This document shows positions 1-64,000 of a stretch of DNA of 64,000 bases, in pieces. Under the pieces are notes generated by a model that ran no database searches, had not been told where the DNA came from, and worked only from the letters and a program-made list of their open reading frames with translations. The translations under genes and the position numbers were made by a program. Numbering within the stretch: the stretch's first letter is position 1; the number at the start of each line of letters is the position of its first letter. The stretch is from Candidatus Pacebacteria bacterium CG_4_9_14_0_2_um_filter_40_15 (GTDB lineage Bacteria; Patescibacteriota; Microgenomatia; UBA1400; PJMF01): the NCBI GenBank assembly GCA_002788675.1, contig PFRS01000005.1, positions 131,731 to 195,730 on the forward strand, in the 5' to 3' direction.

Positions 1-15
1 TTTAGCAATTCAATT

Positions 16-1488
16 TTGTCCTCATCAGAACTTGGCGATTTATATCACTTCCCATTTACCAAAACTACTAAAACAGAGGATATGCAAAAACAGTTTAGTA
101 AGGAATTACCTGCACCACTGTCACTCAAAAAAGGGAACAAACTTGATGTAGTTTTTGCTCAAAATACCTATGCTAACTCCAAGACTTTGATTGGTTTATC
201 TGAAGATGAGCGCAGAAGACATATGTATATCTTGGGAGCAACTGGAACAGGAAAATCAACAATGCTTTTGAGCATGATTAGCTCAGATATTCAAAATGGC
301 AAAGGACTAGCGGTGGTCGATCCTCATGGAGATTTGATTGAGCAAATTCTTCATGTAATCCCAAAAGGTCGAATACAAGATGTGGTCTACTTTAACCCTG
401 ATGATATTGAATACCCAATGGGAATTAACCTGCTCGAACTCTCTGAGGGTTTACGTGAAGAGGATACTACCAGAGAAAAAGAATATATTGCTGAAAGCAT
501 TATTTCCTTATTCCACAAGATTTATACTGAAAAATATTCTGGGCCAAGAATGGAGTATATTCTCAGAAACACCATTCACACTGCTTTTACTGTTCCAGGC
601 GCAACGCTGTTTACGGTGTACAAGCTTCTGATTAACACCGAGTTTAGAAAATCGGTAGTTAAAAACCTGACTGATGAAAACTTAAAAGACTTTTGGAAGT
701 TTGAGTTTGCAAAGGCTGGTGATTATCAAAAAGTGAAAATGATATCGCCAATTACAAACAAGATTGGCCGTTTCTTATTTTCTCCTACTGCAAAACGAAT
801 CCTAGAGCAAGAAAAATCAACGATTAACTTTGAGCAGATTATGAATGAGGGCAAGATCTTGCTTTGTAATTTATCCAAGGGAAAACTTGGTGAAGATAAC
901 TCCAAAGTATTTGGGGTAGTTGTTATGGCTAAACTGCAATTAGCTTCTTTAAGACGTGCTCGAATGGCCGAAAAAGATAGAAAAGATTTTTATATGTATG
1001 TAGATGAATTCCAGAACTTTGCTACTCCTGCCTTTGCACAGATATTGTCTGAGGCTAGAAAGTACAGATTGGGAGCAATTCTAGCTCATCAGACAACTTC
1101 GCAGTTAGAAGATAAATCACTGGTTAATGTAACTTTGGCTAATACAGGCACAGTTATTTGTTTTAGAACAGCTAACCCAGAAGATGAATCTGCCATACTG
1201 CCTCAGTTTAGACCATATGTGGAGCAGGGGGATATTGCTGGGTTGCCGTCATACAGATTCTTTATGAGATTGGGTGCTCTCAATCCCGAAGAGCCTTTTT
1301 CTGGAATTACTATGCCTGTTGAGATAGGAGAGAATAAAAAAATGGTGTCTGCTGTGGTTGAGAGTTCTAGATCCAGGTATGCGATGAAATATGCACCTCC
1401 AAAAAGACTGGAGAGTTATCAATATCAACCAAAAGTTAAGAAGGTAATAAAACCAAAGCAAAGCGTAGGATATTCAGCTTTACCATAA
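16..1488 (+). CDS. Type IV coupling protein-like ATPase (VirD4/TraG/TcpA-like), N-terminus probably outside the window
   Basis: Walker A 'GATGTGKST' and Walker B-like 'YMYVDEFQNF'. The reading frame is open to position 1 and the ORF track starts at a TTG, so it is likely 5'-truncated by the window edge. Lies next to relaxase-like and ArdC-like genes. Confidence 0.5.
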   Translation: MSSSELGDLYHFPFTKTTKTEDMQKQFSKELPAPLSLKKGNKLDVVFAQNTYANSKTLIGLSEDERRRHMYILGATGTGKSTMLLSMISSDIQNGKGLAVVDPHGDLIEQILHVIPKGRIQDVVYFNPDDIEYPMGINLLELSEGLREEDTTREKEYIAESIISLFHKIYTEKYSGPRMEYILRNTIHTAFTVPGATLFTVYKLLINTEFRKSVVKNLTDENLKDFWKFEFAKAGDYQKVKMISPITNKIGRFLFSPTAKRILEQEKSTINFEQIMNEGKILLCNLSKGKLGEDNSKVFGVVVMAKLQLASLRRARMAEKDRKDFYMYVDEFQNFATPAFAQILSEARKYRLGAILAHQTTSQLEDKSLVNVTLANTGTVICFRTANPEDESAILPQFRPYVEQGDIAGLPSYRFFMRLGALNPEEPFSGITMPVEIGENKKMVSAVVESSRSRYAMKYAPPKRLESYQYQPKVKKVIKPKQSVGYSALP

Positions 1489-1500
1489 ACTAAATGGCTA

Positions 1501-2019
1501 CTATTCTAATCTCTGAATTTTTATACTTCCATTGCTTTCAGACTTCCAAGTAATCCATATCTCATAGAAATATTTTTCAAAAAAACCATCTGCTCGAAAA
1601 GAAATGTATTCTTCAACATAATTTTTTACCACATGATCTTGCAGTAATGGACTTTGAAGATTGCATAAAAGCAATATTTTTCCAGAAGAGCCACCATACT
1701 TTCCTTGATTAAGTTTTGATAACTTTATTCTAATAGAATTCTGCAAATTCTCTAATGTACAAAGTTTGATATTTGCTTTACTGCTAACTATTTTATTTTG
1801 GGCATCTGACCACAATTTTTCAGCTTGGCATGAATTGTCATAAACACCTAATAATTCGATTGACAAGTTGTTGCTACAAATACAATCAGGTTCCAATGTA
1901 TTGGCATTTCCGGGTCTAATTAATTGATAGTTACAACTATGTTGGAAATTATATTTAGATAGAAATTCTTGACATACTGCTAGTTCATGTTGTTGCTTGA
2001 GATTTGAAACATTATTCAT
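1501..2019 (-). CDS. hypothetical Cys-rich protein
   Basis: 172-aa ORF with no recognisable motif; divergent from the replication-relaxation gene. Confidence 0.35.
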   Translation of the reverse strand: MNNVSNLKQQHELAVCQEFLSKYNFQHSCNYQLIRPGNANTLEPDCICSNNLSIELLGVYDNSCQAEKLWSDAQNKIVSSKANIKLCTLENLQNSIRIKLSKLNQGKYGGSSGKILLLCNLQSPLLQDHVVKNYVEEYISFRADGFFEKYFYEIWITWKSESNGSIKIQRLE

Positions 2020-2090
2020 TTCTATTCGTCTTTCATTGTTTACAACTGAATTATACCTCTAAATTTATCCATAATTTTGGTTTAAAAACT

Positions 2091-2108
2091 GTCCTAGCCC
2101 GCTAGGAC
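2091..2108. promoter_or_regulatory. 7-8 bp perfect inverted repeat gtcctagc-cc-gctaggac flanked by A/T runs, in the divergent intergenic region upstream of the replication-relaxation gene. Candidate operator, oriT or bidirectional terminator.
   Basis: Read directly: 'aaactgtcctagcccgctaggacaaaaaa'. Confidence 0.3.
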
Positions 2109-2235
2109 AAAAAATCAACACTTCACCAGATACAGATACAAATATTCTTTACCTCTATACCCTTATATAATAAGGGGAGGGAATGATACAATACACTTAC
2201 ACAAAAAAAATAACCTGCCCATAGACTAAACAACT

Positions 2236-3006
2236 ATGGATACCATAACAAATAAACAACTAGAAATTCTCAATCTAATATATCGCTTCCGTTTCCTAAA
2301 TAGAACTCACTTGCAAACTCTCCTCAATCATAAAGACACCAACCGAATTAATATCTGGCTTAAAGACCTTGCTAATAAAAACATCCTTGGTAGAATCTAC
2401 TCAACTAAGTTAAAAGAAAATACTAAACCAGCAATATATCATCTAGCTACTAAGTCTAGAAAAATACTTCTAAACCAAGAAGACATAAACGAAAAAATTC
2501 TCAAACGAGCCTACCGAGACAAAAACGCCTCACAAAAACTTATAGACCACTGCCTTTTTACTACCCACTTTTATCTATTACTTAAAGAACAATCACAAGT
2601 AAACAACCAAGAACTTCATTTTTATACTAAAACTGATCTAGTCGATCACACATATCTACCCTACCATCGCCCAGATGCATACATCGCTCTTGAAGATAAG
2701 GAGAATTACATCAAGCGCTACTTTCTAGAAATCATTGATGAGGGTACACCCCGGTTTATGCTTAGAAAAAAAATCTCACAATATGTTGATTACTTTGATG
2801 AAAACATTTGGAAAAATAGAACCTTACATAACAACCCATCACTATTATTCATCTGCCCCAATCAATATATTAAAGATTTCCTCAACAAACATATTGCACA
2901 AGTATTGGAGGAGGAAACTTCAGACTTACAATTTTTCTTAAGTCTGAAGTCGGACATTCAAGCAGAGGGCATTACGCCCTCTACTTGGCAACTGGTTGCA
3001 GAATAG
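2236..3006 (+). CDS. Replication-relaxation family protein (plasmid/ICE relaxase-like)
   Basis: N-terminus 'TNKQLEILNLIYRFRFLNRTHLQTLL' matches the characteristic start of replication-relaxation (PF13814-like) proteins. Confidence 0.5.
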   Translation: MDTITNKQLEILNLIYRFRFLNRTHLQTLLNHKDTNRINIWLKDLANKNILGRIYSTKLKENTKPAIYHLATKSRKILLNQEDINEKILKRAYRDKNASQKLIDHCLFTTHFYLLLKEQSQVNNQELHFYTKTDLVDHTYLPYHRPDAYIALEDKENYIKRYFLEIIDEGTPRFMLRKKISQYVDYFDENIWKNRTLHNNPSLLFICPNQYIKDFLNKHIAQVLEEETSDLQFFLSLKSDIQAEGITPSTWQLVAE

Positions 3007-3163
3007 AACTATTTTTCTTGCTCCGATAACACCTCATAACCTTTTTGCATCATTCTATTTACTAACACACTCACAATCCCTTGCATATCACTTCTGGTGT
3101 AGTCATCTTGACTATCAATTAGTTCTAAAATTTCACTCTCAAATTCGTTTGTAATCCTTGGAT

Positions 3164-3946
3164 CTAGCATGTTAATTCCTCCTCTAGTAATACTTTTAGT
3201 ACTTTTTCTACCGTTCCTATTGCCTTAGTAACGGCAAGCAAGGGATCTTCTGCATATTGGCTGATATAGTTCCAAGCGTTACCGGTTGTATCTGCAAAGC
3301 CGTATAAATCCATAAGTACCACACTAGTAAACTCTGCTATCGTTTCTTGACCTGCATGCTGTCCACCCTTGAGTTCTCCATCGATTCGCGCATGGATAGC
3401 GTGTGCTAATTCATGAAAAAATATTCTCTCATCATGCGTGCCTAATCTGATTTTACTGCCATCAGCCAAACAGTCCCCCAGCTTATTATCTGCAACCGGT
3501 GCATATTCAACCGCTACTCCTAACTTTTGGGCTATTTCGTACAGTGGTGGGTACTTTATTGGATCATAGACAGTAAGACCGCTCTGACCCTCTGTACTTG
3601 AAGCTGCAAATACTGGAACAGTAGAAAAACCGATACAAGTATATTTTTCTTCTAGTTCTTCGCTATCTTGTTTTCGCATTCTCACCATCACGGGACGCAA
3701 GATATATACTGCTTTTTCGCCTTTCTTGACCATTCTACCTGCCTGTTCCCATTGTCTGTATCCTCTGCAATCTAGTTCACCAGATTGAGCGTAAGCAAGT
3801 ACTTTGTTTGAAAGACTCCACCTCATTGCTGGTGCAGTATCATCCAAGTGAATCCGTGCCACATTTGTAATTGGTGACAAGTCACCAGTTTTGAACTGCT
3901 GCAATACTTTTTTCATACTTTCTTCTGCTCTATGAGAAAACTTCAC
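3164..3946 (-). CDS. ArdC-like antirestriction protein (N-terminal ssDNA-binding DUF1738-like domain + zincin HEXXH metalloprotease domain)
   Basis: 'GYRQWEQAGRMVKKGEKAVYI' resembles the ArdC N-domain. 'FFHELAHAIHA' supplies the HEXXH zinc motif. Typical cargo of conjugative elements. The gene looks GC-richer than its flanks (visual impression only). Confidence 0.45.
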   Translation of the reverse strand: MKFSHRAEESMKKVLQQFKTGDLSPITNVARIHLDDTAPAMRWSLSNKVLAYAQSGELDCRGYRQWEQAGRMVKKGEKAVYILRPVMVRMRKQDSEELEEKYTCIGFSTVPVFAASSTEGQSGLTVYDPIKYPPLYEIAQKLGVAVEYAPVADNKLGDCLADGSKIRLGTHDERIFFHELAHAIHARIDGELKGGQHAGQETIAEFTSVVLMDLYGFADTTGNAWNYISQYAEDPLLAVTKAIGTVEKVLKVLLEEELTC

Positions 3947-4040
3947 TTTTCCTTTCCCCTGACTTCCCTTAATTTATAATTTTTTTGTATGGAAGTAGGT
4001 GTGCCTACTTCCATTACTAGGAACAAAAAAAGCGGGGTGA

Positions 4041-4106
4041 GTTTGTCAAGGGTTGCGAGTATGCGAGCAATTTACGAAGCCCTTGTCAAACGAGGGGCAA
4101 GGCCCC
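4041..4106. terminator. Two hairpins downstream of the minus-strand ABC operon: gtttgtcaaggg...cccttgtcaaac, then ggggc-aag-gcccc
   Basis: Inverted repeats read directly. Positioned 3' of the FtsX permease gene, which ends at 4232 on the minus strand. Confidence 0.3.
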
Positions 4107-4231
4107 TTAAATCAAGTGTTGGAAAAATAATAACGCTGGAAGTTTAGGCAAAGTGTACAAATAAGAAGATAATAAACTTCGAATTACTCTGAGAAACTCT
4201 CAAAGTAATTAAGTATTAAAAAAAATAGAAC

Positions 4232-6253
4232 CTACTCATACCGCAGTGCATTAAGGGCAGAAATTTTAGTGGCACGCTTGGCAGGATAAATGCCAGTAAG
4301 TATTCCAACCAATAATGAAAGAATAATAATTACCACAGTAAAAGAAGCTGGTATGTAAGAAATATCAACATATCCAACACCTTGAAAAACGGCAAATAGA
4401 GATAAGACCAGCCCAGCTAACTTACCAGCTAAAAACCCGGTTATAATACCTAGTAATCCACCCAAGATACCCATAATCATTGACTCTGTTAAGAATAATT
4501 CCTGGACTTCTGAAGATCTCATACCCATAGCTTTCATCAAACCAACTTCACGCGTTCTTTCTAATAAAGAAACTGTGAGAGTATTAAACATACCAAGTGC
4601 GGCTACTCCCAGGGCAATCATCCCCAGTACTGCCAAAATTACTCTAGTGGTTGAAAATAATGAATTAATTTGTTCCACTGTATCTGCTACAGATCTTGTA
4701 ACATAGCCCATTGCCTCGATTTGATGGCGAGTAGCTGACAAATCATCTTTATCCTTAACCACAACTTTTACCTGAGAATAATTTGTTATTCCAAGCGTGC
4801 GCAAATCCATAAATGGAACATAGAAGATAGGTGTTTTTTCCTCTGGTGTTACTCCTACAATTGTATATTCGGCAGGTGAAGATTCAATTTTTTCTGAAGA
4901 ATCTGAAAGTAACTCGCCAACAACTACAAATGAAGCGGTAAATTTCTTGCCAACTGCTTCATTTTCAGTAATTCCTAGTACCTGCAACATCGCTCTGTTT
5001 ACTACTGCTTCACGCTTAGCAGATCTTGCTAATTTAACTGTTTTGGTTTTTTCTGTTGTAACTTCTCCAGATTCCGAGGCAATCTCAACCCACTCCAATG
5101 AAGTTCCATTTGAGTCAGTTGTACCTGATATTTCTGTTGTGTCTCCCAAAACTGTACTAGAATTAATAGCTCCGTCCTCTGCAATAGTCATGCCAATTTC
5201 TGCAATGTAGCCTTCTAGCGAAAGTTGTTGTCCATCTTCACCACGCATTACCATATGAGTACCATCTTCACAGTCACCCTGCGATTCCGGGTCACATGAC
5301 TCTAGTTTCCACAATAATACAGAAGTTTTTACCCATTTTCCTAAAATAACATCATCTTTGGTTTTTCCAGAAGTACCTGCATCTGTATCACTTACATACT
5401 TCTCACCCCAAACTTCAGATCCAGAAATAGAATCAGCAACCTTCTTGGTATATCCTAAAATTTCTGAATCAGTTGTTGCATCTGCACGAACTTTAAGCCA
5501 AGTTCCTGAATCAATGGCAAAGGTAACATCTCTAATTTCTTCACCCCTTACATCAAAAATATTGTCTGCTTTCTCACCCATAATTTCAGTCACAATACTG
5601 CCAGCATCAGTGACTATTTCATTACTATCAAAAATCTTTCCTGTAGATGGTTGAATTGCAGACTGACGCAAATAATCAGAGGTAACTCCATAAACCGCCA
5701 TATCAGAAACAGAACTTTGATAGTTAACTCTACCTACCACTGCTATTAATGGTAAAGACATCTCAATTGCACTAATTTCTGAAAAATCATTCAAGGTTTT
5801 ATCTGTAATCTTGGCTTTACCTCCAGCTTGTGAAGAAACATCAGTTTGACGCATTTCTTCAAGTCTCGCCACACGGGTAACTACCAATTCTTGTAATCCA
5901 TATCCAATGGAAACCAAGAAGACAATTGAACCAATTCCAATCATCATGCCACCAATGGTAACAGTGGTTCTAGTGCTTTTTGATTGCATATTACGTATGG
6001 CAAGCTCGATTAAGTTAATTCTGGAGATTGTTTTATTGCGTTTATAGTCAAAAACCTTCACCGCTTTAGAATACACTTTGTGTAAAGGTGTGCTTAATTT
6101 TGGAGATATAAAACGAGAAATAATTGGCAATCTCAATATCCATGAAATAACTCTCGCAACTAAATAGAGCAAGAGTAGAAGAATAAATGTGGTTGTTTGG
6201 AACAAAGCTCCAGGAAAATTGCTGAATAGATTTTGTTTTAATATTCTAAACAT
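4232..6253 (-). CDS. ABC transporter permease, FtsX/MacB family, with a very large extracytoplasmic domain
   Basis: C-terminal FtsX signature 'LLERTREVGLMKAMGMRSSEVQELFLTESMIMGILGG' and N-terminal 'INLIELAIRNMQSKSTRTTVTIGGMMIGIGS'. The likely start is the ATG at 6253-6251, which overlaps the ATPase stop in an ATGTTTAG junction; the ORF track extends to 6304. Confidence 0.7.
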   Translation of the reverse strand: MFRILKQNLFSNFPGALFQTTTFILLLLLYLVARVISWILRLPIISRFISPKLSTPLHKVYSKAVKVFDYKRNKTISRINLIELAIRNMQSKSTRTTVTIGGMMIGIGSIVFLVSIGYGLQELVVTRVARLEEMRQTDVSSQAGGKAKITDKTLNDFSEISAIEMSLPLIAVVGRVNYQSSVSDMAVYGVTSDYLRQSAIQPSTGKIFDSNEIVTDAGSIVTEIMGEKADNIFDVRGEEIRDVTFAIDSGTWLKVRADATTDSEILGYTKKVADSISGSEVWGEKYVSDTDAGTSGKTKDDVILGKWVKTSVLLWKLESCDPESQGDCEDGTHMVMRGEDGQQLSLEGYIAEIGMTIAEDGAINSSTVLGDTTEISGTTDSNGTSLEWVEIASESGEVTTEKTKTVKLARSAKREAVVNRAMLQVLGITENEAVGKKFTASFVVVGELLSDSSEKIESSPAEYTIVGVTPEEKTPIFYVPFMDLRTLGITNYSQVKVVVKDKDDLSATRHQIEAMGYVTRSVADTVEQINSLFSTTRVILAVLGMIALGVAALGMFNTLTVSLLERTREVGLMKAMGMRSSEVQELFLTESMIMGILGGLLGIITGFLAGKLAGLVLSLFAVFQGVGYVDISYIPASFTVVIIILSLLVGILTGIYPAKRATKISALNALRYE

Positions 6254-7034
6254 GTTGTGTATTCCCAGATTTATCTTCAGATGTTTTAAGATCACCATTA
6301 CCACGTTTGCTTTTTAACTCAGTAAGTAAGGCTTGTTTATCTGATTCATCATATTCACCCACAACTTCACCATTAAACATCTTAATAGCTGTCTTAGCGT
6401 ATTTAATGTACTCAAGATCGTGGGTAACCATGACTATAGTTTTAGCGGTTTTTTTGTTTAGTGAGGATAAAAGTTGCATGAGTTCTTGACCAGATTCATA
6501 ATCAAGATTTCCAGTTGGCTCGTCGGCAATAATTACTTCTGGGTTTGAAACCAGTGCTCTGGCTAGTGAAACTCTTTGTTGTTGTCCACTAGAAAGTTCT
6601 GTAGGAATATAGTTAGACCATTCACTCATTTCTACCATATCCACAACTTCACGAGCTTTTTTAAGTGATTCAAGCTTACTAGCACCCAAAAGCAATAAAG
6701 GGAAAGCAACATTTTCAACAACAGTTAATGATTTAATCCAGTTTGGTTGCTGATACACCATACCAATGTGTTCTTTTCTAAAATCAGATCTATCATCTTC
6801 ATTATTTGAAGTATATAAATTTTTACCAGAAAAAAGAACGCTACCTTTATTTGGTGCCTCAAGGCCTAAAATCGTATGAAGTAGCGTTGATTTACCACAT
6901 CCAGATGGGCCAAAGATAACTAAAAAATCGCCACTGTTAATTTCTAGATTGATATCTTTTAAAACAGGCACATTTGCGCTAGCCACTACAAATGATTTAA
7001 AAAGATTTTGAACTTTAAATAATGCCTGATTCAT
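6246..7034 (-). CDS. ABC transporter ATP-binding protein (MacB/LolD-like)
   Basis: Walker A 'GPSGCGKSTLL', ABC signature 'LSGGQQQRVSLARAL', Walker B 'IIADEPTGNLD'. Confidence 0.8.
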   Translation of the reverse strand: MNQALFKVQNLFKSFVVASANVPVLKDINLEINSGDFLVIFGPSGCGKSTLLHTILGLEAPNKGSVLFSGKNLYTSNNEDDRSDFRKEHIGMVYQQPNWIKSLTVVENVAFPLLLLGASKLESLKKAREVVDMVEMSEWSNYIPTELSSGQQQRVSLARALVSNPEVIIADEPTGNLDYESGQELMQLLSSLNKKTAKTIVMVTHDLEYIKYAKTAIKMFNGEVVGEYDESDKQALLTELKSKRGNGDLKTSEDKSGNTQHV

Positions 7035-7035
7035 C

Positions 7036-10000
7036 TTAGTTTTTTCCTAGTCTACTAAGGAAGCCAAAGGCTTCTTGTAAGTTGCTAATTACTAGGTTAA
7101 GGGCGTTTTCGGTGGTTTTTGGTGTAATGGTTACGGTGTCTATGGATTTAGCAATGTTCCCCGCGGTATCTTTAGACAACGCTCTTAAGTGATAGACCTT
7201 GCTTGGAGTAAGTCCTGAAATAATTACTAAATGATTGTAGGTAAGATTACTGTCTTCTTGAGTTTTTTGAGCATAAGTAACCCCCGTACCTTCACCAAAC
7301 TCGACTTGAGATGTTGCTGGTTCATCGGTGTTCCAAGAAACGATTAATTGAGCAGTGGATTCCTGTGCGGTACTCGCAGTTTGGGGAATAACTGAACCCT
7401 CCACAAAGAGTTTGCTAATTTGAGCAGGTCTGGTGTCGGTAGCAGTTGTAAGTCTTTGAGAGTCAGAAACTGCTTGGTTGCCAATTTTATCTCTGCCTTT
7501 GACCACCAAATTGTAGTTAGTTTGCGGAGCCAATCCTCGAATTATCATTTGATGCTCTCCTGAAATGAGATCAATATTAACCTCATCTTTAACTGCAGAC
7601 GGGTTGTTTTCTGGATAATAAGAAATAATAGAAGAAACTGCTGTGTTGGTGTTCCAAGTTATGAGCAGAGTTGATTGGGCAGTGTTAGACACTTGTTGGA
7701 TACGAACACCACTGATTTTAGGACGTGGTAGAGTTTCAAAATCTAGTACAGTTCCTTCATACTCTTCATCTTCACTATCAAAAGTATTTATTTTGTAGTA
7801 ATATTTCGTCCCATCTGCCAGACCTGTAAGCTCGGCAGTATAGGTAGTTTCGCTTGTTGAGGTAGACATCTCTTTAACTCCACCAAAATCAGAACTAGTT
7901 CCATAATAAACCTTAACTTTAGAGGCATCTTTGGAAGTAAACTCTATAATAGCGGTATCCAAACCTATATTTTTTGCGACAACATCTTTAACTGTTGGAG
8001 CAGGAGAGGTAGTAAACTCGTTTTCTTCACTGCTTCCAGTATTACCATCTTCATCTGTCCATTTGGCTTTGTAGTAATATTTTGTTCCTGGTTTCAGGCC
8101 AGTAAGATCAATTGAATGATTAGTGACTTGGTCGGAGTTACTTGGTTCAACATCATTGTACTTACCCCTACTAGTACCAAACTGAATTTTACTATCAGAA
8201 GTTCTAGAAGTTGACCAGCTTATTGTAGCTTTTTTGGTAGTAATATCACTTACCTCAGGCTCTGATTCTAAGCTTGGAGCAGATGTCCACTTGCCTGTTG
8301 GGGTAATAGTAACTGCATTTGTGCCACTGCTAGTGGCATTAGCGCCGTCTTTGGTATAAATCTTGTAATAATATTGTGCAGATGATGGAGTGGTATCTAC
8401 GTATGATATGCCACTAGTAGTTCCTACCTGCGAAAAAGTAGTGCCATCACTAGAGCGGTGTACTAAATAGGTTAGGTTTCCTGCTCCCTGATAGCTTGGG
8501 GCTGTCCAAGTAAGAGTTACATTCCACTGTTCTTGAGATTTAATAGAAGAGTCGGACGAAACTAGATTAGCAACATTATCTGGATCAGTAGAGTTAAGAG
8601 TAAACGTGCCGGTTATATAGTTAGATGGTGAATAATTAGGAGTACTCGCATCATCAATGGCCACTACATAAACTGTGTTAGTGCCTTTGTTTACATTTGG
8701 CAAAGCCCCAGCTGAAACTGTTGTACTGGTACCGTTATCAATATAGGTAGTGCTGTTACCTTGCAGAGTCGATAGGGTTGATGGTGGAGAAGTATTGACC
8801 ATGTAGTAATAATGTGTCACGGCTTGACCAGCACTTGGTGTTGCTTCTGGCCACGAGAGTGCAAAGCTGTTGGAGGTAGATGTTGATGGGGTGACTGTTA
8901 CATTCTCAAGCTCATCAAAAGCAGGAGCAGCCCCTCCATAAGACAAGTTACAGGTTCTATAAGTAGAAGCCGATGAAATATTACCAGAAGCATCAACTGA
9001 TCTGAAGTAGACAATATTATTTCCAGAAATAATTGAAGAACCATCTTGTTCCTGTGTGAGTGTCCGTGAGGTTTCACTAGTTGGCAGATAGTTATTTACA
9101 CCCAAGACCGATTCTGTGGTAGTTCCAAGCCAAGTTCCTGCAGTAGAGTTAATCTGATACTGCCAACCCAAAACGCCAGAATTATCATCTACTGTAGCGG
9201 CACTTCCAGATGTTGGCCAAGAAAAATTCATATCTGCCACATTAGAAAATGATCCAGAAGCACAAGAAATATATGATGTATTGGTTGGTGTAATGTTATC
9301 GAATCTAAATTGGAACTGCTCACTGGCACCTCCAAAAACTTGGCCTGCATTATCTATGGCTTTAATGTTTAAATAATAGGGATCACTAGAAGTAGTCAAC
9401 CATGGACTACCCTTGTAACTTGAGGTAGCAAAATCAATACTGGTGCTAGAGACTATAAACTGACAAGTAGTACCAGCGGTAGATAACGGGCTAGTTCCCA
9501 ACAATCCCTTACTTGTGGCAGGATTACCTGCACTATCAGTTCCTAAATACAAACAGTATCCTTTCAAACCACTCCCCCCAGCGGTATCAGCGCCAGCAGT
9601 CCAGGAAAAGTATGGTGACTCGTTCTTTGTCCAATCATTGGAGGACATACTTGTGCCGCCATTCGATCTAGTCATGGCAAGTGCTGAGGCGTTGGTATCT
9701 GGGGCAGTTGTATCGGTGGTTAAACCAATCGAGACATGAGGTAAATATGGCACATCAGCCCCACCTGAGGTGAATATTGCTTTGACAGAAATTTTGGTAG
9801 AAGTGATTGATAAAGCTTGCATTGCAGTTTGCGTTAACTGAGCAGGAGTATTCACATGGGTAGTAGTATTGCTAGCTGTTTGCCAATTTGCGCCGTCATA
9901 GTACTTCCAACTACCACCACTTTCACAAGTAGAACCATCATCGGTACAAAGTTGGTAGGAGATACTACTATTCGTGCCAGTTGTAGCATCCTGAGTACAA

Positions 10001-11613
10001 GTAGAACCAGAAAGAGTGCCTTCACAAAATGTATCCCAGCTGGCTACTAAAGCGTTAGAATAGGCAGTTGTTGTGTAAACACTATATTCACCTTGTTTGA
10101 TTAAGGAAAAGTCATCTAAAACAACAGTTTTGCCAGATTTAACACTCACACCATATTCGCGTGACTCATTAGCACCCACAACTGATCCAGACAATTTCCA
10201 CCAACCACTGCCCATATCGGTATAGGTAGTGCTCACAGTTGAGCCATTGTAGTAAAGTTCTGCAATGAGAGCATTAACAGTACCACCTTCACTACCACTG
10301 GTGTTATCGTACACAAAAACAGATAAATCATAGGTAGATGTATCACCTACATTGATAGATTGATACACCTTACCATCGGTGACAGAACCAATAGAAACGG
10401 CGTTTCCGCCGGCCGCTGAGCGTCCGGCATTAGAGGAGAAAGATTGCGAGATTGCTACAGGATCACTGGCGCAACGAAACCCGAGATTGCCGCCCTGACT
10501 TCCTGACGTATTGTACAAAAAGAGAGCGAAAGCCCCAGCATACGTCCCATTAACCCAATTACCGCCGCGGAGGAACGCGTTGTTCAACGCACCACCATAT
10601 ACTTGACCCATTCCATAGGTAGACAAATAACTGGCATTTGAAGGACCGTACAAATCACGTGCCCCACTAGCCAAATTAGCACTATTCCATTCAACCCAAC
10701 CGGCAGTAGTGTTAATAGCAGTTGATTGAATATCGCTATTCCAGTCCCAAACGTTACCAGACATATCCCAAATTTCACTACCATTGCTCAGGGTGTACTT
10801 AGCTTTGGTGTCACGTCCCGTGCCATATTCCGGGTCTGTGCCGTTGTAGCCAACGCTATCCAGCGTACCAACATTCCCCCTAAACATCCCACCCCCTGCA
10901 GCTACTGTTGAACCAACTGTGGCATTTGCCCAGTTGGCAGTTTGGCTTTCGGCATTTCTTGTAATCGTCATCCACTCTGCGTTGCTAATTAAATGGGTGC
11001 CATTAGGACACGAGGCAATAGCTTGAGTTTGGGTAATGTGGACAATTGGAGCACCATTGGCAGTAGAAACTACTTTCTCTTTATCAAAGCCTACAATATC
11101 TCGGTAATCCAAGCCTAAGCCAGAATCAGCTACGGCACTACAGGCTGCGGCAGTATCTCCGTCTCCATCTGTGGTACAGTCATATTTGGCTTCGTACTGC
11201 ATGGCTAAAAAATTATCTGTTGAAAAAGTAGCATTGCCAGGAATTTCCACCCAGCCGGTATCTGGCATTGCCAGAGTATTCCACGAAGTAACATCTGAAG
11301 CAAAACTGGGATTAGCAAATTCATTTGCTCCTACAGCTCCACCAGTTGGTTGAGCTCCACTGTTGTCTATAGTTGTTAAGCTGGCGGTGTAATCGCCAGC
11401 AGTAGAGGCATCTAGTGTCCAAACTTTGGCTGAGTCGTTAAGTGCAAATATTTGAGGTAGTTTTCCAGAGAGTGCGCCATACATACCTATAGCGAGTCCT
11501 GAGGCCATAAAAAAAATAGCTACCAAATTAAACTCGATTCTATTAAACTGAAACCGAGGTTCTAAAAGGTACTTGCTAATTTTTTTTATTATATTCACTA
11601 ACCTTACTTTCAT
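7036..11613 (-). CDS. Giant membrane-anchored surface protein and DGR target: N-terminal TM, FGE-sulfatase/C-type-lectin-fold domain ('WDMSGNVWDWNSD', 'NLGFRCAS') carrying the variable repeat, then ~1100 aa of Fn3/Ig-like repeats
   Basis: Hydrophobic segment at residues ~28-48. FGE/SUMF1-type motifs around residues 270-385. Recurring Fn3-like 'GTKYYYK' and 'YYYKI' motifs in the C-terminal half. The VR at 10462-10579 falls in this gene. Confidence 0.7.
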   Translation of the reverse strand: MKVRLVNIIKKISKYLLEPRFQFNRIEFNLVAIFFMASGLAIGMYGALSGKLPQIFALNDSAKVWTLDASTAGDYTASLTTIDNSGAQPTGGAVGANEFANPSFASDVTSWNTLAMPDTGWVEIPGNATFSTDNFLAMQYEAKYDCTTDGDGDTAAACSAVADSGLGLDYRDIVGFDKEKVVSTANGAPIVHITQTQAIASCPNGTHLISNAEWMTITRNAESQTANWANATVGSTVAAGGGMFRGNVGTLDSVGYNGTDPEYGTGRDTKAKYTLSNGSEIWDMSGNVWDWNSDIQSTAINTTAGWVEWNSANLASGARDLYGPSNASYLSTYGMGQVYGGALNNAFLRGGNWVNGTYAGAFALFLYNTSGSQGGNLGFRCASDPVAISQSFSSNAGRSAAGGNAVSIGSVTDGKVYQSINVGDTSTYDLSVFVYDNTSGSEGGTVNALIAELYYNGSTVSTTYTDMGSGWWKLSGSVVGANESREYGVSVKSGKTVVLDDFSLIKQGEYSVYTTTAYSNALVASWDTFCEGTLSGSTCTQDATTGTNSSISYQLCTDDGSTCESGGSWKYYDGANWQTASNTTTHVNTPAQLTQTAMQALSITSTKISVKAIFTSGGADVPYLPHVSIGLTTDTTAPDTNASALAMTRSNGGTSMSSNDWTKNESPYFSWTAGADTAGGSGLKGYCLYLGTDSAGNPATSKGLLGTSPLSTAGTTCQFIVSSTSIDFATSSYKGSPWLTTSSDPYYLNIKAIDNAGQVFGGASEQFQFRFDNITPTNTSYISCASGSFSNVADMNFSWPTSGSAATVDDNSGVLGWQYQINSTAGTWLGTTTESVLGVNNYLPTSETSRTLTQEQDGSSIISGNNIVYFRSVDASGNISSASTYRTCNLSYGGAAPAFDELENVTVTPSTSTSNSFALSWPEATPSAGQAVTHYYYMVNTSPPSTLSTLQGNSTTYIDNGTSTTVSAGALPNVNKGTNTVYVVAIDDASTPNYSPSNYITGTFTLNSTDPDNVANLVSSDSSIKSQEQWNVTLTWTAPSYQGAGNLTYLVHRSSDGTTFSQVGTTSGISYVDTTPSSAQYYYKIYTKDGANATSSGTNAVTITPTGKWTSAPSLESEPEVSDITTKKATISWSTSRTSDSKIQFGTSRGKYNDVEPSNSDQVTNHSIDLTGLKPGTKYYYKAKWTDEDGNTGSSEENEFTTSPAPTVKDVVAKNIGLDTAIIEFTSKDASKVKVYYGTSSDFGGVKEMSTSTSETTYTAELTGLADGTKYYYKINTFDSEDEEYEGTVLDFETLPRPKISGVRIQQVSNTAQSTLLITWNTNTAVSSIISYYPENNPSAVKDEVNIDLISGEHQMIIRGLAPQTNYNLVVKGRDKIGNQAVSDSQRLTTATDTRPAQISKLFVEGSVIPQTASTAQESTAQLIVSWNTDEPATSQVEFGEGTGVTYAQKTQEDSNLTYNHLVIISGLTPSKVYHLRALSKDTAGNIAKSIDTVTITPKTTENALNLVISNLQEAFGFLSRLGKN
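10398..10411 (-). promoter_or_regulatory. GC hairpin cggcg-tttc-cgccg (GAAA tetraloop on the coding strand) about 50 nt 3' of the VR; possible DGR homing hairpin/cruciform
   Basis: Read directly. DGR VRs are typically followed by a GC-rich stem with a 4-nt loop. Confidence 0.25.
10462..10579 (-). repeat. DGR variable repeat (VR), 118 bp, inside the target gene
   Basis: Aligns base-for-base with 15455-15572. Of 17 mismatches, 16 fall where the TR has A on the coding (minus) strand. The 21-nt 3' end 'gggtttcgttgcgccagtgat' is identical in both copies (IMH-like). Confidence 0.8.
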
Positions 11614-11776
11614 ACACGCACAAAAAGGCGCTTAACAAAAACGTTCCTTACTTAATAATACACATATTTTGAGCAAATGTTAATGCTAATTACAAGATGC
11701 AAGAAAGAGCTAGCTGAGTGCGATAAACAGAACTCATATAAAGAGAAGCATAAAGAATTATTTTCTGGCTATTGGA

Positions 11777-11809
11777 CAAAAAAATAGGAGAAGTAGATAA
11801 GTTTTCTCC
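11777..11809 (-). terminator. Rho-independent terminator after abiEii (minus-strand hairpin ggagaa...ttctcc followed by a T-run)
   Basis: Plus strand reads 'acaaaaaaataggagaagtagataagttttctcc'. On the minus strand this is a hairpin followed by 'tattttttt'. Confidence 0.45.
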
Positions 11810-11840
11810 TAGAACTATAAAGAGTTATGTTACGACAAAA

Positions 11841-12623
11841 TCATGAACTTTTTCTATCAATTGAACTCAATAACTTTTCAAGGTAGGTTTTTACATACTC
11901 AAATAGGCTTCCAAGTTTCTCGCGCTCACCTATTGGTACAAAGGGTCTCAAGTCTTTGATAAACTCATCCTTAGAAAAATCTTTCAACCTAGATATTAAT
12001 CTATCCACTTTAAAAACTTCATCATAATATTTCAACTTATTTTGAATCAAATCCAAATCAAATTTTGCACCAAGCTCTAGTAAGATCCAAAGATCATATA
12101 TATCTCGATGCTTTTCTCTCCTGAGTATTGCTCTGATTTTTTCTGCCAATATTTCGTTCTTACTCAAAGAGTTAACAAAACTCTGCACAATAACAGGGTA
12201 TTCTGATTCAATAATGCTTTTTGTAGGCTCTAAAACATTCTCCCTCATTGAAAAATCTAATTTTACGAAAACCGGATTTTTCAAAGATTGAACATTTGCT
12301 GTTAAAAGATATGTTTTTCCAGTTATGGTTTTTCTTTCCTTAAAGGTAAATGGATATTGATTTTCAATTTTACTGAAAAACTTATTGATTAGTTTTATAA
12401 ATACACCTTCATCAACTTGAACAGTAAAATCTAAATCCTCTGAAAATCTTTGTCCACCATAAAGTAAACGAATAGCAGTACCTCCCTTGAAGTAAATATC
12501 TCTTGAGAAACCTTCTTCATATAATTCTTTCAGAAATGTGATCTGAACAAATTCACGAGCCACAATTGATTCATTAATTTTATACTTTTTGGATAACTGA
12601 TTTAGCTGTGTTTGATTTATCAT
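11841..12623 (-). CDS. abiEii: AbiEii/AbiGii-family nucleotidyltransferase toxin (type IV TA)
   Basis: 'YFKGGTAIRLLYGGQRFSEDLDF' is the hallmark KGGTA nucleotidyltransferase motif of AbiEii/DUF1814. Confidence 0.6.
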   Translation of the reverse strand: MINQTQLNQLSKKYKINESIVAREFVQITFLKELYEEGFSRDIYFKGGTAIRLLYGGQRFSEDLDFTVQVDEGVFIKLINKFFSKIENQYPFTFKERKTITGKTYLLTANVQSLKNPVFVKLDFSMRENVLEPTKSIIESEYPVIVQSFVNSLSKNEILAEKIRAILRREKHRDIYDLWILLELGAKFDLDLIQNKLKYYDEVFKVDRLISRLKDFSKDEFIKDLRPFVPIGEREKLGSLFEYVKTYLEKLLSSIDRKSS

Positions 12624-12660
12624 TTTAGACCCTTAATTTTGGAGTGATAACGACATAAAT

Positions 12661-13308
12661 TTAGCTGGTATAAAAAGTGCAAGGCCATAAATATTTATCC
12701 GCTAATTCCTGAATACTTTTTGACAATTTATCTGGTAGTAGTTTAAAATATTCTTGGAATTTTGCCTTATCAATCGCAGAATAATCCATTTCATCTAAGT
12801 ATTGCTTCGTCTTTAAACCTTTGGCAATCATATACAGCTGATCTAACAAAGCTTTTTCTGGTAGAGCTATTAATGCATCTTCTTCTTTAATATAACCAGT
12901 AAATAAACTCGTACTTATTTGAGAATAGGTATACATTTTTTCTAAAACTTCTTTTTTTTGGGTAGATTTTGTTGTCACTGAGGTGATCTCTACGGGAAAT
13001 TGACTTAAAATTCCATAGTAATTAAGAGCTGTCTCAAATGAGATATATGAAGGCGAATATAAAAATTGAGCAATTTCAAAATCTGAAACTTCTGCATTTC
13101 CCAACAAATATTTGCCTTTTTCAAGAGAAATCAGTATTTTTTCATCAAGAAATCTTTTAATAAGATCCTCAAGTGTTCTTTTCGAGTCAATTTCAAGTAA
13201 GTTTTGAAGATCTTTGGTTAAAAAGGCTTTTTTACCCGAATCATTGATTGCATTTAAATATTTATACGTTGACATATACCACGGATTATACGTGGTTAAG
13301 CATATCAT
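12661..13308 (-). CDS. abiEi: AbiEi-family antitoxin/transcriptional regulator
   Basis: 'YISFETALNYYGILSQFP' matches the conserved AbiEi C-domain motif (Y-x-S-x-E-x-AL-x-x-xG). Lies directly upstream of abiEii. Confidence 0.5.
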   Translation of the reverse strand: MICLTTYNPWYMSTYKYLNAINDSGKKAFLTKDLQNLLEIDSKRTLEDLIKRFLDEKILISLEKGKYLLGNAEVSDFEIAQFLYSPSYISFETALNYYGILSQFPVEITSVTTKSTQKKEVLEKMYTYSQISTSLFTGYIKEEDALIALPEKALLDQLYMIAKGLKTKQYLDEMDYSAIDKAKFQEYFKLLPDKLSKSIQELADKYLWPCTFYTS

Positions 13309-14089
13309 GTCAAGGGTGAATCTTTTCTCAATTAAGATAACACAAAATGCCTAAACACTATTTATTTTCCGTAAGTAAATAATAGAGTAAGTAGGCATTG
13401 GCATGTTGCAAATGACCTTTAATTGATACTTTTGATTGTGTTAGCTCAAACTCGCTCAATTTCCCTTGTAAAAATTTCTTTTGTTTTTTCCTATACTTGC
13501 GTTGCATGTGCCTCAAAGTATCACCTCTCACCAAAACGTGATCATAAAAAATTCTATACCCCACAAACGGCACTCCATCAGTGACATTTTTAATTGTGTT
13601 TTTTTTGGGATGCAAACTCAAGCCCAACTTTCTATTTAAAAATTTCTCAATATCTTTATTTAACTGCTTCAGCTTCTTTTTATCTGGATGAATAATCAAA
13701 AAATCATCCATGTATCGAGCATACCAACGCTGTTTGAGGGTATGTTTTACGTATTGGTCAAGCTCATTTAGATAGATATTGGCAAAAAGTTGACTGGTTA
13801 GGTTTCCTATTGGTAAGCCTTTTCTTTCCCACTCCAATATAGGTGCATTTTCCTGATGGTTATTTTGATCACTGTTATTGAATTCAAAAAGTGAAAGTTG
13901 TTCGGGAATAGTTTTTTTAAAACTATTTTGGTGGATATGACTTGAAATATTCACCATATCTGCTTTTACTGAGTGAGTAACCACAATTCTTCTAAGAAGC
14001 TCGTTGGTTCTTGGGCAAGTTATTGATTTTTGCAGGATTTCTAGCAAAGTATCCCAGTGAATGTTTTGAAAATACTTATGAATATCACA

Positions 14090-14837
14090 GGGTCTTGTGA
14101 CGTTTAGCATACGTTAGTGTGTTAATATGGTTGTAAGATCAATGAAAAATAGATATTGCAATCGATCACGACTTAGTGAGCACAAATTTAGACAACTTTT
14201 ACAATGTTTTTGTGACGATTTTGACACAGTTTTAACAGCAAAAAGTGTTGGAATTTCTCGTGAGCATGTAACCAAATATTTTGGTGCAATTCGTTTTAGA
14301 ATTGTCGAATTAAGTCAGTTAGAGGGTAAATTTTCAGGAGAAGTTGAGGTAGATGAAAGTTACTTTGGAGCAAAAAGAATTCGAGGTAAACGAGGACGTG
14401 GTGCCAGAGGAAAAATACCCGTTGTTGGGGTATTAAAAAGAGGTGGAAAGGTTTACACAAAGGTAGTAAAAAACTGTTCGAGAGAACAAATACTGCCAAT
14501 TTTGAAAGGTAAAATACTTGAGGAATCAACCGTGTTTACAGATGGTTGGAAAAGCTATCATGGATTGATTTATCAAGGATTTCAGCACTATAGAATCTAT
14601 CATTCAAAGAATGAATTTGCTCGAGGAAAAAACCACATTAATGGTATTGAAAGTTTTTGGAGTTTTTGCAAAAGACGTATGGCAAAACAAAATGGTGTGA
14701 GAAAAGATAAATTTCTGCTACACTTAAAGGAATCTGAGTTTAGATGGAATCATAGAAATGAAATGTATAAAGTACTTTTGGACGACTTAAAATTTAACCC
14801 ATTGACGCTCTAAACGTCACAAGACCCTATCACATTG
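14090..14837 (+). mobile_element. IS1595-family insertion sequence (~748 bp) with 18-bp terminal inverted repeats GGGTCTTGTGACGTTTAG and flanking 7-bp direct repeat TATCACA (14083-14089 and 14838-14844)
   Basis: TIRs and TSD read directly at both junctions. The transposase ORF lies inside. Confidence 0.7.
14127..14813 (+). CDS. IS1595-family (ISXO2-like) DDE transposase
   Basis: 'EVDESYFGAKRIRGKRGRGARGKIPVVGVLKRGGKVYTKVV' is the characteristic IS1595 transposase core (EVDE-Y-GG-K ... G-K). Confidence 0.7.
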   Translation: MVVRSMKNRYCNRSRLSEHKFRQLLQCFCDDFDTVLTAKSVGISREHVTKYFGAIRFRIVELSQLEGKFSGEVEVDESYFGAKRIRGKRGRGARGKIPVVGVLKRGGKVYTKVVKNCSREQILPILKGKILEESTVFTDGWKSYHGLIYQGFQHYRIYHSKNEFARGKNHINGIESFWSFCKRRMAKQNGVRKDKFLLHLKESEFRWNHRNEMYKVLLDDLKFNPLTL

Positions 14838-15245
14838 CAACACATAGAGTTCTCTTTCTTTTCCATATATACATCTAGCAGCCATGAGAAATTTTTTGAT
14901 TCTGCTTGCTCCAAAGTGTGTTCCCTTATATTTGCGACAAGCATACGAATCAAAAATAAACTTTTTTTCAAATATTGGCTCAATTTGTGCCACAAGGGAG
15001 TGCTGAATTATCCTATCTTTAAATGCAGGCGCAGAAATTCTCCTTGTTTTGGGCTCAAAAATTGTAAAATTGGTGTAGGGCTGAGGATAATATTCACCAG
15101 ATAAAAGAAGCTGTCTTAACTTTAATATATTGCTCTCAATAAAGTATTCATACTCCGCAACACTAATTCTGTCTCTTTTGCCTTTTCTTGCTTTGTAAAA
15201 TGATTTGAGTAACATCTCAAAACTAGAAATTTTATCAAACATCAT

Positions 15246-15454
15246 CTTACATAGTATCCTTATAAGCCCACTTTCCTCATAACTAAAAACATATGTTGCT
15301 AGCTATGAGGATACAGGCTTTTTGTTTTCCCTCAAGAAATTTATATGCTTGAAAGAAAGAGAAAATCTTGTGATCATAATGATCCAGGACATATATCCTT
15401 AAACATATGCCACTCATCTGGCGAAGCCAAATCTTACATGGACTTAATATTAGT
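15246..15454 (-). other. DGR spacer region between TR and RT, containing an imperfect hairpin (cctcata...tatgagg)
   Basis: Its position corresponds to the structured TR-RT spacer of known DGR RNAs. Confidence 0.3.
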
Positions 15455-15572
15455 ATCACTGGCGCAACGAAACCCGATATTGTTGTTCTGATTTCCTGTT
15501 GTATTGTTCAAATTGAGAGCGAAAGGTCCAGCATTCGTTCCATTATTCCAATTACCGCCGCGGAGGAACGCG
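15455..15572 (-). repeat. DGR template repeat (TR), 118 bp
   Basis: Non-coding copy of the VR. In the VR frame it reads AFLRGGNWNNGTNAGPFALNLNNTTGNQNNNIGFRCASD, with AAY (Asn) codons exactly at the positions that differ in the VR. Confidence 0.8.
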
Positions 15573-15605
15573 CACTGCGTTTGTATGATTTTCCCTTTAT
15601 AGTAA

Positions 15606-15947
15606 CTATACCACTTTCATCCAAGCTCGTAGCATTCGAGCAATCTCATTCATTTTTTCTGCACCAAATGCATATTGTTTGATACTTTTAAATTTAAGAT
15701 CTTTAGTCAGTCGTAATAATATTCGCAAAGTATCTAGGTCATTAGAAATTAATTGTTGTAATTTTTGTCTTTCTAACCCTTTTAGACTATTGGCCTTTGA
15801 AACTGTTATAACTAAAGCAATTACCCTTTCTTCAATTGCTTTGCCTAAAACCATTCTATGACTTTTAGGGATACGGTTTACTAAAGGATAAAACCAAAGT
15901 GCTTGGTCATACGTTTTTTGGAAAATAAGTAATTTTTCACACATCAT
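15606..15947 (-). CDS. avd: Avd-like accessory variability determinant (four-helix-bundle family)
   Basis: 113 aa. 'IFQKTYDQALWFYPLVNRIPKSHRMVLGKAIEERV' fits the Avd / 23S-IVS four-helix-bundle family. Sits immediately 5' of the TR on the same strand. Confidence 0.55.
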   Translation of the reverse strand: MMCEKLLIFQKTYDQALWFYPLVNRIPKSHRMVLGKAIEERVIALVITVSKANSLKGLERQKLQQLISNDLDTLRILLRLTKDLKFKSIKQYAFGAEKMNEIARMLRAWMKVV

Positions 15948-16078
15948 AAATCTGTTTGTATCACCACTTTATAACTCTGGGGAAATACCTTCATGTTTAT
16001 TATTACGTAGTTATTATCTTGAAACAAGAAGAGTTGTATTCTTTTTTTGAAAATAATTCATATGACAAGTAATATCCA

Positions 16079-16106
16079 TTGACTTCTCGAGAACTGTTGA
16101 TATAAT
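16079..16106 (+). promoter_or_regulatory. Near-consensus sigma70-type promoter (TTGACT, 16-bp spacer, TATAAT) upstream of the T4SS-like operon
   Basis: Read directly: 'ttgacttctcgagaactgttgatataat'. Confidence 0.4.
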
Positions 16107-16219
16107 TTGATACAATTTAAATCAAAAGTAAATTGTTATAACAAGAGCTGCCCAACTAGTGAGGTGGCTTTTTTTGTAACACCTGCCCTGGATACTTTTT
16201 TAACGAAAGGGTCGTTGTT

Positions 16220-16552
16220 ATGAGAAAACTCGTATTTCTTCAAAGTATATTTCTTACCTCTTTAGTTGTTGCAACTCCAGCATTTGCACAAACTGCCGAA
16301 GTTGGACAAATTCAATCATTCATCCAAAGTGTGATTCAAGTTATGGTCACGCTCTCTGGCTTTATTGCAGCAGGTTTCATAGTCTGGGGTGGCGTTGGCT
16401 ACATTACTAGTTCAGGAAACCCTGAATCACTCGAAAAGTCTAAAAAAACAATTTTATACTCAGCCATTGGCCTCACCCTTGTGCTTGGAGCATTCGTTCT
16501 TTCCAATATGGTTAGCCAATTAGCATCCACTGCTTTTGGTGCAGGAATGTAA
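16220..16552 (+). CDS. VirB2/TrbC-like pilin-type small membrane protein (signal peptide + two hydrophobic helices)
   Basis: Signal peptide 'ATPAFAQT', then two hydrophobic stretches. First gene of the T4SS-like operon. Confidence 0.4.
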   Translation: MRKLVFLQSIFLTSLVVATPAFAQTAEVGQIQSFIQSVIQVMVTLSGFIAAGFIVWGGVGYITSSGNPESLEKSKKTILYSAIGLTLVLGAFVLSNMVSQLASTAFGAGM

Positions 16553-16567
16553 GCGAAGGGATATGTA

Positions 16568-17869
16568 TTGATGCGAAAGGTACTCACCACCATTGGAATT
16601 ATTGCCACCTCATTCTTGTTTTTTAGTACTCCTGTTTTTGCACAAACTACCAATCCTGACATCCTCGAATACACCAACAACACTTTACAAATCATCACTC
16701 TTATTTCAACCGCAGCCGCGGTGTTTTTTTTGGTCAAAGCAGGGTATCTCTATATTACTTCATCAGGGAAACCTGAAGCTCTAGAATCTGCAAAGAACAC
16801 CATTAGAAACGCCATAATCGGCTTAACCTTGGTGTTGGCAGCAAATATAGTGACATCTGTCTTTCAGCACGCATTAAACTCTCAGACGACATCAGGAACT
16901 GGCACACCTATTGACGTTGTCAGTATTGAAACTGCTGAACCTTCTGAAGGCTTAACTCAGGTGCTTATTGATGCCATTGGTAGTTTTATTCAAAACATCG
17001 TGGAAAGCTCAACTGAGCCAATTGTGAATGGGGTGTTGGGCTACCTCACCACTACACCTACACTTTTGGATAATGAAGTAGTACGTAACTTCTGGTTTGT
17101 CACTGTTGGAATTGTTGACGCCTTGTTTGTCTTAGTGGTAGCTCTCATGGGACTGCAAGTTATGAGTGCTAGTACTTTTGGATTTGAAGAAGTTGAGATT
17201 AAACAGTTGTTGCCAAGGTTAGGACTGAGTTTTTTAGCTGCAAATATTTCACTCTTTTTGGCCGATTATGCCATTATCACTTGCAACGCCTTGGTTGAGG
17301 CTATACTAGACTCCACTGGAGGACTAAATCACGCTTGGATTCAAGCAGCATTTAATCCGACTGCAGTAATTTCTGGAACCACGCCACTCATCATTTTGAT
17401 TTTCATGGTTATGTTCTTGGTTGTCTCAATCGTGCTGTTACTCATGTATATCAGTCGCTTAATTATTATTTCCCTGGGGGCAGTTCTTTCGCCATTTATC
17501 TTCTTACTCTCAGCACTCCCAAAGTTTTCAGACCTCGCCTCAATTGCAATCAAGACATATCTTGTCAGCGTGTTTATCGTGTTTGTGCATGTGGTGATAA
17601 TTCAACTCGCTAGTTCGTTTTTGACCCTGCCTGAGCACAGTGAAAACTCACTTATTTCTATTGCCGTTGGCATTGGACTGTTTATCACCCTCCTCAAAAC
17701 TCCAAATCTGATGATGCAAATGGTCATGTACACCGCTAACTCTGGATCATTGAAAAAATTAGGAAACCAAATTATAAATGTGATGACAACAGATAACGCT
17801 TCAGTTGCAAGCAGAGCTCAGGCTCAAGACTCTGCATCCAAACTATCAAGAAAGGCAATAAAACTATGA
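16568..17869 (+). CDS. VirB6/TrbL-like polytopic membrane protein whose N-terminal ~100 aa is a paralog of the preceding pilin-like protein
   Basis: N-terminus 'STPVFAQTT...GYLYITSSGKPEALESAKNTIRNAIIGLTLVLAANIV' parallels the upstream ORF 'ATPAFAQTA...GYITSSGNPESLEKSKKTILYSAIGLTLVLGAFVL'. At least six further TM segments follow. Confidence 0.45.
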   Translation: MMRKVLTTIGIIATSFLFFSTPVFAQTTNPDILEYTNNTLQIITLISTAAAVFFLVKAGYLYITSSGKPEALESAKNTIRNAIIGLTLVLAANIVTSVFQHALNSQTTSGTGTPIDVVSIETAEPSEGLTQVLIDAIGSFIQNIVESSTEPIVNGVLGYLTTTPTLLDNEVVRNFWFVTVGIVDALFVLVVALMGLQVMSASTFGFEEVEIKQLLPRLGLSFLAANISLFLADYAIITCNALVEAILDSTGGLNHAWIQAAFNPTAVISGTTPLIILIFMVMFLVVSIVLLLMYISRLIIISLGAVLSPFIFLLSALPKFSDLASIAIKTYLVSVFIVFVHVVIIQLASSFLTLPEHSENSLISIAVGIGLFITLLKTPNLMMQMVMYTANSGSLKKLGNQIINVMTTDNASVASRAQAQDSASKLSRKAIKL

Positions 17870-18372
17870 GAAGCCGAGTCATACCCGCTCAAATAACCAC
17901 TGTAGAAGACAAAATTGCAGGTGATTTTAGTCTGACGCAAATTATGTTGTTACTGTTACCAGTCTTAATTGCTTCGTTTATTTACGCAATCCTTCCACCA
18001 AGCATGAGCTTTGTACTCTACAAACTAATCTTGGCGAGCATTTTTGCCATTGCAAGCATCACTCTGGCAATTAGAGTTAAGGGCAGAATTATTGCAAGTT
18101 GGCTTGTGGTCTTGATCCGATACAACATTAGGCCAAAATACTATGTATTCAACAAAAACTCTGCTACAAATCGAGAAATTATTCAACCTGAGGTTGAGAT
18201 TATCACTGTTGAAGAAAAAGAAACTAAAAGCGCTGATCTAAAAAGTATTCAGAACCTTGATATCAAAGATATTCTCAAACTTCGACACATTCTTGATACA
18301 ACAGATTTCAATCTAACCTACCGCTCCGGCAAGAAAGGAGGACTCAATGTGGCCTTTGAAAAAGTCTCTTAG
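17866..18372 (+). CDS. Small two-TM membrane protein (VirB3-like position)
   Basis: Hydrophobic N-terminal half; located between the VirB6-like and VirB4-like genes. Confidence 0.3.
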   Translation: MRSRVIPAQITTVEDKIAGDFSLTQIMLLLLPVLIASFIYAILPPSMSFVLYKLILASIFAIASITLAIRVKGRIIASWLVVLIRYNIRPKYYVFNKNSATNREIIQPEVEIITVEEKETKSADLKSIQNLDIKDILKLRHILDTTDFNLTYRSGKKGGLNVAFEKVS

Positions 18373-18967
18373 TAAAGCAAGTTCTCGCAATCAAATAGCT
18401 ATAAAAGAAGTGCGTGATGGCATTTTGGTTCTGCCAAATAATGAGCATCGTCTGGTAATCGAAACTTCTTCTGTGAACTTTGAACTTAAAAGTGAAGCTG
18501 AGCAGGACATACTCATAGATAGCTTTCAAACTTTTTTAAACTCACTCCCTTCTCAATTACAAATCCTCATTCGCATTCGAGAAGTAGACATTGATCTATA
18601 CGTGGATTCTATTGAGTTGCTAAAACAAAGTGAAGATGAAAAGAAGTACCTGGAACAAATTGATGATTACACACAATTTATCCGTCAACTCGTATCTGGT
18701 AACAAAATTCTTTCTCGCAAGTTTTACATTGTCTTACCTTACAAACCAGATTCCAAGAGCGATGTATTTGAATTAGCTCAAGCACAGTTAACCCTCACTC
18801 AAGATATGGTAATTAAATCTTTAGAAAAACTAGGTATGAAAGCTAGAAAACTAGATAGCCTGGAAGTCCTGCATCTTTTTTACAGCTTCTACAACAAAAA
18901 TCAACTCAAAACTCAAGAATTAACCAGTACTACTATGAAAGCAATATTGCAGCACAACTATGTTTAA
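18347..18967 (+). CDS. Hypothetical protein; possibly the detached N-terminal domain of VirB4
   Basis: 206 aa. Ends in an ATGTTTAA overlap with the VirB4 ATPase ORF; 206+604 aa approximates a full-length VirB4. Confidence 0.3.
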   Translation: MWPLKKSLSKASSRNQIAIKEVRDGILVLPNNEHRLVIETSSVNFELKSEAEQDILIDSFQTFLNSLPSQLQILIRIREVDIDLYVDSIELLKQSEDEKKYLEQIDDYTQFIRQLVSGNKILSRKFYIVLPYKPDSKSDVFELAQAQLTLTQDMVIKSLEKLGMKARKLDSLEVLHLFYSFYNKNQLKTQELTSTTMKAILQHNYV

Positions 18968-20774
18968 TACCGTTCAAACTCATTACCATAACTTACAAAA
19001 ATGGAAACGAAAAAAAGTCCGCAAGTTTCAAGCAACCCAAGAAAAGAAACGCCGTGAGCGACTCTCACTGCAGTTTAGTTTTGGTGAGCAAGATCAAGTT
19101 GATTTGATTTCCTATTCAGGACTCATGGAAGAATCAACCTACCTACAGATTGGTGATACGTATGTGAGAACTTTGTTTATTTCTGGTTACCCATATGTTG
19201 CCAATGTTGGATGGCTGAATATGCTGATTAACTTTAACCAAGATCTGGACATTTCATACCACATTGAGCAAGTTGATCCACTCATGGCCTTACCTAAATT
19301 AAATCGAAAAATTACTGAGCTTGAGTCAACTAAACGTAGTATGCTCAAGGCCGGAAAAGTAATTGGCTCTGAAATTACCGATCCACTTGAATCTGCTATG
19401 GAGCTCAAAGATAAAATTCAGCGAGGACAAGAGAAACTTTTTCAGATATCAATTTACATGACTCTGAGTGCAAGTAGTCTGGAGGAGCTAAACAAATCTA
19501 CACAAGTGCTAGAGACCATCATGTCCTCCAGGCTGTTTTACATTAAAAACGCCACTTTCCAGCAACTAGAGGACTTACAATCAACCCTTCCTAGAGGTGA
19601 AAACCAACTTGCACAAAAAAGAAATTTAGATAGTTCAAGTGCTGCACTTACTTTTCCGTTTGTGTCGTCTGAACTAGTGCAGGAATCTGGTATTTTATAT
19701 GGCATTAATAAATCAAATAACTCACTAGTCATTGTTGATCGGTTTTCACTTAATAACGCCAACTCAATTATTTTTGCTCAGTCTGGAAGTGGAAAAAGCT
19801 ACACAGCAAAGGTTGAGATCTTGCGCCAACTAATGCAACAAACAAAAGTGATTGTGATTGACCCTGAGCGCGAATATAAGCAACTGGCCAAATCTATTGG
19901 AGGTACATATATCCGACTTTCAGCAACTTCTAAAGAGAAAATCAACCCTTTTGATTTTTCTCTTAAATCTGTGACTGGTGAAAATGGACTAGCAGAACAT
20001 ATCCAAGACCTAACTGAAATTATTTCATTGATGGCAGGTTCTTTGAGTGACGAGGAACGAGCGGTGGTAGACAAGGCATTGATCGAAACCTACAAATCCT
20101 TTGGGATTAGTATGCGTAAGCGCAACTACGAGGTTGATCAAAAATTTCCTTTACTCAAGGACTTCTACGTAGTACTCAAAAAAATGAAGCAAAAAGAGTT
20201 GTGCCACAGGCTAGATAAGTTTGTGTCTGGATCACTCTCAAGCGTATTTGATTCGCAAACTAATGTTGATCTTTCCAATCGACTAGTGGTATTTGACATC
20301 AAAGATCTAGATGAATCTCTCAGGCAAATTATGATCTTAACCACTGCCAACTTTGTGCACTCTCAGGTAAAAAGTGATCCGCAAAAACGCATCTTGGTTA
20401 TTGATGAAGCGTGGTTGCTACTGCAACACGAAGAAAGTGCGCGGTTTTTGGCAGGTCTAGTACGGCGTGCCCGCAAGCATTACTTGGGTGTCACCTTAAT
20501 TTCTCAGCAAGCTAATGACTTTTTGAATCAAGAGTACGGCAGAGCCATTGCCTCACAGTCGTCACTACGAATCCTGATGAAACAAGATACTACATCTATT
20601 AAAAAAGTGGTGCAAGAATTTAACTTAAGTGAGTACGAACAACAGTTTTTACTAACCTGCGACCGAGGTGAAGCCTTGATCATTGCCGATCAAAACCATG
20701 TTGCGGTCAAAATTGTTGCCTCTGAAAAAGAACATCCAATGCTAACCACTGATCCGAAAGATTTATATCTATAG
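18960..20774 (+). CDS. virB4: VirB4/TrbE/CagE-family T4SS ATPase
   Basis: Walker A 'AQSGSGKSYTAK' and Walker B 'LVIDEAWLLL' (DEAW is typical of VirB4). Confidence 0.7.
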   Translation: MFNTVQTHYHNLQKWKRKKVRKFQATQEKKRRERLSLQFSFGEQDQVDLISYSGLMEESTYLQIGDTYVRTLFISGYPYVANVGWLNMLINFNQDLDISYHIEQVDPLMALPKLNRKITELESTKRSMLKAGKVIGSEITDPLESAMELKDKIQRGQEKLFQISIYMTLSASSLEELNKSTQVLETIMSSRLFYIKNATFQQLEDLQSTLPRGENQLAQKRNLDSSSAALTFPFVSSELVQESGILYGINKSNNSLVIVDRFSLNNANSIIFAQSGSGKSYTAKVEILRQLMQQTKVIVIDPEREYKQLAKSIGGTYIRLSATSKEKINPFDFSLKSVTGENGLAEHIQDLTEIISLMAGSLSDEERAVVDKALIETYKSFGISMRKRNYEVDQKFPLLKDFYVVLKKMKQKELCHRLDKFVSGSLSSVFDSQTNVDLSNRLVVFDIKDLDESLRQIMILTTANFVHSQVKSDPQKRILVIDEAWLLLQHEESARFLAGLVRRARKHYLGVTLISQQANDFLNQEYGRAIASQSSLRILMKQDTTSIKKVVQEFNLSEYEQQFLLTCDRGEALIIADQNHVAVKIVASEKEHPMLTTDPKDLYL

Positions 20775-21392
20775 ATGCATGCCATACTTACCACCCATAC
20801 CATCTGGTCATTTAGAAGAGAACTGCAGTTAGTAGCTTTTTCATTTCTGGTTTTGTTGTCTCTGCCAGTGATTGCAGTCATCATCCTGATGCACACCGGC
20901 ATCAATATTGTTTCTGATGCGTTGATTGAAGTGGTAGCAGAAACTCAAACCATTCTTATAAAAAATCCGGCTGATGGGTCTGTTGTAAAAGAAGTTTCTA
21001 AAAAAGTAGCTTGGCCTGTACAAGGAGTTACTACACTCGAGTTTGCGGGCTCAAGCAAATACCAGAAATTCCACGCAGGAATTGATATTGCAAATCCCCA
21101 TGGAAAAGTTGGTGACAAAATTTCACCATTTATGGATGGTACGGTAACCTATGCTGGTGAAATATTCTGGGGGTATGGCAAGCATGTAATTATTGATCAT
21201 GGTGACAATATTAGTTCTGTGTATGCACATCTCAATCGGATTAGTGTTTATGAAGGTCAGGAAGTGAAGGTGGCTGATACAATTGGGGAAATGGGTAGCA
21301 CTGGCTGGTCTACAGGGCCACATTTACATTTTGAGATTAGGGTGTATGGGGTGCCGGTGAATCCTAAAACAATTTTACAGAACACAAACTAA
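20775..21392 (+). CDS. M23-family peptidoglycan endopeptidase (T4SS-associated cell-wall hydrolase)
   Basis: 'HAGIDIANPHG', 'GKHVIIDHGDNISSVYAHL', 'GSTGWSTGPHLHFEI' are LytM/M23 motifs. Confidence 0.75.
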   Translation: MHAILTTHTIWSFRRELQLVAFSFLVLLSLPVIAVIILMHTGINIVSDALIEVVAETQTILIKNPADGSVVKEVSKKVAWPVQGVTTLEFAGSSKYQKFHAGIDIANPHGKVGDKISPFMDGTVTYAGEIFWGYGKHVIIDHGDNISSVYAHLNRISVYEGQEVKVADTIGEMGSTGWSTGPHLHFEIRVYGVPVNPKTILQNTN

Positions 21393-21415
21393 CCATATAT
21401 TGATATAATTTTAGT

Positions 21416-23350
21416 ATGATTATTCCAGACAATGAAACCGCTGTTGACCTTCTAAATAACCAACCAATAGCTAATAACATCGTTGATTTACTTAAAGACC
21501 ACATGGGTGAGCCAATCACAATTGGCGTTCATGGTGACTGGGGTGCTGGCAAATCAAGTGTTTTGGAAATGATTGAAGCATCTTTTATAAATAACAAAGA
21601 TGGTATTTTATGCCTAAGGTTTGATGGATGGAGGTTTCAAGGTTTCGAAGATGCAAAGATTGCCTTAATTGAAGGGATCGTAACTGGCTTACTGAATGAG
21701 CGCTCGTTATCAGCCAAATCAGTCGAAAAAATAAAAAACCTCTTAAAAAGAGTTGACTGGCTCAAATTAGCGAAACATGGCGGTGGTTTGGCAGTAACTG
21801 CTTTTACTGGTTTACCAAATCCTGATCATATACGGCTAGCCGTTACTGCATTAAAAACATTAGTAAATGACCCAGGTGCAGCTGTAGACAAAGAAAAAAT
21901 AACTGCTGCATTAGAAAGTGCAGATGGAATACTAAGGCCTGCCGAGGAAGTAAAAAGAATACCAGAAGAGATACAAGCGTTCAGAAAAGAGTTTGATGAT
22001 CTACTTGAAGAATCAGGCATTAACCAATTAGTTGTATTGATTGACGATTTAGACAGGTGCCTACCAAAAACTGTGATTGAAACCCTTGAGGCTATACGTC
22101 TTTTTGTATTCACGAGCAGAACAGCTTTTATTGTTGCTGCAGATGAAGGTATGATTGAATACTCAGTCCGAGAACACTTTCCTGATTTGCCAGAGTCTAC
22201 AAATTCGAGAGATTATGCACGTAATTATTTAGAAAAATTAGTTCAAGTTCCTTTCAGGTTACCTAGTCTCGGAGAACTTGAAACAAAAGTGTATGTAAGT
22301 CTCCTTCTAATTGGCTCTGAGTTAGGCGAAGACGATAGTGACTTTTTGAAGTTGGCTGCAGCAGCAAAAGAAGTAATGCGCAAACCTTGGGAAGAATCAT
22401 CGCTGGAAATTAAAACAATAAATGAAACTCTTGGAGAAAAAGCAAAGCAAGTCACTGACATAATTCTTATAAGTGAACAAATTGGACACTCTCTTGCAGG
22501 AGGAACGAATGGTAATCCGAGGCAGATTAAGCGATTCCTAAATACATTACTCTTACGCAAAGAAGCAGCAGAAGCACGTGGGTTTGGCGATGAAATTGCA
22601 TTGCCGATCCTTGCAAAATTGATGCTGGCAGAACGTTTTATCCCGGGACTTTTTGACCGCATCGCACAAACAGCCGCTATTGACCCGACAGGAGTTTGCC
22701 CTGAAATTGCATCTTTGGAAACCTCTATCAAGAATGATTCTGAAAGTGAACAAGAAACATCAACACCTCAGGTAAAAACGTCAACTGAAGATGAAAAAAG
22801 CACACCCGAATGGCTAGATAATCCTGAAATACTTGCCTGGGCAAGAATAGAACCACCTCTAGCAAAGGTAGATTTGAGACCCTATCTTTTCATAGCCAAA
22901 GAAAGAAAAGACTACTTTGCAGGGGCTGCTATATCGCCCAAACTTTCACTCCTTGCTGAAAAACTGATGGGCGGCGAACTTGGAGTTCAAGGACAATCTT
23001 CTCAAGTTTCTTCACTTGCTCCAGAAGAACAAGTAACCCTGTTTGATTTAATTAGAGGAAGAACCATGAGGTCGGGAAACTTCGCTAAAAAACCAGATGG
23101 TATTGAAGGACTTAAATTACTCTCAAAAAATAACACTGCATTAGAAACAAAACTTGTGGATTTTTTAGATACTCTTCCCACCTCAACGCTTGGTCCGTGG
23201 TGTATTGGTGGATGGGATACCACAATTAAAGAAACAGGTAATAAAGCAAGATTAGCAACTCTTGTTCAGGGGTGGGCTGAGGTTAATGATAACAGGGTAC
23301 TCAGTAGTGTGGCAAAACAAGCCGTGAATCTGCCTAAGAAGGGAAAATGA
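21416..23350 (+). CDS. qatA: KAP-family P-loop NTPase (QatA-like)
   Basis: 'GVHGDWGAGKSSVLEMIE' is the KAP NTPase Walker A signature; 644 aa. Confidence 0.6.
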   Translation: MIIPDNETAVDLLNNQPIANNIVDLLKDHMGEPITIGVHGDWGAGKSSVLEMIEASFINNKDGILCLRFDGWRFQGFEDAKIALIEGIVTGLLNERSLSAKSVEKIKNLLKRVDWLKLAKHGGGLAVTAFTGLPNPDHIRLAVTALKTLVNDPGAAVDKEKITAALESADGILRPAEEVKRIPEEIQAFRKEFDDLLEESGINQLVVLIDDLDRCLPKTVIETLEAIRLFVFTSRTAFIVAADEGMIEYSVREHFPDLPESTNSRDYARNYLEKLVQVPFRLPSLGELETKVYVSLLLIGSELGEDDSDFLKLAAAAKEVMRKPWEESSLEIKTINETLGEKAKQVTDIILISEQIGHSLAGGTNGNPRQIKRFLNTLLLRKEAAEARGFGDEIALPILAKLMLAERFIPGLFDRIAQTAAIDPTGVCPEIASLETSIKNDSESEQETSTPQVKTSTEDEKSTPEWLDNPEILAWARIEPPLAKVDLRPYLFIAKERKDYFAGAAISPKLSLLAEKLMGGELGVQGQSSQVSSLAPEEQVTLFDLIRGRTMRSGNFAKKPDGIEGLKLLSKNNTALETKLVDFLDTLPTSTLGPWCIGGWDTTIKETGNKARLATLVQGWAEVNDNRVLSSVAKQAVNLPKKGK

Positions 23351-23351
23351 T

Positions 23352-24221
23352 ATGGGCACATCAAATCCAAATGGAGGATCTAGTGGAAGTAACCCACTTA
23401 TTCCAAGTTGGTTAGTTGATCCTGCAGGAACTAGCACTGAAAACTCAGACACTGCTGAAACTGTAGATAATCCCAATGAAGACTCACAGACTGGCAGCGA
23501 GGAACAAAGCATACCTACTGTTGTGGTAGACCATCAAAGGTATTCTCCTGCAAGAAGCAACTTCACAAGATTTACTAAATCCGGTGGCCGCGACACTAAT
23601 AGCTTGAGGCGGGCTGTGTCTAGTTACGTCCGAAGAAGCTCGGGTGGTGCGAAAAATGCTACCACAAAGATGGGATCTTCGAGAAAGACCGCGTCAAAAT
23701 TGCTGGGTTTCTTACAAGAAGCATCTAATAATGGAATTGAATCTGCTCTTAAATCACTGAACTTAGAAAGCTTATCAGGAAACTCTATGAACGAGTTGTT
23801 CATTGAGTTAACTGACTTTCTTTGCTCTGAGGCTGGCACGGTGGATGCTGGCATTGCTAGAGATGCTTTTATTAAAACTATCGCTGATGTAAATGAAGAG
23901 CAGGTAATAGATGACGGTACTTTGAGTTATGAGCAGGTGCAGACAATTTTTGAACTCTATATTACTCACACGATTGAAGATATGATACTAAATGAAATTG
24001 GAACCAATATAATTTTCCAAACACAGACTTTGGATGATGCTGACCTTGTTCAGGCTCAACTTCACGACTTTATTAGAAATGGCGTCAGTGATGCCCTATC
24101 AAACTCAGGTAACAAAATTAATCAACTTAACCAAAACGAAATTGGAAGTTTTGTTGACAACATTTACGAAAGCACTTTTAATTTACTGTCCGCTCTCTAC
24201 GAGGAAGGTGGTGTTGGATGA
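23352..24221 (+). CDS. qatB: Hypothetical protein in the QatB position
   Basis: 289 aa with no recognisable motif. Start/stop coupled to both neighbours. Confidence 0.35.
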   Translation: MGTSNPNGGSSGSNPLIPSWLVDPAGTSTENSDTAETVDNPNEDSQTGSEEQSIPTVVVDHQRYSPARSNFTRFTKSGGRDTNSLRRAVSSYVRRSSGGAKNATTKMGSSRKTASKLLGFLQEASNNGIESALKSLNLESLSGNSMNELFIELTDFLCSEAGTVDAGIARDAFIKTIADVNEEQVIDDGTLSYEQVQTIFELYITHTIEDMILNEIGTNIIFQTQTLDDADLVQAQLHDFIRNGVSDALSNSGNKINQLNQNEIGSFVDNIYESTFNLLSALYEEGGVG

Positions 24222-25582
24222 TGAATCATGTTATCTATGGTTACTTTGGTTCTGAGGACAAGCCAACTTTAAATCCTGGTGATGGAGTAAAGGTAACACT
24301 ACTAAATCTACTAGGTAGTGATGGATATCTTGGTCATGGTATTGGCAACGTAGTTGATGATCTTGCAAAGCTTGGTGTATTCCCAAGTCAAATCGGAATC
24401 GAATTACTCGTTTTAGCAGCGCATGTACAAGCGGCAGACACAAGGATTTCAAGATCTACAGGGTCTGAGGACTCATGGACTAGAAAAATCAGCGTAGTTG
24501 TTCCAGTTACAAGTGATGTGAATAGATGGGAACGTGTATCAACTATTTTGACTAGAGCCTTAGATTTTTTAACAGGTGATCTGTGGGACATACGATTTAG
24601 AGCAAGTAGTTATAACGAAGCGCTGGTTAAAGAACAAGCTCCTTTGGAAACACAAACCTTCGACTCAATTAGTTTGTTTTCAGGAGGGTTGGACAGTCTA
24701 ATTGGTGCCATAGACTTACTTGAACAAAAAGAAAATACACTTTTTGTAAGCCATGCTAGTGATGGAGCAACAAGCGCAGCGCAATATGAGTTGTTTGATG
24801 GCTTAAAAGAGCAATATGAAAACCTAAATATCGAACGTATAAGACTATGGATGAGTTTCCCGAAAAATTTGGTGGAAGACTCCCAACCAGAGATGACAAT
24901 GAGGAGCAGGTCTTTTCTATTCTTTGCATTGGGTGTGGCTGCAGGCACTGGTTTAGAGCATAAGTTCAAGCTATTTGTGCCAGAAAATGGACTCATTGCG
25001 CTAAATGTTCCTTTAGATCCTTTACGTATGGGATCTCACAGCACCCATACAACGCATCCTTTTTACATGGCAAGATGGAATGAACTTTTGGTCGAATTAG
25101 GGATCGATGGAGAGTTAACTAACCCCTATTGGGATAAGACGAAAGGTGAAATGGTTGGAGCATGCGCCAACAAGCAGTTACTTTCTGACTTAATATCTAC
25201 ATCACTTTCATGCTCGTCACCTTCAAAAGGACGTTGGTCGGGAAAATCAAGTGAACACTGTGGTTATTGTGTGCCCTGTATTATCCGACGAGCCGCTATA
25301 AAAGCCAGCTCACTTAACGATAACACTCCTTACTCTCTCGACAATTTGCAAGGACAGTCACTAAACACTCTGGTTGCAGAAGGCAAACAGATCAGGTCAT
25401 TTCAATTTGCTCTTAGTCGTTTACAAGCAAAACCTGAATTAGCAAAATATCTCATTTACAATGCTGGACCATTGCTCGATCTTTCAAGTACTACAAAATA
25501 TGGTCTTTCTGATGTTTACACAAGAGGACTTTTGGAGGTTTCGAAACTTTTAGAAGGTGTTGAAACCAAACCAATTGAATAA
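24218..25582 (+). CDS. qatC: QueC-like PP-loop ATPase with an N-terminal extension (QatC-like)
   Basis: PP-loop 'LFSGGLDSLIGA' and C-terminal zinc motif 'CGYCVPCIIRRAA', as in QueC. About 140 extra N-terminal residues. Confidence 0.6.
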   Translation: MMNHVIYGYFGSEDKPTLNPGDGVKVTLLNLLGSDGYLGHGIGNVVDDLAKLGVFPSQIGIELLVLAAHVQAADTRISRSTGSEDSWTRKISVVVPVTSDVNRWERVSTILTRALDFLTGDLWDIRFRASSYNEALVKEQAPLETQTFDSISLFSGGLDSLIGAIDLLEQKENTLFVSHASDGATSAAQYELFDGLKEQYENLNIERIRLWMSFPKNLVEDSQPEMTMRSRSFLFFALGVAAGTGLEHKFKLFVPENGLIALNVPLDPLRMGSHSTHTTHPFYMARWNELLVELGIDGELTNPYWDKTKGEMVGACANKQLLSDLISTSLSCSSPSKGRWSGKSSEHCGYCVPCIIRRAAIKASSLNDNTPYSLDNLQGQSLNTLVAEGKQIRSFQFALSRLQAKPELAKYLIYNAGPLLDLSSTTKYGLSDVYTRGLLEVSKLLEGVETKPIE

Positions 25583-25588
25583 ATTAAT

Positions 25589-26320
25589 ATGCAACTCGTT
25601 GATTTTCATTGCCACCTTGATCTGTATCCAGACTTTACTGAAGTAATAAAGAATTACGAACAAAAAAGGATCTATACACTCGCAGTTACTACCACTCCTA
25701 GAGCATGGCTCAAGAATAATGAGCTTACAAAATATTCAAAATATATTCAGGTTGCACTTGGTTATCATCCACAATTAGTAGATGAATCGTGGCGGAAAGA
25801 ACTGGAAATCTGGATAAAACACCTTCCTGAAACAAAATTTGTTGGTGAAGTAGGCATTGATGGCAGCACTAAATTTAAGAATACATTGGTGTTTCAAAAA
25901 CAGGTTTTTAAAGAAATTCTCATACATTGTGCTAATGCAGAAAATAAAATTCTATCTGTTCATAGTTTGAACAGCTCGAGAACTGTTCTAGACTTGATTG
26001 AGGAATACTTGCCTCAGAGTAAAGGTCGTGTAGTTTTACACTGGTTCACGGGAACTATTCCAGAGGCAAAAAAAGCTTTAAAACTTGGTTGCTACTTTTC
26101 TATCAACCCTCGAATGCTAAATACAAAAAAAGGGCAAGAGCTTCTGAAAACATTACCAATTGATAAGTTATTAACAGAAACAGACGGACCCTTTGTCAAG
26201 ATCAATATCTCCGATACAATTCGTGGACTAGCAATAGCAAAACATAATACGGTTGATTTTATCAGTAAGCAGATTTCAAATAATTTTCACACTTTAATAA
26301 ATACACAACTACTAGAGTAA
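25589..26320 (+). CDS. qatD: TatD-family metal-dependent nuclease (QatD-like)
   Basis: 'VDFHCHLDLY', 'GEVGIDGS' and 'TETDGPF' are TatD motifs. Confidence 0.6.
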   Translation: MQLVDFHCHLDLYPDFTEVIKNYEQKRIYTLAVTTTPRAWLKNNELTKYSKYIQVALGYHPQLVDESWRKELEIWIKHLPETKFVGEVGIDGSTKFKNTLVFQKQVFKEILIHCANAENKILSVHSLNSSRTVLDLIEEYLPQSKGRVVLHWFTGTIPEAKKALKLGCYFSINPRMLNTKKGQELLKTLPIDKLLTETDGPFVKINISDTIRGLAIAKHNTVDFISKQISNNFHTLINTQLLE

Positions 26321-26347
26321 TCAAAAAAATACTTCTATAATACACAT

Positions 26348-26554
26348 ATGGGATCACAACAAAAATTTGGCCAAAACCTAAGACTAGCTCGAAAAAAAGC
26401 TGATCTTACTCAACAACAAGTTGCAGAAAAAGCCAAACTACACACCAACTACTACGCACGTATTGAAAGAGGGGAAGAAAATCCCTCCTATGAAGTGCTA
26501 GAAAAAATTGTCAAAGCCTTGAAGATAAAGTCCTCAGAGGTATTTCCGTTTTAA
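26348..26554 (+). CDS. XRE-family helix-turn-helix transcriptional regulator
   Basis: 'LRLARKKADLTQQQVAEKAKLHTNYYARIERGEENPSYEVLEKIVKAL' is a Cro/C1-type HTH. Confidence 0.6.
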   Translation: MGSQQKFGQNLRLARKKADLTQQQVAEKAKLHTNYYARIERGEENPSYEVLEKIVKALKIKSSEVFPF

Positions 26555-26790
26555 TCGTTTCTCGTTACTTCACCTTCATCAGAAACTACTACTTTGCCTG
26601 ATTCTAAGTCCTCCCCGACACGGTCAACCAAAGCACCTGCCATAGTTTGCAAGCCCTCAATTGCCTTAATTGCATTTTCTCGAGTTGCGCTCTTGGGATT
26701 TTTTTCCTCAAGCATTACGAGCATTTCTTGAATTTCTTCTTCAGTTGGTTTTCTTATCATATTTTTCCTTAATAGTTGCAAGTGTAACAC
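26551..26790 (-). CDS. Hypothetical small acidic protein
   Basis: 79-aa ORF, 4 bp downstream of the PLD nuclease gene on the same strand. Confidence 0.3.
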   Translation of the reverse strand: MLHLQLLRKNMIRKPTEEEIQEMLVMLEEKNPKSATRENAIKAIEGLQTMAGALVDRVGEDLESGKVVVSDEGEVTRND

Positions 26791-26794
26791 GAAA

Positions 26795-27235
26795 CTAGAT
26801 AAATCGCCCTAGTTTTAAGAAATGAAACATCTTTTGTGCATGTCCATCGCCCACAGTCCTTCTCATCAACTCTCGACTATTGGCTTGAGATAGTATGTTC
26901 AGACTGCCTTCCCACAAGATATCCCTATCAATAATCGCTAACTTCCTGTGATGATTGTTACTAGTCACCAGAACCTGGACACCAACTCTCTCAAAATACT
27001 CAATCACTTCCTCTGCCTGCAACTGCATTGCTGGCATATGCTTGTTGGGATCTCTTGTAATAACATAAACTTTTACACCATCAGCTATTAGCTTTTCAAA
27101 AACAGGGCACAGTGTAAGTGTTCTGTCATTCGTAATAAATGGACTTTCAATCACGACTTCACGCTTTGCGTGAAGTAAATCCTGCCCAAATTTCTTGTAA
27201 AAAGTAGTTTCATCAAATAATGAGGTACTAAACAT
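26795..27235 (-). CDS. Single-HKD phospholipase-D-family nuclease (Nuc-like)
   Basis: 'NHHRKLAIIDRD' gives the HxK(x)4D motif; 146 aa, the size of Nuc-type endonucleases. Confidence 0.55.
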   Translation of the reverse strand: MFSTSLFDETTFYKKFGQDLLHAKREVVIESPFITNDRTLTLCPVFEKLIADGVKVYVITRDPNKHMPAMQLQAEEVIEYFERVGVQVLVTSNNHHRKLAIIDRDILWEGSLNILSQANSRELMRRTVGDGHAQKMFHFLKLGRFI

Positions 27236-27258
27236 CTTTCGTCTCCTTTTCTATATTA

Positions 27259-27329
27259 TCACAATATATAAGACGTAGTTCCTCGAGTTCAGCTAAAAAT
27301 GGTTCAAACTGTTGAGCCTTAGGGTCACA
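27259..27329 (+). repeat. 71-bp intergenic direct repeat, copy 1 (TCACAATATATAAGACGTAGTTCCTCGAGTTCAGCTAAAAATGGTTCAAACTGTTGAGCCTTAGGGTCACA)
   Basis: Near-identical copies at 28601-28671 and 29866-29936; degenerate copy at 30584-30623. Confidence 0.85.
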
Positions 27330-27335
27330 ACGCAG

Positions 27336-27365
27336 AAAAAGATCCATTCATGGATCTTTTTTTGT
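27336..27365 (+). terminator. Rho-independent terminator-like hairpin (agatccat-tc-atggatct + T7) immediately after repeat copy 1
   Basis: Perfect 8-bp stem followed by 'ttttttt'. Confidence 0.5.
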
Positions 27366-27550
27366 GTTTTGATTCTACAGAGGATGGCGATCCGCCGAAT
27401 GAAATGAGGCTGGGTTCGCGCACATCAAGTGAGCGAAGCGAACATGAGAAGTACTCTTGGGGTGATTCCGCGTGGGGTCACATTATGTAATTTTGACACC
27501 ATAAATATTCAAGTCAAAAATCTATATACTTTTTTGCTACAATATCTTAT

Positions 27551-28495
27551 ATGCACGAAATTCAGGTTGATTGTCCCACTCCCCATGACATCCTTAACAC
27601 AAAAGAGGCACGTGATCAGCTCGTCTCTCAACTGAAAGCAACCTTAACACTTGTTGACTATGGTGATGGCCAAACATTTTATAAATCAAAAGATCAAAAT
27701 GTGTCTCAGATAGTCATTGATAGTGTCTTTACTGAAGAAGAACGTCAAAAAAAAATTGCCGAGGCAAGTAATGACATTAAAGGAAGACCGGTTAGATATT
27801 ATAGAGAAATTTCTATAAATCACTTATTAAACATTATTAACAATGCCGAAGAATCTCCCAACGATTATCATAAGGGCGTTCCAAATCCAAGCGAAAACCA
27901 GTTGCGTGCGTTATGTAGTTTCTTACTCTCGATTCGAGATAAAAAAATGAATATAGATAAGCCTATAGCAAATATACTCACATTAGCATTTCCAAATGCT
28001 AACCAGAGTGAAATTATGAATCTGCTTAAGACTGATGACTTCGATTGGAAAAGTGCACTCTCATTCATTCAAAAAAATCTTTCTGAGAAAGAATTGAAAC
28101 TTCTACATTCGGTTGCTTTTTCTGGAAGAGAACATATTCTTCCCTTTTCCCCATTTTTTTCTATATGTCCTGGAGGACCTAGATTTTATCCACCAACACA
28201 TTCTCAAGTAATAATTGAAATGGTTATACCAGATTCTGAAGTATCTATTAACGAAAGTAATAAAACACTTGCTGAAAGAGAAGCATTAGTTACAAAAGTA
28301 AAAAGATCATACATATCTAAAATTATTTTTAGTGAAAAAGCCTTCATTGAACAGATAATTTTAAACCCCACAACTCCTATTGGAGAGTTTGTTACAAAAA
28401 AAGCTGATGAAGGTGTTGATATAAGTAGAGCTCATTCAATGTGGTTTAGAGAAGTGCCGATTGGGGAAACAATTCCCGCTTCATTAAGTCAGTAG
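27551..28495 (+). CDS. Hypothetical protein (cassette gene)
   Basis: 314-aa ORF flanked by repeat copies 1 and 2; no recognisable motif. Confidence 0.35.
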   Translation: MHEIQVDCPTPHDILNTKEARDQLVSQLKATLTLVDYGDGQTFYKSKDQNVSQIVIDSVFTEEERQKKIAEASNDIKGRPVRYYREISINHLLNIINNAEESPNDYHKGVPNPSENQLRALCSFLLSIRDKKMNIDKPIANILTLAFPNANQSEIMNLLKTDDFDWKSALSFIQKNLSEKELKLLHSVAFSGREHILPFSPFFSICPGGPRFYPPTHSQVIIEMVIPDSEVSINESNKTLAEREALVTKVKRSYISKIIFSEKAFIEQIILNPTTPIGEFVTKKADEGVDISRAHSMWFREVPIGETIPASLSQ

Positions 28496-28600
28496 TACAT
28501 ACCCCAGACTTTTCTTTATCTACCAATATTCCTCAGTTCAGTAGCCCTATATCTTGAAACAAAGAAATACTAAACATTATCCATCTCCATTTCTATCTTA

Positions 28601-28671
28601 TCTAAATATATAAGACGTAGTTCCTCAAGTTGAGCTAAAAATGGTTCAAACTGTTGAGCCTTGGGGTCACA
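28601..28671 (+). repeat. 71-bp intergenic direct repeat, copy 2
   Basis: About 90% identical to copy 1. Confidence 0.85.
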
Positions 28672-28731
28672 GCGATTTTTCCTCGAGAGTTTTTATACCC
28701 TAAGTGCAACATTGAACCTTCTTTCTTTTTT

Positions 28732-28761
28732 GGCGCGATTAGTGGCGCGATTTTGGCGCGA
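28732..28761 (+). promoter_or_regulatory. Three tandem GGCGCGA(T/C)T repeats immediately upstream of the fic start; candidate operator
   Basis: 'tggcgcgattagtggcgcgattttggcgcgactc' followed by 'tataat' at 28770-28775 and the ATG at 28782. Confidence 0.3.
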
Positions 28762-28781
28762 CTCTGTGCTATAATAAAAAC

Positions 28782-29840
28782 ATGTTTAAACCAAACTTTA
28801 CAATCACGCCAGAAATCAATAACAAAATTGCCGAAATCGAAAAACTGAAATCACTTTTCGATCAAGCAAATATTCTTCCTGAGTTAGCTATAGAATTACG
28901 ATTTCGAGCAACTGTTGAATCTGTTCATAGTTCCACATCTATTGAGGGAAACCCACTAAATGAGCAAGAAGTTCAGAATGTACTAGAAGGAAATACTGTT
29001 TCTGCACCTGAGTATGCAATACAAGAAGTCCTTAACTACAAAAATGCAATGAACTGGCTCAATCAAGGGAAAATCTCAACAGAAGGATTGAGTGAAAAGG
29101 ACATCCAAAAGCTTCATAGCTTAGTAATGGAAAAACTATTGCAACCAGAAAAGGTTGGTTCATTCCGCCCTGGAGATATATATGTTGTTGATCAAATTAA
29201 AAATAAAGAAATAATTCAGTATCAGGGTCCTAATGCAAAAGAGTTAAAACAACTAGTAGCTTCTTTTTTAAAATGGATTAGCATCCAAAAAAGTGAATCA
29301 AAACTTCATCCGGTACTACTTGCGGGTTTAATCCACTACATTTTTGTTTCAATTCATCCATTCTCTGACGGAAACGGAAGAACTACTAGACTTCTCACCT
29401 ATCAATATCTCAAATCTGTTAATTACGACTTCAATGATTCTCTATCACTAGACAGTTACTATCTACAAAATCGAGAAAGATACTATGAAGCACTCAGCAG
29501 AGGTAGAACCTTTGATGATCGCATGTTCTCTGACATCACACCCTTTTTAGAATTTTTTGTAGATGGCTTTTTGAACTCAGTAAAAAGTCTCACAAAATAT
29601 GTACAAATTGGAAAAGTATTAGATAGTTCAAAAAAACCGGTAAGACTTAATCAGGAGGAGCTAGCAATACTAGACTATGTCTATCAGTTTAAGTCTATTT
29701 CACTTGAAGATGCAGTAATTGCGACAGGAGCAACCAGGAGAACCGTTCAAAGAAGACTAAGCAATTTAGTTGACAAAATGATTCTTGAAGTCAAAGGTAA
29801 AGGGCCTGCTACAGAGTATCACCTAGCATCAAGAAAATAG
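28782..29840 (+). CDS. Fic/Doc-family protein (AMPylation/adenylyltransferase fold)
   Basis: Canonical Fic motif 'HPFSDGNGRTTR'. Confidence 0.75.
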   Translation: MFKPNFTITPEINNKIAEIEKLKSLFDQANILPELAIELRFRATVESVHSSTSIEGNPLNEQEVQNVLEGNTVSAPEYAIQEVLNYKNAMNWLNQGKISTEGLSEKDIQKLHSLVMEKLLQPEKVGSFRPGDIYVVDQIKNKEIIQYQGPNAKELKQLVASFLKWISIQKSESKLHPVLLAGLIHYIFVSIHPFSDGNGRTTRLLTYQYLKSVNYDFNDSLSLDSYYLQNRERYYEALSRGRTFDDRMFSDITPFLEFFVDGFLNSVKSLTKYVQIGKVLDSSKKPVRLNQEELAILDYVYQFKSISLEDAVIATGATRRTVQRRLSNLVDKMILEVKGKGPATEYHLASRK

Positions 29841-29865
29841 GTTTTAACTAATTTCTCATTGGTCG

Positions 29866-29936
29866 TCACAATATATAAGACGTAGTTCCTCGAGTTCAGC
29901 TAAAAATGGTTCAAACTGTTGAGCCTTAGGGTCACA
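29866..29936 (+). repeat. 71-bp intergenic direct repeat, copy 3
   Basis: Identical to copy 1 except at its ends. Confidence 0.85.
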
Positions 29937-29946
29937 TTCAATACAA

Positions 29947-30396
29947 TTAAGTTAATTTGTCCAATTCATTTGCTAACCTCATTTTCAACTTCTCAAGTCT
30001 TTCTTTTGTAGGTCGAGCAGTTTCAGCTGCCAAAACTTCTTTACCCAAAGTCCATATCGGCATTTTGGGATCAGGATCTGTTCCATATCTAGGAATTAGA
30101 TGCCAATGCACGTGATTGTCTGTATTTCCTAGTAATTCATAGTTAAGCTTGATTGGCTTAAATGCCTTGCACACTGCTTCAGCAACTACCGCCATTTCAT
30201 GAAGAAATACATCTCTAGTTTGAGTATCTAAATCATGAAGCTCTTTAATATGTAGCTTTCCCAAAAAAATCGTATACCCTTCAAATAATTGGAAATCACA
30301 TAATACAACGTAACCCGTTTCCAATTCCTTAACAAAATATGGATTCTCGTTATTTTTAATGTCAGAAATTCTTTGACAAATAAAACAATGATTCAT
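29947..30396 (-). CDS. HIT-family (histidine triad) nucleotide hydrolase/transferase
   Basis: 'NHVHWHLIPRY' is the histidine-triad motif. Confidence 0.7.
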   Translation of the reverse strand: MNHCFICQRISDIKNNENPYFVKELETGYVVLCDFQLFEGYTIFLGKLHIKELHDLDTQTRDVFLHEMAVVAEAVCKAFKPIKLNYELLGNTDNHVHWHLIPRYGTDPDPKMPIWTLGKEVLAAETARPTKERLEKLKMRLANELDKLT

Positions 30397-30583
30397 AGGT
30401 ATTTTCCTCTCTATTTTTTACTATTTCTTGATTTCGAATAATTGGAAAGAAGTAAATGCTCCTCCTGTTTTTTTGACCAAAAGTTACTCATAAACATCTT
30501 CCTCCATTTCTAGCATACTAACAGTACCATTAAAATAGATAAAGCCAAGCTCTTTTAGGCGAGCATACGTCTTGAGGATACTT

Positions 30584-30623
30584 GCAAAAAATAGTTCCAA
30601 CTGAGGATTTGTGGGCTCACAAC
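30584..30623 (+). repeat. Degenerate partial copy of the 71-bp repeat (gcaaaaaatagttccaactgaggatttgtgggctcacaac)
   Basis: Aligns with 'gctaaaaatggttcaaactgttgagccttagggtcacaac' with ~10 mismatches. Confidence 0.5.
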
Positions 30624-30701
30624 AAAAGAGAACCCCGAACCACATTCAATTAAAATGGTATACTGCTTTGTATACAGATGTGCTATTCCATTTAAAAAGG
30701 A

Positions 30702-31877
30702 TTGCTACATCTAGAAAGCATTACTTTGTTGAGACAAGAAATTGGTGCAAGCCGAGAAGAAAGAATTGCTCAAGTTGAGAAATGCCCTCGTCTTTTTCTT
30801 CACAGGAGAGCTAAAAGCACCTGGAACTCACTCCATTTGATGATGGACACTGAAACTGGCTTTCCAATTGACCGATGGACTACAGATCGCAGTGAGATTT
30901 CTTATCAAACTAAACCTACAAATATTGGTTTGGGTCTCCTGTCCTATTTAGCAGCGGAAGAACTCCAATGTATCGTCCCAGAAGAAGCTAATCATGGTAT
31001 TCAAAAAATACTGGATAGCTTACTAAAAATACAAAAAAACCCATACTTCTTTGACTGGTACGATAGTCGCACAGGTCAACCATTAGAATTTTGGCCAGAA
31101 AGTAATCAGAAACTTACTCCTTTTGTTTCTACAGTTGATAATGCTTGGCTTATACTTGCACTGCTACTGATCCGTCAGTGTAAACCACAGTTTAGACAAA
31201 TAGATGAACTACTCCAGCCACTAGACATGGATACTTTTTTTGATGAAGAACACAATGAATTTGTGGGTGGATTTGCAGGAGAAGAACCTACTTCATGGCG
31301 ATATTCAAACCTTTTTCTCTCAGAATCTAGAATTGCACATCATGTCAAAGCAGTCATGAATAAAGATAGAGATTTACCAGCAAATAGGATGACCAAGAAT
31401 ACTGGAAATTGGCCTGAAAGTTCATTTGGTGGTTCCATGTTTGAACTGCTCATGCCACAACTCTTTATTGATGAACCTTATCTTCAAGATGCTGTTATAA
31501 AACATATTCAGCAACAAATAGAGTACGGAAAAACACATGCTGAGACGTTCTGGGGATTATCTGTTTGTGAAACACCTGATGGGTATACAGAACTGGGAGT
31601 TGGAGGTCATTATCAACAATTTCCTATTATAACTCCACACGCAATTTTTTTAACTCTACAGGCTTCTCCCGAAGAAGCACTCCAGCTACTTCGCCTGTTG
31701 GAAGCAACATTCCCAGTGTACTCGACTGACATGGGGTATCAAGATAGTGTTGACGTTCAATCAAGCAAGGTTGCCAAATCACAACTTTTTCTTGATAATG
31801 CCATGATTCTACTAGCAATTACAAATAATTTGTCTAAAGGATTTTTCCAACAGCGATTCAATGAAATGTATACCTGA
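30702..31877 (+). CDS. Hypothetical protein (W-rich, possibly alpha/alpha-barrel hydrolase-like)
   Basis: 391-aa ORF; no firm motif. Confidence 0.35.
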   Translation: MLHLESITLLRQEIGASREERIAQVEKCPRLFLHRRAKSTWNSLHLMMDTETGFPIDRWTTDRSEISYQTKPTNIGLGLLSYLAAEELQCIVPEEANHGIQKILDSLLKIQKNPYFFDWYDSRTGQPLEFWPESNQKLTPFVSTVDNAWLILALLLIRQCKPQFRQIDELLQPLDMDTFFDEEHNEFVGGFAGEEPTSWRYSNLFLSESRIAHHVKAVMNKDRDLPANRMTKNTGNWPESSFGGSMFELLMPQLFIDEPYLQDAVIKHIQQQIEYGKTHAETFWGLSVCETPDGYTELGVGGHYQQFPIITPHAIFLTLQASPEEALQLLRLLEATFPVYSTDMGYQDSVDVQSSKVAKSQLFLDNAMILLAITNNLSKGFFQQRFNEMYT

Positions 31878-32117
31878 TGTTTGGAAAAATTCTAATGGTT
31901 TGACGACAGAATCTAGACCATTTCATGTATCTTAAAAAATCCAGTGTTTATGACAGGTTTTTTCTTAAGAGTATTTTTTCTGTGAATGAATTAAAGCTGC
32001 ATATAAATGAAGACTGACCTTCAATTAAATCTCAGATACTAAGATCACTCTCTGAAGTAAATGCTTGAGTGACTCCCAGTAGTATCGAATTCATATTTTA
32101 TTGGTTTCTCCGTTTAT

Positions 32118-32330
32118 ACTTCAGAAGAGCCAATTTTTTCCACTGATTCCCCCACCTTTTTTGTGCCAATGGTATCGATTTCTACCCCATCAGCATCAGC
32201 AGAAATGAGGCCAGTAATTATACTATGCTGCTTCAGCACATCGTACTTATTTAAAAAACGTATTGCTGGTGGATTCTGTTCATATCCAGCTACCTCAATT
32301 ATAAGTGTGGCAAAAATTGATGTATTAAAT
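32118..32330 (-). pseudogene. Start-less ~70-codon open frame on the minus strand; possible 3' gene remnant
   Basis: Reverse-complement translation '...FNTSIFATLIIEVAGYEQNPPAIRFLNKYDVLKQHSIITGLISADADGVEIDTIGTKKVGESVEKIGSSEV*' has no internal stop but no ATG/GTG/TTG start. Confidence 0.2.
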
Positions 32331-32457
32331 TAGTAAGTAATAAGTCTTCCTCTAAAAAATAAGTATCAACTGCAAGAAATGAGATTGACAGATGCATATT
32401 TGATACATATAATGTGCAGCCAATTGTTCTTTCTGCCAGCACTATAAAAAGATACCT

Positions 32458-34146
32458 ATGAGATTTGAACAAAAATCTAGAGTAGCTCAACAAACAGAAG
32501 AAGTACGCACACTTTGCGAACATATTGACATTCCCCACGACTCAATCATTCTTGTTAGTGGCGAACTACCTGGAACAGGTTCAACCTCCGTCACACAACT
32601 GCTTTCTGAAGTATTAGAAACTGCTAGATATACCACAGCTGCGTATTCAATTGGAAACATAATTCGAGAACTTGTGGTAAGTAAGGGCTTCTCAGCTAGC
32701 GAAGAAGGCATGATGCAAGCCAAAGCAGCAGGAGTCATACCAGACGATCCAGAACAGTTTGATCAAAGAGTATATGAAGAAGCATTACTACAAAACGGAG
32801 TCGTGATCATTGAAGGAAAAGCTGCTACTCATACTGGCTATCATATACTTCAAAGAATAACTGACAGACCAATCTATTTAGTTGATCTACGGCTAGATCC
32901 AGTAACTTCAGCCATTAGAGTGTTAAGACGAGAGGGATATGACCTTGAGCATATTTTTCGATCACCCGAACTACTGCCACAATACAGGAATATGATACTC
33001 GATAGAACAAACCTCATTAAGGATAAACTTCAAAACAGCTATGGAGAGGAAAAATACTATCCAAATAAGGCTAAAAAGCGACTTCAAATTAACACTGCGC
33101 ATATGCAACCATTAGAAGTTGTTTCAGATCTCCTCAGTTCGGCTGCACTAACAGATACTTTTTCTTCCTGGGAAGAAGAAAGTCTTATACAGGCAGTCGA
33201 TAACTTATACTCCATCTACCTGAGCTTAACAAATACCGGTGCAGTGCATCAGCTCGACGAAGAGCACTTTCTATATAATGTAGCTAGAGTCAAATATGCT
33301 ATACAACAAGCAAAAATAAACACCAATAAAGAAGCACTCGATAAGGTTAGGGAACGACTCTCTCAAGATTTGATTTCACTTGTATATGCACTCTTAATGA
33401 AAATACTTCCCAGATATTTCTATGAAATTGGGACTGAAAAAAACATTGTGGTTGATACTGTTTCACAAAAATGGACTCCAGAGTTTTATAAAGTCATTAA
33501 TGGATGGGACAGTATAGTCTCACACCTAAAAGACACAACTGTTCTTGACCCTTTTGCAGGTAGCGGAACATACCTCAACTTACTAACTGCAAAGGGTGTG
33601 GTTAGTCATGCCTATATGTCAGATCTATCGTATCCTGGTGGCAAGGCACTGAACGGATACGATGTTACCTATGCACCAGAAATTAATATGATTGTTTTTC
33701 AATCAATTTTTGATGAACTTCCCTCATGGTACTATCCTAAAATAGATGAATCATTCAGTGGATTTATTACTGCCGATGCTCTTCACCTACCCTTTAGCGA
33801 TAATGCAGTAGACTGGATAACAGGAGATCCACCGTATGGGAAAAACCTTCAGGATGGATCTATAGGACTACTCAAAACAATGTTACCAGAACTTTTTAGA
33901 GTTTCTAGAATGGGTCTATTACTCATGGTGCCCATAGACTGGGTGGATGATTTACTCAAATTAGAGGAATACAAAACCACTCAACTCACAACCGATTTAT
34001 CTTCTGGGTTTTCTCACTTTAAAATTTGCTTAGTAAAAATGGAACAGAATGTCGAACAAAATAGTGAATCCCCCATTGTAAGCGAAAGCCCCGTCGATGC
34101 ATTCATTCTCTCGGCCACTGCCCAAACCATAGCGTTAGAAGTATAA
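32458..34146 (+). CDS. Fusion protein: N-terminal P-loop-like (nucleotide-kinase-like) domain + C-terminal amino-methyltransferase with DPPY motif
   Basis: SAM motif I 'LDPFAGSGTYL' precedes motif IV 'GDPPYG' (gamma-type order, N6-A/N4-C DNA or N2-G RNA MTase families). N-terminal 'SGELPGTGSTS' is a degenerate P-loop. No partner endonuclease is evident. Confidence 0.45.
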   Translation: MRFEQKSRVAQQTEEVRTLCEHIDIPHDSIILVSGELPGTGSTSVTQLLSEVLETARYTTAAYSIGNIIRELVVSKGFSASEEGMMQAKAAGVIPDDPEQFDQRVYEEALLQNGVVIIEGKAATHTGYHILQRITDRPIYLVDLRLDPVTSAIRVLRREGYDLEHIFRSPELLPQYRNMILDRTNLIKDKLQNSYGEEKYYPNKAKKRLQINTAHMQPLEVVSDLLSSAALTDTFSSWEEESLIQAVDNLYSIYLSLTNTGAVHQLDEEHFLYNVARVKYAIQQAKINTNKEALDKVRERLSQDLISLVYALLMKILPRYFYEIGTEKNIVVDTVSQKWTPEFYKVINGWDSIVSHLKDTTVLDPFAGSGTYLNLLTAKGVVSHAYMSDLSYPGGKALNGYDVTYAPEINMIVFQSIFDELPSWYYPKIDESFSGFITADALHLPFSDNAVDWITGDPPYGKNLQDGSIGLLKTMLPELFRVSRMGLLLMVPIDWVDDLLKLEEYKTTQLTTDLSSGFSHFKICLVKMEQNVEQNSESPIVSESPVDAFILSATAQTIALEV

Positions 34147-34315
34147 AAGCAGAAACTTCTCTATTTTGTTGATTACTTTGCATCGAATCATAGACATACT
34201 ATAAGATCACTTGTTAGTAGATAACCGAGACTAATAGATACTCTCTTTTGAAAAAAATACAATACAGATCAAACTTTTTTCCAACTTTACAAGCACTGTA
34301 ACTACCAACTTTTAT

Positions 34316-35038
34316 TTACTTTCCACGTTCCAATTGAGGAATAGTTCCTGAAAGGTTCATTTTCCCACCGATTAAATCCATGTGTTGAATATCTAAACTG
34401 GAAACCTGTTGCATTCTTCTTGAAACAGCATCTTCAACTGCTGAAACAACCCTACCAGTAATATCAGCAGGAACGGCAACAGTACCAATCCTTAAGTTAG
34501 AAACACCAGCAGATACTTGATTGCTAGAAACACTAGCAGTACCCATCATATACACAGGTAAATCGCCATTTATGAAGGTTGCATATTTTGCTGCTGATTC
34601 AATTTGCTGGTCGCTGTATCCCAACTCTTTTGCCAAACTTATAGCTGTTTCAACTTTGAGCATTCCTGAAGCCTCTGCCGTGCCATCTGCATGAATTTTT
34701 ACTTGGACATTGTAAAAGGGTGTTAGAGCCCAATTTTTTGACCAACTATCCAGAACAGACGTCACTTCTTGGTCGGAATATGAACCAGATACATCAACTG
34801 ATCCCTCGTATTCAGGCATTCCACTATATGGTTTGTCATCTTCTGAAAGCTCTACATCGTGACCAAGATCATCATTTATTTTTGCAACTTGGACTGGATC
34901 AGGCCGAATACCCAAATCGACTTGTTTCACAAAGAGCGCTGAGAGCCCCGGCACTACTCCAATATATGCAAGAGCCAAAACTCCGGCTGCAAAGATCACA
35001 ATGAGTAAAATAAAAAAAGAAATGAATAATTTTTTCAT
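34316..35038 (-). CDS. N-terminally anchored secreted/periplasmic protein, hypothetical
   Basis: 'MKKLFISFFILLIVIFAAGVLALAYIG' is a signal/anchor sequence. Confidence 0.35.
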   Translation of the reverse strand: MKKLFISFFILLIVIFAAGVLALAYIGVVPGLSALFVKQVDLGIRPDPVQVAKINDDLGHDVELSEDDKPYSGMPEYEGSVDVSGSYSDQEVTSVLDSWSKNWALTPFYNVQVKIHADGTAEASGMLKVETAISLAKELGYSDQQIESAAKYATFINGDLPVYMMGTASVSSNQVSAGVSNLRIGTVAVPADITGRVVSAVEDAVSRRMQQVSSLDIQHMDLIGGKMNLSGTIPQLERGK

Positions 35039-35089
35039 AATACAAAGCAGTATATCACTCAGCTGCTTAGTCTAGTAGATTGTACTCTT

Positions 35090-36154
35090 TTAGTACGCAG
35101 ACGTAATAATAGCTGTCATTAAAGTAGCAGGCTCAATCGTACTTAGTGCTGTTGGCAATGCAGTAATCCGTGCTGAAATGTTCAAAATATTTGCTAGTGC
35201 ATTTATAACTCTAATGGAATTGAGTGTATTTCTTAATGAAGCATCTTCAGCCAAACTCAGTGTAACCTGCTCCTGTTCAGCAATTCTAGTAATGCTGTTT
35301 GAAACTGCAGATATTGGTTGATCATACAGAGCGTCAATAAGTTTGTAATCCCATGCATTACTTTCATCTCGAAAGAATACAACATTATCTTGACCAATAA
35401 TATCTACTATTGTTCCGGTCTCGTTTGTATACTTAATTGCTCGCGTTACAAACTCAGCCACAACAGTTCGTAACTCTTCATCATTTTTAATGCTTTCCAA
35501 CAACTTACTTAAAAAAGGATGAATCTTTTCTAAGTCTGCAACTTGAACGGTGCCTTGTTCATTTAGATTATATAGCGAAGCTCGGGTGACTCGATCATAT
35601 GCAGACTGATACATTGGAGTAACAACTGGTCGTAGCTCTGCAAGACCTGCCGTGAGTGTGATCTTACTCGGATTGTGTACAACGTCTGCTTTTTCTTGAA
35701 ATGAAATACTTGACCACACATACTCGCCTTCAAAACTTTGTAACTGTGAAACTCGCTCACTCCCATCACCAATAATTTTTTGTACGCTTGCTAGTATGTC
35801 GGCATTGACAGGTATTTTTATTACACTAAATGTTTGCTTTAATACATGCTCTGAACCAAAATAGTTCTGTAATACTGCTAATTGTTGTTCCCTATCTCTT
35901 TTGTCCGACTCAAATTGTGCACGTAACTCAGCTTCATCTCCACCAGTAACAGCTACTTCTACTGCCTGTAATAGTGGCTTCATTTCAACTTTCCCAACAA
36001 TGTTCGGATGATCTGGAAAACTAAAGACTACTTGTCTGCCACCATACCCTTCAAGTTTGGGTTGATATTTTTGAATTCTTTTATTTTCTACTTGAGACAA
36101 GTTAGAAAGCACATTTGGATTTGTTTTTTCGTTACTCATATCTGATTTGATCAT
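35090..36154 (-). CDS. Hypothetical protein
   Basis: 354-aa ORF with no recognisable motif. Confidence 0.35.
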   Translation of the reverse strand: MIKSDMSNEKTNPNVLSNLSQVENKRIQKYQPKLEGYGGRQVVFSFPDHPNIVGKVEMKPLLQAVEVAVTGGDEAELRAQFESDKRDREQQLAVLQNYFGSEHVLKQTFSVIKIPVNADILASVQKIIGDGSERVSQLQSFEGEYVWSSISFQEKADVVHNPSKITLTAGLAELRPVVTPMYQSAYDRVTRASLYNLNEQGTVQVADLEKIHPFLSKLLESIKNDEELRTVVAEFVTRAIKYTNETGTIVDIIGQDNVVFFRDESNAWDYKLIDALYDQPISAVSNSITRIAEQEQVTLSLAEDASLRNTLNSIRVINALANILNISARITALPTALSTIEPATLMTAIITSAY

Positions 36155-36425
36155 AGTTTGGCTGGTTCTCCATCATGGCCATCAATGACTTTTCAAATTC
36201 ACTTTTAGCAAGTGTATTTCTAGTATCTTTATACTTTTGAAATGATTGATCAGCTACAATATCGTTGACACTCTCTGAAGCTGTAGCAAATTCAAATGAA
36301 ATTTGTAATCTGAAGCCATTAATTTTATCACTTAACTCTCGAGAAGAAGATGAAACAAGGTTATACCCATACAACAGGGTACATAAGAGTAGAAGAATAT
36401 AATAATACGTGAGTATTTTTTTCAT
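36132..36425 (-). CDS. Small secreted hypothetical protein
   Basis: Signal-peptide-like N-terminus 'ILLLLCTLLYGYNL'. Confidence 0.3.
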   Translation of the reverse strand: MKKILTYYYILLLLCTLLYGYNLVSSSSRELSDKINGFRLQISFEFATASESVNDIVADQSFQKYKDTRNTLAKSEFEKSLMAMMENQPNYDQIRYE

Positions 36426-36528
36426 GTACCTGTCATCTTAGCTTAATTAGAAATCAAAGTACAACAAAAATAGCATCATTCACAAGAAGAGCATTTGTAC
36501 TTTTAATTAGCTATTAGCACTACAAATA

Positions 36529-37026
36529 TTATAAATATCTTGCATCATATGCCCAATGAAGCAATGCTTGTCGCTGACGAGGTCGACAACTGCTGTCTCC
36601 CTTGGTGCAATTTTTTTGTACTTGAGCCACATGCCGACTCATCGCCTTCCACCGCTTAATCTGTCGATCATCATCTGTTGATCTTCTACCCATGTAGTAC
36701 CGACAGTACCATTGAAACCAGCCTCTTGGATCATTAGGATGAATCCAGCCTTTTTCCTGCCAAACTAAAAGACTTTGGCTAGCATCAACTTTGAAGTAAT
36801 TTAACTTGGGATCTTTCTTAGATGAAAGCTTTGCATGAGTAAACCAATCGCTGGGAAATTCAGCTCGGCTGTCGTTCATGTATTTGCCACCAAAAATGCC
36901 CAGTACAAGCATTTGCTGAGGTGTTAATTCTGGTAAGAAGTCAGGCTCAAAGTTCGCTCCTTTATCCTCAGTTAAATAGTACACATAGTTACTTTGGAAC
37001 CTGTCATGTACCGTTATTTTTTTCAT
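36529..37026 (-). CDS. Hypothetical conserved protein (W/R-rich 'GWFQWYCRYYMGRR' motif)
   Basis: 165-aa ORF; motif not assignable to a family from memory. Confidence 0.35.
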   Translation of the reverse strand: MKKITVHDRFQSNYVYYLTEDKGANFEPDFLPELTPQQMLVLGIFGGKYMNDSRAEFPSDWFTHAKLSSKKDPKLNYFKVDASQSLLVWQEKGWIHPNDPRGWFQWYCRYYMGRRSTDDDRQIKRWKAMSRHVAQVQKNCTKGDSSCRPRQRQALLHWAYDARYL

Positions 37027-37064
37027 TTTATGTGTAATTTTATCTTAATCGCGTAAGCAACAAT

Positions 37065-39458
37065 CTACACCACAGGCTGCAAATGATGGTACGGTAACTT
37101 GTCTTTATATCGTTTAATTGCTAAAAGCAAGATTTGTTCAATAAAATCCTCATAACTCATACCTGTTAGTTTCGCAACGGAAGGCACACAATCTGGAATA
37201 TTGATTGAAGGATTTGGATTTAGCTCTAACACGTGAGGATTTCCATTCCTATCCAACTTTATTTCAACTCTCCCATAATCGTGACATCCTAAAATATTGT
37301 AGGTATCCAAGGCAATTTCAGAAATTAATGAAAGTAATTTTTTGCTCACATTCTTTGGTGGACGCTGCACTTCAACATTTCCATGGTCAGATGCACTCCA
37401 TTTTGAGTCGAAAGAATAGATATTCCATTTTTTGGGATCATCATGCTTGAAAATACTGCGAGAAAGTGGAAGTACTCTCACATCATCTAATTCAGAGCCG
37501 AAAATGGACACATCGTACTCGTCCCCGTCGAGATATTCTTCTATTAAAGCTGGTCTCTGCAATTCCTCAGTCACATATTTAATTTGTGCTTTTAATTCTT
37601 CAGCGTTTTTGACTACAGATTGCTGAGTGATTCCAATTGAGTTGTCTGTGTTTGCTGGTTTCACGATGAGTGGGTACTCGAGCTCTTCATCAACGGCTTC
37701 ATCAACCGAATAGACATAGTCCCATTTTGCAGTTGGAATTTCATGATAAGTGAGCATCTTTTTAACTCTGATCTTATCCAAACATAATCCTAATGTGAAT
37801 GGACTTGATCCGGTATATGGAATTTGAAATATATCAAGTAAACTTGCAACGTGAGGTTCAAGTAAACTTGAATTGTTTAATCTCTCTGCCACATTAAAAA
37901 CAAAATCAATTTTACCTTGTTGCAGAATTGAAATACTTTTACCAATATCATTAAAATCTATAAAAATAGTTTTATAGCCTTTTGATTCAAGCGCCTTTTG
38001 AATATTTTTACCAACATTTGTTAGCTCAGCTTCCACACTTCCATCTTCACCAGTGTATTGATTACAGGCAATTCCAATCACTAATTTGTTATAACTACTG
38101 GCAGGCATACTATGTACTCGATCAATTTTTTTCTTGTCAAAACCTTCTGAAGATTGCAGCCAAGCAGGCGATATTGGTGACTTTCTGATTGTTTTTCCAA
38201 TTTTTGAAAGTCCCGAGAATGGCACTATTTCAAAGCTAACTTGAGCCTTTGCTTTTTGTAAATTCTCTTGAGCATCATGCGGATTATCCCCATAGGCACA
38301 AATCCATCCGAGATAATCAAAACTCAGTGGTGGTGTTAAAACTGTGTCACCCACCTCTTTAAAGAATACAAAGTCGTGTACCTTATCTTGCGCTGCAAAT
38401 GATTTTGGAAACTCCAAACTCGAAATAATGCCCGATTCTTTTTGAATAAAACAATCCGCCGCAAAGTATTTTTTAGGGTTTTCTGGCTTTGTCATTTTTG
38501 GAATATATTCACCCAAAGCGATTTTAACTGATGACTCTATCAAATCAACATTCCAAGCTTTTTTAATAAATGAGTAGTAGTATCCACCACCTAAGCGCAA
38601 ATTTATCTCGATAGGCATAGGACCATTTGAAGAGTACTTTGCTTCAAAATGAATACACCCATCTTGAATGCCAATTTTTTCTAACATTACCTCAGCCATA
38701 GACACAAGTTCTTCCTGTGCATCATCGGAAAGTAACGAAGGAAAAGTGTCTCCAGTTTCAATAAAGAATGGTTCACTTGAAGCATGGTTGTCAGTGATGG
38801 ACCAAAACTTTAGCTTACCATTTTGCAGTAGCATATCGATGTCGACTTCATCACCATCAATGTATTCTTCGACCATTATTGTTAGACCTTCATGCAAGGC
38901 AGATTCCATGGCAACTGAAACTGACGACTGAATATATGCGATAGTTTTATCTAATTGCTCAGGCTCCTCAACTTTGGTCACAAATGCACTACTGGTTCCA
39001 TAGGTTGGTTTTACTACAACTGGAAACTGAAGCTCTGATTTAGCTTTTTGTAATTCTTCAATAGTTGTAAACTTGAAAAACTTCGGTACTTGTAGACCTT
39101 CGCTTTCACAAAATTTTCTAAAAAATAACTTATTACGAGCAATTTTTGCGATTTCAAGCGGTATTCCTACAAGACCTTGTGCCGTAGCAATTTTTGAAGT
39201 CAGGAGAACATCGTCTTCCCAGAAAGTAATAACGCCGTCAATTGTATTTTTTGCGGCGTATGCTTTTACTGCAGCAAGTGACGCTGCATGATCAGTAGTA
39301 TCCGCCAAAATCCAATCGTCGACGTATGAGTCGGCCCAGTTCTTCTCACAATTAAGCACAACAATAGAAACGTCAAGCTCTTTGAGTCTCTTGAAAATGA
39401 ATTTTTTTAAAAGATTTCCCGTGTTAACTACTAAAAGTCGTTTTTGGGTATGATTCAT
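37065..39458 (-). CDS. Two-module ATP-grasp ligase: N-terminal L-amino-acid-ligase-like ATP-grasp + C-terminal D-Ala-D-Ala-ligase-like ATP-grasp
   Basis: 'VVVKPTYGTSSAFVTKV' and 'MVEEYIDGDEVDID' in the first module. 'LIVKPANTDNSIGITQ', 'LIEEYLDGDEYDVSIFG' and 'HVLELNPNPS' in the second. Confidence 0.55.
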   Translation of the reverse strand: MNHTQKRLLVVNTGNLLKKFIFKRLKELDVSIVVLNCEKNWADSYVDDWILADTTDHAASLAAVKAYAAKNTIDGVITFWEDDVLLTSKIATAQGLVGIPLEIAKIARNKLFFRKFCESEGLQVPKFFKFTTIEELQKAKSELQFPVVVKPTYGTSSAFVTKVEEPEQLDKTIAYIQSSVSVAMESALHEGLTIMVEEYIDGDEVDIDMLLQNGKLKFWSITDNHASSEPFFIETGDTFPSLLSDDAQEELVSMAEVMLEKIGIQDGCIHFEAKYSSNGPMPIEINLRLGGGYYYSFIKKAWNVDLIESSVKIALGEYIPKMTKPENPKKYFAADCFIQKESGIISSLEFPKSFAAQDKVHDFVFFKEVGDTVLTPPLSFDYLGWICAYGDNPHDAQENLQKAKAQVSFEIVPFSGLSKIGKTIRKSPISPAWLQSSEGFDKKKIDRVHSMPASSYNKLVIGIACNQYTGEDGSVEAELTNVGKNIQKALESKGYKTIFIDFNDIGKSISILQQGKIDFVFNVAERLNNSSLLEPHVASLLDIFQIPYTGSSPFTLGLCLDKIRVKKMLTYHEIPTAKWDYVYSVDEAVDEELEYPLIVKPANTDNSIGITQQSVVKNAEELKAQIKYVTEELQRPALIEEYLDGDEYDVSIFGSELDDVRVLPLSRSIFKHDDPKKWNIYSFDSKWSASDHGNVEVQRPPKNVSKKLLSLISEIALDTYNILGCHDYGRVEIKLDRNGNPHVLELNPNPSINIPDCVPSVAKLTGMSYEDFIEQILLLAIKRYKDKLPYHHLQPVV

Positions 39459-39540
39459 AGTGTAGTGTATATTTTAGGCTATACAAATCAATTTACAAGT
39501 AAGCAAATTAAGAAATGAAAATTTTTTAAAATCCTTTAGA

Positions 39541-40299
39541 TCAAACCTTTTGAGCGACTATTGCCATGAACAGTGGAAACTCTCTACGAGATCTATTTTC
39601 CATTTTTGAAGCCTTACCAACACTAGCCTTGTCTGATGCCCATTCTTCTAAATCAGTCACAACAAATCCAGCATTTTTGAGCATCTTAAAATAGTCTTGT
39701 AGTGACCGATGGAATGACCATGTTACCGCTGAACTATCTTTACCTGGCAACATATGTATAGGTATCTTAAGAGGAGACGCATATCTATTTTCCCACCTAA
39801 ACTGCTGCTTTGTTTTCTTATCTATATCCCATCCAGACTGGCGTGGAATTCTAAAAGCTGGATGATTAAGAACAATTACTAACTTTCCGCCTGTTTTAAG
39901 ATAGGCTGCAGCATTCCCCAATGCTCCCTCAGCATATTCCATATTTTGGAGCGCTAATACAATTGCTGCATGGCTAAAAATGGGCTCAGCAGCTTGAAGT
40001 TCTCTAGTAACGTCAAATACTTGAAAAGAATAATTCTTGGGACTTGGAATTGCTTTTGCTGCTTCAATTAATGATTTTGATCTATCAATACCTAAGTATG
40101 CAGAAACTGGGGCTATGACCCGGCTTAAAATCCCTTGACCACACCCAAGATCTAACAGACTGTTTTCAGGTTGTAAATCAAGTAAACGTAACAAACCAGG
40201 CAGTACCACATGCTGGTGATAGTAATGACCTTCAGAACCAACAAGTTTGTCATACCAAGCTGCAACATTTTGCCATGAGGTAGATTGTGTATCTTTCAT
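39541..40299 (-). CDS. Class I SAM-dependent methyltransferase
   Basis: Motif I 'LLDLGCGQGILS'. Confidence 0.6.
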   Translation of the reverse strand: MKDTQSTSWQNVAAWYDKLVGSEGHYYHQHVVLPGLLRLLDLQPENSLLDLGCGQGILSRVIAPVSAYLGIDRSKSLIEAAKAIPSPKNYSFQVFDVTRELQAAEPIFSHAAIVLALQNMEYAEGALGNAAAYLKTGGKLVIVLNHPAFRIPRQSGWDIDKKTKQQFRWENRYASPLKIPIHMLPGKDSSAVTWSFHRSLQDYFKMLKNAGFVVTDLEEWASDKASVGKASKMENRSRREFPLFMAIVAQKV

Positions 40300-40328
40300 A
40301 TCCCATATTATACAACATACCCAGACAT

Positions 40329-40967
40329 TTATCTTGAGGTATCAATAATTTCAAGGGAGTCCCCTTCAACCTTAACATACTGTTGATCTGTTAGAACCAC
40401 TAAGGGGAATTGGTCAGGAGTGTAGATGAGTTTAAGTCGACTCTCCAAGTATTTTTGTTTGAATCCTTCTGATCCCCAGTGAGGAAGGAGAATAAAATTT
40501 ACAAACCCATAAGCCGTGGCATCTAATAGATTATCCGCAATATGTTCCTCACCAAGCTCCAAGAGATATTTGGGCAACTGAGGACCAGCTATGATTGAAC
40601 CAGCACTAGTGCCTATATAGATTTTTCCTTGGTTTTCAACCATGTCTTGCACAACCGGAATAAACCCAGACTTTTGAGACTGCTGAAGTAAATAAAAAGT
40701 GTTCCCACCTGAAAAATACAGTATATCTGCTGAAGCTAGCTCTTGTTCAATTTCTGATTTTGTTTTACCTGTAATTGTGTAGTCAAAAACATCAAAACCA
40801 GCATCAACCAATGACTGACGATCATCTTTTAGCCACTGTTTATCGCCATGTTCTACTTCTGCAGCCGTAAGAATAAAAGCCAAACGGTTACCTTTGCTCA
40901 GATCAATATTCTTAACCAAATGATGCGAAACAAAGTTTGTACTTGAAGTTAAAAAAAGTCGTTTCAT
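40329..40967 (-). CDS. Peptidase S51 family (dipeptidase E / cyanophycinase-like)
   Basis: 'YFSGGNTFYLL' and catalytic 'IGTSAGSIIAG' motifs. Confidence 0.55.
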   Translation of the reverse strand: MKRLFLTSSTNFVSHHLVKNIDLSKGNRLAFILTAAEVEHGDKQWLKDDRQSLVDAGFDVFDYTITGKTKSEIEQELASADILYFSGGNTFYLLQQSQKSGFIPVVQDMVENQGKIYIGTSAGSIIAGPQLPKYLLELGEEHIADNLLDATAYGFVNFILLPHWGSEGFKQKYLESRLKLIYTPDQFPLVVLTDQQYVKVEGDSLEIIDTSR

Positions 40968-41776
40968 TTGTTTTTACTTTTTGTGTTAACTTGTTTTTTA
41001 GTTTTATTTTTACTAATGAAGTACAATATATATTGTCTAGCCAAAAATACAATAATTCCAGTTGCAAAAATGACATTTACCAAACTAAACTGCCCTTGAC
41101 TCATCTCAAGAAGGACATCAATTACAACCATAAGCGTTCCATAACCAATCCCTACCAAAATAAAGATCGGTGAAGAATATGACCATGAATGTAACACTTC
41201 TACAGCAATGAATTCAAAAAGTATGCCAATAAAAAATGAGACTAAAAATAACTGTGGTGAAATAAACAATGCCAAGACAGCAAATACAAGCCAGGTGCTT
41301 TTTGAATACCTAGAGAAATTGAGTTCAGATTTATTTCGGGAAAGTATCACTCCTAAAGTGATTAAGGCAAGAACTACTAATAATGGCAATGAGATTTTTG
41401 TTGAAAGTTGCTTAACTATCAACGTAACAAATCCCCAGCCAAGTCCTGCCCAATACACGTAGCCACTCTCCGTATTATATTGCCATTTTTTTCGATAGAC
41501 TTCAGCAGTGTCAAAGAGTACATTAAGAATGCTCGCAATAATAAACAAGGCCCATTCTTCTGGTTTCGTAATAAGGATCGCAGCCCCGACTACACAAGCT
41601 ACATTAATAAGTATTGAACTAAAAAGGTACTTTTTAAATCTGTTATGAAACAGGAGCAATCCAAATGCAAAGAAAAATGAGAATATAAGCAGCTGTAGTG
41701 CTGAAAGTTCTAACATACAGTAAGTATACCAACTTTTAGACACATCAAAATATCTAAAACAGAACCCAGTACACAT
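40964..41776 (-). CDS. Polytopic membrane protein, hypothetical
   Basis: Multiple hydrophobic helices across 270 aa. Confidence 0.35.
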   Translation of the reverse strand: MCTGFCFRYFDVSKSWYTYCMLELSALQLLIFSFFFAFGLLLFHNRFKKYLFSSILINVACVVGAAILITKPEEWALFIIASILNVLFDTAEVYRKKWQYNTESGYVYWAGLGWGFVTLIVKQLSTKISLPLLVVLALITLGVILSRNKSELNFSRYSKSTWLVFAVLALFISPQLFLVSFFIGILFEFIAVEVLHSWSYSSPIFILVGIGYGTLMVVIDVLLEMSQGQFSLVNVIFATGIIVFLARQYILYFISKNKTKKQVNTKSKNK

Positions 41777-41796
41777 ATGATATTAATAGCAACCAA

Positions 41797-42762
41797 ATGA
41801 AAAAAGAAATTGACTACAACACTATCATTTCAAAAAGAAGCAGTGAAAAATCTGCTCAAATTATTGGCGCTCCAGATATCTTAATAATCCCTGACTCTCT
41901 CATTACCATTCAAAATAGCTGGGGATCTCTTTTCTTGGCTCAGAATTACACAAAAATTGATACATTTGTTATCTTTGTACATGGAGGAATACGAGTACCA
42001 ACTGGATTCGAACAGTTAATCACTCTTGATACCTTGGAAGACATTGAAAGAGTAGCAGAAACCATTCATCTCAATGCTGATCTAGGCAGTGCAACTATGG
42101 CCTCAAACTTTCTAATGCAGCTCAATGATAACCCCCAGATAGCTGTTATCTGGTATGACTTCACTCGCATTGTAGGTGATGCCAACCGCTCAGAACTTGC
42201 CGCTCAAGTTCCAGATCTCCCCTATAAAGGTGACTCTCCATGGACTAATGATGCTGCAACTTTATCTAGTAGAAAACCAATTTTACAAGCTGCACTCTAT
42301 CCATTCTTTGAAGACCTTACACTCCTTCTATCAAAGTTCCAGCCTACACTCATAACATATCCACATACCTATGACCAAACTTCTGGAGGTACTACTACTG
42401 AAGGTGCAACTGACGTACTACCTTCTGGAAAGATGCGACCAGCCGGTATGATTTTTCACAAAAACCATAGCATACAATCAAGTGAAGATTCACTTTTTTT
42501 TCCGAAAGAAGTACTCCCTATTATTCAGGAATTCTATTATAAAACATTGGCAAGCCTTTCAACTCTGAACGAAATAATTGAGATTGGTATTGATTACCCT
42601 TATCTTGCTGCGACAGGATTACCAGTTTGGATAGACACTTTTTATCAAGCTCATCATGTAATGTTTGAAGTACGCAAAGATATTTTTGCTCATATTTCTG
42701 AAAAAGACCTAGACAATCTAACTCAATTTATCTTGAAAACTCGGAACATTTTATTAAAGTGA
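41797..42762 (+). CDS. Hypothetical protein
   Basis: 321-aa ORF. Confidence 0.35.
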   Translation: MKKEIDYNTIISKRSSEKSAQIIGAPDILIIPDSLITIQNSWGSLFLAQNYTKIDTFVIFVHGGIRVPTGFEQLITLDTLEDIERVAETIHLNADLGSATMASNFLMQLNDNPQIAVIWYDFTRIVGDANRSELAAQVPDLPYKGDSPWTNDAATLSSRKPILQAALYPFFEDLTLLLSKFQPTLITYPHTYDQTSGGTTTEGATDVLPSGKMRPAGMIFHKNHSIQSSEDSLFFPKEVLPIIQEFYYKTLASLSTLNEIIEIGIDYPYLAATGLPVWIDTFYQAHHVMFEVRKDIFAHISEKDLDNLTQFILKTRNILLK

Positions 42763-42769
42763 TAATACG

Positions 42770-43618
42770 CTATTCAAATTGTATTACAAACGCAAGGTGA
42801 TCAGAAACATCATCACTTGCAACTTTTTTTTCTAAAACAACTATATCTGAGCTAGCAAAAACCATATCAACAACTGCTGTGGCGTACCCAGGATATTTTT
42901 CTAAATTCTTGTGAGCAAGATTAAAACTTGTTGTTAATTCACCACCATACACATTTATAAGGTGGTTATCAATATTTCTAATAGTTTGAGTATCTGGTTT
43001 TAAATTAAAATCTCCTGACAAGATTAGTTTCTTTTTCCCTTTAACAAGATCTACAATTCGCCTACTCATTTCTAGTCGTTCAGGACTATCTCCTCCATCC
43101 AAGCCCCAAATACCATGTAGATTACAAATAGTGTATGTAGTACCTTCAATTGCTATCTCACAGCACTGGATGTTTTTAGGATGAGTTCCGAAATCACCAG
43201 TTGGTGGATGTGCAGAAAACTCACCATAGGAAATACCAAAATCATTACTTACCGTTGATGTAATTGGATACCGTGAAAAGATTGCATTCCCTATCTCCAT
43301 TTTTCCTTGTTCACCAACAAGCATAAACTCTGGAGCAAAGTAGTACTCCCAACCCATAAAGTAATTTTTAAGAATTTCAAGTGATCTATAATTTTCAGCA
43401 AGCCCAGAATCTTTTCCATCAAATACTTCCTGCAACGAGACAACATCCGGTTGTTCACGATCAAAGAATGCAAAAATATTTTTGAAAAATAAACCTCCTT
43501 CATACAAATTTAAATTAATATGTTTAAATGACATACAAGAATTATACCAGCTCATCAGCAACGTGTATTGGTATACAATACAAATAATTATGACAAAAAT
43601 TCTACTCCTTAACGACAT
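42770..43618 (-). CDS. Endonuclease/exonuclease/phosphatase (EEP) family protein
   Basis: 'PDVVSLQEV', 'LSGDFNLKPD', 'SDHLAFVIQFE'. Confidence 0.6.
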   Translation of the reverse strand: MSLRSRIFVIIICIVYQYTLLMSWYNSCMSFKHINLNLYEGGLFFKNIFAFFDREQPDVVSLQEVFDGKDSGLAENYRSLEILKNYFMGWEYYFAPEFMLVGEQGKMEIGNAIFSRYPITSTVSNDFGISYGEFSAHPPTGDFGTHPKNIQCCEIAIEGTTYTICNLHGIWGLDGGDSPERLEMSRRIVDLVKGKKKLILSGDFNLKPDTQTIRNIDNHLINVYGGELTTSFNLAHKNLEKYPGYATAVVDMVFASSDIVVLEKKVASDDVSDHLAFVIQFE

Positions 43619-44399
43619 ACATTTAGGTATTTCTAGAAATTCAACAACTCACGGACATCTTATACGGCAAGCAAATACCCAGGCTCAAAGTACACTCGAA
43701 GCGCTGATCCCTCACTTTAATTCGCTGAATTTTGATTTAGTCGTACACCTTGGCGATGCTCTGCGAGATACCTATGATTTTGAAACCGATGCAAAAAACA
43801 TGATTTCCGCCCTCAATTTAATCAATCAGATTACTGCTCCAGCAATTCACTTACTTGGTAATCATGAACTCAACGCATTCACCAAAGAGCAAATTACCAC
43901 TCTATATAGTAGTCAAGAAATTTCGCCAGAATTTTTAGGATCAAAAAAAATAAATGATATCGATATTTCGTGGCTAGATCTGAATATTGATCAAAAAAAA
44001 ATTACGGTGCCACAAAAAACACTGTCATTTCTTAAAAATGAATCTCCCACCATTCTTTTTAGTCACTTTTCACTTATTCCCATTGATCCAAAAGGCTCCT
44101 TCTATTTTGAAAATGAGCCTGAAGGAATGTACTATGCTAATGGGCAGGACATACTAGATCAGCTTTCTGAAAAAACCACAGTGTGCATTAATGCACACGT
44201 ACATTTGTTAACACATACAGTTATCAATAACCGCCACTTTATTTCATGTCCAGCATTTTCTGAAAATATTGCAGCACAAGAATATCCACAAAATAATCCA
44301 GGTGTCTACTCAATTCTTGAAGTAACCCAAACAAACTTTTGTCTAACTTCTTACAGTGGTGACTTTTGCTTTGCAAAGCTAGAAGGTACACTCAGATAA
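43590..44399 (+). CDS. Calcineurin-like metallophosphoesterase
   Basis: 'ILLLNDIHLG', 'VVHLGDAL', 'LLGNHE'. Start taken at the ATG at 43590 rather than ORF-track 43482, which would overlap the convergent EEP gene. Confidence 0.55.
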   Translation: MTKILLLNDIHLGISRNSTTHGHLIRQANTQAQSTLEALIPHFNSLNFDLVVHLGDALRDTYDFETDAKNMISALNLINQITAPAIHLLGNHELNAFTKEQITTLYSSQEISPEFLGSKKINDIDISWLDLNIDQKKITVPQKTLSFLKNESPTILFSHFSLIPIDPKGSFYFENEPEGMYYANGQDILDQLSEKTTVCINAHVHLLTHTVINNRHFISCPAFSENIAAQEYPQNNPGVYSILEVTQTNFCLTSYSGDFCFAKLEGTLR

Positions 44400-44598
44400 T
44401 ACGACTTGAGGAATCACTTAAACTAACGTTTTAAAACCAGGAAAACAGTATAAGTATAATAGTGTATACTTATTTCCACTATTTAAACTAATTAAACTAA
44501 CTGATGCAAGTCAAATTGTTGGAGAAGTGCTTAATGAATATCCTTCTTACTTACAAAAGGCAGCAAAAAAATAATATTCTAAAAAAATAGGTCTTCTA

Positions 44599-45408
44599 TT
44601 GTCACGTTTTGAAATTCAATCACCATCAGAACCTAGTCGATTAGCAATAGAAACGCGTTGGTTACTCGCTCAGATGGCATGGTTCCTGGCTGAGAACCTA
44701 CTAAGAATAGAACCTCTCTCTGCCGAATCAATTGAGAATTTAAAAAAGGCAGATGAATTACTAACAACGCATTCAGCAGTGTTTTATATGAATCATGTGC
44801 GCAAAGCTGACATTTCAGCTGTAGCCATGGTGTTAAAATATTTGAGAAGAACAAAAAACGGAATTATCCCAGCTGGCCTCACACACTTTGATGTTGAACG
44901 AGATAAAGTTAGTGGATATTTTTACCGAGCGGTCAGACCGCTCCATGTTTCATTCTTACCTGTGCTACAAGACAGTGATACTCAAAAAAACATATATACC
45001 CCAGATGAAATAGCAATGATAAGTAATCAACTTCGAGTACTTTCACAGGAAGCAATTACTAGTCCTGGCAATATTATCGCATACACTCCTGAAGGCACCA
45101 GACACTCAGATAATATCCTTCGGCAAGCAAAAACAGGAATTGGTCGTAATGAACAGTACCATGGTCCTTTCGATACTTTTTATCTACCTGTGACTCAACT
45201 CTATCCACCATATAGTAAACGAATACGTACAACAGTTGGTGCCCCATTTTTCTTACCTGACATTCTTGATCTCGATGCTTTACCTGTGGGAGTTACTCTA
45301 GAAAAAGCAAAAAAACGTGCTCGTATCATCACAGATGCACTCATGTATGCGTTAGCGGAACAACTGCCAGAGGAAAACAGGGGCTACTACCACACAACTA
45401 CTGAATAA
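44599..45408 (+). CDS. Lysophospholipid acyltransferase (PlsC-like) family protein
   Basis: 'NHVRKAD' (HxxxxD) and 'TPEGTR' motifs. Confidence 0.5.
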   Translation: MSRFEIQSPSEPSRLAIETRWLLAQMAWFLAENLLRIEPLSAESIENLKKADELLTTHSAVFYMNHVRKADISAVAMVLKYLRRTKNGIIPAGLTHFDVERDKVSGYFYRAVRPLHVSFLPVLQDSDTQKNIYTPDEIAMISNQLRVLSQEAITSPGNIIAYTPEGTRHSDNILRQAKTGIGRNEQYHGPFDTFYLPVTQLYPPYSKRIRTTVGAPFFLPDILDLDALPVGVTLEKAKKRARIITDALMYALAEQLPEENRGYYHTTTE

Positions 45409-46078
45409 TTTTTTTAACTTGATCAAGAATAGTGTTTCTATTAACCACTGTTATACCAAATGATGTACATTGGGCTATAATTGCTGGTTCAAAAGGTTCA
45501 AATAAGAAGCCATGATCAACTTTTTTGAGCATATCAAGATCGCCTGAACTATCTCCAAAGCCTAGGGATACTTCTGTATCCTTGCTACTTTTTCGTTCCA
45601 CTGCCAGAGCCTTCTCATGTTCATTCATAAGAGCTTCAATAGTGCCTGTATACACCCCATTTTTAATTTCAACAGTAGATGCCAAACACTCCACGTCTAA
45701 GACATCTGCGCATGCTTTTACAATGGGCTGTATTGATGCTGACACAATATATATAGTAAATCCCTTGCTTTTTAAGAATTGAAATAATTCAGGAATGTGG
45801 GGATAAAACTCATCCACTGAGAAAAAATCTTTTTGCCATTTTTCAACTTCTGTAATCGACTTTCCGTTTAATACTCTTGCTGAAATTTCAATAGTTTTTT
45901 TTGAAGCATCGTTATGTGAAATTAAACGTGTTCCATATCTAAAAACAAGCAGTAGGGCTTCCAGTAAATTAAAGAAACCAATCTTTCTTTTTGGGATTAG
46001 ATATCCAAACAAAAACCGTTGCATCGATGCCCCGTTATAGACTGTTTTATCTAAATCAAAAAATGCAATTTTTTTCAT
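45398..46078 (-). CDS. HAD-superfamily hydrolase (HAD-IB / phosphoserine-phosphatase-like)
   Basis: N-terminal 'IAFFDLDKTV' DxD motif. Confidence 0.55.
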   Translation of the reverse strand: MKKIAFFDLDKTVYNGASMQRFLFGYLIPKRKIGFFNLLEALLLVFRYGTRLISHNDASKKTIEISARVLNGKSITEVEKWQKDFFSVDEFYPHIPELFQFLKSKGFTIYIVSASIQPIVKACADVLDVECLASTVEIKNGVYTGTIEALMNEHEKALAVERKSSKDTEVSLGFGDSSGDLDMLKKVDHGFLFEPFEPAIIAQCTSFGITVVNRNTILDQVKKIIQ

Positions 46079-46082
46079 GGTA

Positions 46083-47801
46083 TTATTCTACTTGAAGATC
46101 CCAAAGTTTTTTGTATTTCCCTTTGCTATCTAGCAAGGTTTTGTGTGAACCTGACTCAATAATTCTACCGTCATCAATAACAATTATTTTGTCAGCTTTT
46201 TTAACAGTTGATAATCTATGTGCAATTATTAGAGTGGTAATATCCTTTGATACTTTCCAGAATGCAGATTGAATTAACTTTTCTGACTGTGAATCTAATT
46301 GACTGGTGGCTTCATCAAAAATGATAATGCGCGGATTTGAAAGAAGCATGCGTGCAATTGCCAATCTCTGTTTTTGTCCGCCTGATAACTTCACGCCTCG
46401 CTCACCTACTTGCGTGTCATATCCTTTTGGCAGCGTACAAATAAAATCATGCAACTGTGCCATTGCTGCAGCTTCTTCGACTTTTTGCTGAGAGAACTCA
46501 TCCAAACCATACCCAATATTAAATCCAATTGATGCATTAAAGAGTATTGGTTCCTGAGGCACAACTCCAATGTGGGATCTTAAATGAGACTTGGTCATGT
46601 CACGTAAATCAACCCCATCAATAGAAATAGTTCCATTGTCAGGATCATAGAGTCGTAGAAGTAACTTTGTAATCGTGGTTTTTCCTGCGCCAGAGGGCCC
46701 TACCAATGCCACTGATTCTCCTGGAGCAATACGAATTGTGACATCATGAATAGCATTTTCTTTCCCGTCAGGGTATGAAAAATGAACCTTATCAAAACTA
46801 ATTTCACCTGTAACATTCTGAAGCTTCACTGGTGAATCTGGATCTAAGACTGTTTCCTTTTCATCCAATACAGAAAAAAACTTTTCTAAATCTGTACTTA
46901 ACTTAAAAACATCTCTGAGTTGATAGAGCATTCTAAATAATTTGTCATAAAATGAAGTAACAAATCCAAAAATCATAATGAGTTCTGCAGCTGAAATGTG
47001 CTGGCTCACATAGAGTTGAATTGAATATAGAAGTACCGAAATTAAGCCTATTGTTCCAACTAATCCTGTGAAAAAATTGATATAATAAAATGAGTAGGCA
47101 TATCCCCAGATAGTTTTTACCCAAGGAACATGTTCTGTCTCCAACCTTTTGTATTCCCGGTCTTCCTTAGCAAAATACTTAACTGTTTCATAATTGAGCA
47201 AATTATCTACAACTGTGCTTGAGACAGTATCGTCAGCAGCATTAAACACTCTACGAGCTTCAATATTATTCCGTATTAGAATTGCTCCAACAATAATTTC
47301 AATGACCACTGTGATTGCTAAAATGGCTACCAACGTAGTATCAATAAATGAAAAAGAAATAAGCAGAACTACGAAACTTATTAAAGTAGTTGGTACTTCA
47401 TAATTTAAAGATGAATGAGTTCCAAAAAATGCTGAATCACCACGCTTAATTGCACTTATCAATGATCCAGTGCTTCGATTAATTTGAAAAGAAAAATCGA
47501 GTGTTTGTATTTTTTTAAACACTTCTAAATATGCTGCTCTATTTGCTTTGACCAAAATGACATCACTAAAATAGTGCCGCACCATCCCACCCAATAATAT
47601 AAAAAACCTTAGGACAATGTACCAACTCAGAACTACAAAAACTGCTGAATCCACACCTAAAGAGATTGATTCAATAAATACTTTATAAAAAATTGGCAGA
47701 ATGCCTTCAGCAATTCCAACAATAATCACTGTCGCCCACATCGCACTGTAATAATAGGGATACTTTAGACAAAATCTATAGAAAGCAATGAATGGTTTCA
47801 T
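46083..47801 (-). CDS. ABC exporter, fused permease-ATPase (MsbA-like)
   Basis: Six N-terminal TM helices, then 'GPSGAGKTT', 'LSGGQKQRLAIARMLL', 'IIFDEATSQLD'. Confidence 0.8.
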   Translation of the reverse strand: MKPFIAFYRFCLKYPYYYSAMWATVIIVGIAEGILPIFYKVFIESISLGVDSAVFVVLSWYIVLRFFILLGGMVRHYFSDVILVKANRAAYLEVFKKIQTLDFSFQINRSTGSLISAIKRGDSAFFGTHSSLNYEVPTTLISFVVLLISFSFIDTTLVAILAITVVIEIIVGAILIRNNIEARRVFNAADDTVSSTVVDNLLNYETVKYFAKEDREYKRLETEHVPWVKTIWGYAYSFYYINFFTGLVGTIGLISVLLYSIQLYVSQHISAAELIMIFGFVTSFYDKLFRMLYQLRDVFKLSTDLEKFFSVLDEKETVLDPDSPVKLQNVTGEISFDKVHFSYPDGKENAIHDVTIRIAPGESVALVGPSGAGKTTITKLLLRLYDPDNGTISIDGVDLRDMTKSHLRSHIGVVPQEPILFNASIGFNIGYGLDEFSQQKVEEAAAMAQLHDFICTLPKGYDTQVGERGVKLSGGQKQRLAIARMLLSNPRIIIFDEATSQLDSQSEKLIQSAFWKVSKDITTLIIAHRLSTVKKADKIIVIDDGRIIESGSHKTLLDSKGKYKKLWDLQVE

Positions 47802-48316
47802 CGGGAGACCTCTAGCGTTGAAGTCTCAGCTCCACATGATCGAACAGTTACAACACCATCCTCTGAAACGCGTATACTATACCCATAAAACTGTAAATCC
47901 TGATCTGATTGCAAAAGAGGATCTCTGGGAACTGAACCAATGTAGGGAACTACACTACTCGATATATCTATACAAAAATCTTGTGCGCCTGCACAAAATG
48001 AAGCTCCTCCTGAAGTACAGCTACCTAACTGTGTTTCGCTCATTCCAACAGTCACCCCATCAGGATAGGTCCCATTAGTATCAACAATATATTGATGAAT
48101 AGCTGTAATTAGCGAATGCATATCAACAATTCTCTTGGCATCACGAGCATCAGCTCGTCGATCATTCGGATTCACTGCTGTGACAACAACTCCAGCAACA
48201 ACAGTAAAAATAAAAATAATGCACAAAATCTCAAAAAGTGATAAGTTTTTTTTCTGTCCATTTAGGAAACGAGACATGCGATATTTTCTCTCTTTTGTAT
48301 AGGTATAGTTAAACAT
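47798..48316 (-). CDS. Prepilin-type N-terminal domain protein (type IV pilin / pseudopilin-like)
   Basis: 'KNLSLFEILCIIFIFTVVAGVV' resembles a class III signal peptide + hydrophobic helix. Confidence 0.4.
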   Translation of the reverse strand: MFNYTYTKERKYRMSRFLNGQKKNLSLFEILCIIFIFTVVAGVVVTAVNPNDRRADARDAKRIVDMHSLITAIHQYIVDTNGTYPDGVTVGMSETQLGSCTSGGASFCAGAQDFCIDISSSVVPYIGSVPRDPLLQSDQDLQFYGYSIRVSEDGVVTVRSCGAETSTLEVSR

Positions 48317-48400
48317 ATTTAGAGTGACAGGTAAAGCAGTAGAGTGCTGATTTTCTTGAGGAAAATTAAATATTCAAATGTGATAAAATAGAACTTCACA

Positions 48401-48913
48401 ATGACATATTCCAACTATCATCCTGTTGTACAAAAAATTCATTCACTCCTACTGTCTAACCAGTTGTGGCATGAAGTGTTTGAGCATGAACCGGTCAGAA
48501 CAAGTGAAGAAGCCGCTGCAATCCGGACCGGCTATTCACTTGAACAAGGAGCAAAAGCACTTATCTTACAAGCAAAGCGTAGTGCATCAGATAAGTTTTT
48601 TTGTATGCTGGTTATTCCGGGTAATCACACATTCAACTCAAAAAAAGTAACAAAAATGTTAAACGTCAAATCAATTCGGTTTGCCACCACTGATGAAGTG
48701 TCTAAACTAACGGGAGGTGTGTTAATTGGAGGGGTGCCACCTTGGGGTAGTCTTTTTAAGCTACCCACTTATGTTGACTCATCTCTCACTCAACTTGAAA
48801 AAATTATCTTTAATGCAGGCGATCGTTCTGTCTCAATTGCAATGAACACAAAAGAATATTTAAAATATCAGCCAACTACACTAGTTGACGTTATTGCCGA
48901 TACGAAGCAATAA
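48401..48913 (+). CDS. YbaK/ProX-family aminoacyl-tRNA deacylase
   Basis: 'LTGGVLIGGVPPWG' and overall YbaK-like layout. Confidence 0.55.
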   Translation: MTYSNYHPVVQKIHSLLLSNQLWHEVFEHEPVRTSEEAAAIRTGYSLEQGAKALILQAKRSASDKFFCMLVIPGNHTFNSKKVTKMLNVKSIRFATTDEVSKLTGGVLIGGVPPWGSLFKLPTYVDSSLTQLEKIIFNAGDRSVSIAMNTKEYLKYQPTTLVDVIADTKQ

Positions 48914-49394
48914 GAACTAGTTCTGTTGTGTCCCAAGGATATCGATGCAGTGCAATAATGAGTTCGTCTTTAGTATCTGTCATTAGGGATTTTGCTTGGC
49001 CTCTCTCTCTACTCAAGACTTGCGTGACTGAATAGCTATATATTCCATTGTTTGATCCGAGTACTGTAACACTTGTCCCTAGAGTAGCTTCACTACCTGC
49101 TTCATACAGCGACGATCCAGCCCCTGAGAGTACTATGCTTGATCTCGAACCGAGTCCACTTGAGCTGAGCTGTTGTAGGCCACGTGACACAGAAGGCTGA
49201 ACTGTCACTGAGAACTCATCAGAACTTCCAATTTGGATGCTTTCAATTGATACTCCATAAGAAGGTGTACTTTGTTGTGGTACAGCCTGTACATTTGATC
49301 TAGGTGATATAACAGAGATAGTCACTCCTAATCCAAGACCAATACCCATTGCTGATACTACTACTAACCTTTTTATTCTGATAGACATACTCAT
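48891..49394 (-). CDS. Secreted Ser-rich hypothetical protein
   Basis: Signal-like N-terminus 'LVVVSAMGIGLGLGVT'. Confidence 0.3.
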   Translation of the reverse strand: MSMSIRIKRLVVVSAMGIGLGLGVTISVISPRSNVQAVPQQSTPSYGVSIESIQIGSSDEFSVTVQPSVSRGLQQLSSSGLGSRSSIVLSGAGSSLYEAGSEATLGTSVTVLGSNNGIYSYSVTQVLSRERGQAKSLMTDTKDELIIALHRYPWDTTELVLIASYRQ

Positions 49395-49470
49395 AGTATA
49401 TCAAAATAGGCTTATATTTTCCAGATGGCCTGGTTTTTATTCTATGGAGTGTAGGTTATACTAGCCATAT

Positions 49471-50547
49471 ATGTTAAAAAAAATGCTGCTTATGCTTCTT
49501 TTTGTCTCAGCAGGTTTTGCACTAGGGCTTCTCACACCATTTATTCAAAATTCATTAGTGGGTGAAGATGGTGAACTGCTGGTACCTACAATAATCACAC
49601 CAACACTTCCAAAGAAAGAATTACCCTTACAAAAATATTCACTTACCAAGCTAGCCGACCTACCTCGATCTACAGCTCCGATACAAATTGTAAAAGAACT
49701 CGAAGCTACCAGTAGCTACACCTCATATCTTTTTACCTGGACTACTCAAGGAAAAATAATGACGGGACAAGTCAATTTGCCAAGACCATTTGATCCTGAA
49801 AATGCCACAACAATTGTACTGCTTAGAGGCTATGTTCCTGAGGATAGCTATGAGACCGGGGTCGGAACTAAAAATGCAGCAGCAATTTTTGCCCAGCAGG
49901 GATACATGACAGTTGCACCTGATTTTTTTGGATACGGCGGAAGCGATCCAGAACCAACAGATACCTGGCAAGCACGTTTTGAAAAGCCACTCTTAGTCAT
50001 GGAATTACTTGATTCACTCAAAATTGCAGGCATTCAAGGTGATGGAACGCCACCGATCCTCTCAAAAAACATTGGCATATGGGCACATAGCAATGGCGGA
50101 CAAATCGCACTTTCAACTCTTGAAGCATTTCAATTAACTATTCCGACAACACTATGGGCACCAGTTTCTGCCCCATTCCCCTATTCCATTCAATTTTTTT
50201 CTGATGAAATTGAGGATGAAGGCAAGTCTCAACGTAAATGGATATCTCTCTTTGAAGATGACTACGATGTCTTTGATTACTCTGTAACTCAACATTTAGA
50301 TATGCTTAAGGCACCGCTACAGCTCCATCATGGTGAGACTGACGACGCAGCACCCATTGCATGGAGTGATGAATTTGTAGAAAAATTAGAAGCGGCACAA
50401 GTTGCCACAGCAGCAGCAACTCAAACTCCCTATCCCATTACCTACTACAGGTATAAAGGAACTGACCACAACATGCAACCAAAGACTTCTTGGAATACTG
50501 CAATACAAAGAGATCTAACTTTTTTTGCCAAGACACTGGCTGAATAA
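49471..50547 (+). CDS. Secreted alpha/beta-hydrolase (S9/dienelactone-hydrolase-like)
   Basis: Signal peptide, then nucleophile elbow 'WAHSNGG'. Confidence 0.5.
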   Translation: MLKKMLLMLLFVSAGFALGLLTPFIQNSLVGEDGELLVPTIITPTLPKKELPLQKYSLTKLADLPRSTAPIQIVKELEATSSYTSYLFTWTTQGKIMTGQVNLPRPFDPENATTIVLLRGYVPEDSYETGVGTKNAAAIFAQQGYMTVAPDFFGYGGSDPEPTDTWQARFEKPLLVMELLDSLKIAGIQGDGTPPILSKNIGIWAHSNGGQIALSTLEAFQLTIPTTLWAPVSAPFPYSIQFFSDEIEDEGKSQRKWISLFEDDYDVFDYSVTQHLDMLKAPLQLHHGETDDAAPIAWSDEFVEKLEAAQVATAAATQTPYPITYYRYKGTDHNMQPKTSWNTAIQRDLTFFAKTLAE

Positions 50548-50621
50548 TCAGCTAACTCTGATTCATTTCCAAACAAAAAGCCACGAAAAAGGCGCACATA
50601 TGTGCGCCAGTTTTTTGTACC

Positions 50622-50813
50622 TTAGTGCGTTGTCTCATCTCGGAATACGAGATATTCCAGAATAACACCGGCAATGGCGCCAATAACAGCGCCTATGCCT
50701 AACATAACACCAATATTTACCCACTCAAAAAGTGGAAGTTCTGCTAGAGCAAGTCCAAGACCTGCCCCAATTAAAGCAAAAAAAATGATAGCTACACACT
50801 GTGTGAAGGACAT
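50622..50813 (-). CDS. Small two-helix membrane protein
   Basis: 63 aa, Gly/Ala-rich hydrophobic. Confidence 0.3.
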   Translation of the reverse strand: MSFTQCVAIIFFALIGAGLGLALAELPLFEWVNIGVMLGIGAVIGAIAGVILEYLVFRDETTH

Positions 50814-50941
50814 TTCTCTTCTGCTACCTTTTCACATAAAAAACTAAGAAAGCTTTTATATGAATTATTGATGCTGCTTATTAAAGAAAGATACAGAATA
50901 TATTATACATCCTATATTAAATATTATCAAGTATTTCTTTA

Positions 50942-52102
50942 TTATTTCAACGTCTCTGCTTCAGTCAGACTTCCCGAGGAAAAAGTACGAACAGTATCGA
51001 TACGCTTCTGCATTTGGCGCACGCGCGTGCCACTAAGCTCATCGTAACTGGTCTGTAATGTTTTTATAGCACGTCCATATTTGTCAAGAGATCCAACAAA
51101 CTTATCCCATTCTAGGCTAAACTGATCAACATGTTGAATAACTTCTTTAAGCCGATCACCTATCATAAAGTTTCGATAACTCTCCATGACCGTACGCGCA
51201 ACAATTAAAAAGGTAAATGGTGAAACTATAAGTACTCTCTTTTGCAGTGAGTAATCAACCAATGGAGAAAGTTTTTGGTTAATAAATGAAAATATCATCT
51301 CATTTGGCACAAACATAATTGCGTAGTCAAGGGTGTTAAACTCTGGATGAATATACTCAGCAACTTTATCTATTTTTTTCTTAAGATCTTGTTCAAATTG
51401 TTTTAAATGTACGTCTCTAAGCGATTTTGTGTCAGCATCAGACATCTTTTGCATTTCGGAGTATGGAAATTTTACATCAACGGCAACTACCCGCTTATTT
51501 GGCAAAAGTAATGTAATATCTGGTCTTAAACCTGAATCACCAAGTTTTAATTGCTTCTCGTAATGCAGCCCTTCTTGTAGACCATGGGAAGTAAGCAAAT
51601 CTTCAATAATTCTCTCACCCCAAGCACCTCTAGATTGATTATTTGAAAGCACTTTTGACAGCTGTTCCGTTGATATTTTAAGGTCATTGGTAACTTCACG
51701 TTGATAATCGAGCGCTTTAGCAATTTGAGTAAACTTTTCGACTCGATCAGTTTCAATTTTTCTAATTTCATCTTGCCGAGTCATAATGTCTTTTTGAAGA
51801 TCCTTGACTAATTTTTCAATCATTTGATGCTTATTTGCTAAATCACTTTTAATTGATTCTTTTTCACTTTGCAAAATATCCCGACTCTGCTGTGCTACTT
51901 TTTGAGCTGACATACCAAAAACACGGTTAACCACCGATTCAATGTCAGATTGTTTTCTCGCCTCATACAATTTTTTTTGCATTACAATAAGGATAATAAA
52001 ACCTGCAATAATCAGTACAGCTAGGAATACAATTTCAAGTGTCATAACTGATACAGTATACTGAGAAGGTGTAGATAAGAAAAGATACGCGATGGATACC
52101 AC
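50942..52102 (-). CDS. rmuC: DNA recombination protein RmuC
   Basis: N-terminal TM, coiled-coil, 'RVVAVDVKFP' and 'AIMFVPNEMIF' (RmuC signature). Confidence 0.7.
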   Translation of the reverse strand: MVSIAYLFLSTPSQYTVSVMTLEIVFLAVLIIAGFIILIVMQKKLYEARKQSDIESVVNRVFGMSAQKVAQQSRDILQSEKESIKSDLANKHQMIEKLVKDLQKDIMTRQDEIRKIETDRVEKFTQIAKALDYQREVTNDLKISTEQLSKVLSNNQSRGAWGERIIEDLLTSHGLQEGLHYEKQLKLGDSGLRPDITLLLPNKRVVAVDVKFPYSEMQKMSDADTKSLRDVHLKQFEQDLKKKIDKVAEYIHPEFNTLDYAIMFVPNEMIFSFINQKLSPLVDYSLQKRVLIVSPFTFLIVARTVMESYRNFMIGDRLKEVIQHVDQFSLEWDKFVGSLDKYGRAIKTLQTSYDELSGTRVRQMQKRIDTVRTFSSGSLTEAETLK

Positions 52103-52601
52103 TACTACTACAGAACCAAAAATTCAGAAGGCTCGATCACGCTTACAACGAAGCCAAGCAGTTACACAGCAGCCAAACACCGTTTCAAAACCACGACACG
52201 CTGCCCATCGAGTATCCACCTCTCAAAAAACACAACTCAGTACTTACAAATATTTTCGATACTCCCCTCTGCTACTTATCTCACTCATACACATATTTGT
52301 TCTGTATCGAGTACTTACCACTATTGACCCAGCTAGCTGGAAAAATGTAGTGATTCCTAGTACCTACTTACCCATGTTGCTGCTTATTGTGAGTACTACT
52401 TTTTTTACAACCAGTTATATCTTTTTAAACACTTCAAGAGGTATTCGCTTTTCACTTTTTGTAGGAACTCTTTTTTTCTTAAAGTTTCAACACGTTGTAC
52501 TCTCAATTCCTGTGCTCACGGCGTTGATAAGCGTGTATAGCGTTGTTGAGCTCATAAGTGTTCTGCTCTCTCGAAAAGGGGACTCGAAAAATAAGGCATA
52601 A
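52092..52601 (+). CDS. Membrane protein, hypothetical
   Basis: 169 aa with several hydrophobic helices. Confidence 0.3.
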   Translation: MDTTTTTEPKIQKARSRLQRSQAVTQQPNTVSKPRHAAHRVSTSQKTQLSTYKYFRYSPLLLISLIHIFVLYRVLTTIDPASWKNVVIPSTYLPMLLLIVSTTFFTTSYIFLNTSRGIRFSLFVGTLFFLKFQHVVLSIPVLTALISVYSVVELISVLLSRKGDSKNKA

Positions 52602-52624
52602 TAGATTACAATACCAGATGTACT

Positions 52625-54103
52625 ATGAAACAAAAATTCTATATCACCACAACATTACCCTATGTAAACGCAGAACCACACATCGGCTTTGCACTCGAGA
52701 TTATTGCGGCAGATGTGATTGCTCGTTTTCATAGTGAAGTGTTAGGTGAAGAAGTTGTCTTTAATACAGGTACTGATGAACATGGTCAGAAAATTCATCA
52801 GAAAGCCCAAGAATCCGGTAAAGATACGCAATCATACGTCGACGAATATGCAGCAAAGTTTTCAGAACTGAGAGAATTACTTTCAATTAACTACACACAC
52901 TTTATTAGAACCACAAACCCAAATCATAAAGCAGCTGCACAAGAGTTCTGGACCCGTTGCAAAAATAATGGTGATATCTACAAGAAAATGTATAAGTTGT
53001 CTTATTGTGTTGGCTGTGAACTTGAGAAGCTAAGTTCTGAGCTGGTTGACGGAAGATGTCCACTGCATCCAAATAAAGATATTGAAATTAGAGAAGAGGA
53101 AAATTATTTCTTTGCATTTTCCAACTACCAAAAAGCGCTTCTGGATCACTATGAACAGAATCCTAGTTTCGTAGAACCTGAGAGCAAGATGAAAGAGATA
53201 GTCGCATTTGTTTCAGGTGGCTTGCAAGACTTTAGTATTTCTCGCTTAAAGGAAAAAATGCCTTGGGGTGTTGAAGTTCCTGGTGATCCAGACCATGTTA
53301 TGTATGTATGGTTTGATGCTCTGGTAAACTATGTTTCTACACTTGGCTGGCCTGACAATACAGAAAATTTTAATGCTTACTGGCCAGGGGTTCAACTTGC
53401 AGGAAAAGATAATCTCCGCCAGCAGTCTGCAATGTGGCAAGCCATGCTTGCCTCAGCAGGACTCCCATTTAGTAAAAAAATATTAATTAATGGTTTTATT
53501 AGTATTGATGGACAAAAAATGAGCAAATCTCTTGGTAATGTGATCTCTCCTAAAGAAATGGTTGAGAGGTACGGGACTGATGCTACCAGATTTTTGTTGA
53601 TGAGACTTGGCCCATTTGGAAGTGATATGGATGTTAATTGGCACAAACTTGACATCACGTATCAATCTTTACTGGCTAATAATATTGGAAACACTGCATC
53701 TAGAATTGCAAAATTATGTGAGAACAATGAAGTTGGATACAATGAAAAGGTTGAATTTTGGGACATAAAAGTTTCTGAAAAAGAAAATGAAGTAAAAATT
53801 TCCGCATTAGAAAATGCAGAAAAAAACCTTTCAATTTATGAAATAAGAGGTGCGCTAACAGATATACATATATATTCAGATACTATTGAAAGGCAACTCA
53901 GTATTAAAGAACCATGGAAACTTAAAGATGAGAATCAAAAAGCTGAAAAGAAAAAAATACTTCAAGAAGCTATCATGAGTATCATCAAACTTGCAGAGTC
54001 ACTAAAGCCTTTCATGCCTAAAACATCAAATACTTTAATCAGCCACTTCTCACAAGAAAAGATTTCAGCCCTCGAGCCTTTGTTCCCTCGTCTACCCATA
54101 TAG
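52625..54103 (+). CDS. metG: Methionine--tRNA ligase (minimal form)
   Basis: 'TTTLPYVNAEPHIGFA' (HIGH-region variant), zinc knuckle 'CVGCE...CPLH', 'KMSKSLGN'. Confidence 0.75.
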   Translation: MKQKFYITTTLPYVNAEPHIGFALEIIAADVIARFHSEVLGEEVVFNTGTDEHGQKIHQKAQESGKDTQSYVDEYAAKFSELRELLSINYTHFIRTTNPNHKAAAQEFWTRCKNNGDIYKKMYKLSYCVGCELEKLSSELVDGRCPLHPNKDIEIREEENYFFAFSNYQKALLDHYEQNPSFVEPESKMKEIVAFVSGGLQDFSISRLKEKMPWGVEVPGDPDHVMYVWFDALVNYVSTLGWPDNTENFNAYWPGVQLAGKDNLRQQSAMWQAMLASAGLPFSKKILINGFISIDGQKMSKSLGNVISPKEMVERYGTDATRFLLMRLGPFGSDMDVNWHKLDITYQSLLANNIGNTASRIAKLCENNEVGYNEKVEFWDIKVSEKENEVKISALENAEKNLSIYEIRGALTDIHIYSDTIERQLSIKEPWKLKDENQKAEKKKILQEAIMSIIKLAESLKPFMPKTSNTLISHFSQEKISALEPLFPRLPI

Positions 54104-54109
54104 CTCACT

Positions 54110-54973
54110 ATGCCACTTTTTGATACTCACTGCCACTATAACCTCAATCCTCTAGACACAGACTGGCAAGAACACTGGCATTTAGCTCAAAAAAACAATA
54201 TCACTCACTCCATTGTGGTTGGAACCGATCATGAGACAAGTGCTCGAGCTCTAGAGATTGCTAGCCATGATGCAAATCTCTCTGCAAGTGTTGGCTATCA
54301 CCCTGGTTACTTCCAAGAACACAGTGATCAATTCATTTCTGATCAAACAATACTGACAACAAACTGCGAACAGCACTTACAAACTATTACTACATCTCTT
54401 GAGAATTTAATTACAAGAAATCCCATTGCTATTGGAGAAATAGGTCTGGATTTCTATCGTTTGCGATCGAAAGGATTAAAACGTGGTGTTCTTATCAACT
54501 TACAAGAAGAGGCTTTAAAAAAGCAACTAAAAATTGCACACAAGCATCAACTCCCAGTAATTTTACATGTGCGAGATCAAGAAGATAGAACACACGACAC
54601 TGCATATAGCAGTGTACTAAAAATTCTTGAGAAGCAAACTCCAGCAAAATTTGTGCTTCACTGTGCATCAGGCCCCATCGATTACATACAAAAAGCTCTT
54701 GAAATGGGTGCCTACATTGGTTTCGATGGCAACCTCACCTATGAATCAGCTGATCACCTCAGAAAAATATTTGAAATTACTCCAAAAGAAAGAGTATTAC
54801 TCGAGACTGATGCCCCCTATCTGGCTCCAGGGTTACACCGTGGCAACGTCTGTGAACCGTGGATGATAACTGAAACAGCTCACTACATGCGAGAAGAACT
54901 GGGTGCAGATCTAGAACAAATATATCAAAATAGCTTTTTGTTTTTCGATATCACTAAAAATCATATACAATAA
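54110..54973 (+). CDS. tatD: TatD-family deoxyribonuclease (housekeeping, metG-linked)
   Basis: 'FDTHCHYNL', 'GEIGLDFYR', 'LETDAPYL'. Conserved metG-tatD synteny. Confidence 0.75.
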   Translation: MPLFDTHCHYNLNPLDTDWQEHWHLAQKNNITHSIVVGTDHETSARALEIASHDANLSASVGYHPGYFQEHSDQFISDQTILTTNCEQHLQTITTSLENLITRNPIAIGEIGLDFYRLRSKGLKRGVLINLQEEALKKQLKIAHKHQLPVILHVRDQEDRTHDTAYSSVLKILEKQTPAKFVLHCASGPIDYIQKALEMGAYIGFDGNLTYESADHLRKIFEITPKERVLLETDAPYLAPGLHRGNVCEPWMITETAHYMREELGADLEQIYQNSFLFFDITKNHIQ

Positions 54974-54981
54974 GACACTGT

Positions 54982-56487
54982 ATGGGCAACATTTTACGAA
55001 CATATCTAAAGCGACATCCTGTTAGGTCACAACGATTTCTTGAAATCTTGCCAGGGTTTGTTTCTTGGTCGCTTATTCTCTTTCCTTTCTGGGGATCGCT
55101 CATTGTGCCAGAGTTTGTTGCCTACTTTGTGATAGCTTTTGCTGTGTATTGGCTCTATCGTTCCCTCAGTATGTCAGTCTTGGCTGTTATGGGACATTTT
55201 AGAATTAAAGCTGCTTCATCTTTTAACTGGATTGCTGACCTAAAAAAGAATTTTCCAAAAAAATGGAACTCCATTCAACACATAATTATTATTCCAACCT
55301 ATAAAGAACCTTTGGAAACTCTCGAAAGGACTTTAGATGGATTGTCTAAGCAATCATATCCTCAAAAAAACTTACACATCATGCTTTCATTTGAAGAACG
55401 TGAAGGCAAAGATGCTGACGAAAAAGCAAAAATTCTTATAAAAAAATATGGTGAGGTTTTTGGTAACTTATGGACGACTAAGCACCCAGATATTGAAGGT
55501 GAAGTAAAAGGAAAGTCATCCAATACCTCCTGGGGAGCTCGAATAGCGAAAAAGCACCTTATTGATGACCAAAAGTTTGACTTAGATTTCGTGACGATCA
55601 GTAGTGAAGATGCAGATGCTCTGTTTCATAAAGATTACTTTGCAAATGTGTCCTTCGAGTTTTTATCTGAGAAAAATCCTTACAATAAAATTTGGCAGGG
55701 AGCCGTTGTCTTTTATAACAACATTTGGAAAGTCCCGCCACCTATTCGGGTGCTCGCCTCGATGTTTTCTGTGATTCAGATTCATATTCTTATGCGCAGC
55801 GATCGTTTAATTAATTTTTCAACCTACACTACTTCACTTAAACACGTAGTTGAAATTGATTTTTGGGACACCAATGTTATTCCAGAAGACTATCGATTAT
55901 TCTTCAAATCTTATTTTGCAAAAAAGGGCGACTTCGAAGTTAAACCAATTTTCTTACCAATATATTCTGACGCTGCTGAATCTGGTACTTGGTGGGAAAC
56001 ATTTGTAAATCAGTATGAACAGCTTAAACGTTGGGCTTGGGGAGTCAGTGATGACGCCTATATTATCAAGCAATATATTAACGCCACAGAAATACCCTTT
56101 TGGGAAAAAACCATTCGTGTTTCTAAAACAGTAGAAGATCACTTTCTCTGGCCAGTAAATTGGTTTATTGTGACCATAGCAGCATTCTTACCTCCATTGC
56201 TTAACCCTGCCTTCAATAGGACCACTATTGGTAAAACGCTCCCTCAGGTTACTTCAACATTGTTAACACTGTCACTTGTCTCAATGGTAATTATCTTCAT
56301 CATTGATGCAGTCAACCGACCACCTAGACCAAACAAAGGCAATCCGTTTTCATACATCATGCAACCACTTGAATTCTTCTTACTTCCCATTATTGGCTTT
56401 TTCTTCTCAGCATTACCTGGTATTGATGCACACACACGATTAATGCTTGGTAAATATATTGAGTACAGAGTCACCGAAAAAGTGTAA
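54982..56487 (+). CDS. Membrane-bound family-2 glycosyltransferase, processive type
   Basis: 'IIPTYKEP' (GT2 start), 'SEDAD', 'QLKRWAWG' (QxxRW). Confidence 0.5.
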   Translation: MGNILRTYLKRHPVRSQRFLEILPGFVSWSLILFPFWGSLIVPEFVAYFVIAFAVYWLYRSLSMSVLAVMGHFRIKAASSFNWIADLKKNFPKKWNSIQHIIIIPTYKEPLETLERTLDGLSKQSYPQKNLHIMLSFEEREGKDADEKAKILIKKYGEVFGNLWTTKHPDIEGEVKGKSSNTSWGARIAKKHLIDDQKFDLDFVTISSEDADALFHKDYFANVSFEFLSEKNPYNKIWQGAVVFYNNIWKVPPPIRVLASMFSVIQIHILMRSDRLINFSTYTTSLKHVVEIDFWDTNVIPEDYRLFFKSYFAKKGDFEVKPIFLPIYSDAAESGTWWETFVNQYEQLKRWAWGVSDDAYIIKQYINATEIPFWEKTIRVSKTVEDHFLWPVNWFIVTIAAFLPPLLNPAFNRTTIGKTLPQVTSTLLTLSLVSMVIIFIIDAVNRPPRPNKGNPFSYIMQPLEFFLLPIIGFFFSALPGIDAHTRLMLGKYIEYRVTEKV

Positions 56488-56571
56488 AACCTGTAAGTGC
56501 AGTATATTTGACTAGAACTTTGTCATAGATCTGCTGTATAGTAACTATTAGTACAATTATAGCTACACATA

Positions 56572-58212
56572 TTGCTTCAAGCCGTGAAAAAAAAATTCTT
56601 CTCCAATATTATCAAAATTGACAAAATTTTAGACAGACAATGGCCACTTTTTGTTGCCTTAGTCCTTATGGTAGTGCTACGTATCCCAAATCTTACCGAA
56701 CCATATTGGTATGGTGATGAAGGTATCTATCTCACTCTTGGTCAGTCAATGAATAAAGGTCTCACACTCTACAAAGATATCATTGATCACAAAACACCAA
56801 TCATTTATTTCTTGGCAGAAACACATACACAACTTAACTTTCGACTGCTCCTTATTGGCTGGATGTTAGCTACAACTACTGCATTTTATTACGTTGCCAG
56901 AACTCTCTTTAAAAACCGCGCGATACCTACTTTTTTTGCTACCATTCTTTTTGTCATAGCAACCACACTTCCTTCTTTTGAAGGTAATATCCCAAATGGT
57001 GAACTTTTTGTGATGGGGTTTATCTTGGTTGGTATGTTATTGCTGATGCAAACCAACTATGTGCAACAACTTCTCTATCCAAAAAAAGCAACAAAAAAAG
57101 AAAATTGGCTGCTCTATTTGCTCTCTGGTTCATTTTTATCTCTTGGAGTGTTAACAAAAGTGCCTGCTATTTTTGACGTTGCTGCTGTTTTTGGATTTGG
57201 CTACTTCGCAACAACAAATGCTTTTTTTACTCAGAAAATGAGATCTTTTCAAGAAGCATTTCATATTTTTAAAAGAAATGTTCCAGTGTGGATTTTGTTG
57301 GTAGTTGGATTAATCATTCCCGTACTTATTTCAATCTTCTACTTTGTGTCAAAAGGTGCTGGCCAAGAGTACTTAGATTTCGGTCTGCTCTATAACTTTA
57401 GGTACGCTGGAAGTTGGCAGCTGCCATTTACGAATCGACTGTTACTCTTCTTCTTTACCCTACCTGGAAAAGTAGTAGTCATGGCGGCTCTGACACTGAT
57501 CCTGACCCTAGGTAAAAAATATATTTCACCTACATACCAATTTATTTTATTCTGGTTTGGTCTATCGCTCTTTGCTAGTTTGCTATCAAATCGACCCTAC
57601 CCTCATTACTACCTTCAAATTGCTCCAGCACTTGCACTACTGCTCTCTGGAACTGTATATGAGGCTTTTCTTGCAGTATTTTCAAAAGCAGCTAGAACCT
57701 CAAAAAATATTCTCGGACCACTTATTGGACTTGTCTCAATAACAATGTTTATAGCAATACTGTTACTTATCGATGTACACCCATATCCAACGGTAAAGTA
57801 CTACACAACATTTATTCAACTCGCACAAGGCAAAATAAGCGCTGCAGAATATAATCAACGATTTGATGTACACATGAAAGACAATTATGCAGCAGTTGAA
57901 GTAATGCAGCAGTGTCCTGATGATCATCTCTTTATTTGGGGAACAAATCCTATGCTCTATGCATTAGCCGACAGAATTCCAACAGGACGATTTACTGTTT
58001 CATTCCATATTAAAGATTTTGACGCGTATGATGAAACATTTGCAGATCTGGTAGAAGACCATCCAAGCTTTATAGTTGTTATGAATGATGAGAACTCTGA
58101 GTTTCCACAGTTCTACGAGTATCTTGAAAAGGAATATACACAAACGCCAGTGAAGTTTGACAATTTCCAGCTCTGGAATAAAATAAACTGCACTGTAGGA
58201 GACTCTCAGTAG
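56572..58212 (+). CDS. GT-C-fold membrane glycosyltransferase (ArnT/PMT-like)
   Basis: About 12 TM helices; first-loop 'YWYGDEGIY'. Confidence 0.45.
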   Translation: MLQAVKKKFFSNIIKIDKILDRQWPLFVALVLMVVLRIPNLTEPYWYGDEGIYLTLGQSMNKGLTLYKDIIDHKTPIIYFLAETHTQLNFRLLLIGWMLATTTAFYYVARTLFKNRAIPTFFATILFVIATTLPSFEGNIPNGELFVMGFILVGMLLLMQTNYVQQLLYPKKATKKENWLLYLLSGSFLSLGVLTKVPAIFDVAAVFGFGYFATTNAFFTQKMRSFQEAFHIFKRNVPVWILLVVGLIIPVLISIFYFVSKGAGQEYLDFGLLYNFRYAGSWQLPFTNRLLLFFFTLPGKVVVMAALTLILTLGKKYISPTYQFILFWFGLSLFASLLSNRPYPHYYLQIAPALALLLSGTVYEAFLAVFSKAARTSKNILGPLIGLVSITMFIAILLLIDVHPYPTVKYYTTFIQLAQGKISAAEYNQRFDVHMKDNYAAVEVMQQCPDDHLFIWGTNPMLYALADRIPTGRFTVSFHIKDFDAYDETFADLVEDHPSFIVVMNDENSEFPQFYEYLEKEYTQTPVKFDNFQLWNKINCTVGDSQ

Positions 58213-58213
58213 T

Positions 58214-58582
58214 ATGTCTGAACAAAAGCCGAAAATGTCACGTCTCAAAAAAAACTTGCCAGACGGGGTATCAACACCATTTATCTTGATTCAGGTTCTT
58301 GCTCTAGTGACGTGCGGTTTTGCTCTAGCTGGTTACTTTTTCTTACCACCACAAATCCCTCTTTTTTATTCTTTAGCACTTTCTAGCCAGCAACTTACAA
58401 CCAAAGAGTTTATTTTTGTTTTGCCAGGATTGTCAGTACTCTTTGGCATACTCAATAGCGTGTTGATCTTACGCTTACAAAAATATGATGTTCTCCTGAT
58501 TCGCCTATTTAGCTGGATAACTGTAGTGTGTATAGCACTGCTCTTATTTTCTCTTATTAGAATACTGTACATTGTGATCTAA
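58214..58582 (+). CDS. Small membrane protein
   Basis: 122 aa, 3-4 hydrophobic helices. Confidence 0.3.
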   Translation: MSEQKPKMSRLKKNLPDGVSTPFILIQVLALVTCGFALAGYFFLPPQIPLFYSLALSSQQLTTKEFIFVLPGLSVLFGILNSVLILRLQKYDVLLIRLFSWITVVCIALLLFSLIRILYIVI

Positions 58583-58584
58583 CT

Positions 58585-59643
58585 ATGTGGGCTCTACTAA
58601 CATCATTCATCACAGCACTGCTTATCGCACCGCTTACAATAGCTGTGTATACAAAGCAAGGTTGGGTAGATAACCCAAAAGTAGATTCGCACATTAAGAA
58701 AACTCACACCATGCCAGTGCCTAGAGGCGGTGGAATAGTAATCTTTGGTGCCTTTCTGATTAGTACGCTGCTCTTCCTCCAATTTGATAAACACCTCATT
58801 GCTATTCTCCTAGCTGCATTACTCTTAACTATAGTTGGCACACTTGATGATATTTTTGACATTAGCCCAAAGATTCGATTAGTTACTGGGCTCATTGCTG
58901 CAGCAGTTGTTGTCGCTTCTGGTATAGGTATTGCCTACGTTACTAATCCATTTGCTCAGGGAGTCATTCATCTTAACCAGCCACAGATTGCACTCTTTGT
59001 CTTTGGAAAAATGAGAACTGTTTGGATTCTTGCAGATATCTTTGCGCTCTTCTTTATTCTCTGGAACATGAATATCGTGAATTGGTCAAAAGGCGTTGAC
59101 GGACAATTACCCAGTTTTGTTTCTGTTGCGATGCTCGTTATTGCGCTCCTATCAAGTCGATTTGTTGATGATCCAACACTCTTTGACACAGCCACTTTTT
59201 CTATGATTATTGCAGGAGCCTATCTGGGTTTATTGGTCTGGAACTGGTATCCTCAAAAAATGATGCCAGGATATGGAGCAGGCTCTCTGGCTGGTTTCTT
59301 TTTAGGAGTCGCTGCAATTATTAGTGGTGCTAAAATTGCTACAGTATTGATTGTTTTGGGTTTACCTACGGCAGATGCGGTCTTCACCATTTTAAGAAGA
59401 CTTTTTAGAAAGAAATCCCCTCTGCTTGGAGATCGAGGTCATTTCCATCATGTACTATTGGATTACTATGGCTACTCAAGAAAACAAATCTCACTTCTAT
59501 ACGTTGCTAGTAGCTTACTACTTGGAGGTGCAGCTCTCTATTTGAATACTGCAGGAAAAATGATTACAATGCTACTAATCTTTACAATTGTTTTCGGCGT
59601 TCACATATACGCTCGAAAAACAAAGAAAGCCAGACGCAGATAA
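58585..59643 (+). CDS. Polyprenyl-phosphate N-acetylhexosamine-1-phosphate transferase family (MraY/WecA/TagO-like)
   Basis: 'VDNPKVDSHIKKTHTMPVPRGGG' (D-P-x-RK-H-x-P-PxxGG), 'LDDIFDI', 'NWSKGVDGQ'. Confidence 0.65.
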   Translation: MWALLTSFITALLIAPLTIAVYTKQGWVDNPKVDSHIKKTHTMPVPRGGGIVIFGAFLISTLLFLQFDKHLIAILLAALLLTIVGTLDDIFDISPKIRLVTGLIAAAVVVASGIGIAYVTNPFAQGVIHLNQPQIALFVFGKMRTVWILADIFALFFILWNMNIVNWSKGVDGQLPSFVSVAMLVIALLSSRFVDDPTLFDTATFSMIIAGAYLGLLVWNWYPQKMMPGYGAGSLAGFFLGVAAIISGAKIATVLIVLGLPTADAVFTILRRLFRKKSPLLGDRGHFHHVLLDYYGYSRKQISLLYVASSLLLGGAALYLNTAGKMITMLLIFTIVFGVHIYARKTKKARRR

Positions 59644-59644
59644 C

Positions 59645-60601
59645 ATGTCAATAGCATTACTCATCGGCATTATTAAAACAGCTAGACCTCAACAATGGTT
59701 AAAAAACATTGCTGTATATGCTGCATTGGTCTTTTCTGGCTTTTTCTTTTATGATCCAGTTGATGCTCCATCCTATTTCATGACTGTCAGTTATGCTTTC
59801 TTTATTTTTTGTATACTTACTTCAAGTATCTACTACATAAATGACATTGTTGATGTCGAAGCTGACAAAAAACACCCTTTCAAGAAAAAAAGACCAATCG
59901 CATCTGGTATTCTTTCAAAAAAATTAGCCATGGTCATAGCTATACTTGGTTTAGCAACAGCATTTATACTCTCACTACAACTTTCATTTTTCTTTCAGTT
60001 ACTTGTTGTTGGCTATGCTGTTTTGCAATTTTGGTACTCAACTAAGCTTAAGCACATTCCCATTCTGGATATCAGCACTATCGCTACAGGATTTTTAATC
60101 AGAATTTATGCAGGTTCAGTCGTTGTTAATCTACACATGAGTGTGTGGTTTCTACTTACCGTTATCTCGGCATCACTCTTTCTAGCAGTTGGTAAACGTC
60201 AAAGTGAAAGAACACTGCTTCAGGGAAATTCTGGATCAGTAGGTGAAACAAGAAAAATATTAACACGTTACTCTCAGAGACTTTTGGACCAATATACTGG
60301 AATGTTTGCTATGGCAACATGGCTCACCTATGCCCTCTTTGCCTTTCAAAATGAAATTAGTCCACCTGATTCATTTTATGCAGACGTGTATGGCTCACTT
60401 CCAAAAGCACTTCATAGCCAAAAACTACTTATGCTTTCCGTGCCTTTGGTAATCTTTGGTGTAATGCGTTACTTACAACTCATTTATGAGAGCAATCAAG
60501 GAGAATCGCCTGAAAAAGTACTCATGCAAGATAGACCATTAAAAATTACTGTCGGCATTTTTGGTGCATTAGTAATGGTGATTATATATATACTCACATA
60601 G
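59645..60601 (+). CDS. UbiA-family prenyltransferase, decaprenyl-phosphate phosphoribosyltransferase-like
   Basis: 'YINDIVDVEADKKHPFKKKRPIASG' (NDxxDxxxD + KxRP). Start taken at the ATG at 59645, just after the upstream stop. Confidence 0.55.
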   Translation: MSIALLIGIIKTARPQQWLKNIAVYAALVFSGFFFYDPVDAPSYFMTVSYAFFIFCILTSSIYYINDIVDVEADKKHPFKKKRPIASGILSKKLAMVIAILGLATAFILSLQLSFFFQLLVVGYAVLQFWYSTKLKHIPILDISTIATGFLIRIYAGSVVVNLHMSVWFLLTVISASLFLAVGKRQSERTLLQGNSGSVGETRKILTRYSQRLLDQYTGMFAMATWLTYALFAFQNEISPPDSFYADVYGSLPKALHSQKLLMLSVPLVIFGVMRYLQLIYESNQGESPEKVLMQDRPLKITVGIFGALVMVIIYILT

Positions 60602-60610
60602 AAGTAACCT

Positions 60611-62002
60611 ATGCACCGTGAATTTTTTACCAAAAATTATGTTACCTTACTCATTGCAATTTTATTTTTTGCTTTTTTTTCTCGTATCTATCAGCTACAT
60701 ATCCCAGAGAGATATATATTTGATGAGGTCTACCACGCAGTCACTGCTAAATTAATTGCTCAAAATGACCCAAGAGCATTCGAGTGGTGGAATCCACCTC
60801 CAGAAACAGATACTGCTATTGATTGGCTTCACCCTCCACTTGCTAAATATACTCAGGCACTGTCTATGAACATATTTGGTGAAAATGCATTTGCATGGAG
60901 ACTAAGTTCTGCTCTCTTTGGAGTAGCAGTAATTTTTCTTGTCGCAGTACTTAGTTTAAGACTTACCAAAGATCATAGTCTTTCACTACTTGCTGCACTA
61001 GTGGCGTCACTTGATGGGCTGTTACTAGTCATGTCTCGAATTGCTATGAATGATATTCATGTCACCTTTGCTGTCTTACTCACCTTAGTTTTTTACTTAA
61101 GGACAAAACCATTTGAAACAAAAACAATAACTGGCGTTTCTTACCCGAGCTATCTTCTTACCGGCATCATGGCTGGAGTTGCTATTGGTACAAAATGGTC
61201 AGGCATATTTGTGCTTGGTATTATTTATTTTTATGAAGCTTTACAACTTGTTGATTTACTCGCAACATCATTTCAAAAGAAATCACTAAAAAAAGAATTT
61301 TCTAAGTATGCTACCCAAATAGCATTACTCGTTCTCTTCTTCTGTATTGTTCCAATTATAGTGTACATATTCAGTTACTCGCAGATGTTCTTACAAGGCA
61401 AAGACTTTAATCACTTTATCGAGTTACATAAACAAATATGGGCGTATCAAAGCAGCTTGGTTGCTACTCATGATTATCAGTCAACTCCAATTGACTGGTT
61501 ACTCAATAGAAGACCGGTCTGGTTCCACGTTGTATATGAGCCAGGAAAACGGGGAGATATCTATGCACACGGGAATTCAATACTGCTATGGAGCGGCCTA
61601 GCAGCTATCATTGCACTTTCGCTGCGTACACTCAAAAAAATTCTTAACATAACTGAATCCAAGATACCAATCAAAACCTTACTCAAGATACTAAGAGCTC
61701 CTATGGTATTTACCTTAGTAAGCTACTTCTCAATGTGGATTGTGTGGACCAACTCTCCTAGAATCATGTTCTTCTACCACTATACGCCTGCAATTCCGTT
61801 CTTAAGTATCATCCTTGCTTACTTCCTTGTGCGCCTCTATCGCTTAGGGGAAATACATCAACCAGCCAGCAAGGCTATCAGCATTACCATAGTTGGACTA
61901 GCCATACTCTACTTTCTTATTTTCATCCCCCATTGGCTTGGTATTCCTGTTAGAGCTGCCTTTGTTGAAGGTGTGTATTTTATGTTTGATAGTTGGAAAT
62001 AA
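60611..62002 (+). CDS. GT-C-fold glycosyltransferase (PMT_2 / GT39-like)
   Basis: 'YIFDEVYHAVTA' (DE motif of the PMT family); polytopic. Confidence 0.5.
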   Translation: MHREFFTKNYVTLLIAILFFAFFSRIYQLHIPERYIFDEVYHAVTAKLIAQNDPRAFEWWNPPPETDTAIDWLHPPLAKYTQALSMNIFGENAFAWRLSSALFGVAVIFLVAVLSLRLTKDHSLSLLAALVASLDGLLLVMSRIAMNDIHVTFAVLLTLVFYLRTKPFETKTITGVSYPSYLLTGIMAGVAIGTKWSGIFVLGIIYFYEALQLVDLLATSFQKKSLKKEFSKYATQIALLVLFFCIVPIIVYIFSYSQMFLQGKDFNHFIELHKQIWAYQSSLVATHDYQSTPIDWLLNRRPVWFHVVYEPGKRGDIYAHGNSILLWSGLAAIIALSLRTLKKILNITESKIPIKTLLKILRAPMVFTLVSYFSMWIVWTNSPRIMFFYHYTPAIPFLSIILAYFLVRLYRLGEIHQPASKAISITIVGLAILYFLIFIPHWLGIPVRAAFVEGVYFMFDSWK

Positions 62003-62063
62003 TTGCTTTATTGCTATTTTTACATATTTTGATATACTCAGAAAAAATACCTGAAAGGTCAAG

Positions 62064-62519
62064 ATGGCTTATTGGATGGAAGGGTTCAAAGATCCCGCAA
62101 TTGCTGAAGAAGCACATAAAATTGGTGAAGATGCTGCTGTATATTTTTTTATTTCAGCACTTATTTATGATTTGAAGAAGTTGCCGGAAGATAGGGAACT
62201 ATCTCCAAATCGACCCATTGATTTGTATAACGCAACCGGTGTACTCGGAGAAATTCCAATTGAGGCAACAGAACACCTAGATGCTGTTGTTGAACAACTC
62301 GTTCCTGCGCTTGAAAAGTGTATTGCCGATGGCACCATTTCTGCCAGAATTTCAATTGATGTTTTACTTGCTACTCTTCTTAATGGACTAAACCACGGAT
62401 TTATAAGAGAACATGCCGGATCAGCAGAATACCCTTGGTTTGAAGGCCAACGAAAAATTGCAGCAACACTTGCAGCGGGTATTTCTGCGAATGAAAACTC
62501 AGCTACGATAAATCAGTAA
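62064..62519 (+). CDS. Hypothetical protein
   Basis: 151-aa ORF. Confidence 0.3.
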   Translation: MAYWMEGFKDPAIAEEAHKIGEDAAVYFFISALIYDLKKLPEDRELSPNRPIDLYNATGVLGEIPIEATEHLDAVVEQLVPALEKCIADGTISARISIDVLLATLLNGLNHGFIREHAGSAEYPWFEGQRKIAATLAAGISANENSATINQ

Positions 62520-64000
62520 GAAACGCAAGTTCCCTGATCTCACGCATGACGGTAATTATAAGTGATTTGAGCTCTTCAACTTCAGATTGAGAAATCACAA
62601 AGTGACGCTCAACTATTTTTCCTGATTCTGTAGGCTCTACAAACTCAAAGACTGTATCTTGAACCGTGTATGGAAAACTTGTATCTAATTGCGCCAACAG
62701 CACATAAAAAACCAGTTGCCTTTTATATGCACCTCTAATTGACTCAGGTAATGTTTGTTCACGCTCAGATAAATTCTTAAGTGCAACCTGAGTTGCTGCC
62801 TCAATCTCGTTTTCACTTTTACTTTTACCTGTTTTGTAGTCAACAAGCCGAACTGTCTTGCGTACTGAATCAAGGATGTCTATTCTATCTAGGCGACCAC
62901 TCAAAAAAATTTGACTTGATCCATCCATCAGAACAGCCTTACCAAATGTACCTCCAAAGAAACGTTCGGTAAAAAGAGGCTTTGCCAAGTTCGAGCTATG
63001 TTGGCTATGATAGGCATCGAGTGCCTCCAGACCTCGTCCTTTCCAAACATCAAAATCTACATCAGGTAGTGATTCTTTTTTCAAATGCTCTGTAAAAATC
63101 TGCTGTAAATCAAGCACTGTTATTTTTGAAACACCCTTTGTTGCATCTACGTCTTTGTAGTATTTTTCTAGAGCTGCATGCATTGCGGTACCATAGCTCA
63201 TATGAGGTGCTTTTGCCCGTGGGACGCGCAATAATGAATTAAAGACAAACTCTTTCGGATCCTTTAGATAGGTATTGAGTGCCGTAACAGAGAGTACAAA
63301 ATCTGCAACAAGAGAAGCATAAAAATCTTTTTCTGAATCACCAATTGGTCTAGCTGAACTCACCATCGGAGTATTAATTTTCTGTTCAACAACTGTACTT
63401 AACTTTTCAGTAAAGGTCTCTGGAAATGATGTTAGCTGATCAGAGACTTCAGAAACAAACATACTCTTAATAAACGTTCTCACCGCTTTCCCATCAATTT
63501 CAGATGCAGCATATGATAGAAAGGTTTTAAGTTTGGCACGGGTAAGGGCTACATAAAAAAGTCTTCTATCCTCTTCATCATCTTGCTGTTTTGTAGAATC
63601 AACATGCTTAAGAATACCTTGAGGCAGAGGAAGTAGATTTCTCTTCCGGGTATTTCCCCACTTTTTATCCCGAAGAGCAAGAACAAAGACATAGTCCCAT
63701 TCTTGGCCTTTTGCTTTATGCACACTACAAAGTGTAACTCTATCAGTCGTAGTTTTCAGTGCTTGAGTCTTTATAATTATGCCATGTTCAATCATGGTGA
63801 TCACAGCAAAGAGAAAATCCTGAATGTTGAAATCTCTTGATTTGGCAATCCATTTTTTAACTTCTGTAAAAAGTGAATTAAGAGTAAGTAACTGTTCTTT
63901 TTTATCGGCATGCTTAACTAGCCATGAATAAAAACCCAATCCTTCATCAGAAATAAGCAGCTCAAACCAGGCGTGAAACTGCATGTTTGCTGCACGGGCT
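62503..64000 (-). CDS. UvrD/PcrA-like helicase C-terminal region fused to a RecB-family PD-(D/E)xK nuclease domain; N-terminus outside the window
   Basis: 'CSVHKAKGQEWDYVFV' (helicase motif VI), 'FYVALTRAK', nuclease 'VDYKTGKS'. Frame is open to the window end. Confidence 0.55.
   Translation of the reverse strand, partial: ARAANMQFHAWFELLISDEGLGFYSWLVKHADKKEQLLTLNSLFTEVKKWIAKSRDFNIQDFLFAVITMIEHGIIIKTQALKTTTDRVTLCSVHKAKGQEWDYVFVLALRDKKWGNTRKRNLLPLPQGILKHVDSTKQQDDEEDRRLFYVALTRAKLKTFLSYAASEIDGKAVRTFIKSMFVSEVSDQLTSFPETFTEKLSTVVEQKINTPMVSSARPIGDSEKDFYASLVADFVLSVTALNTYLKDPKEFVFNSLLRVPRAKAPHMSYGTAMHAALEKYYKDVDATKGVSKITVLDLQQIFTEHLKKESLPDVDFDVWKGRGLEALDAYHSQHSSNLAKPLFTERFFGGTFGKAVLMDGSSQIFLSGRLDRIDILDSVRKTVRLVDYKTGKSKSENEIEAATQVALKNLSEREQTLPESIRGAYKRQLVFYVLLAQLDTSFPYTVQDTVFEFVEPTESGKIVERHFVISQSEVEELKSLIITVMREIRELAFLTDLS

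Follow-up and report, generated by a model that had tools for sequence, protein, structure and literature searches.

A probable ICE-type island in the 3′ end of a tRNA-Glu(CTC) gene of a Candidatus Pacebacteria bacterium, with a DGR and defence genes as cargo

Is a DGR that lies between two halves of a conjugative gene set the cargo of a mobile element, or part of the core genome? This locus raises the question in the chromosome of a Candidatus Pacebacteria bacterium (Microgenomatia, Patescibacteria; ultra-small, CPR). In the literature, the T4SS of Patescibacteria is taken to have been repurposed for host-dependent growth rather than conjugation (PMC12102498, PMC12857230). Quinonero-Coronel et al. 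2025 report relaxases in only 103 genomes and regard the system as probably not conjugative; integrases and tRNA sites go unmentioned in their account (PMC12102498). According to the same paper, which credits Wang et al. 2023, T4SS genes count among those essential to Ca. Southlakia epibionticum.

Here we describe a ~30.4-kb island in the 3′ end of a tRNA-Glu(CTC) gene, which we consider probable to be of the ICE type; its cargo includes the DGR and defence genes. Positions 1-27481 of the window (the whole 64,000-nucleotide stretch that was analysed) hold most of the island; the remaining ~2.95 kb lies to the left, where positions are given in the numbering of L005. The two ends are marked by the following features:

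L005:4742-4816, tRNA-Glu(CTC), left end of the island
L005:4753-6333, minus strand, large serine recombinase of 526 aa, 1.4 kb left of the window
27464-27481, plus strand, attR core of 18 bp, GATTCCGCGTGGGGTCAC, an exact copy of the tRNA-Glu(CTC) 3′ end

The 3′ end of the recombinase ORF overlaps the tRNA gene by 64 nt. The counterpart of the attR core within the tRNA gene lies at L005:4797-4814, ~2.96 kb before position 1 of the window; attR is its sole 18-mer match across 72 kb (blastn-short, E 2.5e-4). The first-pass annotation had suggested searching for an integrase and att sites beyond the window, and this recombinase and repeat are what the search returned; the element extends past the span then considered on both sides. 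From the tRNA gene rightwards the order is recombinase, a 63-aa ORF, T4CP, a 172-aa ORF, MOBC relaxase and ArdC-like gene, followed by cargo slot 1, the promoter and T4SS operon, and cargo slot 2 (QatABCD), and finally HTH, a 69-aa ORF, PLD, a 39-aa ORF and the repeat, which begins 229 bp past the PLD start codon. Additional copies of a 66-bp right-end sequence occur outside the island repeat.

The left half carries the genes for DNA processing:

1-1488, plus strand, T4CP (type IV coupling protein), C-terminal 495 of 864 aa (TrwB_AAD_bind 4e-10, T4SS-DNA_transf, TraG-D_C)
1501-2019, minus strand, 172-aa ORF between T4CP and relaxase, without Pfam or NCBIfam match
2236-3006, plus strand, MOBC-class relaxase candidate (Replic_Relax, PF13814 2.6e-13, profile positions 1-184 of 191)
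3009-3170, minus strand, 53-aa ORF called in public contigs, without family match
3164-3946, minus strand, ArdC-like protein, weak assignment (ArdcN 22.8 bits, cut-off 22.6)

Every gene named in the first-pass annotation is where it had been placed and has profile support, including the profile searches for VirB4, T4CP and relaxase that it had proposed. Its partial VirD4-like ATPase matches T4CP profiles and is partial through the window edge, the full ORF (L005:6659-9253) starting 1107 nt further left; its Walker motifs, GATGTGKST (A) and YVDEFQN (B), do not vary across the alignment. The position of the 172-aa ORF is variable, with different genes there in L020 and L021.

The replication-relaxation protein, taken earlier as relaxase-like, keeps that reading as a candidate. 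In CONJscan, PF13814 stands for the MOBC class of relaxases (PMC5357655, Table 1), and it is found on mobilisable elements in streptococci (PMC5357655). Like MOBC relaxases such as TraX of pAD1 and MobC of CloDF13, the candidate belongs to this family, has an N-terminal HTH (here a wHTH) ahead of a PD-(D/E)XK-like core, and is encoded beside the T4CP. The profile is matched by 24 of 26 positional homologues, and the relaxase lies downstream of T4CP on the same strand in 16 of 34 closer T4CP-anchored loci. The alignment shows conserved PDAY and KRYFLE motifs and no evident counterpart of the canonical (D/E)xK lysine. Searches gave zero tblastn matches in 72,556 plasmid records and zero in PDB; judged by its sequence, the candidate is very divergent from known MOBC members. 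As for the ArdC-like gene, its HELxHxxH motif is invariant in three orthologues and its predicted layout combines an ssDNA-binding N-domain with an HExxH metalloprotease-like motif, but the assignment is weak, the profile barely reaching threshold; the protein matched no solved ArdC structure.

The right half holds the T4SS operon:

16079-16106, plus strand, promoter (TTGACT, 16 nt, TG-TATAAT), 11 of 12 matches, present as a motif
16220-16552, plus strand, VirB2-like pilin of 110 aa (T4SS_pilin/TrbC; T4SS_pilin 8.5e-11)
16568-17869, plus strand, pilin-domain/VirB6-like polytopic membrane protein of 433 aa (T4SS_pilin 1.8e-11; weak TrbL_4 5.7e-4)
17866-18372, plus strand, PrgI-family (VirB3-like) protein (PF12666 2.6e-6)
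18347-18967, plus strand, TrsD-like ORF of 206 aa, the detached VirB4 N-part (NF045971 positions 11-179, 4e-13; TrsD 5.8e-6)
18960-20774, plus strand, VirB4 of 604 aa (NF045971 positions 144-733, 3e-108; DEAW Walker B)
20775-21392, plus strand, M23 peptidoglycan hydrolase (Peptidase_M23 PF01551 1e-31)

The near-consensus promoter and the pilin, VirB6, VirB3, VirB4 and M23 genes read behind it are borne out, VirB6 weakly; the TrsD-like ORF had been overlooked. VirB4 scores 363 bits against the curated cut-off of 325 for NCBIfam NF045971 (CD1110 family), and outside CPR its nearest homologues are CD1110-family proteins of monoderms, 30-38% identical to it. No outer-membrane components of the T4SS were found. 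In 79 of 80 related loci VirB4 is followed by the M23 gene, whose product is a functional stand-in for VirB1. DNA conserved with relatives starts at 16098, inside the promoter.

Between the ArdC-like gene and this promoter lies slot 1, which confirms that the DGR, ABC and AbiE genes sit between the conjugative halves:

4232-7034, minus strand, MacB-type ABC transporter (FtsX/MacB_PCD permease and ATPase, profile match)
7036-11613, minus strand, DGR target protein of 1525 aa, FGE-sulfatase/CLec fold with fn3 repeats (Pfam)
10459-10579, DGR VR, in the target gene
11841-13308, minus strand, AbiEii/AbiEi toxin-antitoxin pair (PADLOC AbiEii 1e-42, AbiEi 3e-28)
13358-15245, minus strand, DGR reverse transcriptase gene, split (RVT_1 3e-16)
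14096-14823, IS1595-family insertion in the RT gene (DDE_Tnp_IS1595 4e-30)
15452-15572, minus strand, DGR TR
15606-15947, minus strand, Avd accessory gene (bAvd 1.7e-17)

VR and TR, each 121 nt, are 85% identical, and every core mismatch falls at TR adenines. The IS1595-family element, which carries 12-bp terminal inverted repeats (TGTGACGTTTAG), splits the RT into a 142-aa N-part and a 250-aa C-part, with the break at LQCD|IHKYF, so this DGR copy is probably inactive at present. DGRs occur on conjugative elements and genomic islands, for example that of Legionella pneumophila. The cassette described here (Avd, TR, RT, CLec-fold target) resembles it as conjugative-island cargo; it differs in its CPR host, in the IS1595-interrupted RT gene and in the AbiE pair between target and RT.

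Slot 2 and the right end follow the operon:

21416-26320, plus strand, QatABCD anti-phage system (PADLOC QatA 2e-271, QatB 1e-100, QatC 8e-185, QatD 6e-96)
26348-26554, plus strand, HTH_3 regulator
26551-26760, minus strand, 69-aa ORF
26795-27235, minus strand, PLDc_2 nuclease-like protein
27228-27347, minus strand, 39-aa ORF

Both slots differ in every relative examined. Slot 1 holds type I restriction-modification genes, copper-resistance and Dsb genes, or sugar-metabolism and other metabolic genes there, and lacks the ABC transporter; slot 2 likewise holds other genes. The idea that the DGR is mobile cargo gains from these unrelated occupants, but the composition of the DGR gives no sign of horizontal arrival, except for a GC-richer target gene. 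The DNA block 26336-27330, at the right end, is conserved in L010, L012 and L014.

Related islands were found elsewhere. In GCA_020631795.1, tRNA-Glu, an intact recombinase, T4CP, a homologue of the relaxase and an ArdC-like gene make up one side, and T4SS, HTH and PLD form the other; the 19-bp repeat there matches the genome's own tRNA variant (CCCCG, not CCGCG). L124 has tRNA-Glu, recombinase, relaxase, T4CP, PLD and then a 16-bp repeat, likewise matching its own tRNA, with 11.6 kb between repeats and no T4SS. A tRNA repeat was not found for L014, L043, L101, L107, L108 and L116 within the DNA examined. In 12 loci the recombinase ORF runs antisense over a tRNA gene; the overlap is 115 nt in one locus and 56-65 nt in the other 11. 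Seven tRNA genes are used, Glu(CTC), Gly(GCC), Gly(CCC), Arg(TCG), Lys(TTT), Met(CAT) and Asp(GTC), and at least three recombinase clades occupy the tRNA-abutting position. PLD adjoins the recombinase in L010, L031, L055, L060 and L088, a circular permutation of the window order. Modules are mosaic: in L026, VirB4 is 95% identical to that of the window and PLD only 56%.

A gene order universal to the core genome of the lineage had been named as speaking against a mobile element. Backbone order is conserved across Microgenomatia, and the backbone is a lineage-wide Patescibacteria secretion system; compared across genomes, though, it appears as an island at differing tRNA genes, with two diverged copies in some genomes and no fixed core locus.

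An alternative, which we regard as unlikely, is domestication: Microgenomatia would have fixed an ancient conjugative element, whose T4SS would now serve them as a core organelle of host interaction (epibiosis). Recombinase, T4CP and relaxase would then be relics or have other cellular roles, the island would no longer be mobilised, and the DGR and defence genes would pile up since the locus tolerates insertions. In favour of this, VirB4 homologues are present in 2,417 of 3,035 Patescibacteria genomes, where they form class-specific clades, and T4SS genes are essential in a Saccharibacterium (PMC12102498, PMC12857230). The T4SS genes are also under very strong purifying selection (dN/dS 0.02-0.16); with silent sites saturated between relatives (pS 0.63-0.88), their high protein identity reflects constraint, not recent transfer. 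The island is also syntenic in a distant relative, with MetRS only 68% identical: the MsrB-MsrA-TspO-tRNA-Glu context and the distance of ~35 kb from MetRS are the same there, which fits vertical descent. The proposed composition check did not set the island apart from its host (GC 0.381 vs 0.374; 4-mer r 0.97 vs 0.96 for the host control), and the island is fixed in every sampled contig: for three proteins of the island or its flank, 24 contigs per protein all had the same arrangement, with no empty site or other context. Predicted attB and attP junctions were absent from the viral contigs searched, no excised circle was found, and a search for oriT identified none.

Yet an unused integrase and relaxase should decay, whereas recombinase (76-77%), relaxase (76%) and T4CP (82% amino-acid identity) are all intact and more conserved than host genes of the same genome pair (MetRS 68%, MsrA 66%, MsrB 58%, TspO 57%, TatD 45%). 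Nor should a neutral 18-19-bp attR keep lineage-specific tRNA identity across divergence that saturates silent sites. Homologous recombinases at seven different tRNA genes, single contigs with two diverged T4SS copies (76-79% DNA identity), and the permuted and T4SS-less, mobilisable-element-like forms also argue against domestication. It is very improbable that a ~7-kb integrative mobilisable element at tRNA-Glu (recombinase, T4CP, relaxase, ArdC-like gene) merely neighbours an unrelated chromosomal T4SS locus further right, the repeat at 27464-27481 being an older or accreted event: T4SS-less L124, the distance of most T4CP genes from virB4 (PMC12102498), the end of homology with relatives at 27330, 134 bp inside the right repeat, and the outside 66-bp copies would suit this, but no internal tRNA-end copy separates the ArdC-like gene from the T4SS (stray matches ≤13 bp), three independent genomes, the T4SS-less one included, have PLD as the final gene ahead of the repeat, 52 of 80 loci carry HTH and PLD downstream of the T4SS operon, and T4CP then MOBC directly precede the pilin gene in seven GTDB species (L043, L045, L050, L073, L083, L094, L101), with a serine recombinase also present in L043, L045 and L101.

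The island structure, the lineage-wide constrained backbone, the host-like composition and the lack of an empty site together point to an integrative conjugative element by anatomy, probably long resident in the lineage. That it still transfers we put at slightly short of even. In such transfer, the recombinase would join attL with attR and release a circle, the relaxase would nick an oriT, T4CP would pass the DNA to the monoderm-type T4SS, the ArdC-like protein would shield the incoming strand, and the recombinase would re-insert the element in the recipient's tRNA-Glu.

MPF-FATA conjugative elements of Bacillota include ones with large serine recombinases, such as Tn5397 with TndX. The island has in common with them a monoderm-type T4SS, a CD1110-family VirB4, a VirD4-like T4CP, a large serine recombinase and modular cargo. 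It differs in its MOBC-class relaxase (MOBT or MOBP in those elements), its split VirB4, its position in a tRNA 3′ end with the recombinase ORF antisense into the tRNA, and its VirB2-like pilins, which Gram-positive systems lack (PMC12857230). The published Patescibacteria-clade T4SS matches the operon in its VirB2-like pilin array, PrgI/VirB3, TrsD-like ORF, VirB4 and a downstream peptidase replacing VirB1; here, the operon lies within a repeat-bounded, tRNA-inserted unit with recombinase, T4CP and MOBC relaxase. By analogy with what is reported for Saccharibacteria, the T4SS probably also serves the epibiotic lifestyle of the cell. The Patescibacteria T4SS has recently been argued to be non-conjugative, and the island matters because the same system stands here inside an integrase and relaxase island.

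By its predicted anatomy, the DNA at window 1-27481, together with about 2.95 kb to its left, is a complete integrative conjugative element inserted in a tRNA-Glu(CTC) gene. An integrase at one end, att repeats, a relaxase, a coupling protein (T4CP), VirB4 and further mating-pair formation genes are all found in this island. The first-pass annotation had read it as a conjugative/T4SS element with a DGR, an ABC transporter and AbiE as probable mobile cargo. That observation is confirmed and its interpretation supported: profile searches (Pfam, NCBIfam and PADLOC, on every sizeable ORF) bear out the gene list, and the integrase and att sites that it suggested looking for correspond to a serine recombinase left of the window and an 18-bp repeat of the tRNA end at both ends. 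The features are as follows, where L005 is a public contig reaching left of the window (window position 1 is L005:7766).

Features of the island (window coordinates unless L005 is named)
L005:4742-4816, tRNA-Glu(CTC), called by ARAGORN
L005:4753-6333, large serine recombinase, 526 aa (Resolvase 9e-33, Recombinase 5e-11, Zn_ribbon_recom 3e-10, YLRVSTEEQ motif)
1-1488, C-terminal 495 aa of the VirD4-type T4CP (TrwB_AAD_bind 4e-10, T4SS-DNA_transf, TraG-D_C)
2236-3006, Replic_Relax relaxase (PF13814, 2.6e-13)
3164-3946, ArdC-like gene (ArdC N-domain at threshold, 22.8 vs 22.6 bits, over 46 residues only)
Between ArdC-like gene and promoter, slot 1, here a MacB-type ABC transporter, the DGR and an AbiEi/AbiEii pair
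TR 15452-15572 and VR 10459-10579, DGR with RT, Avd and TR/VR pair; core mismatches all at TR adenines
16079-16106, T4SS operon promoter, TTGACT-16-TG-TATAAT, 11/12 matches
Downstream of the promoter, T4SS operon in the order VirB2-like pilin, pilin-domain/VirB6-like membrane protein, PrgI/VirB3, 206-aa ORF, VirB4, M23 peptidase
Between M23 and the HTH_3 regulator gene (HTH), slot 2, here QatABCD
21416-26320, QatABCD, all four in order (QatA 2e-271, QatB 1e-100, QatC 8e-185, QatD 6e-96)
Predicted attP junction, AGTACTCTTGGGGTGATTCCGCGTGGGGTCACCAAAGACGACACCCATCG
Predicted attB junction, GGTTCGATTCCGCGTGGGGTCACATTATGTAATTTTGAC

On L005, the 526-aa recombinase is followed by a 63-aa ORF, a candidate directionality factor, and then by the full 864-aa T4CP. 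The recombinase ORF enters the tRNA gene antisense with an overlap of 64 nt, and leftward beyond the tRNA lie ordinary genes, namely TspO, MsrA, MsrB and an MFS transporter. Identical sequence on many public contigs (up to 1.19 Mb) named Candidatus Pacebacteria identifies the island DNA as part of the chromosome of an uncultured CPR bacterium; samples with this genome include JGI 3300025142, 3300008094 and 3300003830 and ENA ERZ27293359. With the tRNA region as query against 72 kb (left flank plus window), the sole match outside the tRNA was an exact 18-mer, GATTCCGCGTGGGGTCAC, at window 27464-27481 (E 2.5e-4). It corresponds to the T-arm and acceptor 3′ strand of tRNA-Glu and is positioned 229 bp past the start of a small PLD-family gene (PLDc_2 nuclease-like, hereafter PLD). 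The ~30.4 kb between the repeats contain both conjugative halves and all the DNA in between. When the relaxase, VirB4 and the 314-aa gene of the flank were looked up, every site returned was occupied and none was empty, and the predicted attB/attP junctions had 0 matches in viral contigs.

Here and in 11 other loci, no stop codon interrupts the recombinase ORF ahead of the att site, and its frame continues antisense across the tRNA (L005:4753-4816). The C-terminal tail of the recombinase should thus differ between the integrated and excised states, with 526 aa vs a predicted 541 aa here and 524 vs 581 aa in GCA_020631795.1, a difference that could act as an integration-dependent switch.

The right end carries a repeated sequence of its own. 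A 66-bp sequence that forms the core of a 39-aa ORF preceding PLD has three copies at window 27266-27330, 28606-28671 and 29871-29938, and is also present on two of the compared contigs (L014:16839-16906, L014:17998-18065 and L010:15181-15281). Each copy terminates exactly at GGGTCACA, which is similar to the tRNA/att core, and copy 2 also takes in the ribosome-binding site of PLD and its first six codons. Copies 2 and 3 are extra copies beyond attR and flank a Fic gene; the 314-aa gene occupies the interval from attR to copy 2. In another genome a different Fic gene is likewise flanked by two copies. These extra copies may be relics of former right ends, or junctions left by pseudo-att recombination. 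The Fic protein in the window is of SoFic type (28782-29840, PADLOC 1e-49), just past the right repeat, and a HIT-family gene in opposite orientation comes next.

Within the island, the profile matches uphold the coupling-protein and replication-relaxation assignments. The relaxase belongs to PF13814/MOBC (PMC5357655, PMC3424549), PF13814 being the MOBC class of CONJscan (PMC5357655). Homologues matched this profile in 24 of 26 cases. With regard to a putative PD-(D/E)XK catalytic core, PDAY and KRYFLE motifs are conserved across the 26, but the lysine of a (D/E)xK motif is not clear. A tblastn search of plasmids with this divergent sequence gave no match, and a search for oriT returned only short inverted repeats within or beside genes, none of them convincing. 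For the ArdC-like gene, the HELxHxxH motif was found and is invariant; the ArdC assignment itself is weak. Neither the relaxase nor the ArdC-like protein, queried singly or in profile form, had a significant match in the PDB (weak Rad4 matches only, E 0.15-0.6), no ArdC structure there was matched, and AlphaFold single-sequence models reached pLDDT 40.1 for the ArdC-like protein and 38.6 for the relaxase, the latter model being unusable.

All genes named in the VirB2/6/3/4 and M23 operon were recovered, as was its near-consensus promoter; the 206-aa ORF had been overlooked. This ORF and VirB4 align to successive segments of a single NCBIfam profile for CD1110-family VirB4 (positions 11-179 and 144-733), indicating that VirB4 is split as in TrsD-bearing systems. 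VirB4 scores 363 bits against NF045971 (curated cut-off 325), the 206-aa ORF matches TrsD (5.8e-6), PrgI is found at 2.6e-6, and two proteins are T4SS_pilin members. VirB4 is of the monoderm, CD1110-like kind, and profile scans of the island ORFs detected no outer-membrane components (VirB7/9/10). The best plasmid homologues of VirB4 are CD1110-family proteins of Bacillota and Actinomycetota at 30-38% identity, and homologues at 70-97% carry Patescibacteria names. The system agrees with the T4SS described for Patescibacteria and shows a relationship to monoderm MPF-FATA systems.

The contents of both slots vary in every relative examined, so the DGR between the two conjugative halves is cargo, as had been proposed. 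In relatives, slot 1 is filled by type I restriction-modification genes, by a set with copper-resistance, Dsb and BlaR genes, or by genes of sugar metabolism and other metabolic functions. Their slot 2 contains AAA_15/21 or SMC-like genes, or small ORFs, and since these include other ATPase-type genes it behaves as a defence-gene hotspot within the island. In the window, the complete anti-phage QatABCD system lies directly 3′ of the T4SS operon.

An IS1595-family element of ~728 bp (14096-14823; 228-aa DDE transposase, perfect 12-bp terminal inverted repeats TGTGACGTTTAG) splits the RT gene of the DGR (13358-15245) at LQCD|IHKYF. Every public copy examined has the gene split in this way, so the DGR is probably not active now, though its VR has adenine-type variation. 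In the 1525-aa target (7036-11613) the VR occupies about aa 345-385, in the N-terminal third and not at the C-terminus, and precedes a long run of fn3-like repeats. The target gene is the GC-richest stretch (0.425) and the one least similar to the host in 4-mer composition (r 0.71). Two other loci, L058 and L138, have Avd-like genes upstream of their T4SS operon. Outside the island, at 37065-40967, a 797-aa double ATP-grasp/D-Ala-D-Ala-ligase-like fusion stands beside a methyltransferase gene and a Peptidase_S51 (cyanophycinase/dipeptidase E family) gene and may form a cyanophycin-like or peptide-ligase cluster.

The same structure recurs in other genomes. In GCA_020631795.1, one side has tRNA-Glu, a recombinase overlooked by the gene caller yet intact, T4CP, a relaxase homologue and an ArdC-like gene; the other side, ~34 kb away, has the T4SS, HTH and PLD, then a 19-bp repeat matching that genome's own tRNA variant. 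Locus L124 is an 11.6-kb form without T4SS, in which tRNA-Glu, recombinase, relaxase, T4CP and PLD are followed by a 16-bp repeat. No tRNA-end repeats were present in the sequence examined for six further loci (L014, L043, L101, L107, L108 and L116).

A VirB4-alignment scan of GTDB species representatives gave 80 loci from Pace-, Davies-, Levy-, Roizman-, Shapiro-, Collier-, Gottesman- and Woykebacteria and WWE3. The six-gene T4SS operon is colinear in every locus of sufficient length, M23 follows VirB4 in 79 of the 80, and HTH and PLD lie 0.6-10 kb downstream of the operon in 52. In seven species T4CP and then the relaxase are directly upstream of the pilin gene, three of them also with a serine recombinase. 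A second scan, with a T4CP alignment against metagenome contigs, found the T4CP-relaxase pair in 16 of 34 closer T4CP loci. Both scans combined, the recombinase ORF overlaps a tRNA gene antisense in 12 loci (56-65 nt in 11, 115 nt in one), with seven tRNA genes involved, Glu(CTC), Gly(GCC), Gly(CCC), Arg(TCG), Lys(TTT), Met(CAT) and Asp(GTC), and at least three recombinase clades. PLD adjoins the recombinase in some loci, a circular permutation of the window order. Two contigs each carry two diverged T4SS operon copies of 76-79% DNA identity (L026/L029 on CAJQIG010000001.1, L055/L061 on JBBDPM010000004.1), and modules are mosaic, for example a VirB4 95% identical to the window's with a PLD only 56% identical. 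Together, the variety of tRNA sites, permutation, double copies and mosaicism mark an integrative mobile-element family rather than a fixed core locus. We show that the T4SS operon is physically tied to recombinase, T4CP and relaxase in tRNA-bounded islands in the window and at least a dozen related loci.

Four more genome bins have two T4SS copies each, on separate contigs. A second architecture exists in other Patescibacteria (L114, L115, L119, L122, L126, L135, L138 and L149), with T4CP right after VirB4 in the order pilin, VirB6-like, PrgI, TrsD-like, VirB4, T4CP, and often a PLD gene further downstream.

Several observations temper the conjugative reading. Against GCA_964620965.1, VirB4 is 95% identical and MetRS on the same contig 65-68%; recent transfer as the cause of this contrast is rejected, as by Nei-Gojobori counts silent sites have reached saturation in all genes (pS 0.63-0.88), and with a dN/dS of 0.02-0.16 in T4SS genes the contrast reflects extreme constraint. 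In that genome the island sits in the same MsrB-MsrA-TspO-tRNA-Glu context, with MetRS at a similar distance. The compositional comparison proposed in the first-pass annotation (GC, GC3 and 4-mer, island vs 36-64 kb) gave no signal, the island equalling its host. Neither presence/absence polymorphism nor an excised circle was found, all contigs read having the same context. Published surveys point the same way: VirB4 occurs in 2,417 of 3,035 Patescibacteria genomes in class-specific clades (Quinonero-Coronel et al. 2025, PMC12102498), relaxases in only 103 (58 MOBC, 39 near a T4CP gene), and from this rarity it was argued that the T4SS has been co-opted away from conjugation (PMC12102498). T4SS genes are essential in a Saccharibacterium (2025 review, PMC12857230).

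The island is long resident in its lineage, and a fully domesticated island is a serious rival explanation. Set against it is the state of the recombinase and relaxase: both are intact and, at 76-77% and 76% identity, conserved above housekeeping genes (45-68%), which argues that both are still in use. Moreover, the genomes that share the repeat-bounded structure have diverged to saturation at silent sites, a distance over which a neutral remnant should have lost its exact match to the tRNA variant of each lineage. Because the att repeats still match these variants, we infer that integration, or excision and re-integration, would postdate the host splits. The simplest reading is a lineage-restricted element family with mostly vertical inheritance and occasional movement, whose T4SS the epibiotic lifestyle probably requires as well.

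Integrases or tRNA insertion for Patescibacteria T4SS loci are mentioned in neither PMC12102498 nor PMC12857230. New relative to the literature examined are the delimitation of a T4SS locus as a tRNA-inserted island with a serine recombinase, and evidence, from comparison of the loci, that the element family has switched target tRNA genes. The island structure accounts for the clustering of DGRs and defence systems beside the T4SS in reduced genomes, the attP/attB junction sequences are testable in existing metagenome reads, and the relaxase family can be used to re-screen CPR genomes. The island is of direct relevance to the question of conjugation by the Patescibacteria T4SS. A wider proposal, which we offer tentatively and regard as possible if doubtful, is that in Microgenomatia the near-universal, highly constrained T4SS is carried and inherited as still-functional tRNA-inserting conjugative elements (with serine recombinase, T4CP and divergent MOBC relaxase), not as a chromosomal organelle that has lost conjugation. 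If so, one machine would serve both the epibiotic lifestyle and DNA transfer, and these tiny genomes would exchange DGRs and defence systems mainly through the two cargo slots.

Follow-up and report, generated by a model that had tools for sequence, protein, structure and literature searches.

A probable DGR target of giant size in CPR bacteria, with an internal variable region and candidate cis elements inside the reading frame

The variable region (VR) of DGR targets is located almost universally at the C-terminus of the protein (PMC8144416, PMC5758913), a position that the surveys explain by the target-site signals being kept out of the coding sequence. In BPP-1-type systems, a hairpin 4-34 bp past the VR is experimentally required for homing (Guo et al. 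2011, PMC3240598). Internal VRs, in the account given by Wu et al., are rare exceptions known from phage tail fibres and from one CLec2 case (Wu et al. 2018, PMC5758913). Among characterized targets, TvpA of Treponema denticola (2y3c), TaqVP of Thermus aquaticus (5vf4) and Mtd of a Bordetella phage (1yu0) have the same fold as the protein described here. All four share a VR formed by the last ~40 lectin residues, an ending of the G-F-R-C-A-S-D type, an AAY-rich template region (TR) and the avd-TR-RT arrangement. However, the three known proteins end with the VR and their hairpin is intergenic, whereas the new target continues for 1140 residues and its candidate cis elements are translated.

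The window (the whole 64,000-nt stretch of a Candidatus Pacebacteria contig that was analysed) contains this target gene on the reverse strand. We consider it likely, at roughly 80%, that the locus is a genuine DGR with a giant CPR surface protein as its target, an internal VR, cis signals embedded in the ORF and an RT that has been inactivated in this genome. The parts of the target gene are as follows.

7036..11613 (-): DGR target gene, an open ATG-initiated ORF of 1525 aa
11464..11538 (-): N-terminal hydrophobic segment, aa 26-50, the sole hydrophobic segment of the target protein
10459..11064 (-): FGE-type C-type-lectin (CLec) domain; Pfam match at aa 184-382, folded unit from ~aa 60-140
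10459..10579 (-): VR, aa 345-385, the ~40 residues that close the lectin domain; 121-nt repeat of the TR
10399..10458 (-): translated post-VR segment, aa 386-405; candidate target-recognition (IMH-like) sequence and hairpin, from exceptional synonymous-site conservation
10408..10428 (-): imperfect GC hairpin GCCGG(A)CGC-TCA-GCG(G)CCGGC, 30 nt past the VR end, at the site of relatives' perfect hairpins
10072..10449 (-): CBM-like β-sandwich, aa ~389-514, packed against the CLec domain in the structure model
7114..10071 (-): Ig/Fn3-like β-sandwiches, about nine in number, aa ~515-1500, from structure prediction and Pfam
7048..7107 (-): C-terminal peptide NALxLVIxNLxxxFGFL, aa ~1503-1522, conserved; low-confidence predicted helix

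NCBI lists the same protein (100% identity) as PIR63233.1 and under related entries, as a hypothetical protein of Candidatus Pacebacteria MAGs. An earlier note on this DNA, made from the letters alone, had proposed an internal VR in a giant protein, and the VR indeed spans residues 345-385 of the 1525-aa ORF, ending at residue 385 rather than at the protein C-terminus. The FGE-type domain that it saw closing with the VR at about residue 385 was recovered as a Pfam FGE-sulfatase match (residues 184-382, 26.6 bits versus a gathering cut-off of 23.3) and contains both GNVWDWNSD and NLGFRCAS. The proposed Fn3/Ig-like modules after the VR hold as an all-β-sandwich tail, but the first domain past the VR is CBM-like and not Fn3. 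The tail is predicted to be all-β (pLDDT 87.6) and matched strings of Ig/Fn3 domains. Pfam matches to fn3 and Pur_ac_phosph_N are confined to residues ~1010-1500 (the last ~5 tail domains), and the GTKYYYK motif occurs at residues 1176 and 1268.

Pfam, Foldseek and phmmer all support a CLec fold for the VR-bearing domain. The lectin and CBM-like domains were modelled together with high confidence (pLDDT 90.8, pTM 0.89; 88-98 pLDDT at their junction). The best PDB matches of the lectin model in Foldseek were TaqVP (5vf4), Mtd (1yu0) and TvpA (2y3c), along with FGE-like enzymes and EgtB, and phmmer matched the sequence of the domain to FGE. A search of viral structures in BFVD returned tail fibres of a generic FGE/CLec kind and tail proteins that bear a CBM, and nothing more specific. 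The one observation that points to a putative exposed binding face is the entropy of the AAY-coded positions, which reaches 3-3.5 bits amid invariant scaffold residues.

The remaining DGR genes lie upstream of the target, and a transporter gene pair lies downstream.

15606..15947 (-): accessory variability determinant (avd); Pfam bAvd, 64.3 bits, E = 1.7e-17
15452..15572 (-): TR with abundant AAY codons, flanked by avd and the RT gene; 121-nt direct repeat with the VR
14835..15245 (-): DGR reverse transcriptase (RT) gene, 5' part, to YVLQCD
14090..14827 (+): IS1595-family insertion sequence (IS), 738 bp; Pfam DDE_Tnp_IS1595, E = 4.4e-30
13358..14089 (-): DGR RT gene, 3' part; Pfam RVT_1, IGNLTSQ and YMDD motifs
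12661-13308 (-): 215-aa ORF upstream of the AbiEii gene, in the antitoxin position; no Pfam match
11841-12623 (-): AbiEii toxin gene, inserted between RT and target, within 11841..13308
6246..7034 (-): ABC transporter ATPase; Pfam ABC_tran, start codon 1 nt past the target stop codon
4232..6304 (-): permease of the FtsX/MacB type; large extracytoplasmic domain, Pfam MacB_PCD and FtsX

The TR and VR differ at 18 positions, 17 of them at TR adenines (Fisher p = 3e-10), with nine A>G, six A>T, two A>C and one C>G changes, and have in common the invariant 21-nt 3' VR end GGGTTTCGTTGCGCCAGTGAT. Adenine-directed change is also seen across 15 distinct TR/VR pairs of the family, which altered 198 of 473 adenines versus 19 of 1252 other bases. 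A strain variant (P0125) differs from the window protein at 22 residues; 13 of these fall at positions 352-377, and all but one of the 13 (12/13) sit at TR codons containing adenine. The pattern of these substitutions indicates that the VR was diversified in the past. Most other assemblies carry the same VR as the window. Searches of the 64-kb window found neither a third TR/VR copy nor further DGR targets, and no tRNA or Rfam features.

The RT gene is interrupted between YVLQCD and IHKYF by the IS1595-family element, and an intact RT is not encoded at the locus. The element has perfect 18-bp inverted repeats, a transposase gene at 14127-14813 and a 7-bp TSD (TATCACA) at 14083-14089 and 14828-14834; taking it out in silico, together with one of the TSD copies, recovers a 380-aa RT that has the IGNLTSQ and YMDD motifs. 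The RT is split alike in L056 and in 13 similar places, and the contigs of L057 and L058 end at or beside the IS. Furthermore, at least 23 contigs, which stem from several projects, encode the identical 1525-aa protein. The split RT together with a VR that is identical across many assemblies suggests that the IS inactivated the enzyme and that the DGR is currently frozen here, at least as it looks from the DNA. It is conceivable that another RT, encoded at a different place in this genome, acts in trans.

Homologs of the target, ~1500-1600 aa long and aligned at full coverage, fall into over 100 clusters with identities of 46-76%. More than 90 full-length Patescibacteria homologs (94 aligned) share the layout from end to end, and the complete genes of the family encode 1119-1576 residues beyond the VR. 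The architecture, flagged earlier as unusual, does depart from the norm. When the CLec+CBM region was searched against representatives at 50% identity, 69 of the best 150 had the canonical layout, with a C-terminus no more than 5 residues away from the VR end, in agreement with the surveys (PMC8144416, PMC5758913), and 38 continued past the VR into a CBM-like domain. The internal-VR layout is a known rare exception, and the giant FGE-type family of CPR bacteria with its ABC/FtsX partner is a further form of it.

The order Avd-TR-RT-target-ABC ATPase-FtsX/MacB permease was conserved at all loci with enough flank but one, and is seen in the window, L002-L006, L023/24 and L049-L055. The ABC ATPase and FtsX/MacB permease adjoin the target wherever downstream flank is available. 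In the homolog L009, the ABC/FtsX pair is retained but no RT lies within 10 kb, so the giant protein can exist without an adjacent DGR. Across Patescibacteria, the module is found in ICE-like, island and plain chromosomal contexts. T4SS linkage recurs (window, L002, L006, L051 and L055), but a strict linkage was rejected, as T4SS genes are absent in L052 and L054. Phage genes occur near the target only in L050 among the loci examined. Our literature search for a link between DGRs and FtsX/ABC returned nothing relevant. We tentatively envisage the module as a self-contained and horizontally mobile 'programmable adhesin' of CPR bacteria, often carried by conjugative/T4SS elements. The MacB-type transporter would handle the giant protein or be coupled to it mechanically, and the lectin head would select the host or partner cell for attachment of the episymbiont; this idea is speculative and may well prove wrong.

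The VR being internal to the ORF, any cis elements of the DGR would be translated. Synonymous-codon identity in the family alignment (~1480 codons) peaks at 0.82 versus a gene mean of 0.39, and the top 15 windows all begin at residues 373-398. Within the gene, synonymous conservation is strongest at the 3' VR end, the ~22 nt that adjoin it and the hairpin ~30 nt downstream; residues 386-405, inside the peak, lie beyond the TR homology. The hairpin, translated as G-R-x-A-A-G, exceeds all other 24-mers of the gene in GC content (83% versus 42.5%) and contains the rare codon GCG. At the family site, the window hairpin has an A·G mismatch; an overlapping alternative (CGGCG-GAAA-CGCCG, 10398-10411) is perfect but sits 47 nt from the VR, outside the published 4-34 bp. 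Both an invariant 3' VR end and a GC-rich downstream hairpin, the sequence marks of a DGR target site, are present in the gene.

Of 17 distinct sequences linked to an RT, 14 have a GC hairpin at the family site, which is perfect in 12 and imperfect in 2. Its stems have compensatory changes across relatives and a loop codon that varies freely, and 82% of cells are paired versus 24-66% in slid controls, although the stem encodes Gly/Arg/Ala and the covariation, coming from related sequences, represents few independent events. Gly/Arg/Ala codons are intrinsically GC-rich. No convincing GC hairpin was found in L019, L051 and L055, which are RT-linked and have adenine mutagenesis. Hence, the hairpin may not be obligatory for diversification, and we rejected it as a family-wide universal. 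It is also missing from three homologs without an RT in 4-10 kb of upstream flank (L008, L009 and L010), two of which keep the Gly-Arg, and no hairpin is present in the TR flank.

Several other explanations bear on the post-VR region. The hairpin and the synonymous conservation could serve a role outside the DGR, for example as an mRNA structure that paces translation and folding or as an internal regulatory element. Such a role would fit the location of the element at a domain boundary and the three loci with DGR activity but no hairpin, and the link to homing in this family is drawn from sequence. It is nonetheless unlikely, for the conservation peak runs on unbroken from the 3' VR end, the hairpin is absent both beside the TR and from the homologs without a nearby RT, and its position, GC-richness and small loop resemble those of the experimentally required DGR hairpin (PMC3240598). 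The polypeptide could instead be processed after the VR, releasing a canonical C-terminal-VR lectin from the Ig/Fn3 tail. Asp-Pro bonds are chemically labile, and one is conserved at residues 384-385 (D in 82/94 and P in 73/94 homologs), precisely where relatives of the lectin domain commonly terminate. However, the Asp-Pro codons belong to the segment conserved at the DNA level and can be retained without any need of cleavage. Moreover, a Pfam-type domain search of the target found no protease or autoprocessing domain, and the predicted rigid unit of CLec and CBM-like domains, with its confident junction, argues against a cleavable linker, making processing a distinctly improbable explanation. 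An assembly or annotation artefact fusing a canonical DGR target to a downstream Fn3 protein can be dismissed almost entirely. Shorter database entries of 1100-1175 aa do exist, but one of them (P0121) comes from a 7-kb contig and aligns with the C-terminal 1110 residues. The recurrence of the identical protein on many independent contigs, the alignment of the 94 homologs throughout and the 38 representatives that pass from the VR into a CBM-like domain refute the fusion and uphold the earlier note's reading of one continuous gene.

The orientation of the protein invites a similar weighing. The membrane anchor that the earlier note proposed is supported by the single N-terminal hydrophobic segment (aa 26-50; ~23-25 residues, KD up to 1.99) behind a net-positive N-terminus (7 K/R versus 2 D/E). 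The segment carries G39-x-x-x-G43 and Y45, which are conserved across the family. A GxxxG motif with a Tyr is typical of a retained, interacting TM helix, and its conservation favours such a helix at the N-terminus of the target. We infer topology, surface location, adhesin role and ABC/FtsX interplay from such sequence features and from gene order. Most likely, the target is an adhesin or receptor held in the membrane in type II (N-in) orientation. The lectin and CBM head would then sit by the anchor, in line with the membrane-proximal variable face that the earlier note suggested, with the string of β-sandwiches beyond it and the MacB-type transporter as its partner. The reverse geometry would have the N-terminal signal cleaved or used for export only, the C-terminal peptide holding the protein (docked, for example, to the extracytoplasmic domain of FtsX or to the envelope) and the Ig/Fn3 domains as a stalk that presents the lectin and CBM at an outward tip. 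Adhesins such as those of the Gram-positive MSCRAMM type have this order of signal, binding head, Ig-like repeats and short C-terminal element, which the target resembles. The invariant ABC/FtsX adjacency, the strong conservation of the C-terminal NALxLVIxNLxxxFGFL peptide (F1516 in 94/94 and L1507 in 91/94 homologs) and a conserved F-A-L-N-D motif just past the hydrophobic segment, which could hold a signal-peptidase site, also speak for an outward tip. We regard it as possible but doubtful given the long positive region ahead of the hydrophobic segment and its conserved GxxxG and Tyr, the low confidence of the modelled C-terminal helix and the lack of LPXTG or any other known C-terminal sorting signal in the target.

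In the mechanism that we propose for the DGR, TR RNA would be reverse-transcribed with misincorporation opposite adenines, and the mutated cDNA would replace the VR and rewrite about a dozen AAY-coded positions on the putative ligand-binding face of the lectin. DNA-level selection would hold the cis signals (the invariant 3' VR end, the ~22 nt after it and the GC-rich hairpin) within the ORF. More speculatively, the family would be a natural proof of fully ORF-embedded DGR signals, in which case DGRs could be made to diversify a domain inside any protein. The family is a populous and conserved cellular counter-example to the C-terminal-VR rule, with the IMH-adjacent sequence and hairpin translated, and provides a concrete set of sequences for probing the minimal target-site needs of DGRs; it also bears on their engineering for internal-domain diversification. 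Furthermore, the conserved five-gene module links a MacB-type transporter with a hypervariable lectin, a connection relevant to CPR surface biology and host recognition.

The closest precedents for the layout are the phage tail fibres Ig1/Ig2 (Wu et al. 2018, PMC5758913) and PC_00003 (Roux et al. 2021 Supplementary Fig. 8, PMC8144416). As in the target, an internal VR is followed by Ig-like domains, and the internal VR implies that the IMH overlaps the coding sequence. Unlike the target, these proteins are structural parts of viruses, their Ig-like folds number one or a few, and their VR domain was not recognised as a lectin. The target is cellular and clearly of FGE type. It has a hydrophobic anchor at its N-terminus and about ten domains past the VR, its ABC/FtsX partner is fixed, and the genes of its family reside in CPR chromosomes or ICE-like regions rather than encoding virus structural proteins. 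LdtA of Legionella pneumophila, as summarized in one survey, is likewise a lectin-fold surface protein diversified by a cellular DGR on an integrative conjugative element (PMC5758913). However, that summary presents a small lipoprotein with a C-terminal VR and describes no ABC/FtsX linkage, whereas the target is a giant multi-domain protein. The family hairpin resembles that of BPP-1 (PMC3240598) in its GC-rich stem and small loop, and lies ~30 nt downstream of the VR. In BPP-1, the stem acts through its structure and not its sequence, and the family stems have compensatory changes. Yet BPP-1-type stems have 7-10 bp and a 4-nt GRNA loop past the stop codon, in contrast to the translated stems of mostly 5-8 bp with 3-nt loops in the family. 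Typical CPR targets (clade 2, Roux et al. 2021, PMC8144416; Paul et al. 2017 cited there) come from the same lineage and have CLec-type VRs. According to what that survey says of them, they usually have no TM or other conserved domain, whereas the family described here adds an anchor, a CBM-like domain and an Ig/Fn3 array.

The 1525-residue target protein is encoded by an open, ATG-initiated reading frame (7036–11613, minus strand) that contains one copy of a 121-nt direct repeat (10459–10579); the other copy lies at 15452–15572. Compared on the coding strand, the copies show 18 mismatches. One is C>G; at the other 17 (A>G at 9, A>T at 6, A>C at 2) the 15452–15572 copy has adenine, a base that makes up only 35 of its 121 (Fisher p = 3e-10). 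The 15452–15572 copy is also a string of AAT/AAC codons. The adenine-biased mismatches and the codon run therefore identify this copy as the template region (TR) of a diversity-generating retroelement (DGR) and the copy inside the gene as its variable region (VR), covering residues 345–385. No third copy of the repeat is present in the window. The module comprises the following features:

15606–15947, minus strand: Avd gene upstream of the TR (Pfam bAvd, E = 1.7e-17)
15452–15572, minus strand: TR
14817–15245 and 13358–14110, minus strand: reverse transcriptase (RT) gene in two pieces, downstream of the TR (Pfam RVT_1)
14090–14827, plus strand: IS1595-family element of 738 bp between the RT pieces (transposase Pfam E = 4.4e-30)
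10459–10579, minus strand: VR, within the target gene
10408–10428, within the target gene: hairpin GCCGG(A)CGC-TCA-GCG(G)CCGGC, 30 nt after the VR end
10398–10411, within the target gene: perfect hairpin CGGCG-GAAA-CGCCG, overlapping the previous one

The earlier note had described the target as a formylglycine-generating-enzyme (FGE)-type lectin domain ending with the VR, followed by a tail of Fn3/Ig-like modules. The two motifs that it quoted, GNVWDWNSD and NLGFRCAS, are in the translation, and Pfam FGE-sulfatase matches residues 184–382 at 26.6 bits (curated cut-off, 23.3). An AlphaFold model of residues 60–520 from 69 family sequences (pLDDT 90.8, pTM 0.89) has as its closest solved structures the DGR variable proteins TaqVP (5vf4, E = 5e-7), Mtd (1yu0) and TvpA (2y3c), followed by FGE-type enzymes; a sequence search also finds formylglycine-generating enzymes. 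The second domain (residues ~389–514) matches carbohydrate-binding-module (CBM) β-sandwiches. The model of residues 386–1525 (pLDDT 87.6, pTM 0.40) is all-β and resembles the Ig/Fn3 domain strings of fibronectin, contactin and gp130, and Pfam fn3 or Pur_ac_phosph_N recognizes only the last ~5 tail domains. Proline-rich linkers suggest ~10 domains after the VR. The description is therefore right, except that the first domain after the VR is CBM-like.

A fusion of two genes, the artefact that the earlier note had warned of, is contradicted by identical proteins on many contigs and by homologues that align end to end in many clusters. The protein is matched at 100% by hypothetical proteins of Candidatus Pacebacteria MAGs, and more than 100 homologous clusters (46–76% identity, 1500–1600 residues, end-to-end coverage) come, where the source is named, from Pace-, Davies-, Roizman-, Moran- and Dojkabacteria. 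Complete family genes encode 1119–1576 residues after the VR. Across 94 aligned full-length members, the positions coded by AAY in the TR (352, 354, 355, 358, 365, 367, 368, 372 and 374–376) reach entropies of 3–3.5 bits, with N/S/Y/D/G/A/T among the residues found, and the scaffold positions W353, G360, F362, L366 and G-F-R-C-A-S 378–383 are near-invariant. Across 15 distinct TR/VR pairs from the fetched loci, 198 of 473 adenines are changed versus 19 of 1252 other bases.

When residues 60–520 were searched exhaustively against 1.84 billion 50%-identity representatives, 139 proteins reached E ≤ 1e-30. Of the 150 best matches, 69 have the canonical layout, in which the match ends at the VR-end position no more than 5 residues from the protein's own C-terminus, and 38 have the internal layout, with the match extending into the CBM-like domain. 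By these counts, the internal type makes up a sizeable sub-lineage within a domain family whose members usually end at the VR. In a further 14 the match stops at the VR end and other sequence follows, some with several lectin repeats. Three representatives (P0165, P0230 and P0208; 900–1900 aa) are tandem arrays of the VR-type lectin, with 6–8 separate lectin-matching stretches per protein.

The target of the Bordetella phage DGR requires a GC-rich hairpin/cruciform downstream of the VR, and related elements have 7–10 bp stems with GRNA loops 4–34 bp from the VR (Guo et al., 2011; PMC3240598). In the window, no 24-mer of the 4578-nt gene is richer in GC than the one at the post-VR hairpins (83% versus 42.5%; third-position GC, 32%), which include the gene's only perfect GC hairpin and use GCG, its rarest Ala codon (5%). 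The TR flank has no comparable hairpin. At the same site, relatives carry GGCCGC-GAA-GCGGCC (L002, L003, L005), the GGCCGC stem with a GGA or GCA loop (L006, L016), GGTCGC-GAA/GCA-GCGACC with a compensatory C:G to T:A change that turns Ala into Thr (L049, L022), 8-bp versions (L017, L021, L054), CCGGC-GTA-GCCGG (L004, L050, L026) or a version with a 4-nt loop (L052). The hairpin is thus perfect in 12 of 17 distinct RT-linked sequences, imperfect in two (window, L053) and missing in three (L019, L051, L055) despite clear adenine mutagenesis. It is also missing from L008, L009 and L010, where RT and Avd are absent within 4–10 kb of upstream flank and Gly-Arg is kept in two; the DGR may have been lost in these lineages, which would make them useful negative controls. 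In the 17-sequence alignment, pairing holds in 82% of cells versus 24–66% in slid controls, with compensatory changes at three stem positions, which offers moderate support for the hairpin because the sequences are related.

Synonymous sites provide an independent test of the same segment. Across 15 family genes aligned by codon, the frequency with which a codon is shared, given a shared amino acid, averages 0.39 gene-wide and peaks at 0.82 at residue 382. All 15 top 10-codon windows (of ~1400) start at residues 373–398, and those starting at residues 376–400 rank at or above the 98th percentile. Because the TR homology does not extend to residues 386–405, homogenization by homing cannot explain their conservation; the simplest reading is selection acting on the nucleic acid (DNA or RNA) itself. 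Hairpin conservation and the synonymous peak together indicate that the family's target-recognition signals are translated, with a role in homing proposed by analogy.

The IS1595-family element that splits the RT is bounded by perfect terminal inverted repeats of 18 bp and flanked by a 7-bp target-site duplication (TATCACA). Once the element and one copy of the duplication are removed, the RT is whole again, with 380 residues that read ...YVLQCDIHKYF... and bear the IGNLTSQ and YMDD motifs. Among the matches listed, the same split RT is present in at least one independent contig (212 kb, JGI), and two further assemblies terminate at or beside the element. The exact 1525-aa protein, hence the same VR, is on at least 23 contigs. 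With its RT split and its VR shared in this way, the DGR therefore appears to be switched off and the VR frozen in this lineage. It was active earlier: the differences from a near-identical strain variant (P0125) concentrate at adenine-containing TR codons: 13 of 22 fall at positions 352–377, 12 of these at such codons. The thirteenth (position 361) is the window's sole non-adenine change, where the variant retains the TR-encoded proline. The module in this genome has been caught after IS-mediated RT inactivation.

The order Avd, TR, RT, target, ABC ATPase and FtsX/MacB permease is kept at all loci with enough flank (window, L002–L006, L023/24, L049–L055) but one, L009 (labelled Saccharibacteria), where ABC/FtsX is retained and RT is absent within 10 kb. 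The window's ATPase starts 1 nt past the target stop codon. The RT–target gap at times holds a variable extra gene and has repeatedly taken up small accessory genes: AbiE in the window (11841–13308, an AbiEii toxin gene plus an upstream ORF) and L051 (AbiEii), HepT/MNT in L055, an NYN nuclease in L053 and Bro-N in L049.

The wider context varies. Genes typical of integrative conjugative elements (T4SS coupling protein, relaxase-like, ArdC, pilin, VirB4-like) accompany the module in the window, L002, L006, L051 and L055; L049 lies in a serine-recombinase island, L050 adjoins phage genes, and L052 and L054 have housekeeping neighbours and no conjugative linkage. The window's set (16–3946 and 16220–23350, flanking the module) includes a T4SS coupling protein cut at the window edge, Replic_Relax, ArdC-like, VirB4-like ATPase, M23 peptidase and KAP NTPase genes and a pair of T4SS pilin genes, of which one carries a fused TrbL-like domain. 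Elsewhere in the window, a near-identical intergenic sequence of ~70 nt (CACAATATATAAGACGTAGTTCC...GGGTCACA) occurs three times ~1.3 kb apart (27262–27332, 28604–28674, 29869–29939), bracketing a 314-aa ORF that matches nothing in Pfam, along with a Fic-domain gene; the copies have no Rfam match and only a weak predicted stem-loop. A 797-aa ORF (37065–39458), unrelated to the DGR, has two ATP-grasp/D-Ala-D-Ala-ligase-like halves (Pfam Dala_Dala_lig_C and ATP-grasp_4, two stretches each).

The DGR-rewritten lectin face, CBM-like domain and Ig/Fn3 string suggest a surface protein that binds ligands or cells. Directly downstream there is invariably the pair of ABC ATPase and MacB/FtsX permease, which suggests a functional partnership in export, membrane extraction or mechanotransmission, as for other MacB-type systems. 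The only hydrophobic segment of the protein (residues 26–50; Kyte-Doolittle maximum 1.99) is preceded by an N-terminus bearing 7 K/R against 2 D/E, and there is no LPXTG motif in the 1525 residues. With G39-x-x-x-G43 and Y45 conserved in the family, this long segment looks like a retained, interacting transmembrane helix, which would put the lectin head in the membrane-proximal position proposed by the earlier note. A C-terminal peptide (NALxLVIxNLxxxFGFL) is conserved equally and allows the opposite, adhesin-like geometry with the head at the tip, against which stands the resemblance of the N-terminal segment to a retained helix. Processing, the note's other suggestion, finds no support, and the model shows the lectin–CBM junction as a confident rigid unit; the conservation of Asp-Pro 384–385 is explained by the DNA-level constraint on the segment.

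Published surveys agree with the earlier note that C-terminal VRs dominate. They form the great majority in one catalogue, whose internal exceptions belong largely to the Ig class, with a single CLec2 and a single multi-VR CLec1 besides, and where an internal VR means that the target-site recognition signal (IMH) must overlap coding sequence (Wu et al., 2018; PMC5758913). A 2024 survey places 87% of VRs in the gene's end section (PMC11661182). The C-terminal position has been called near-universal and ascribed to a need of cis elements for freedom from coding constraints (Roux et al., 2021; PMC8144416), and the hairpin preference has been speculated to steer diversification to gene 3′ ends (Guo et al., 2011; PMC3240598). 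The principle of an internal VR has precedent in the published cases. In the DGR papers examined, no family is described that is cellular, FGE-type, anchor-bearing and ABC/FtsX-linked and has ~10 downstream domains. What is new is thus a conserved family of DGR targets in the candidate-phyla radiation with an internal lectin VR, putative cis elements that are translated and an ABC/FtsX pair. It has a parallel in two clades of phage tail-fibre targets, in which an internal VR is likewise followed by Ig-like folds (Roux et al., 2021, Supplementary Figure 8; PMC8144416), whereas the present family is cellular and FGE-type.

What the first reader, a model, noticed from the sequence alone, without database searches (positions are those of the whole stretch)
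10462..15947. Diversity-generating retroelement with a clean adenine-mutagenesis signature between TR (15455-15572) and VR (10462-10579)
A 118-nt repeat occurs once inside the 1525-aa minus-strand gene and once in non-coding DNA just 3' of an Avd-like ORF and 5' of an RT gene. Aligning the two copies gives 17 mismatches. Sixteen of them are at positions where the template copy has A on the coding strand, and the VR copy has G, C or T there. One mismatch is C/G.

Translated in the VR frame, the TR reads ...NWNNGTNAGPFALNLNNTTGNQNNNIGFRCASD, with AAY codons at the diversified sites. The VR reads ...NWVNGTYAGAFALFLYNTSGSQGGNLGFRCASD.

The RT carries 'IGNLTSQ' in place of the group-II 'QGxxxSP'. 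The gene order avd - TR - spacer - RT is the canonical DGR cassette.
Basis: partly seen in the sequence, partly recalled or inferred. Interest (0 to 1): 0.85.

Follow-up and report, generated by a model that had tools for sequence, protein, structure and literature searches.

The report
DGR whose reverse transcriptase is IS-disrupted
This is a genuine diversity-generating retroelement in a tiny groundwater (CPR/Patescibacteria) bacterium that once rewrote part of a giant surface protein, but in this genome its reverse transcriptase gene has been cut in two by a jumping gene, so the "hypermutation" signature is probably a fossil here; the element type is well known.

Summary
TR (15455-15572) and VR (10462-10579) are 118 nt with 17 mismatches: 16 at TR adenines, one C>G (P~1e-9). 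Avd, a bRT-like RT, a CLec/FGE-fold target and covarying DGR-RNA structures make this a real DGR of the CPR clade (Ca. Pacebacteria, Crystal Geyser MAGs).

1. The RT gene is not intact. A 738-bp IS1016-group (IS1595 family) element lies at 14090-14827, with perfect 18-bp inverted repeats and a 7-bp target duplication. It sits right after the codon of the motif-A catalytic Asp. Removing it restores a 380-aa RT that is 100% identical to intact RTs on sibling contigs.
2. The VR is internal (aa 345-384 of 1525), which is rare for CLec targets. A GC-rich hairpin lies inside the ORF 34 nt downstream.
3. An AbiE toxin-antitoxin pair sits between RT and target.

Population data show at least 4 VR alleles that differ almost only at TR-A sites. 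The window's allele, however, is invariant across 12 haplotypes, and every IS-bearing contig read carries it. The long-form module (avd-TR-RT-target-ABC/MacB) is conserved in at least 11 CPR species.

Verdict: a known kind, naturally knocked out here. Interest is moderate to low.

The parts
15606..15947 (-). avd accessory gene (113 aa)
   Evidence: Pfam bAvd PF22296, 64.3 bits against a cutoff of 40. NCBIfam DivGenRetAVD, 73.1 bits, just under its cutoff of 80.
15587..15598 (-). Upstream strand (AAAGGGAAAAUC) of a long-range RNA duplex that brackets the TR
   Evidence: Pairs with 15356-15367. Across 7 related loci, cognate duplexes average -15.1 kcal/mol against -10.1 for non-cognate pairs; no permutation out of 5000 did as well. 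It resembles the 'cPRT Stop duplex' of Handa et al..
15455..15572 (-). Template repeat (TR), 118 nt, 34 adenines, 11 AAY codons in the VR frame
15246..15454 (-). TR-RT spacer that encodes a structured RNA. It includes a 10-bp stem with a tetraloop (15388-15411), the downstream duplex strand (15356-15367), an A-rich tract (GGGAAAACA, within 15323-15333) and a nested helix (15266-15318).
   Evidence: Consensus structure on 10 loci: 39 pairs, 92.6% of cells paired against 41-49% for slid controls, and 26 pairs with changes on both sides.
14828..15245 (-). RT gene, N-terminal fragment (aa 1-139: fingers up to the motif-A Asp). The called ORF 14817-15245 runs a few codons into the IS.
14090..14827 (+). 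IS1016-subgroup (IS1595 family) insertion sequence, 738 bp. It has perfect 18-bp terminal inverted repeats (GGGTCTTGTGACGTTTAG) and a transposase ORF at 14127-14813 (228 aa).
   Evidence: NCBIfam transpos_IS1595, 163 bits against a cutoff of 75. Pfam DDE_Tnp_IS1595, E=4e-30. The motifs DESYFG/VFTD/HINGIESFW/ESEFRWN match the IS1016 signature given in PMC12561309.
14083..14089 (.). 7-bp target-site duplication TATCACA. The second copy is at 14828-14834.
13358..14089 (-). RT gene, C-terminal fragment (aa 138-380: IGNLTSQ, YMDD, thumb). The called ORF 13358-14110 takes its ATG from inside the IS inverted repeat.
12661..13308 (-). AbiEi antitoxin (start codon uncertain). Cargo lying between RT and target.
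   Evidence: PADLOC AbiEi, 97 bits. NCBIfam, 49 bits, below its cutoff. The cassette is absent in L043 and L046.
11841..12623 (-). AbiEii toxin (nucleotidyltransferase)
   Evidence: Pfam AbiEii, E=1.3e-31. PADLOC, 144 bits.
7036..11613 (-). DGR target gene, 1525 aa. Layout: N-terminal hydrophobic anchor (aa ~28-50), CLec/FGE domain (aa ~100-384), conserved linker, ~600 aa of unassigned sequence, then FN3-like repeats (aa ~1000-1500).
   Evidence: AF2 model of aa 100-400, pLDDT 90.2. Best PDB matches: TaqVP 5vf4, FGEs, TvpA 2y3c, Mtd 1yu*.
10462..10579 (-). Variable repeat (VR), aa 345-384 of the target
10408..10428 (-). GC-rich hairpin (GCCGGaCGC-TCA-GCGgCCGGC) inside the ORF, 34 nt 3' of the VR. 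Candidate cis-acting target-recognition element.
   Evidence: DNA fold of this 33-nt segment: z=-3.5; for the 96-nt region, z=-3.06. The hairpin is 86% GC in a gene of 42% GC. It is built from rare codons, joint probability 3.5e-5. It is conserved in most long-form loci: 80% of cells paired against 28-64% for slid controls, with CG<->UA compensation.
4232..7034 (-). ABC ATPase (6246-7034) and MacB/FtsX-type permease (4232-6304) immediately downstream of the target. The linkage is conserved across the family.

Best explanation
This is a chromosomal diversity-generating retroelement of a CPR bacterium (Candidatus Pacebacteria, Crystal Geyser). On the minus strand the order is avd, TR, a structured spacer RNA, RT, an AbiEi/AbiEii cargo pair, and then a 1525-aa membrane-anchored surface protein. 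The CLec/FGE-fold domain of that protein carries the VR at aa 345-384.

When the element is intact, the proposed mechanism (inferred by homology to the Bordetella system) runs as follows:
1. The avd-TR-spacer transcript folds around an RT-Avd complex.
2. cDNA is cis-primed from the spacer and copied from the TR, with misincorporation opposite adenines.
3. The cDNA replaces the VR, probably with help from the GC-rich hairpin 34 nt downstream inside the ORF.
4. This recodes up to 11 AAY codons on the ligand-binding face of the lectin domain.

In this genome a 738-bp IS1016-type element has inserted directly after the codon for the motif-A catalytic aspartate (LQCD|IHKYF). The RT is split into two ORFs. 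The element is therefore most likely dead or dormant here, and the 16-of-17 adenine signature records an earlier homing event.

Shown directly: the A-specific TR/VR differences, the identities of all the parts, the IS with its duplication, clean in-silico restoration of the RT, intact alleles in the population, alternative VR alleles that differ at A sites, and RNA covariation.

Inferred: the biochemical mechanism, the loss of activity, and the role of the hairpin.
For: - A-bias: 16 of 17 mismatches fall on TR adenines, P=1.3e-9. There are only two copies in the window.
- RT identity: the repaired 380-aa RT hits bRT (8ub7) at E=2e-49, against about 1e-15 to 1e-17 for group II and retron RTs. 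IGNLTSQ aligns with bRT IGSLTSQ, and YMDD is present.
- Avd: Pfam bAvd, 64 bits.
- Target fold: FGE-sulfatase Pfam hit. The AF2 model has pLDDT 90, and its best PDB match is the DGR variable protein TaqVP.
- IS: perfect 18-bp inverted repeats, a 7-bp duplication, and an IS1595 transposase at 163 bits.
- The IS is real: the same IS-split arrangement appears in independent assemblies, namely JGI 3300025142, JGI 3300025124, ENA ERZ17986944 and NCBI MAG proteins.
- Intact alleles exist: 379-380-aa RTs in the same 90% cluster, one of them 100% identical, sit in the same synteny on other contigs.
- No other RT is present in the window.
- Population record: at least 4 VR alleles exist within 96-100%-identical flanks. 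Allele 2 has 22 of 22 differences at TR-A. Allele 3 has 16 A and 2 T.
- The window's allele is invariant in 12 protein haplotypes that differ at 13 positions elsewhere.
- Spacer RNA: 92.6% of cells paired against 41-49% for slid controls, with 26 compensated pairs.
- A duplex flanking the TR co-varies among loci.
- Eleven GTDB CPR species carry the same module with uninterrupted RTs and A-only mismatches.
Against: - Loss of activity is inferred only from the gene structure. No reads or expression data were available.
- Only 64 kb of a genome of about 1.2 Mb was seen, so a second RT elsewhere cannot be excluded.
- Two contigs with an intact RT (L004, L046) carry exactly the same VR allele as the IS-bearing genome. 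VR stasis is therefore not explained by the IS alone. The element may be rarely active even when intact.
- The Avd score is just below NCBIfam's curated cutoff (73 against 80).
- The hairpin shows limited true covariation. Much of its support comes from sequence conservation and codon choice, and its loop is 3 nt, not the 4-nt GRNA loop of phage DGRs.
Confidence: 0.85

Rival explanations
1. The DGR is still active in this genome despite the insertion. There are three routes. The two RT fragments could reassemble: the N fragment retains the motif-A Asp, and the C fragment gains an ATG from the IS inverted repeat and repeats the Cys-Asp codons through the target duplication. A second RT elsewhere in the genome could act in trans. 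Or rare precise excision of the IS could restore the gene in a subpopulation, making the IS an on/off switch.
For: - The C-fragment ORF starts at an ATG inside the IS terminal repeat and re-encodes 'CD'.
- TR, avd, the spacer RNA structures and the hairpin are all intact and identical to those of RT-intact siblings.
- Intact and disrupted alleles coexist in the same sample series.
Against: - The break falls within the palm active site. No ribosome-binding site or promoter evidence was found for the C fragment; the promoter scan found fewer sites than in shuffled sequence.
- No other RT is present in the 64-kb window.
- All three IS-bearing contigs read across the VR (the window, L001, L002) carry one VR allele. 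L001 is a 212-kb contig, and the same target protein occurs on a 1.19-Mb contig.
- Precise excision of DDE-type IS elements is rare (established knowledge).
Confidence: 0.1
2. The IS insertion is an assembly or binning artefact, a chimeric join, and the real genome has an intact RT.
For: Intact-RT contigs from the same site exist.
Against: - The junctions carry a perfect 7-bp target-site duplication and perfect 18-bp inverted repeats. Chimeras do not produce these.
- The identical junction is found in independent JGI and ENA assemblies and in the proteins of four NCBI MAGs (142-aa and 250-aa RT fragments plus the transposase).
Confidence: 0.02
3. The repeat pair is an ordinary duplicated gene fragment that diverged by point mutation or gene conversion, unrelated to reverse transcription.
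For: One mismatch (C>G) is not at an adenine. Two TR alleles exist, so the TR itself can mutate.
Against: - The A-specificity has P~1e-9.
- Independent VR alleles have 22 of 22 and 16 of 18 differences at TR adenines.
- The same pattern appears in 11 or more related species next to avd and RT.
- Mismatches concentrate in codon positions 1 and 2 of AAY codons.
Confidence: 0.01

Closest known systems
Bordetella phage BPP-1 DGR (mtd-avd-TR-brt; bRT-Avd-RNA structures 8ub7-8ube)
   Same: - Adenine-specific TR-to-VR information transfer.
- An Avd accessory protein.
- The RT has I/LGxxxSQ and YMDD motifs and is the best PDB sequence match (E=2e-49).
- A CLec-fold target.
- A stem-loop with a tetraloop just 3' of the TR, and a duplex formed by sequences flanking the TR, as described by Handa et al. 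(bioRxiv 10.1101/2023.10.23.563531).
- A GC-rich hairpin 3' of the VR, within the 4-34 bp range reported by Guo et al. 2011 (PMC3240598).
   Different: - Chromosomal in a CPR bacterium, not in a phage.
- The target lies downstream of the RT, not upstream.
- The VR is internal (1141 aa follow it), not C-terminal.
- The hairpin lies inside coding sequence and has a 3-nt loop, not a GRNA tetraloop.
- The RT has an insert of about 49 aa relative to bRT (query 174-222).
- In this window the RT gene is broken by an IS.
CPR/Patescibacteria DGR clade (clade 2 of Roux et al. 2021, PMC8144416; 'CPR set' of Wu et al. 2018, PMC5758913)
   Same: - Cellular, aquatic or groundwater, restricted to Patescibacteria.
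- The nearest RT homologues come from Moranbacteria, Shapirobacteria, WWE3, Collierbacteria and Daviesbacteria.
- The target is membrane-anchored and has a CLec/FGE domain.
   Different: Both surveys describe VRs as overwhelmingly C-terminal. Most homologues of this CLec domain are 350-525 aa proteins that end at GFRCAR*, and many have a prepilin N-terminus. The long form seen here has about 1140 aa after the VR and is coupled to a MacB-type ABC transporter. I did not find it described in the papers I could search.
Internal-VR DGR targets (Wu et al. 2018: 9/34 Ig1, 9/10 Ig2, one CLec2)
   Same: The VR lies inside the ORF, so the 3' cis elements must overlap coding sequence. Wu et al. note this explicitly.
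   Different: Here the fold is CLec/FGE, for which only one internal case was listed. The embedded hairpin can be seen as rare-codon, GC-rich sequence that encodes a conserved SGRxAAGG linker.
DGR variable proteins TaqVP (5vf4), TvpA (2y3c), Mtd (1yu0-4); formylglycine-generating enzymes
   Same: The AF2 model of aa 100-400 matches them. Foldseek gives E=1.8e-7 for TaqVP, 3e-7 for FGE, 1e-4 for TvpA and 2e-4 for Mtd.
   Different: Sequence identity is low (13-20%) and TM-scores are 0.35-0.50. The match is at fold level only.
IS1016 subgroup of the IS1595 family (e.g. ISApl4, 712 bp, 14-bp IRs GGGGCTG..., 7-9-bp direct repeats; PMC12561309)
   Same: The size is 738 bp, with a single DDE transposase of 228 aa. 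The inverted repeats begin with GGG and the target duplication is 7 bp. The motif pattern DESYFG...V(Y/F)TD...HINGIE(N/S)FW...E(C/S)EFR(F/W)N is shared.
   Different: The inverted repeats are 18 bp and have a different sequence. The host is a CPR bacterium. Copy number in the genome is not known.

Membership tests
Diversity-generating retroelement (DGR) | TR/VR near-repeat whose differences fall at TR adenines | tested here: met
   16 of 17 at A, P=1.3e-9. Other VR alleles have 22/22 and 16/18 at A.
Diversity-generating retroelement (DGR) | RT of the DGR type (motif-4 [I/L]GxxxSQ; closer to bRT than to group II or retron RTs) | tested here: met
   IGNLTSQ and YMDD are present. PDB phmmer: bRT 8ub7 at 172 bits, E=2e-49, against 59-67 bits for group II and retron-type RTs. 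NCBIfam showed no DGR-RT family among its hits; the best hit, the group II model, scores 138 bits against a cutoff of 300, so it fails that family.
Diversity-generating retroelement (DGR) | An intact, expressible RT gene adjacent to the TR | tested here: not met
   In the window the RT is split at aa 139 by a 738-bp IS. It is met on sibling contigs L004, L007, L042-L047.
Diversity-generating retroelement (DGR) | Accessory variability determinant (Avd) | tested here: met
   Pfam bAvd, 64.3 bits against a cutoff of 40. NCBIfam DivGenRetAVD, 73.1 bits against a cutoff of 80, marginally below.
Diversity-generating retroelement (DGR) | VR lies in a C-type-lectin/FGE-fold (or Ig) ligand-binding domain of the target | tested here: met
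   FGE-sulfatase Pfam hit, 26.6 bits against a cutoff of 23.3. AF2 pLDDT 90.2. Foldseek best match is TaqVP, followed by FGEs, TvpA and Mtd.
Diversity-generating retroelement (DGR) | VR at the C-terminus of the target (typical, not obligatory) | tested here: not met
   The VR covers aa 345-384 of 1525, and 1141 aa follow it. Literature: internal VRs are rare exceptions.
Diversity-generating retroelement (DGR) | GC-rich hairpin/cruciform shortly 3' of the VR | tested here: inconclusive
   An 8-bp GC stem (with one A.G mismatch in the window) and a 3-nt loop lie 34 nt after the VR. For the 33-nt segment z=-3.5. The hairpin uses rare codons and is 86% GC. 80% of cells are paired in 20 lineages, against 28-64% for slid controls. 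True covariation is limited, and the loop is not GRNA.
Diversity-generating retroelement (DGR) | Structured RNA around the TR (stem-loop with tetraloop 3' of the TR; duplex between sequences 5' and 3' of the TR) | tested here: met
   A 10-bp stem with a UACG loop (UAAG in the window) has 8 of 10 pairs compensated. The whole spacer is 92.6% paired against 41-49% for slid controls. The flanking duplex is stronger for cognate than for non-cognate pairs. This was compared only with the verbal description in Handa et al..
Diversity-generating retroelement (DGR) | Adenine-mutagenic cDNA synthesis and retrohoming actually occur | not testable with these tools
   There is only the historical record: multiple VR alleles in one species and contigs that end inside the VR in RT-intact populations.
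IS1595 family, IS1016 subgroup | DDE transposase of the family | tested here: met
   NCBIfam NF033547, 163 bits against a cutoff of 75. Pfam PF12762, E=4e-30. The IS1016 motif pattern is visible in the translation.
IS1595 family, IS1016 subgroup | About 700-745 bp, terminal inverted repeats starting with GGG, 7-9-bp target duplication | tested here: met
   738 bp, 18/18-bp inverted repeats GGGTCTTG..., and the duplication TATCACA. The 7-9-bp range comes from PMC12561309. The size range is recalled from ISfinder and was not checked.
AbiE type IV toxin-antitoxin | Adjacent AbiEi antitoxin and AbiEii nucleotidyltransferase toxin | tested here: met
   AbiEii: Pfam E=1.3e-31 and PADLOC 144 bits. 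AbiEi: PADLOC 97 bits, while NCBIfam gives 49 bits, below its cutoff of 150.

The most novel reading that the evidence does not exclude
The window belongs to a conserved subclass of CPR DGRs that I did not find described. Its module is avd-TR-RT-(cargo)-1500-aa target-ABC ATPase-MacB permease.

In this subclass the diversified lectin domain sits near the membrane-anchored N-terminus. The DGR's 3' cis-acting hairpin has been forced into the reading frame, where it is kept by rare GC-rich codons that encode an SGRxAAGG linker. This would be a natural counter-example to the idea that VRs must be C-terminal because cis elements need non-coding DNA.

The IS-split RT, which coexists with intact alleles in a sampled time series, would also serve as a natural knockout for measuring DGR activity in an uncultivated episymbiont.
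Probability: 0.45. Interest if true: 0.5.

Novelty: new member of a known kind. Interest (0 to 1): 0.35.

Why it matters
The element itself is a textbook DGR from a clade (CPR/Patescibacteria) where DGRs are known to abound. Three details give it some value.

1. It is a clean natural knockout. One recent IS insertion in the RT active site leaves every other part untouched, and intact alleles occur in the same aquifer samples. Read-level comparison of the two genotypes could measure how much VR turnover really depends on the cis RT in an uncultivable symbiont.

2. The internal VR, with a hairpin embedded in the ORF, speaks to how DGR target recognition copes with coding constraints. Wu 2018 and Roux 2021 raised this point without examining it.

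3. The target is strictly linked to a MacB-type ABC transporter in 11 or more species. This hints at how this giant variable adhesin is handled at the envelope.

Tried and rejected
- Alternative genetic code or frameshifts as the cause of the broken RT: rejected. The gap is a discrete 738-bp IS with inverted repeats and a target duplication, and removing it restores the frame exactly.
- Group I/II intron or homing endonuclease in the RT: rejected. There are no Rfam hits in the window, and the ORF is an IS1595 transposase.
- 'VR frozen because of the IS': only partly tenable. RT-intact contigs L004 and L046 carry the same VR allele.
- Additional VRs or targets in the window: none found.
- Other RT genes in the window: none found.
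- A TR:spacer priming duplex through the conserved GAUCAC motif (complementary to the TR 3' GUGAU): considered by eye and dropped. The pairing did not co-vary in L010, L016 or L022.
- A second hairpin with a GAAA loop (CGGCG-GAAA-CGCCG): present in the window but not conserved in relatives, so it is not claimed.
- GC-rich hairpins downstream of the VR in short-form relatives: mostly absent. The hairpin is specific to the long-form family.
- Promoter and terminator scan: uninformative, with fewer promoter-like sites than in shuffles.
- Pfam on the ~600 aa after the VR: nothing significant.
- Paul et al. 2017, the CPR DGR paper, is not in the searchable library.

Full report
**Observation**

The two copies are real and sit exactly where stated. 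TR 15455-15572(-) and VR 10462-10579(-) align without gaps over 118 nt and have 17 mismatches. Sixteen are at TR adenines (A>G 9, A>T 6, A>C 1) and one is C>G. With 34 A in the TR, the chance of at least 16 of 17 falling on A is 1.3e-9. A pattern with N at every TR-A finds just these two sites in the window. Both quoted translations are right. The VR lies in the 1525-aa ORF 7036-11613(-). The TR is non-coding and lies between the avd ORF (15606-15947) and the RT start at 15245.

Translating 13300-15245(-) shows that the RT stops after '...YVLQCD' and resumes in another frame at 'CDIHKYFQNI...IGNLTSQ...YMDD...'. Between the two pieces lies a 738-bp element (14090-14827). Its features are:
- perfect 18-bp terminal inverted repeats, GGGTCTTGTGACGTTTAG;
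- a 7-bp target-site duplication, TATCACA;
- a 228-aa ORF on the opposite strand that is an IS1595-family DDE transposase (Pfam E=4e-30; NCBIfam 163 bits against a cutoff of 75).

Its size, GGG ends, 7-bp duplication and the motifs DESYFG/VFTD/HINGIESFW/ESEFRWN place it in the IS1016 subgroup. This follows from comparing with ISApl4 in PMC12561309.

Deleting the IS and one duplication copy in silico gives an uninterrupted 380-aa RT. The insertion point is immediately after the Asp that aligns with bRT D138, one of the three catalytic aspartates. No other RT is present in the window.

**Identity of the parts**

- RT: the repaired RT matches the Bordetella DGR RT (8ub7) at E=2e-49. Group II and retron-type RTs reach only about 1e-15 to 1e-17.
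- Avd: it hits Pfam bAvd at 64 bits, and NCBIfam's Avd model at 73 bits against a cutoff of 80.
- Target: aa 184-382 hit FGE-sulfatase. An AF2 model of aa 100-400 has pLDDT 90.2, and its best PDB neighbours are the DGR variable protein TaqVP, FGEs, TvpA and Mtd.
- Cargo: an AbiEi/AbiEii pair lies between the RT and the target.

**Origin and population**

Exact-sequence look-ups place the locus in Candidatus Pacebacteria MAGs from Crystal Geyser (CG_4_9_14_3_um_filter_40_12 and others) and on many JGI, ENA and Logan contigs. The IS-split arrangement recurs in independent assemblies (L001, L002, L003 and NCBI proteins), so it is not an artefact. The C-terminal fragment is recorded on 42 contigs, against about 8 for the listed intact RT variants. 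This is a rough assembly-level count.

Intact 379-380-aa RTs from the same 90% cluster (P0001 is 100% identical) occur in the same synteny on L004, L042-L044, L046 and L047, and in the 96% strain L007. The AbiE cassette (about 1.49 kb) is itself an indel. It is absent in L043 and L046, and a DUF3800 gene replaces it in L007.

**VR alleles**

Within 96-100%-identical flanks there are at least four VR alleles:
- Allele 1: the window, L001, L002, L004 and L046.
- Allele 2: L005, L008 and the prefix of L043. All 22 differences from the TR are at A.
- Allele 3: L006 and L007. Differences are 16 at A and 2 at T.
- A fourth, partial allele in L042.

Allele 1, however, is unchanged in 12 distinct protein haplotypes that differ at 13 positions elsewhere in the gene. 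In P0140, 13 of its 22 differences from the window protein fall within the 40-aa VR. This is an all-or-none replacement pattern. The three IS-bearing contigs read across the VR (the window, L001, L002) carry allele 1. L001 is a 212-kb contig, and the same target protein occurs on a 1.19-Mb contig. Two RT-intact contigs end 29 and 49 nt into the VR, which is what VR heterogeneity does to assemblies. This is suggestive only. Because RT-intact L004 and L046 also carry allele 1, stasis cannot be blamed on the IS alone.

Two TR alleles exist, with A or T at offsets 45 and 73. All VRs have T at offset 73, so that 'mismatch' in the window may be a TR change.

**RNA and DNA cis elements**

- Spacer RNA: the TR-RT spacers of 10 related loci share a consensus structure of 39 pairs. 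92.6% of cells are paired, against 41-49% when partners are slid, and 26 pairs have changes on both sides. The structure includes a 10-bp stem capped by UACG (UAAG in the window, 15388-15411).
- Flanking duplex: a 12-bp duplex joins AAAGGGAAAAUC just 5' of the TR to GAUUUUCUCUUU 3' of it. Cognate pairs are more stable than non-cognate ones (-15.1 against -10.1 kcal/mol; 0 of 5000 permutations did as well). These elements fit the 'Avd-binding stem-loop' and 'cPRT Stop duplex' that Handa et al. report for 207 of 278 Avd-containing DGRs, CPR ones included.
- Hairpin 3' of the VR: an 86%-GC hairpin (10408-10428) lies 34 nt after the VR, inside the ORF. It is built from rare codons (joint probability 3.5e-5 given the amino acids) and encodes part of a conserved linker, DPVAISQSFSSSSGRxAAGG. 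In 20 lineages, 80% of cells pair, against 28-64% for slid controls, with CG<->UA compensation. Covariation is limited, and the loop is 3 nt, not GRNA. Two homologues without a nearby DGR (L056, L057) lack the hairpin, but L060 keeps it. I rate its role as plausible but unproven.

**Family context**

Most homologues of the lectin domain are 350-525-aa proteins that end at GFRCAR*, often with a prepilin N-terminus. The window belongs to a long form with about 950-1144 aa after the VR. The long form occurs in metagenomes (L010-L027) and in 14 GTDB species. Eleven of those species have avd-TR-RT upstream, uninterrupted RTs and 5-17 A-only mismatches. In nearly every locus whose sequence extends past the target gene, an ABC ATPase and a MacB/FtsX permease follow it; L023 is the exception.

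The literature treats C-terminal VRs as near-universal and explains this by the need for non-coding cis elements (Roux 2021). Wu 2018 lists internal VRs as exceptions, with only one among CLec types.

**Verdict**

This is a real DGR of a known clade. In this genome an IS1016-type insertion has recently knocked out the RT, and the VR is internal. The finding is a new member of a known kind, perhaps a rare architectural variant of it. Interest is moderate to low.

Noticed in passing
window 21416-26320 (+): A complete QatABCD anti-phage defence system lies next to a CPR-type T4SS/pilin cluster (16220-21392). PADLOC scores: QatA 900 bits, QatB 335, QatC 613, QatD 319. The DGR therefore sits in a defence-island-like neighbourhood.
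   Followed up: partly
window ~11761-13253; L043, L046, L007: The AbiEi/AbiEii cassette between the RT and the target is a presence/absence polymorphism of about 1.49 kb in the same species. A 96% strain (L007) carries a DUF3800 gene in that slot instead. The RT-target intergenic region acts as a cargo hotspot.
   Followed up: partly
window 4232-7034 (-); L012, L013, L020, L027, L048-L061: The long-form DGR target is followed by a LolD-like ABC ATPase and a 690-aa MacB_PCD/FtsX permease in nearly every locus that extends past the target gene (50-75% identity across species). L023, with a shorter C-terminal extension, showed no ABC hit. The linkage suggests a functional coupling of the variable adhesin to a MacB-type transporter.
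   Followed up: partly
window TR offsets 45 and 73 (15527 and 15499); L043, L044, L046, L007: Two TR alleles circulate, with A (window) or T at both offsets. All VR alleles have T at offset 73. The same VR allele 1 occurs with both TR alleles, which implies recombination or a TR mutation after the last homing event.
   Followed up: partly
L015 3920-4600: A related locus has avd followed directly by only about the last 120 aa of the RT, with no detectable TR, upstream of a long-form target. It looks like a second, deletion-type decay of this DGR family.
   Followed up: no
window 14090-14110 (-): The ATG of the C-terminal RT fragment ORF (MLNVTRPCDIHKYF...) lies inside the IS terminal inverted repeat. 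The 7-bp target duplication re-encodes the Cys-Asp of motif A, so both fragments contain 'CD'. This is probably coincidental but bears on any split-RT hypothesis.
   Followed up: no
L042 (end) and L043 (end): Two RT-intact contigs from Crystal Geyser samples end 29 and 49 nt into the VR. IS-bearing contigs run through it (L001 is 212 kb). This is consistent with VR heterogeneity breaking the assembly only where the RT is intact. It rests on two contigs only.
   Followed up: partly
reconstructed RT aa 174-222 (window ~13835-13981): The RT carries an insertion of about 49 aa relative to bRT, between the stretch that follows motif A and the IGNLTSQ motif (the gap in the HMMER alignment to 8ub7). 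Its function is unknown.
   Followed up: no
L049, L051, L053, L054, L056, L058, L061 (record titles): Several GTDB or NCBI MAGs that carry this clearly CPR-type module are titled Pseudomonadales, Gammaproteobacteria or Anaerolineae. These are probably mislabelled or contaminated bins.
   Followed up: no
window 15407-15682 (+): A 91-aa ORF on the opposite strand overlaps the TR and the end of avd. JGI annotation calls it a gene, but it has no family hit and is probably spurious.
   Followed up: no
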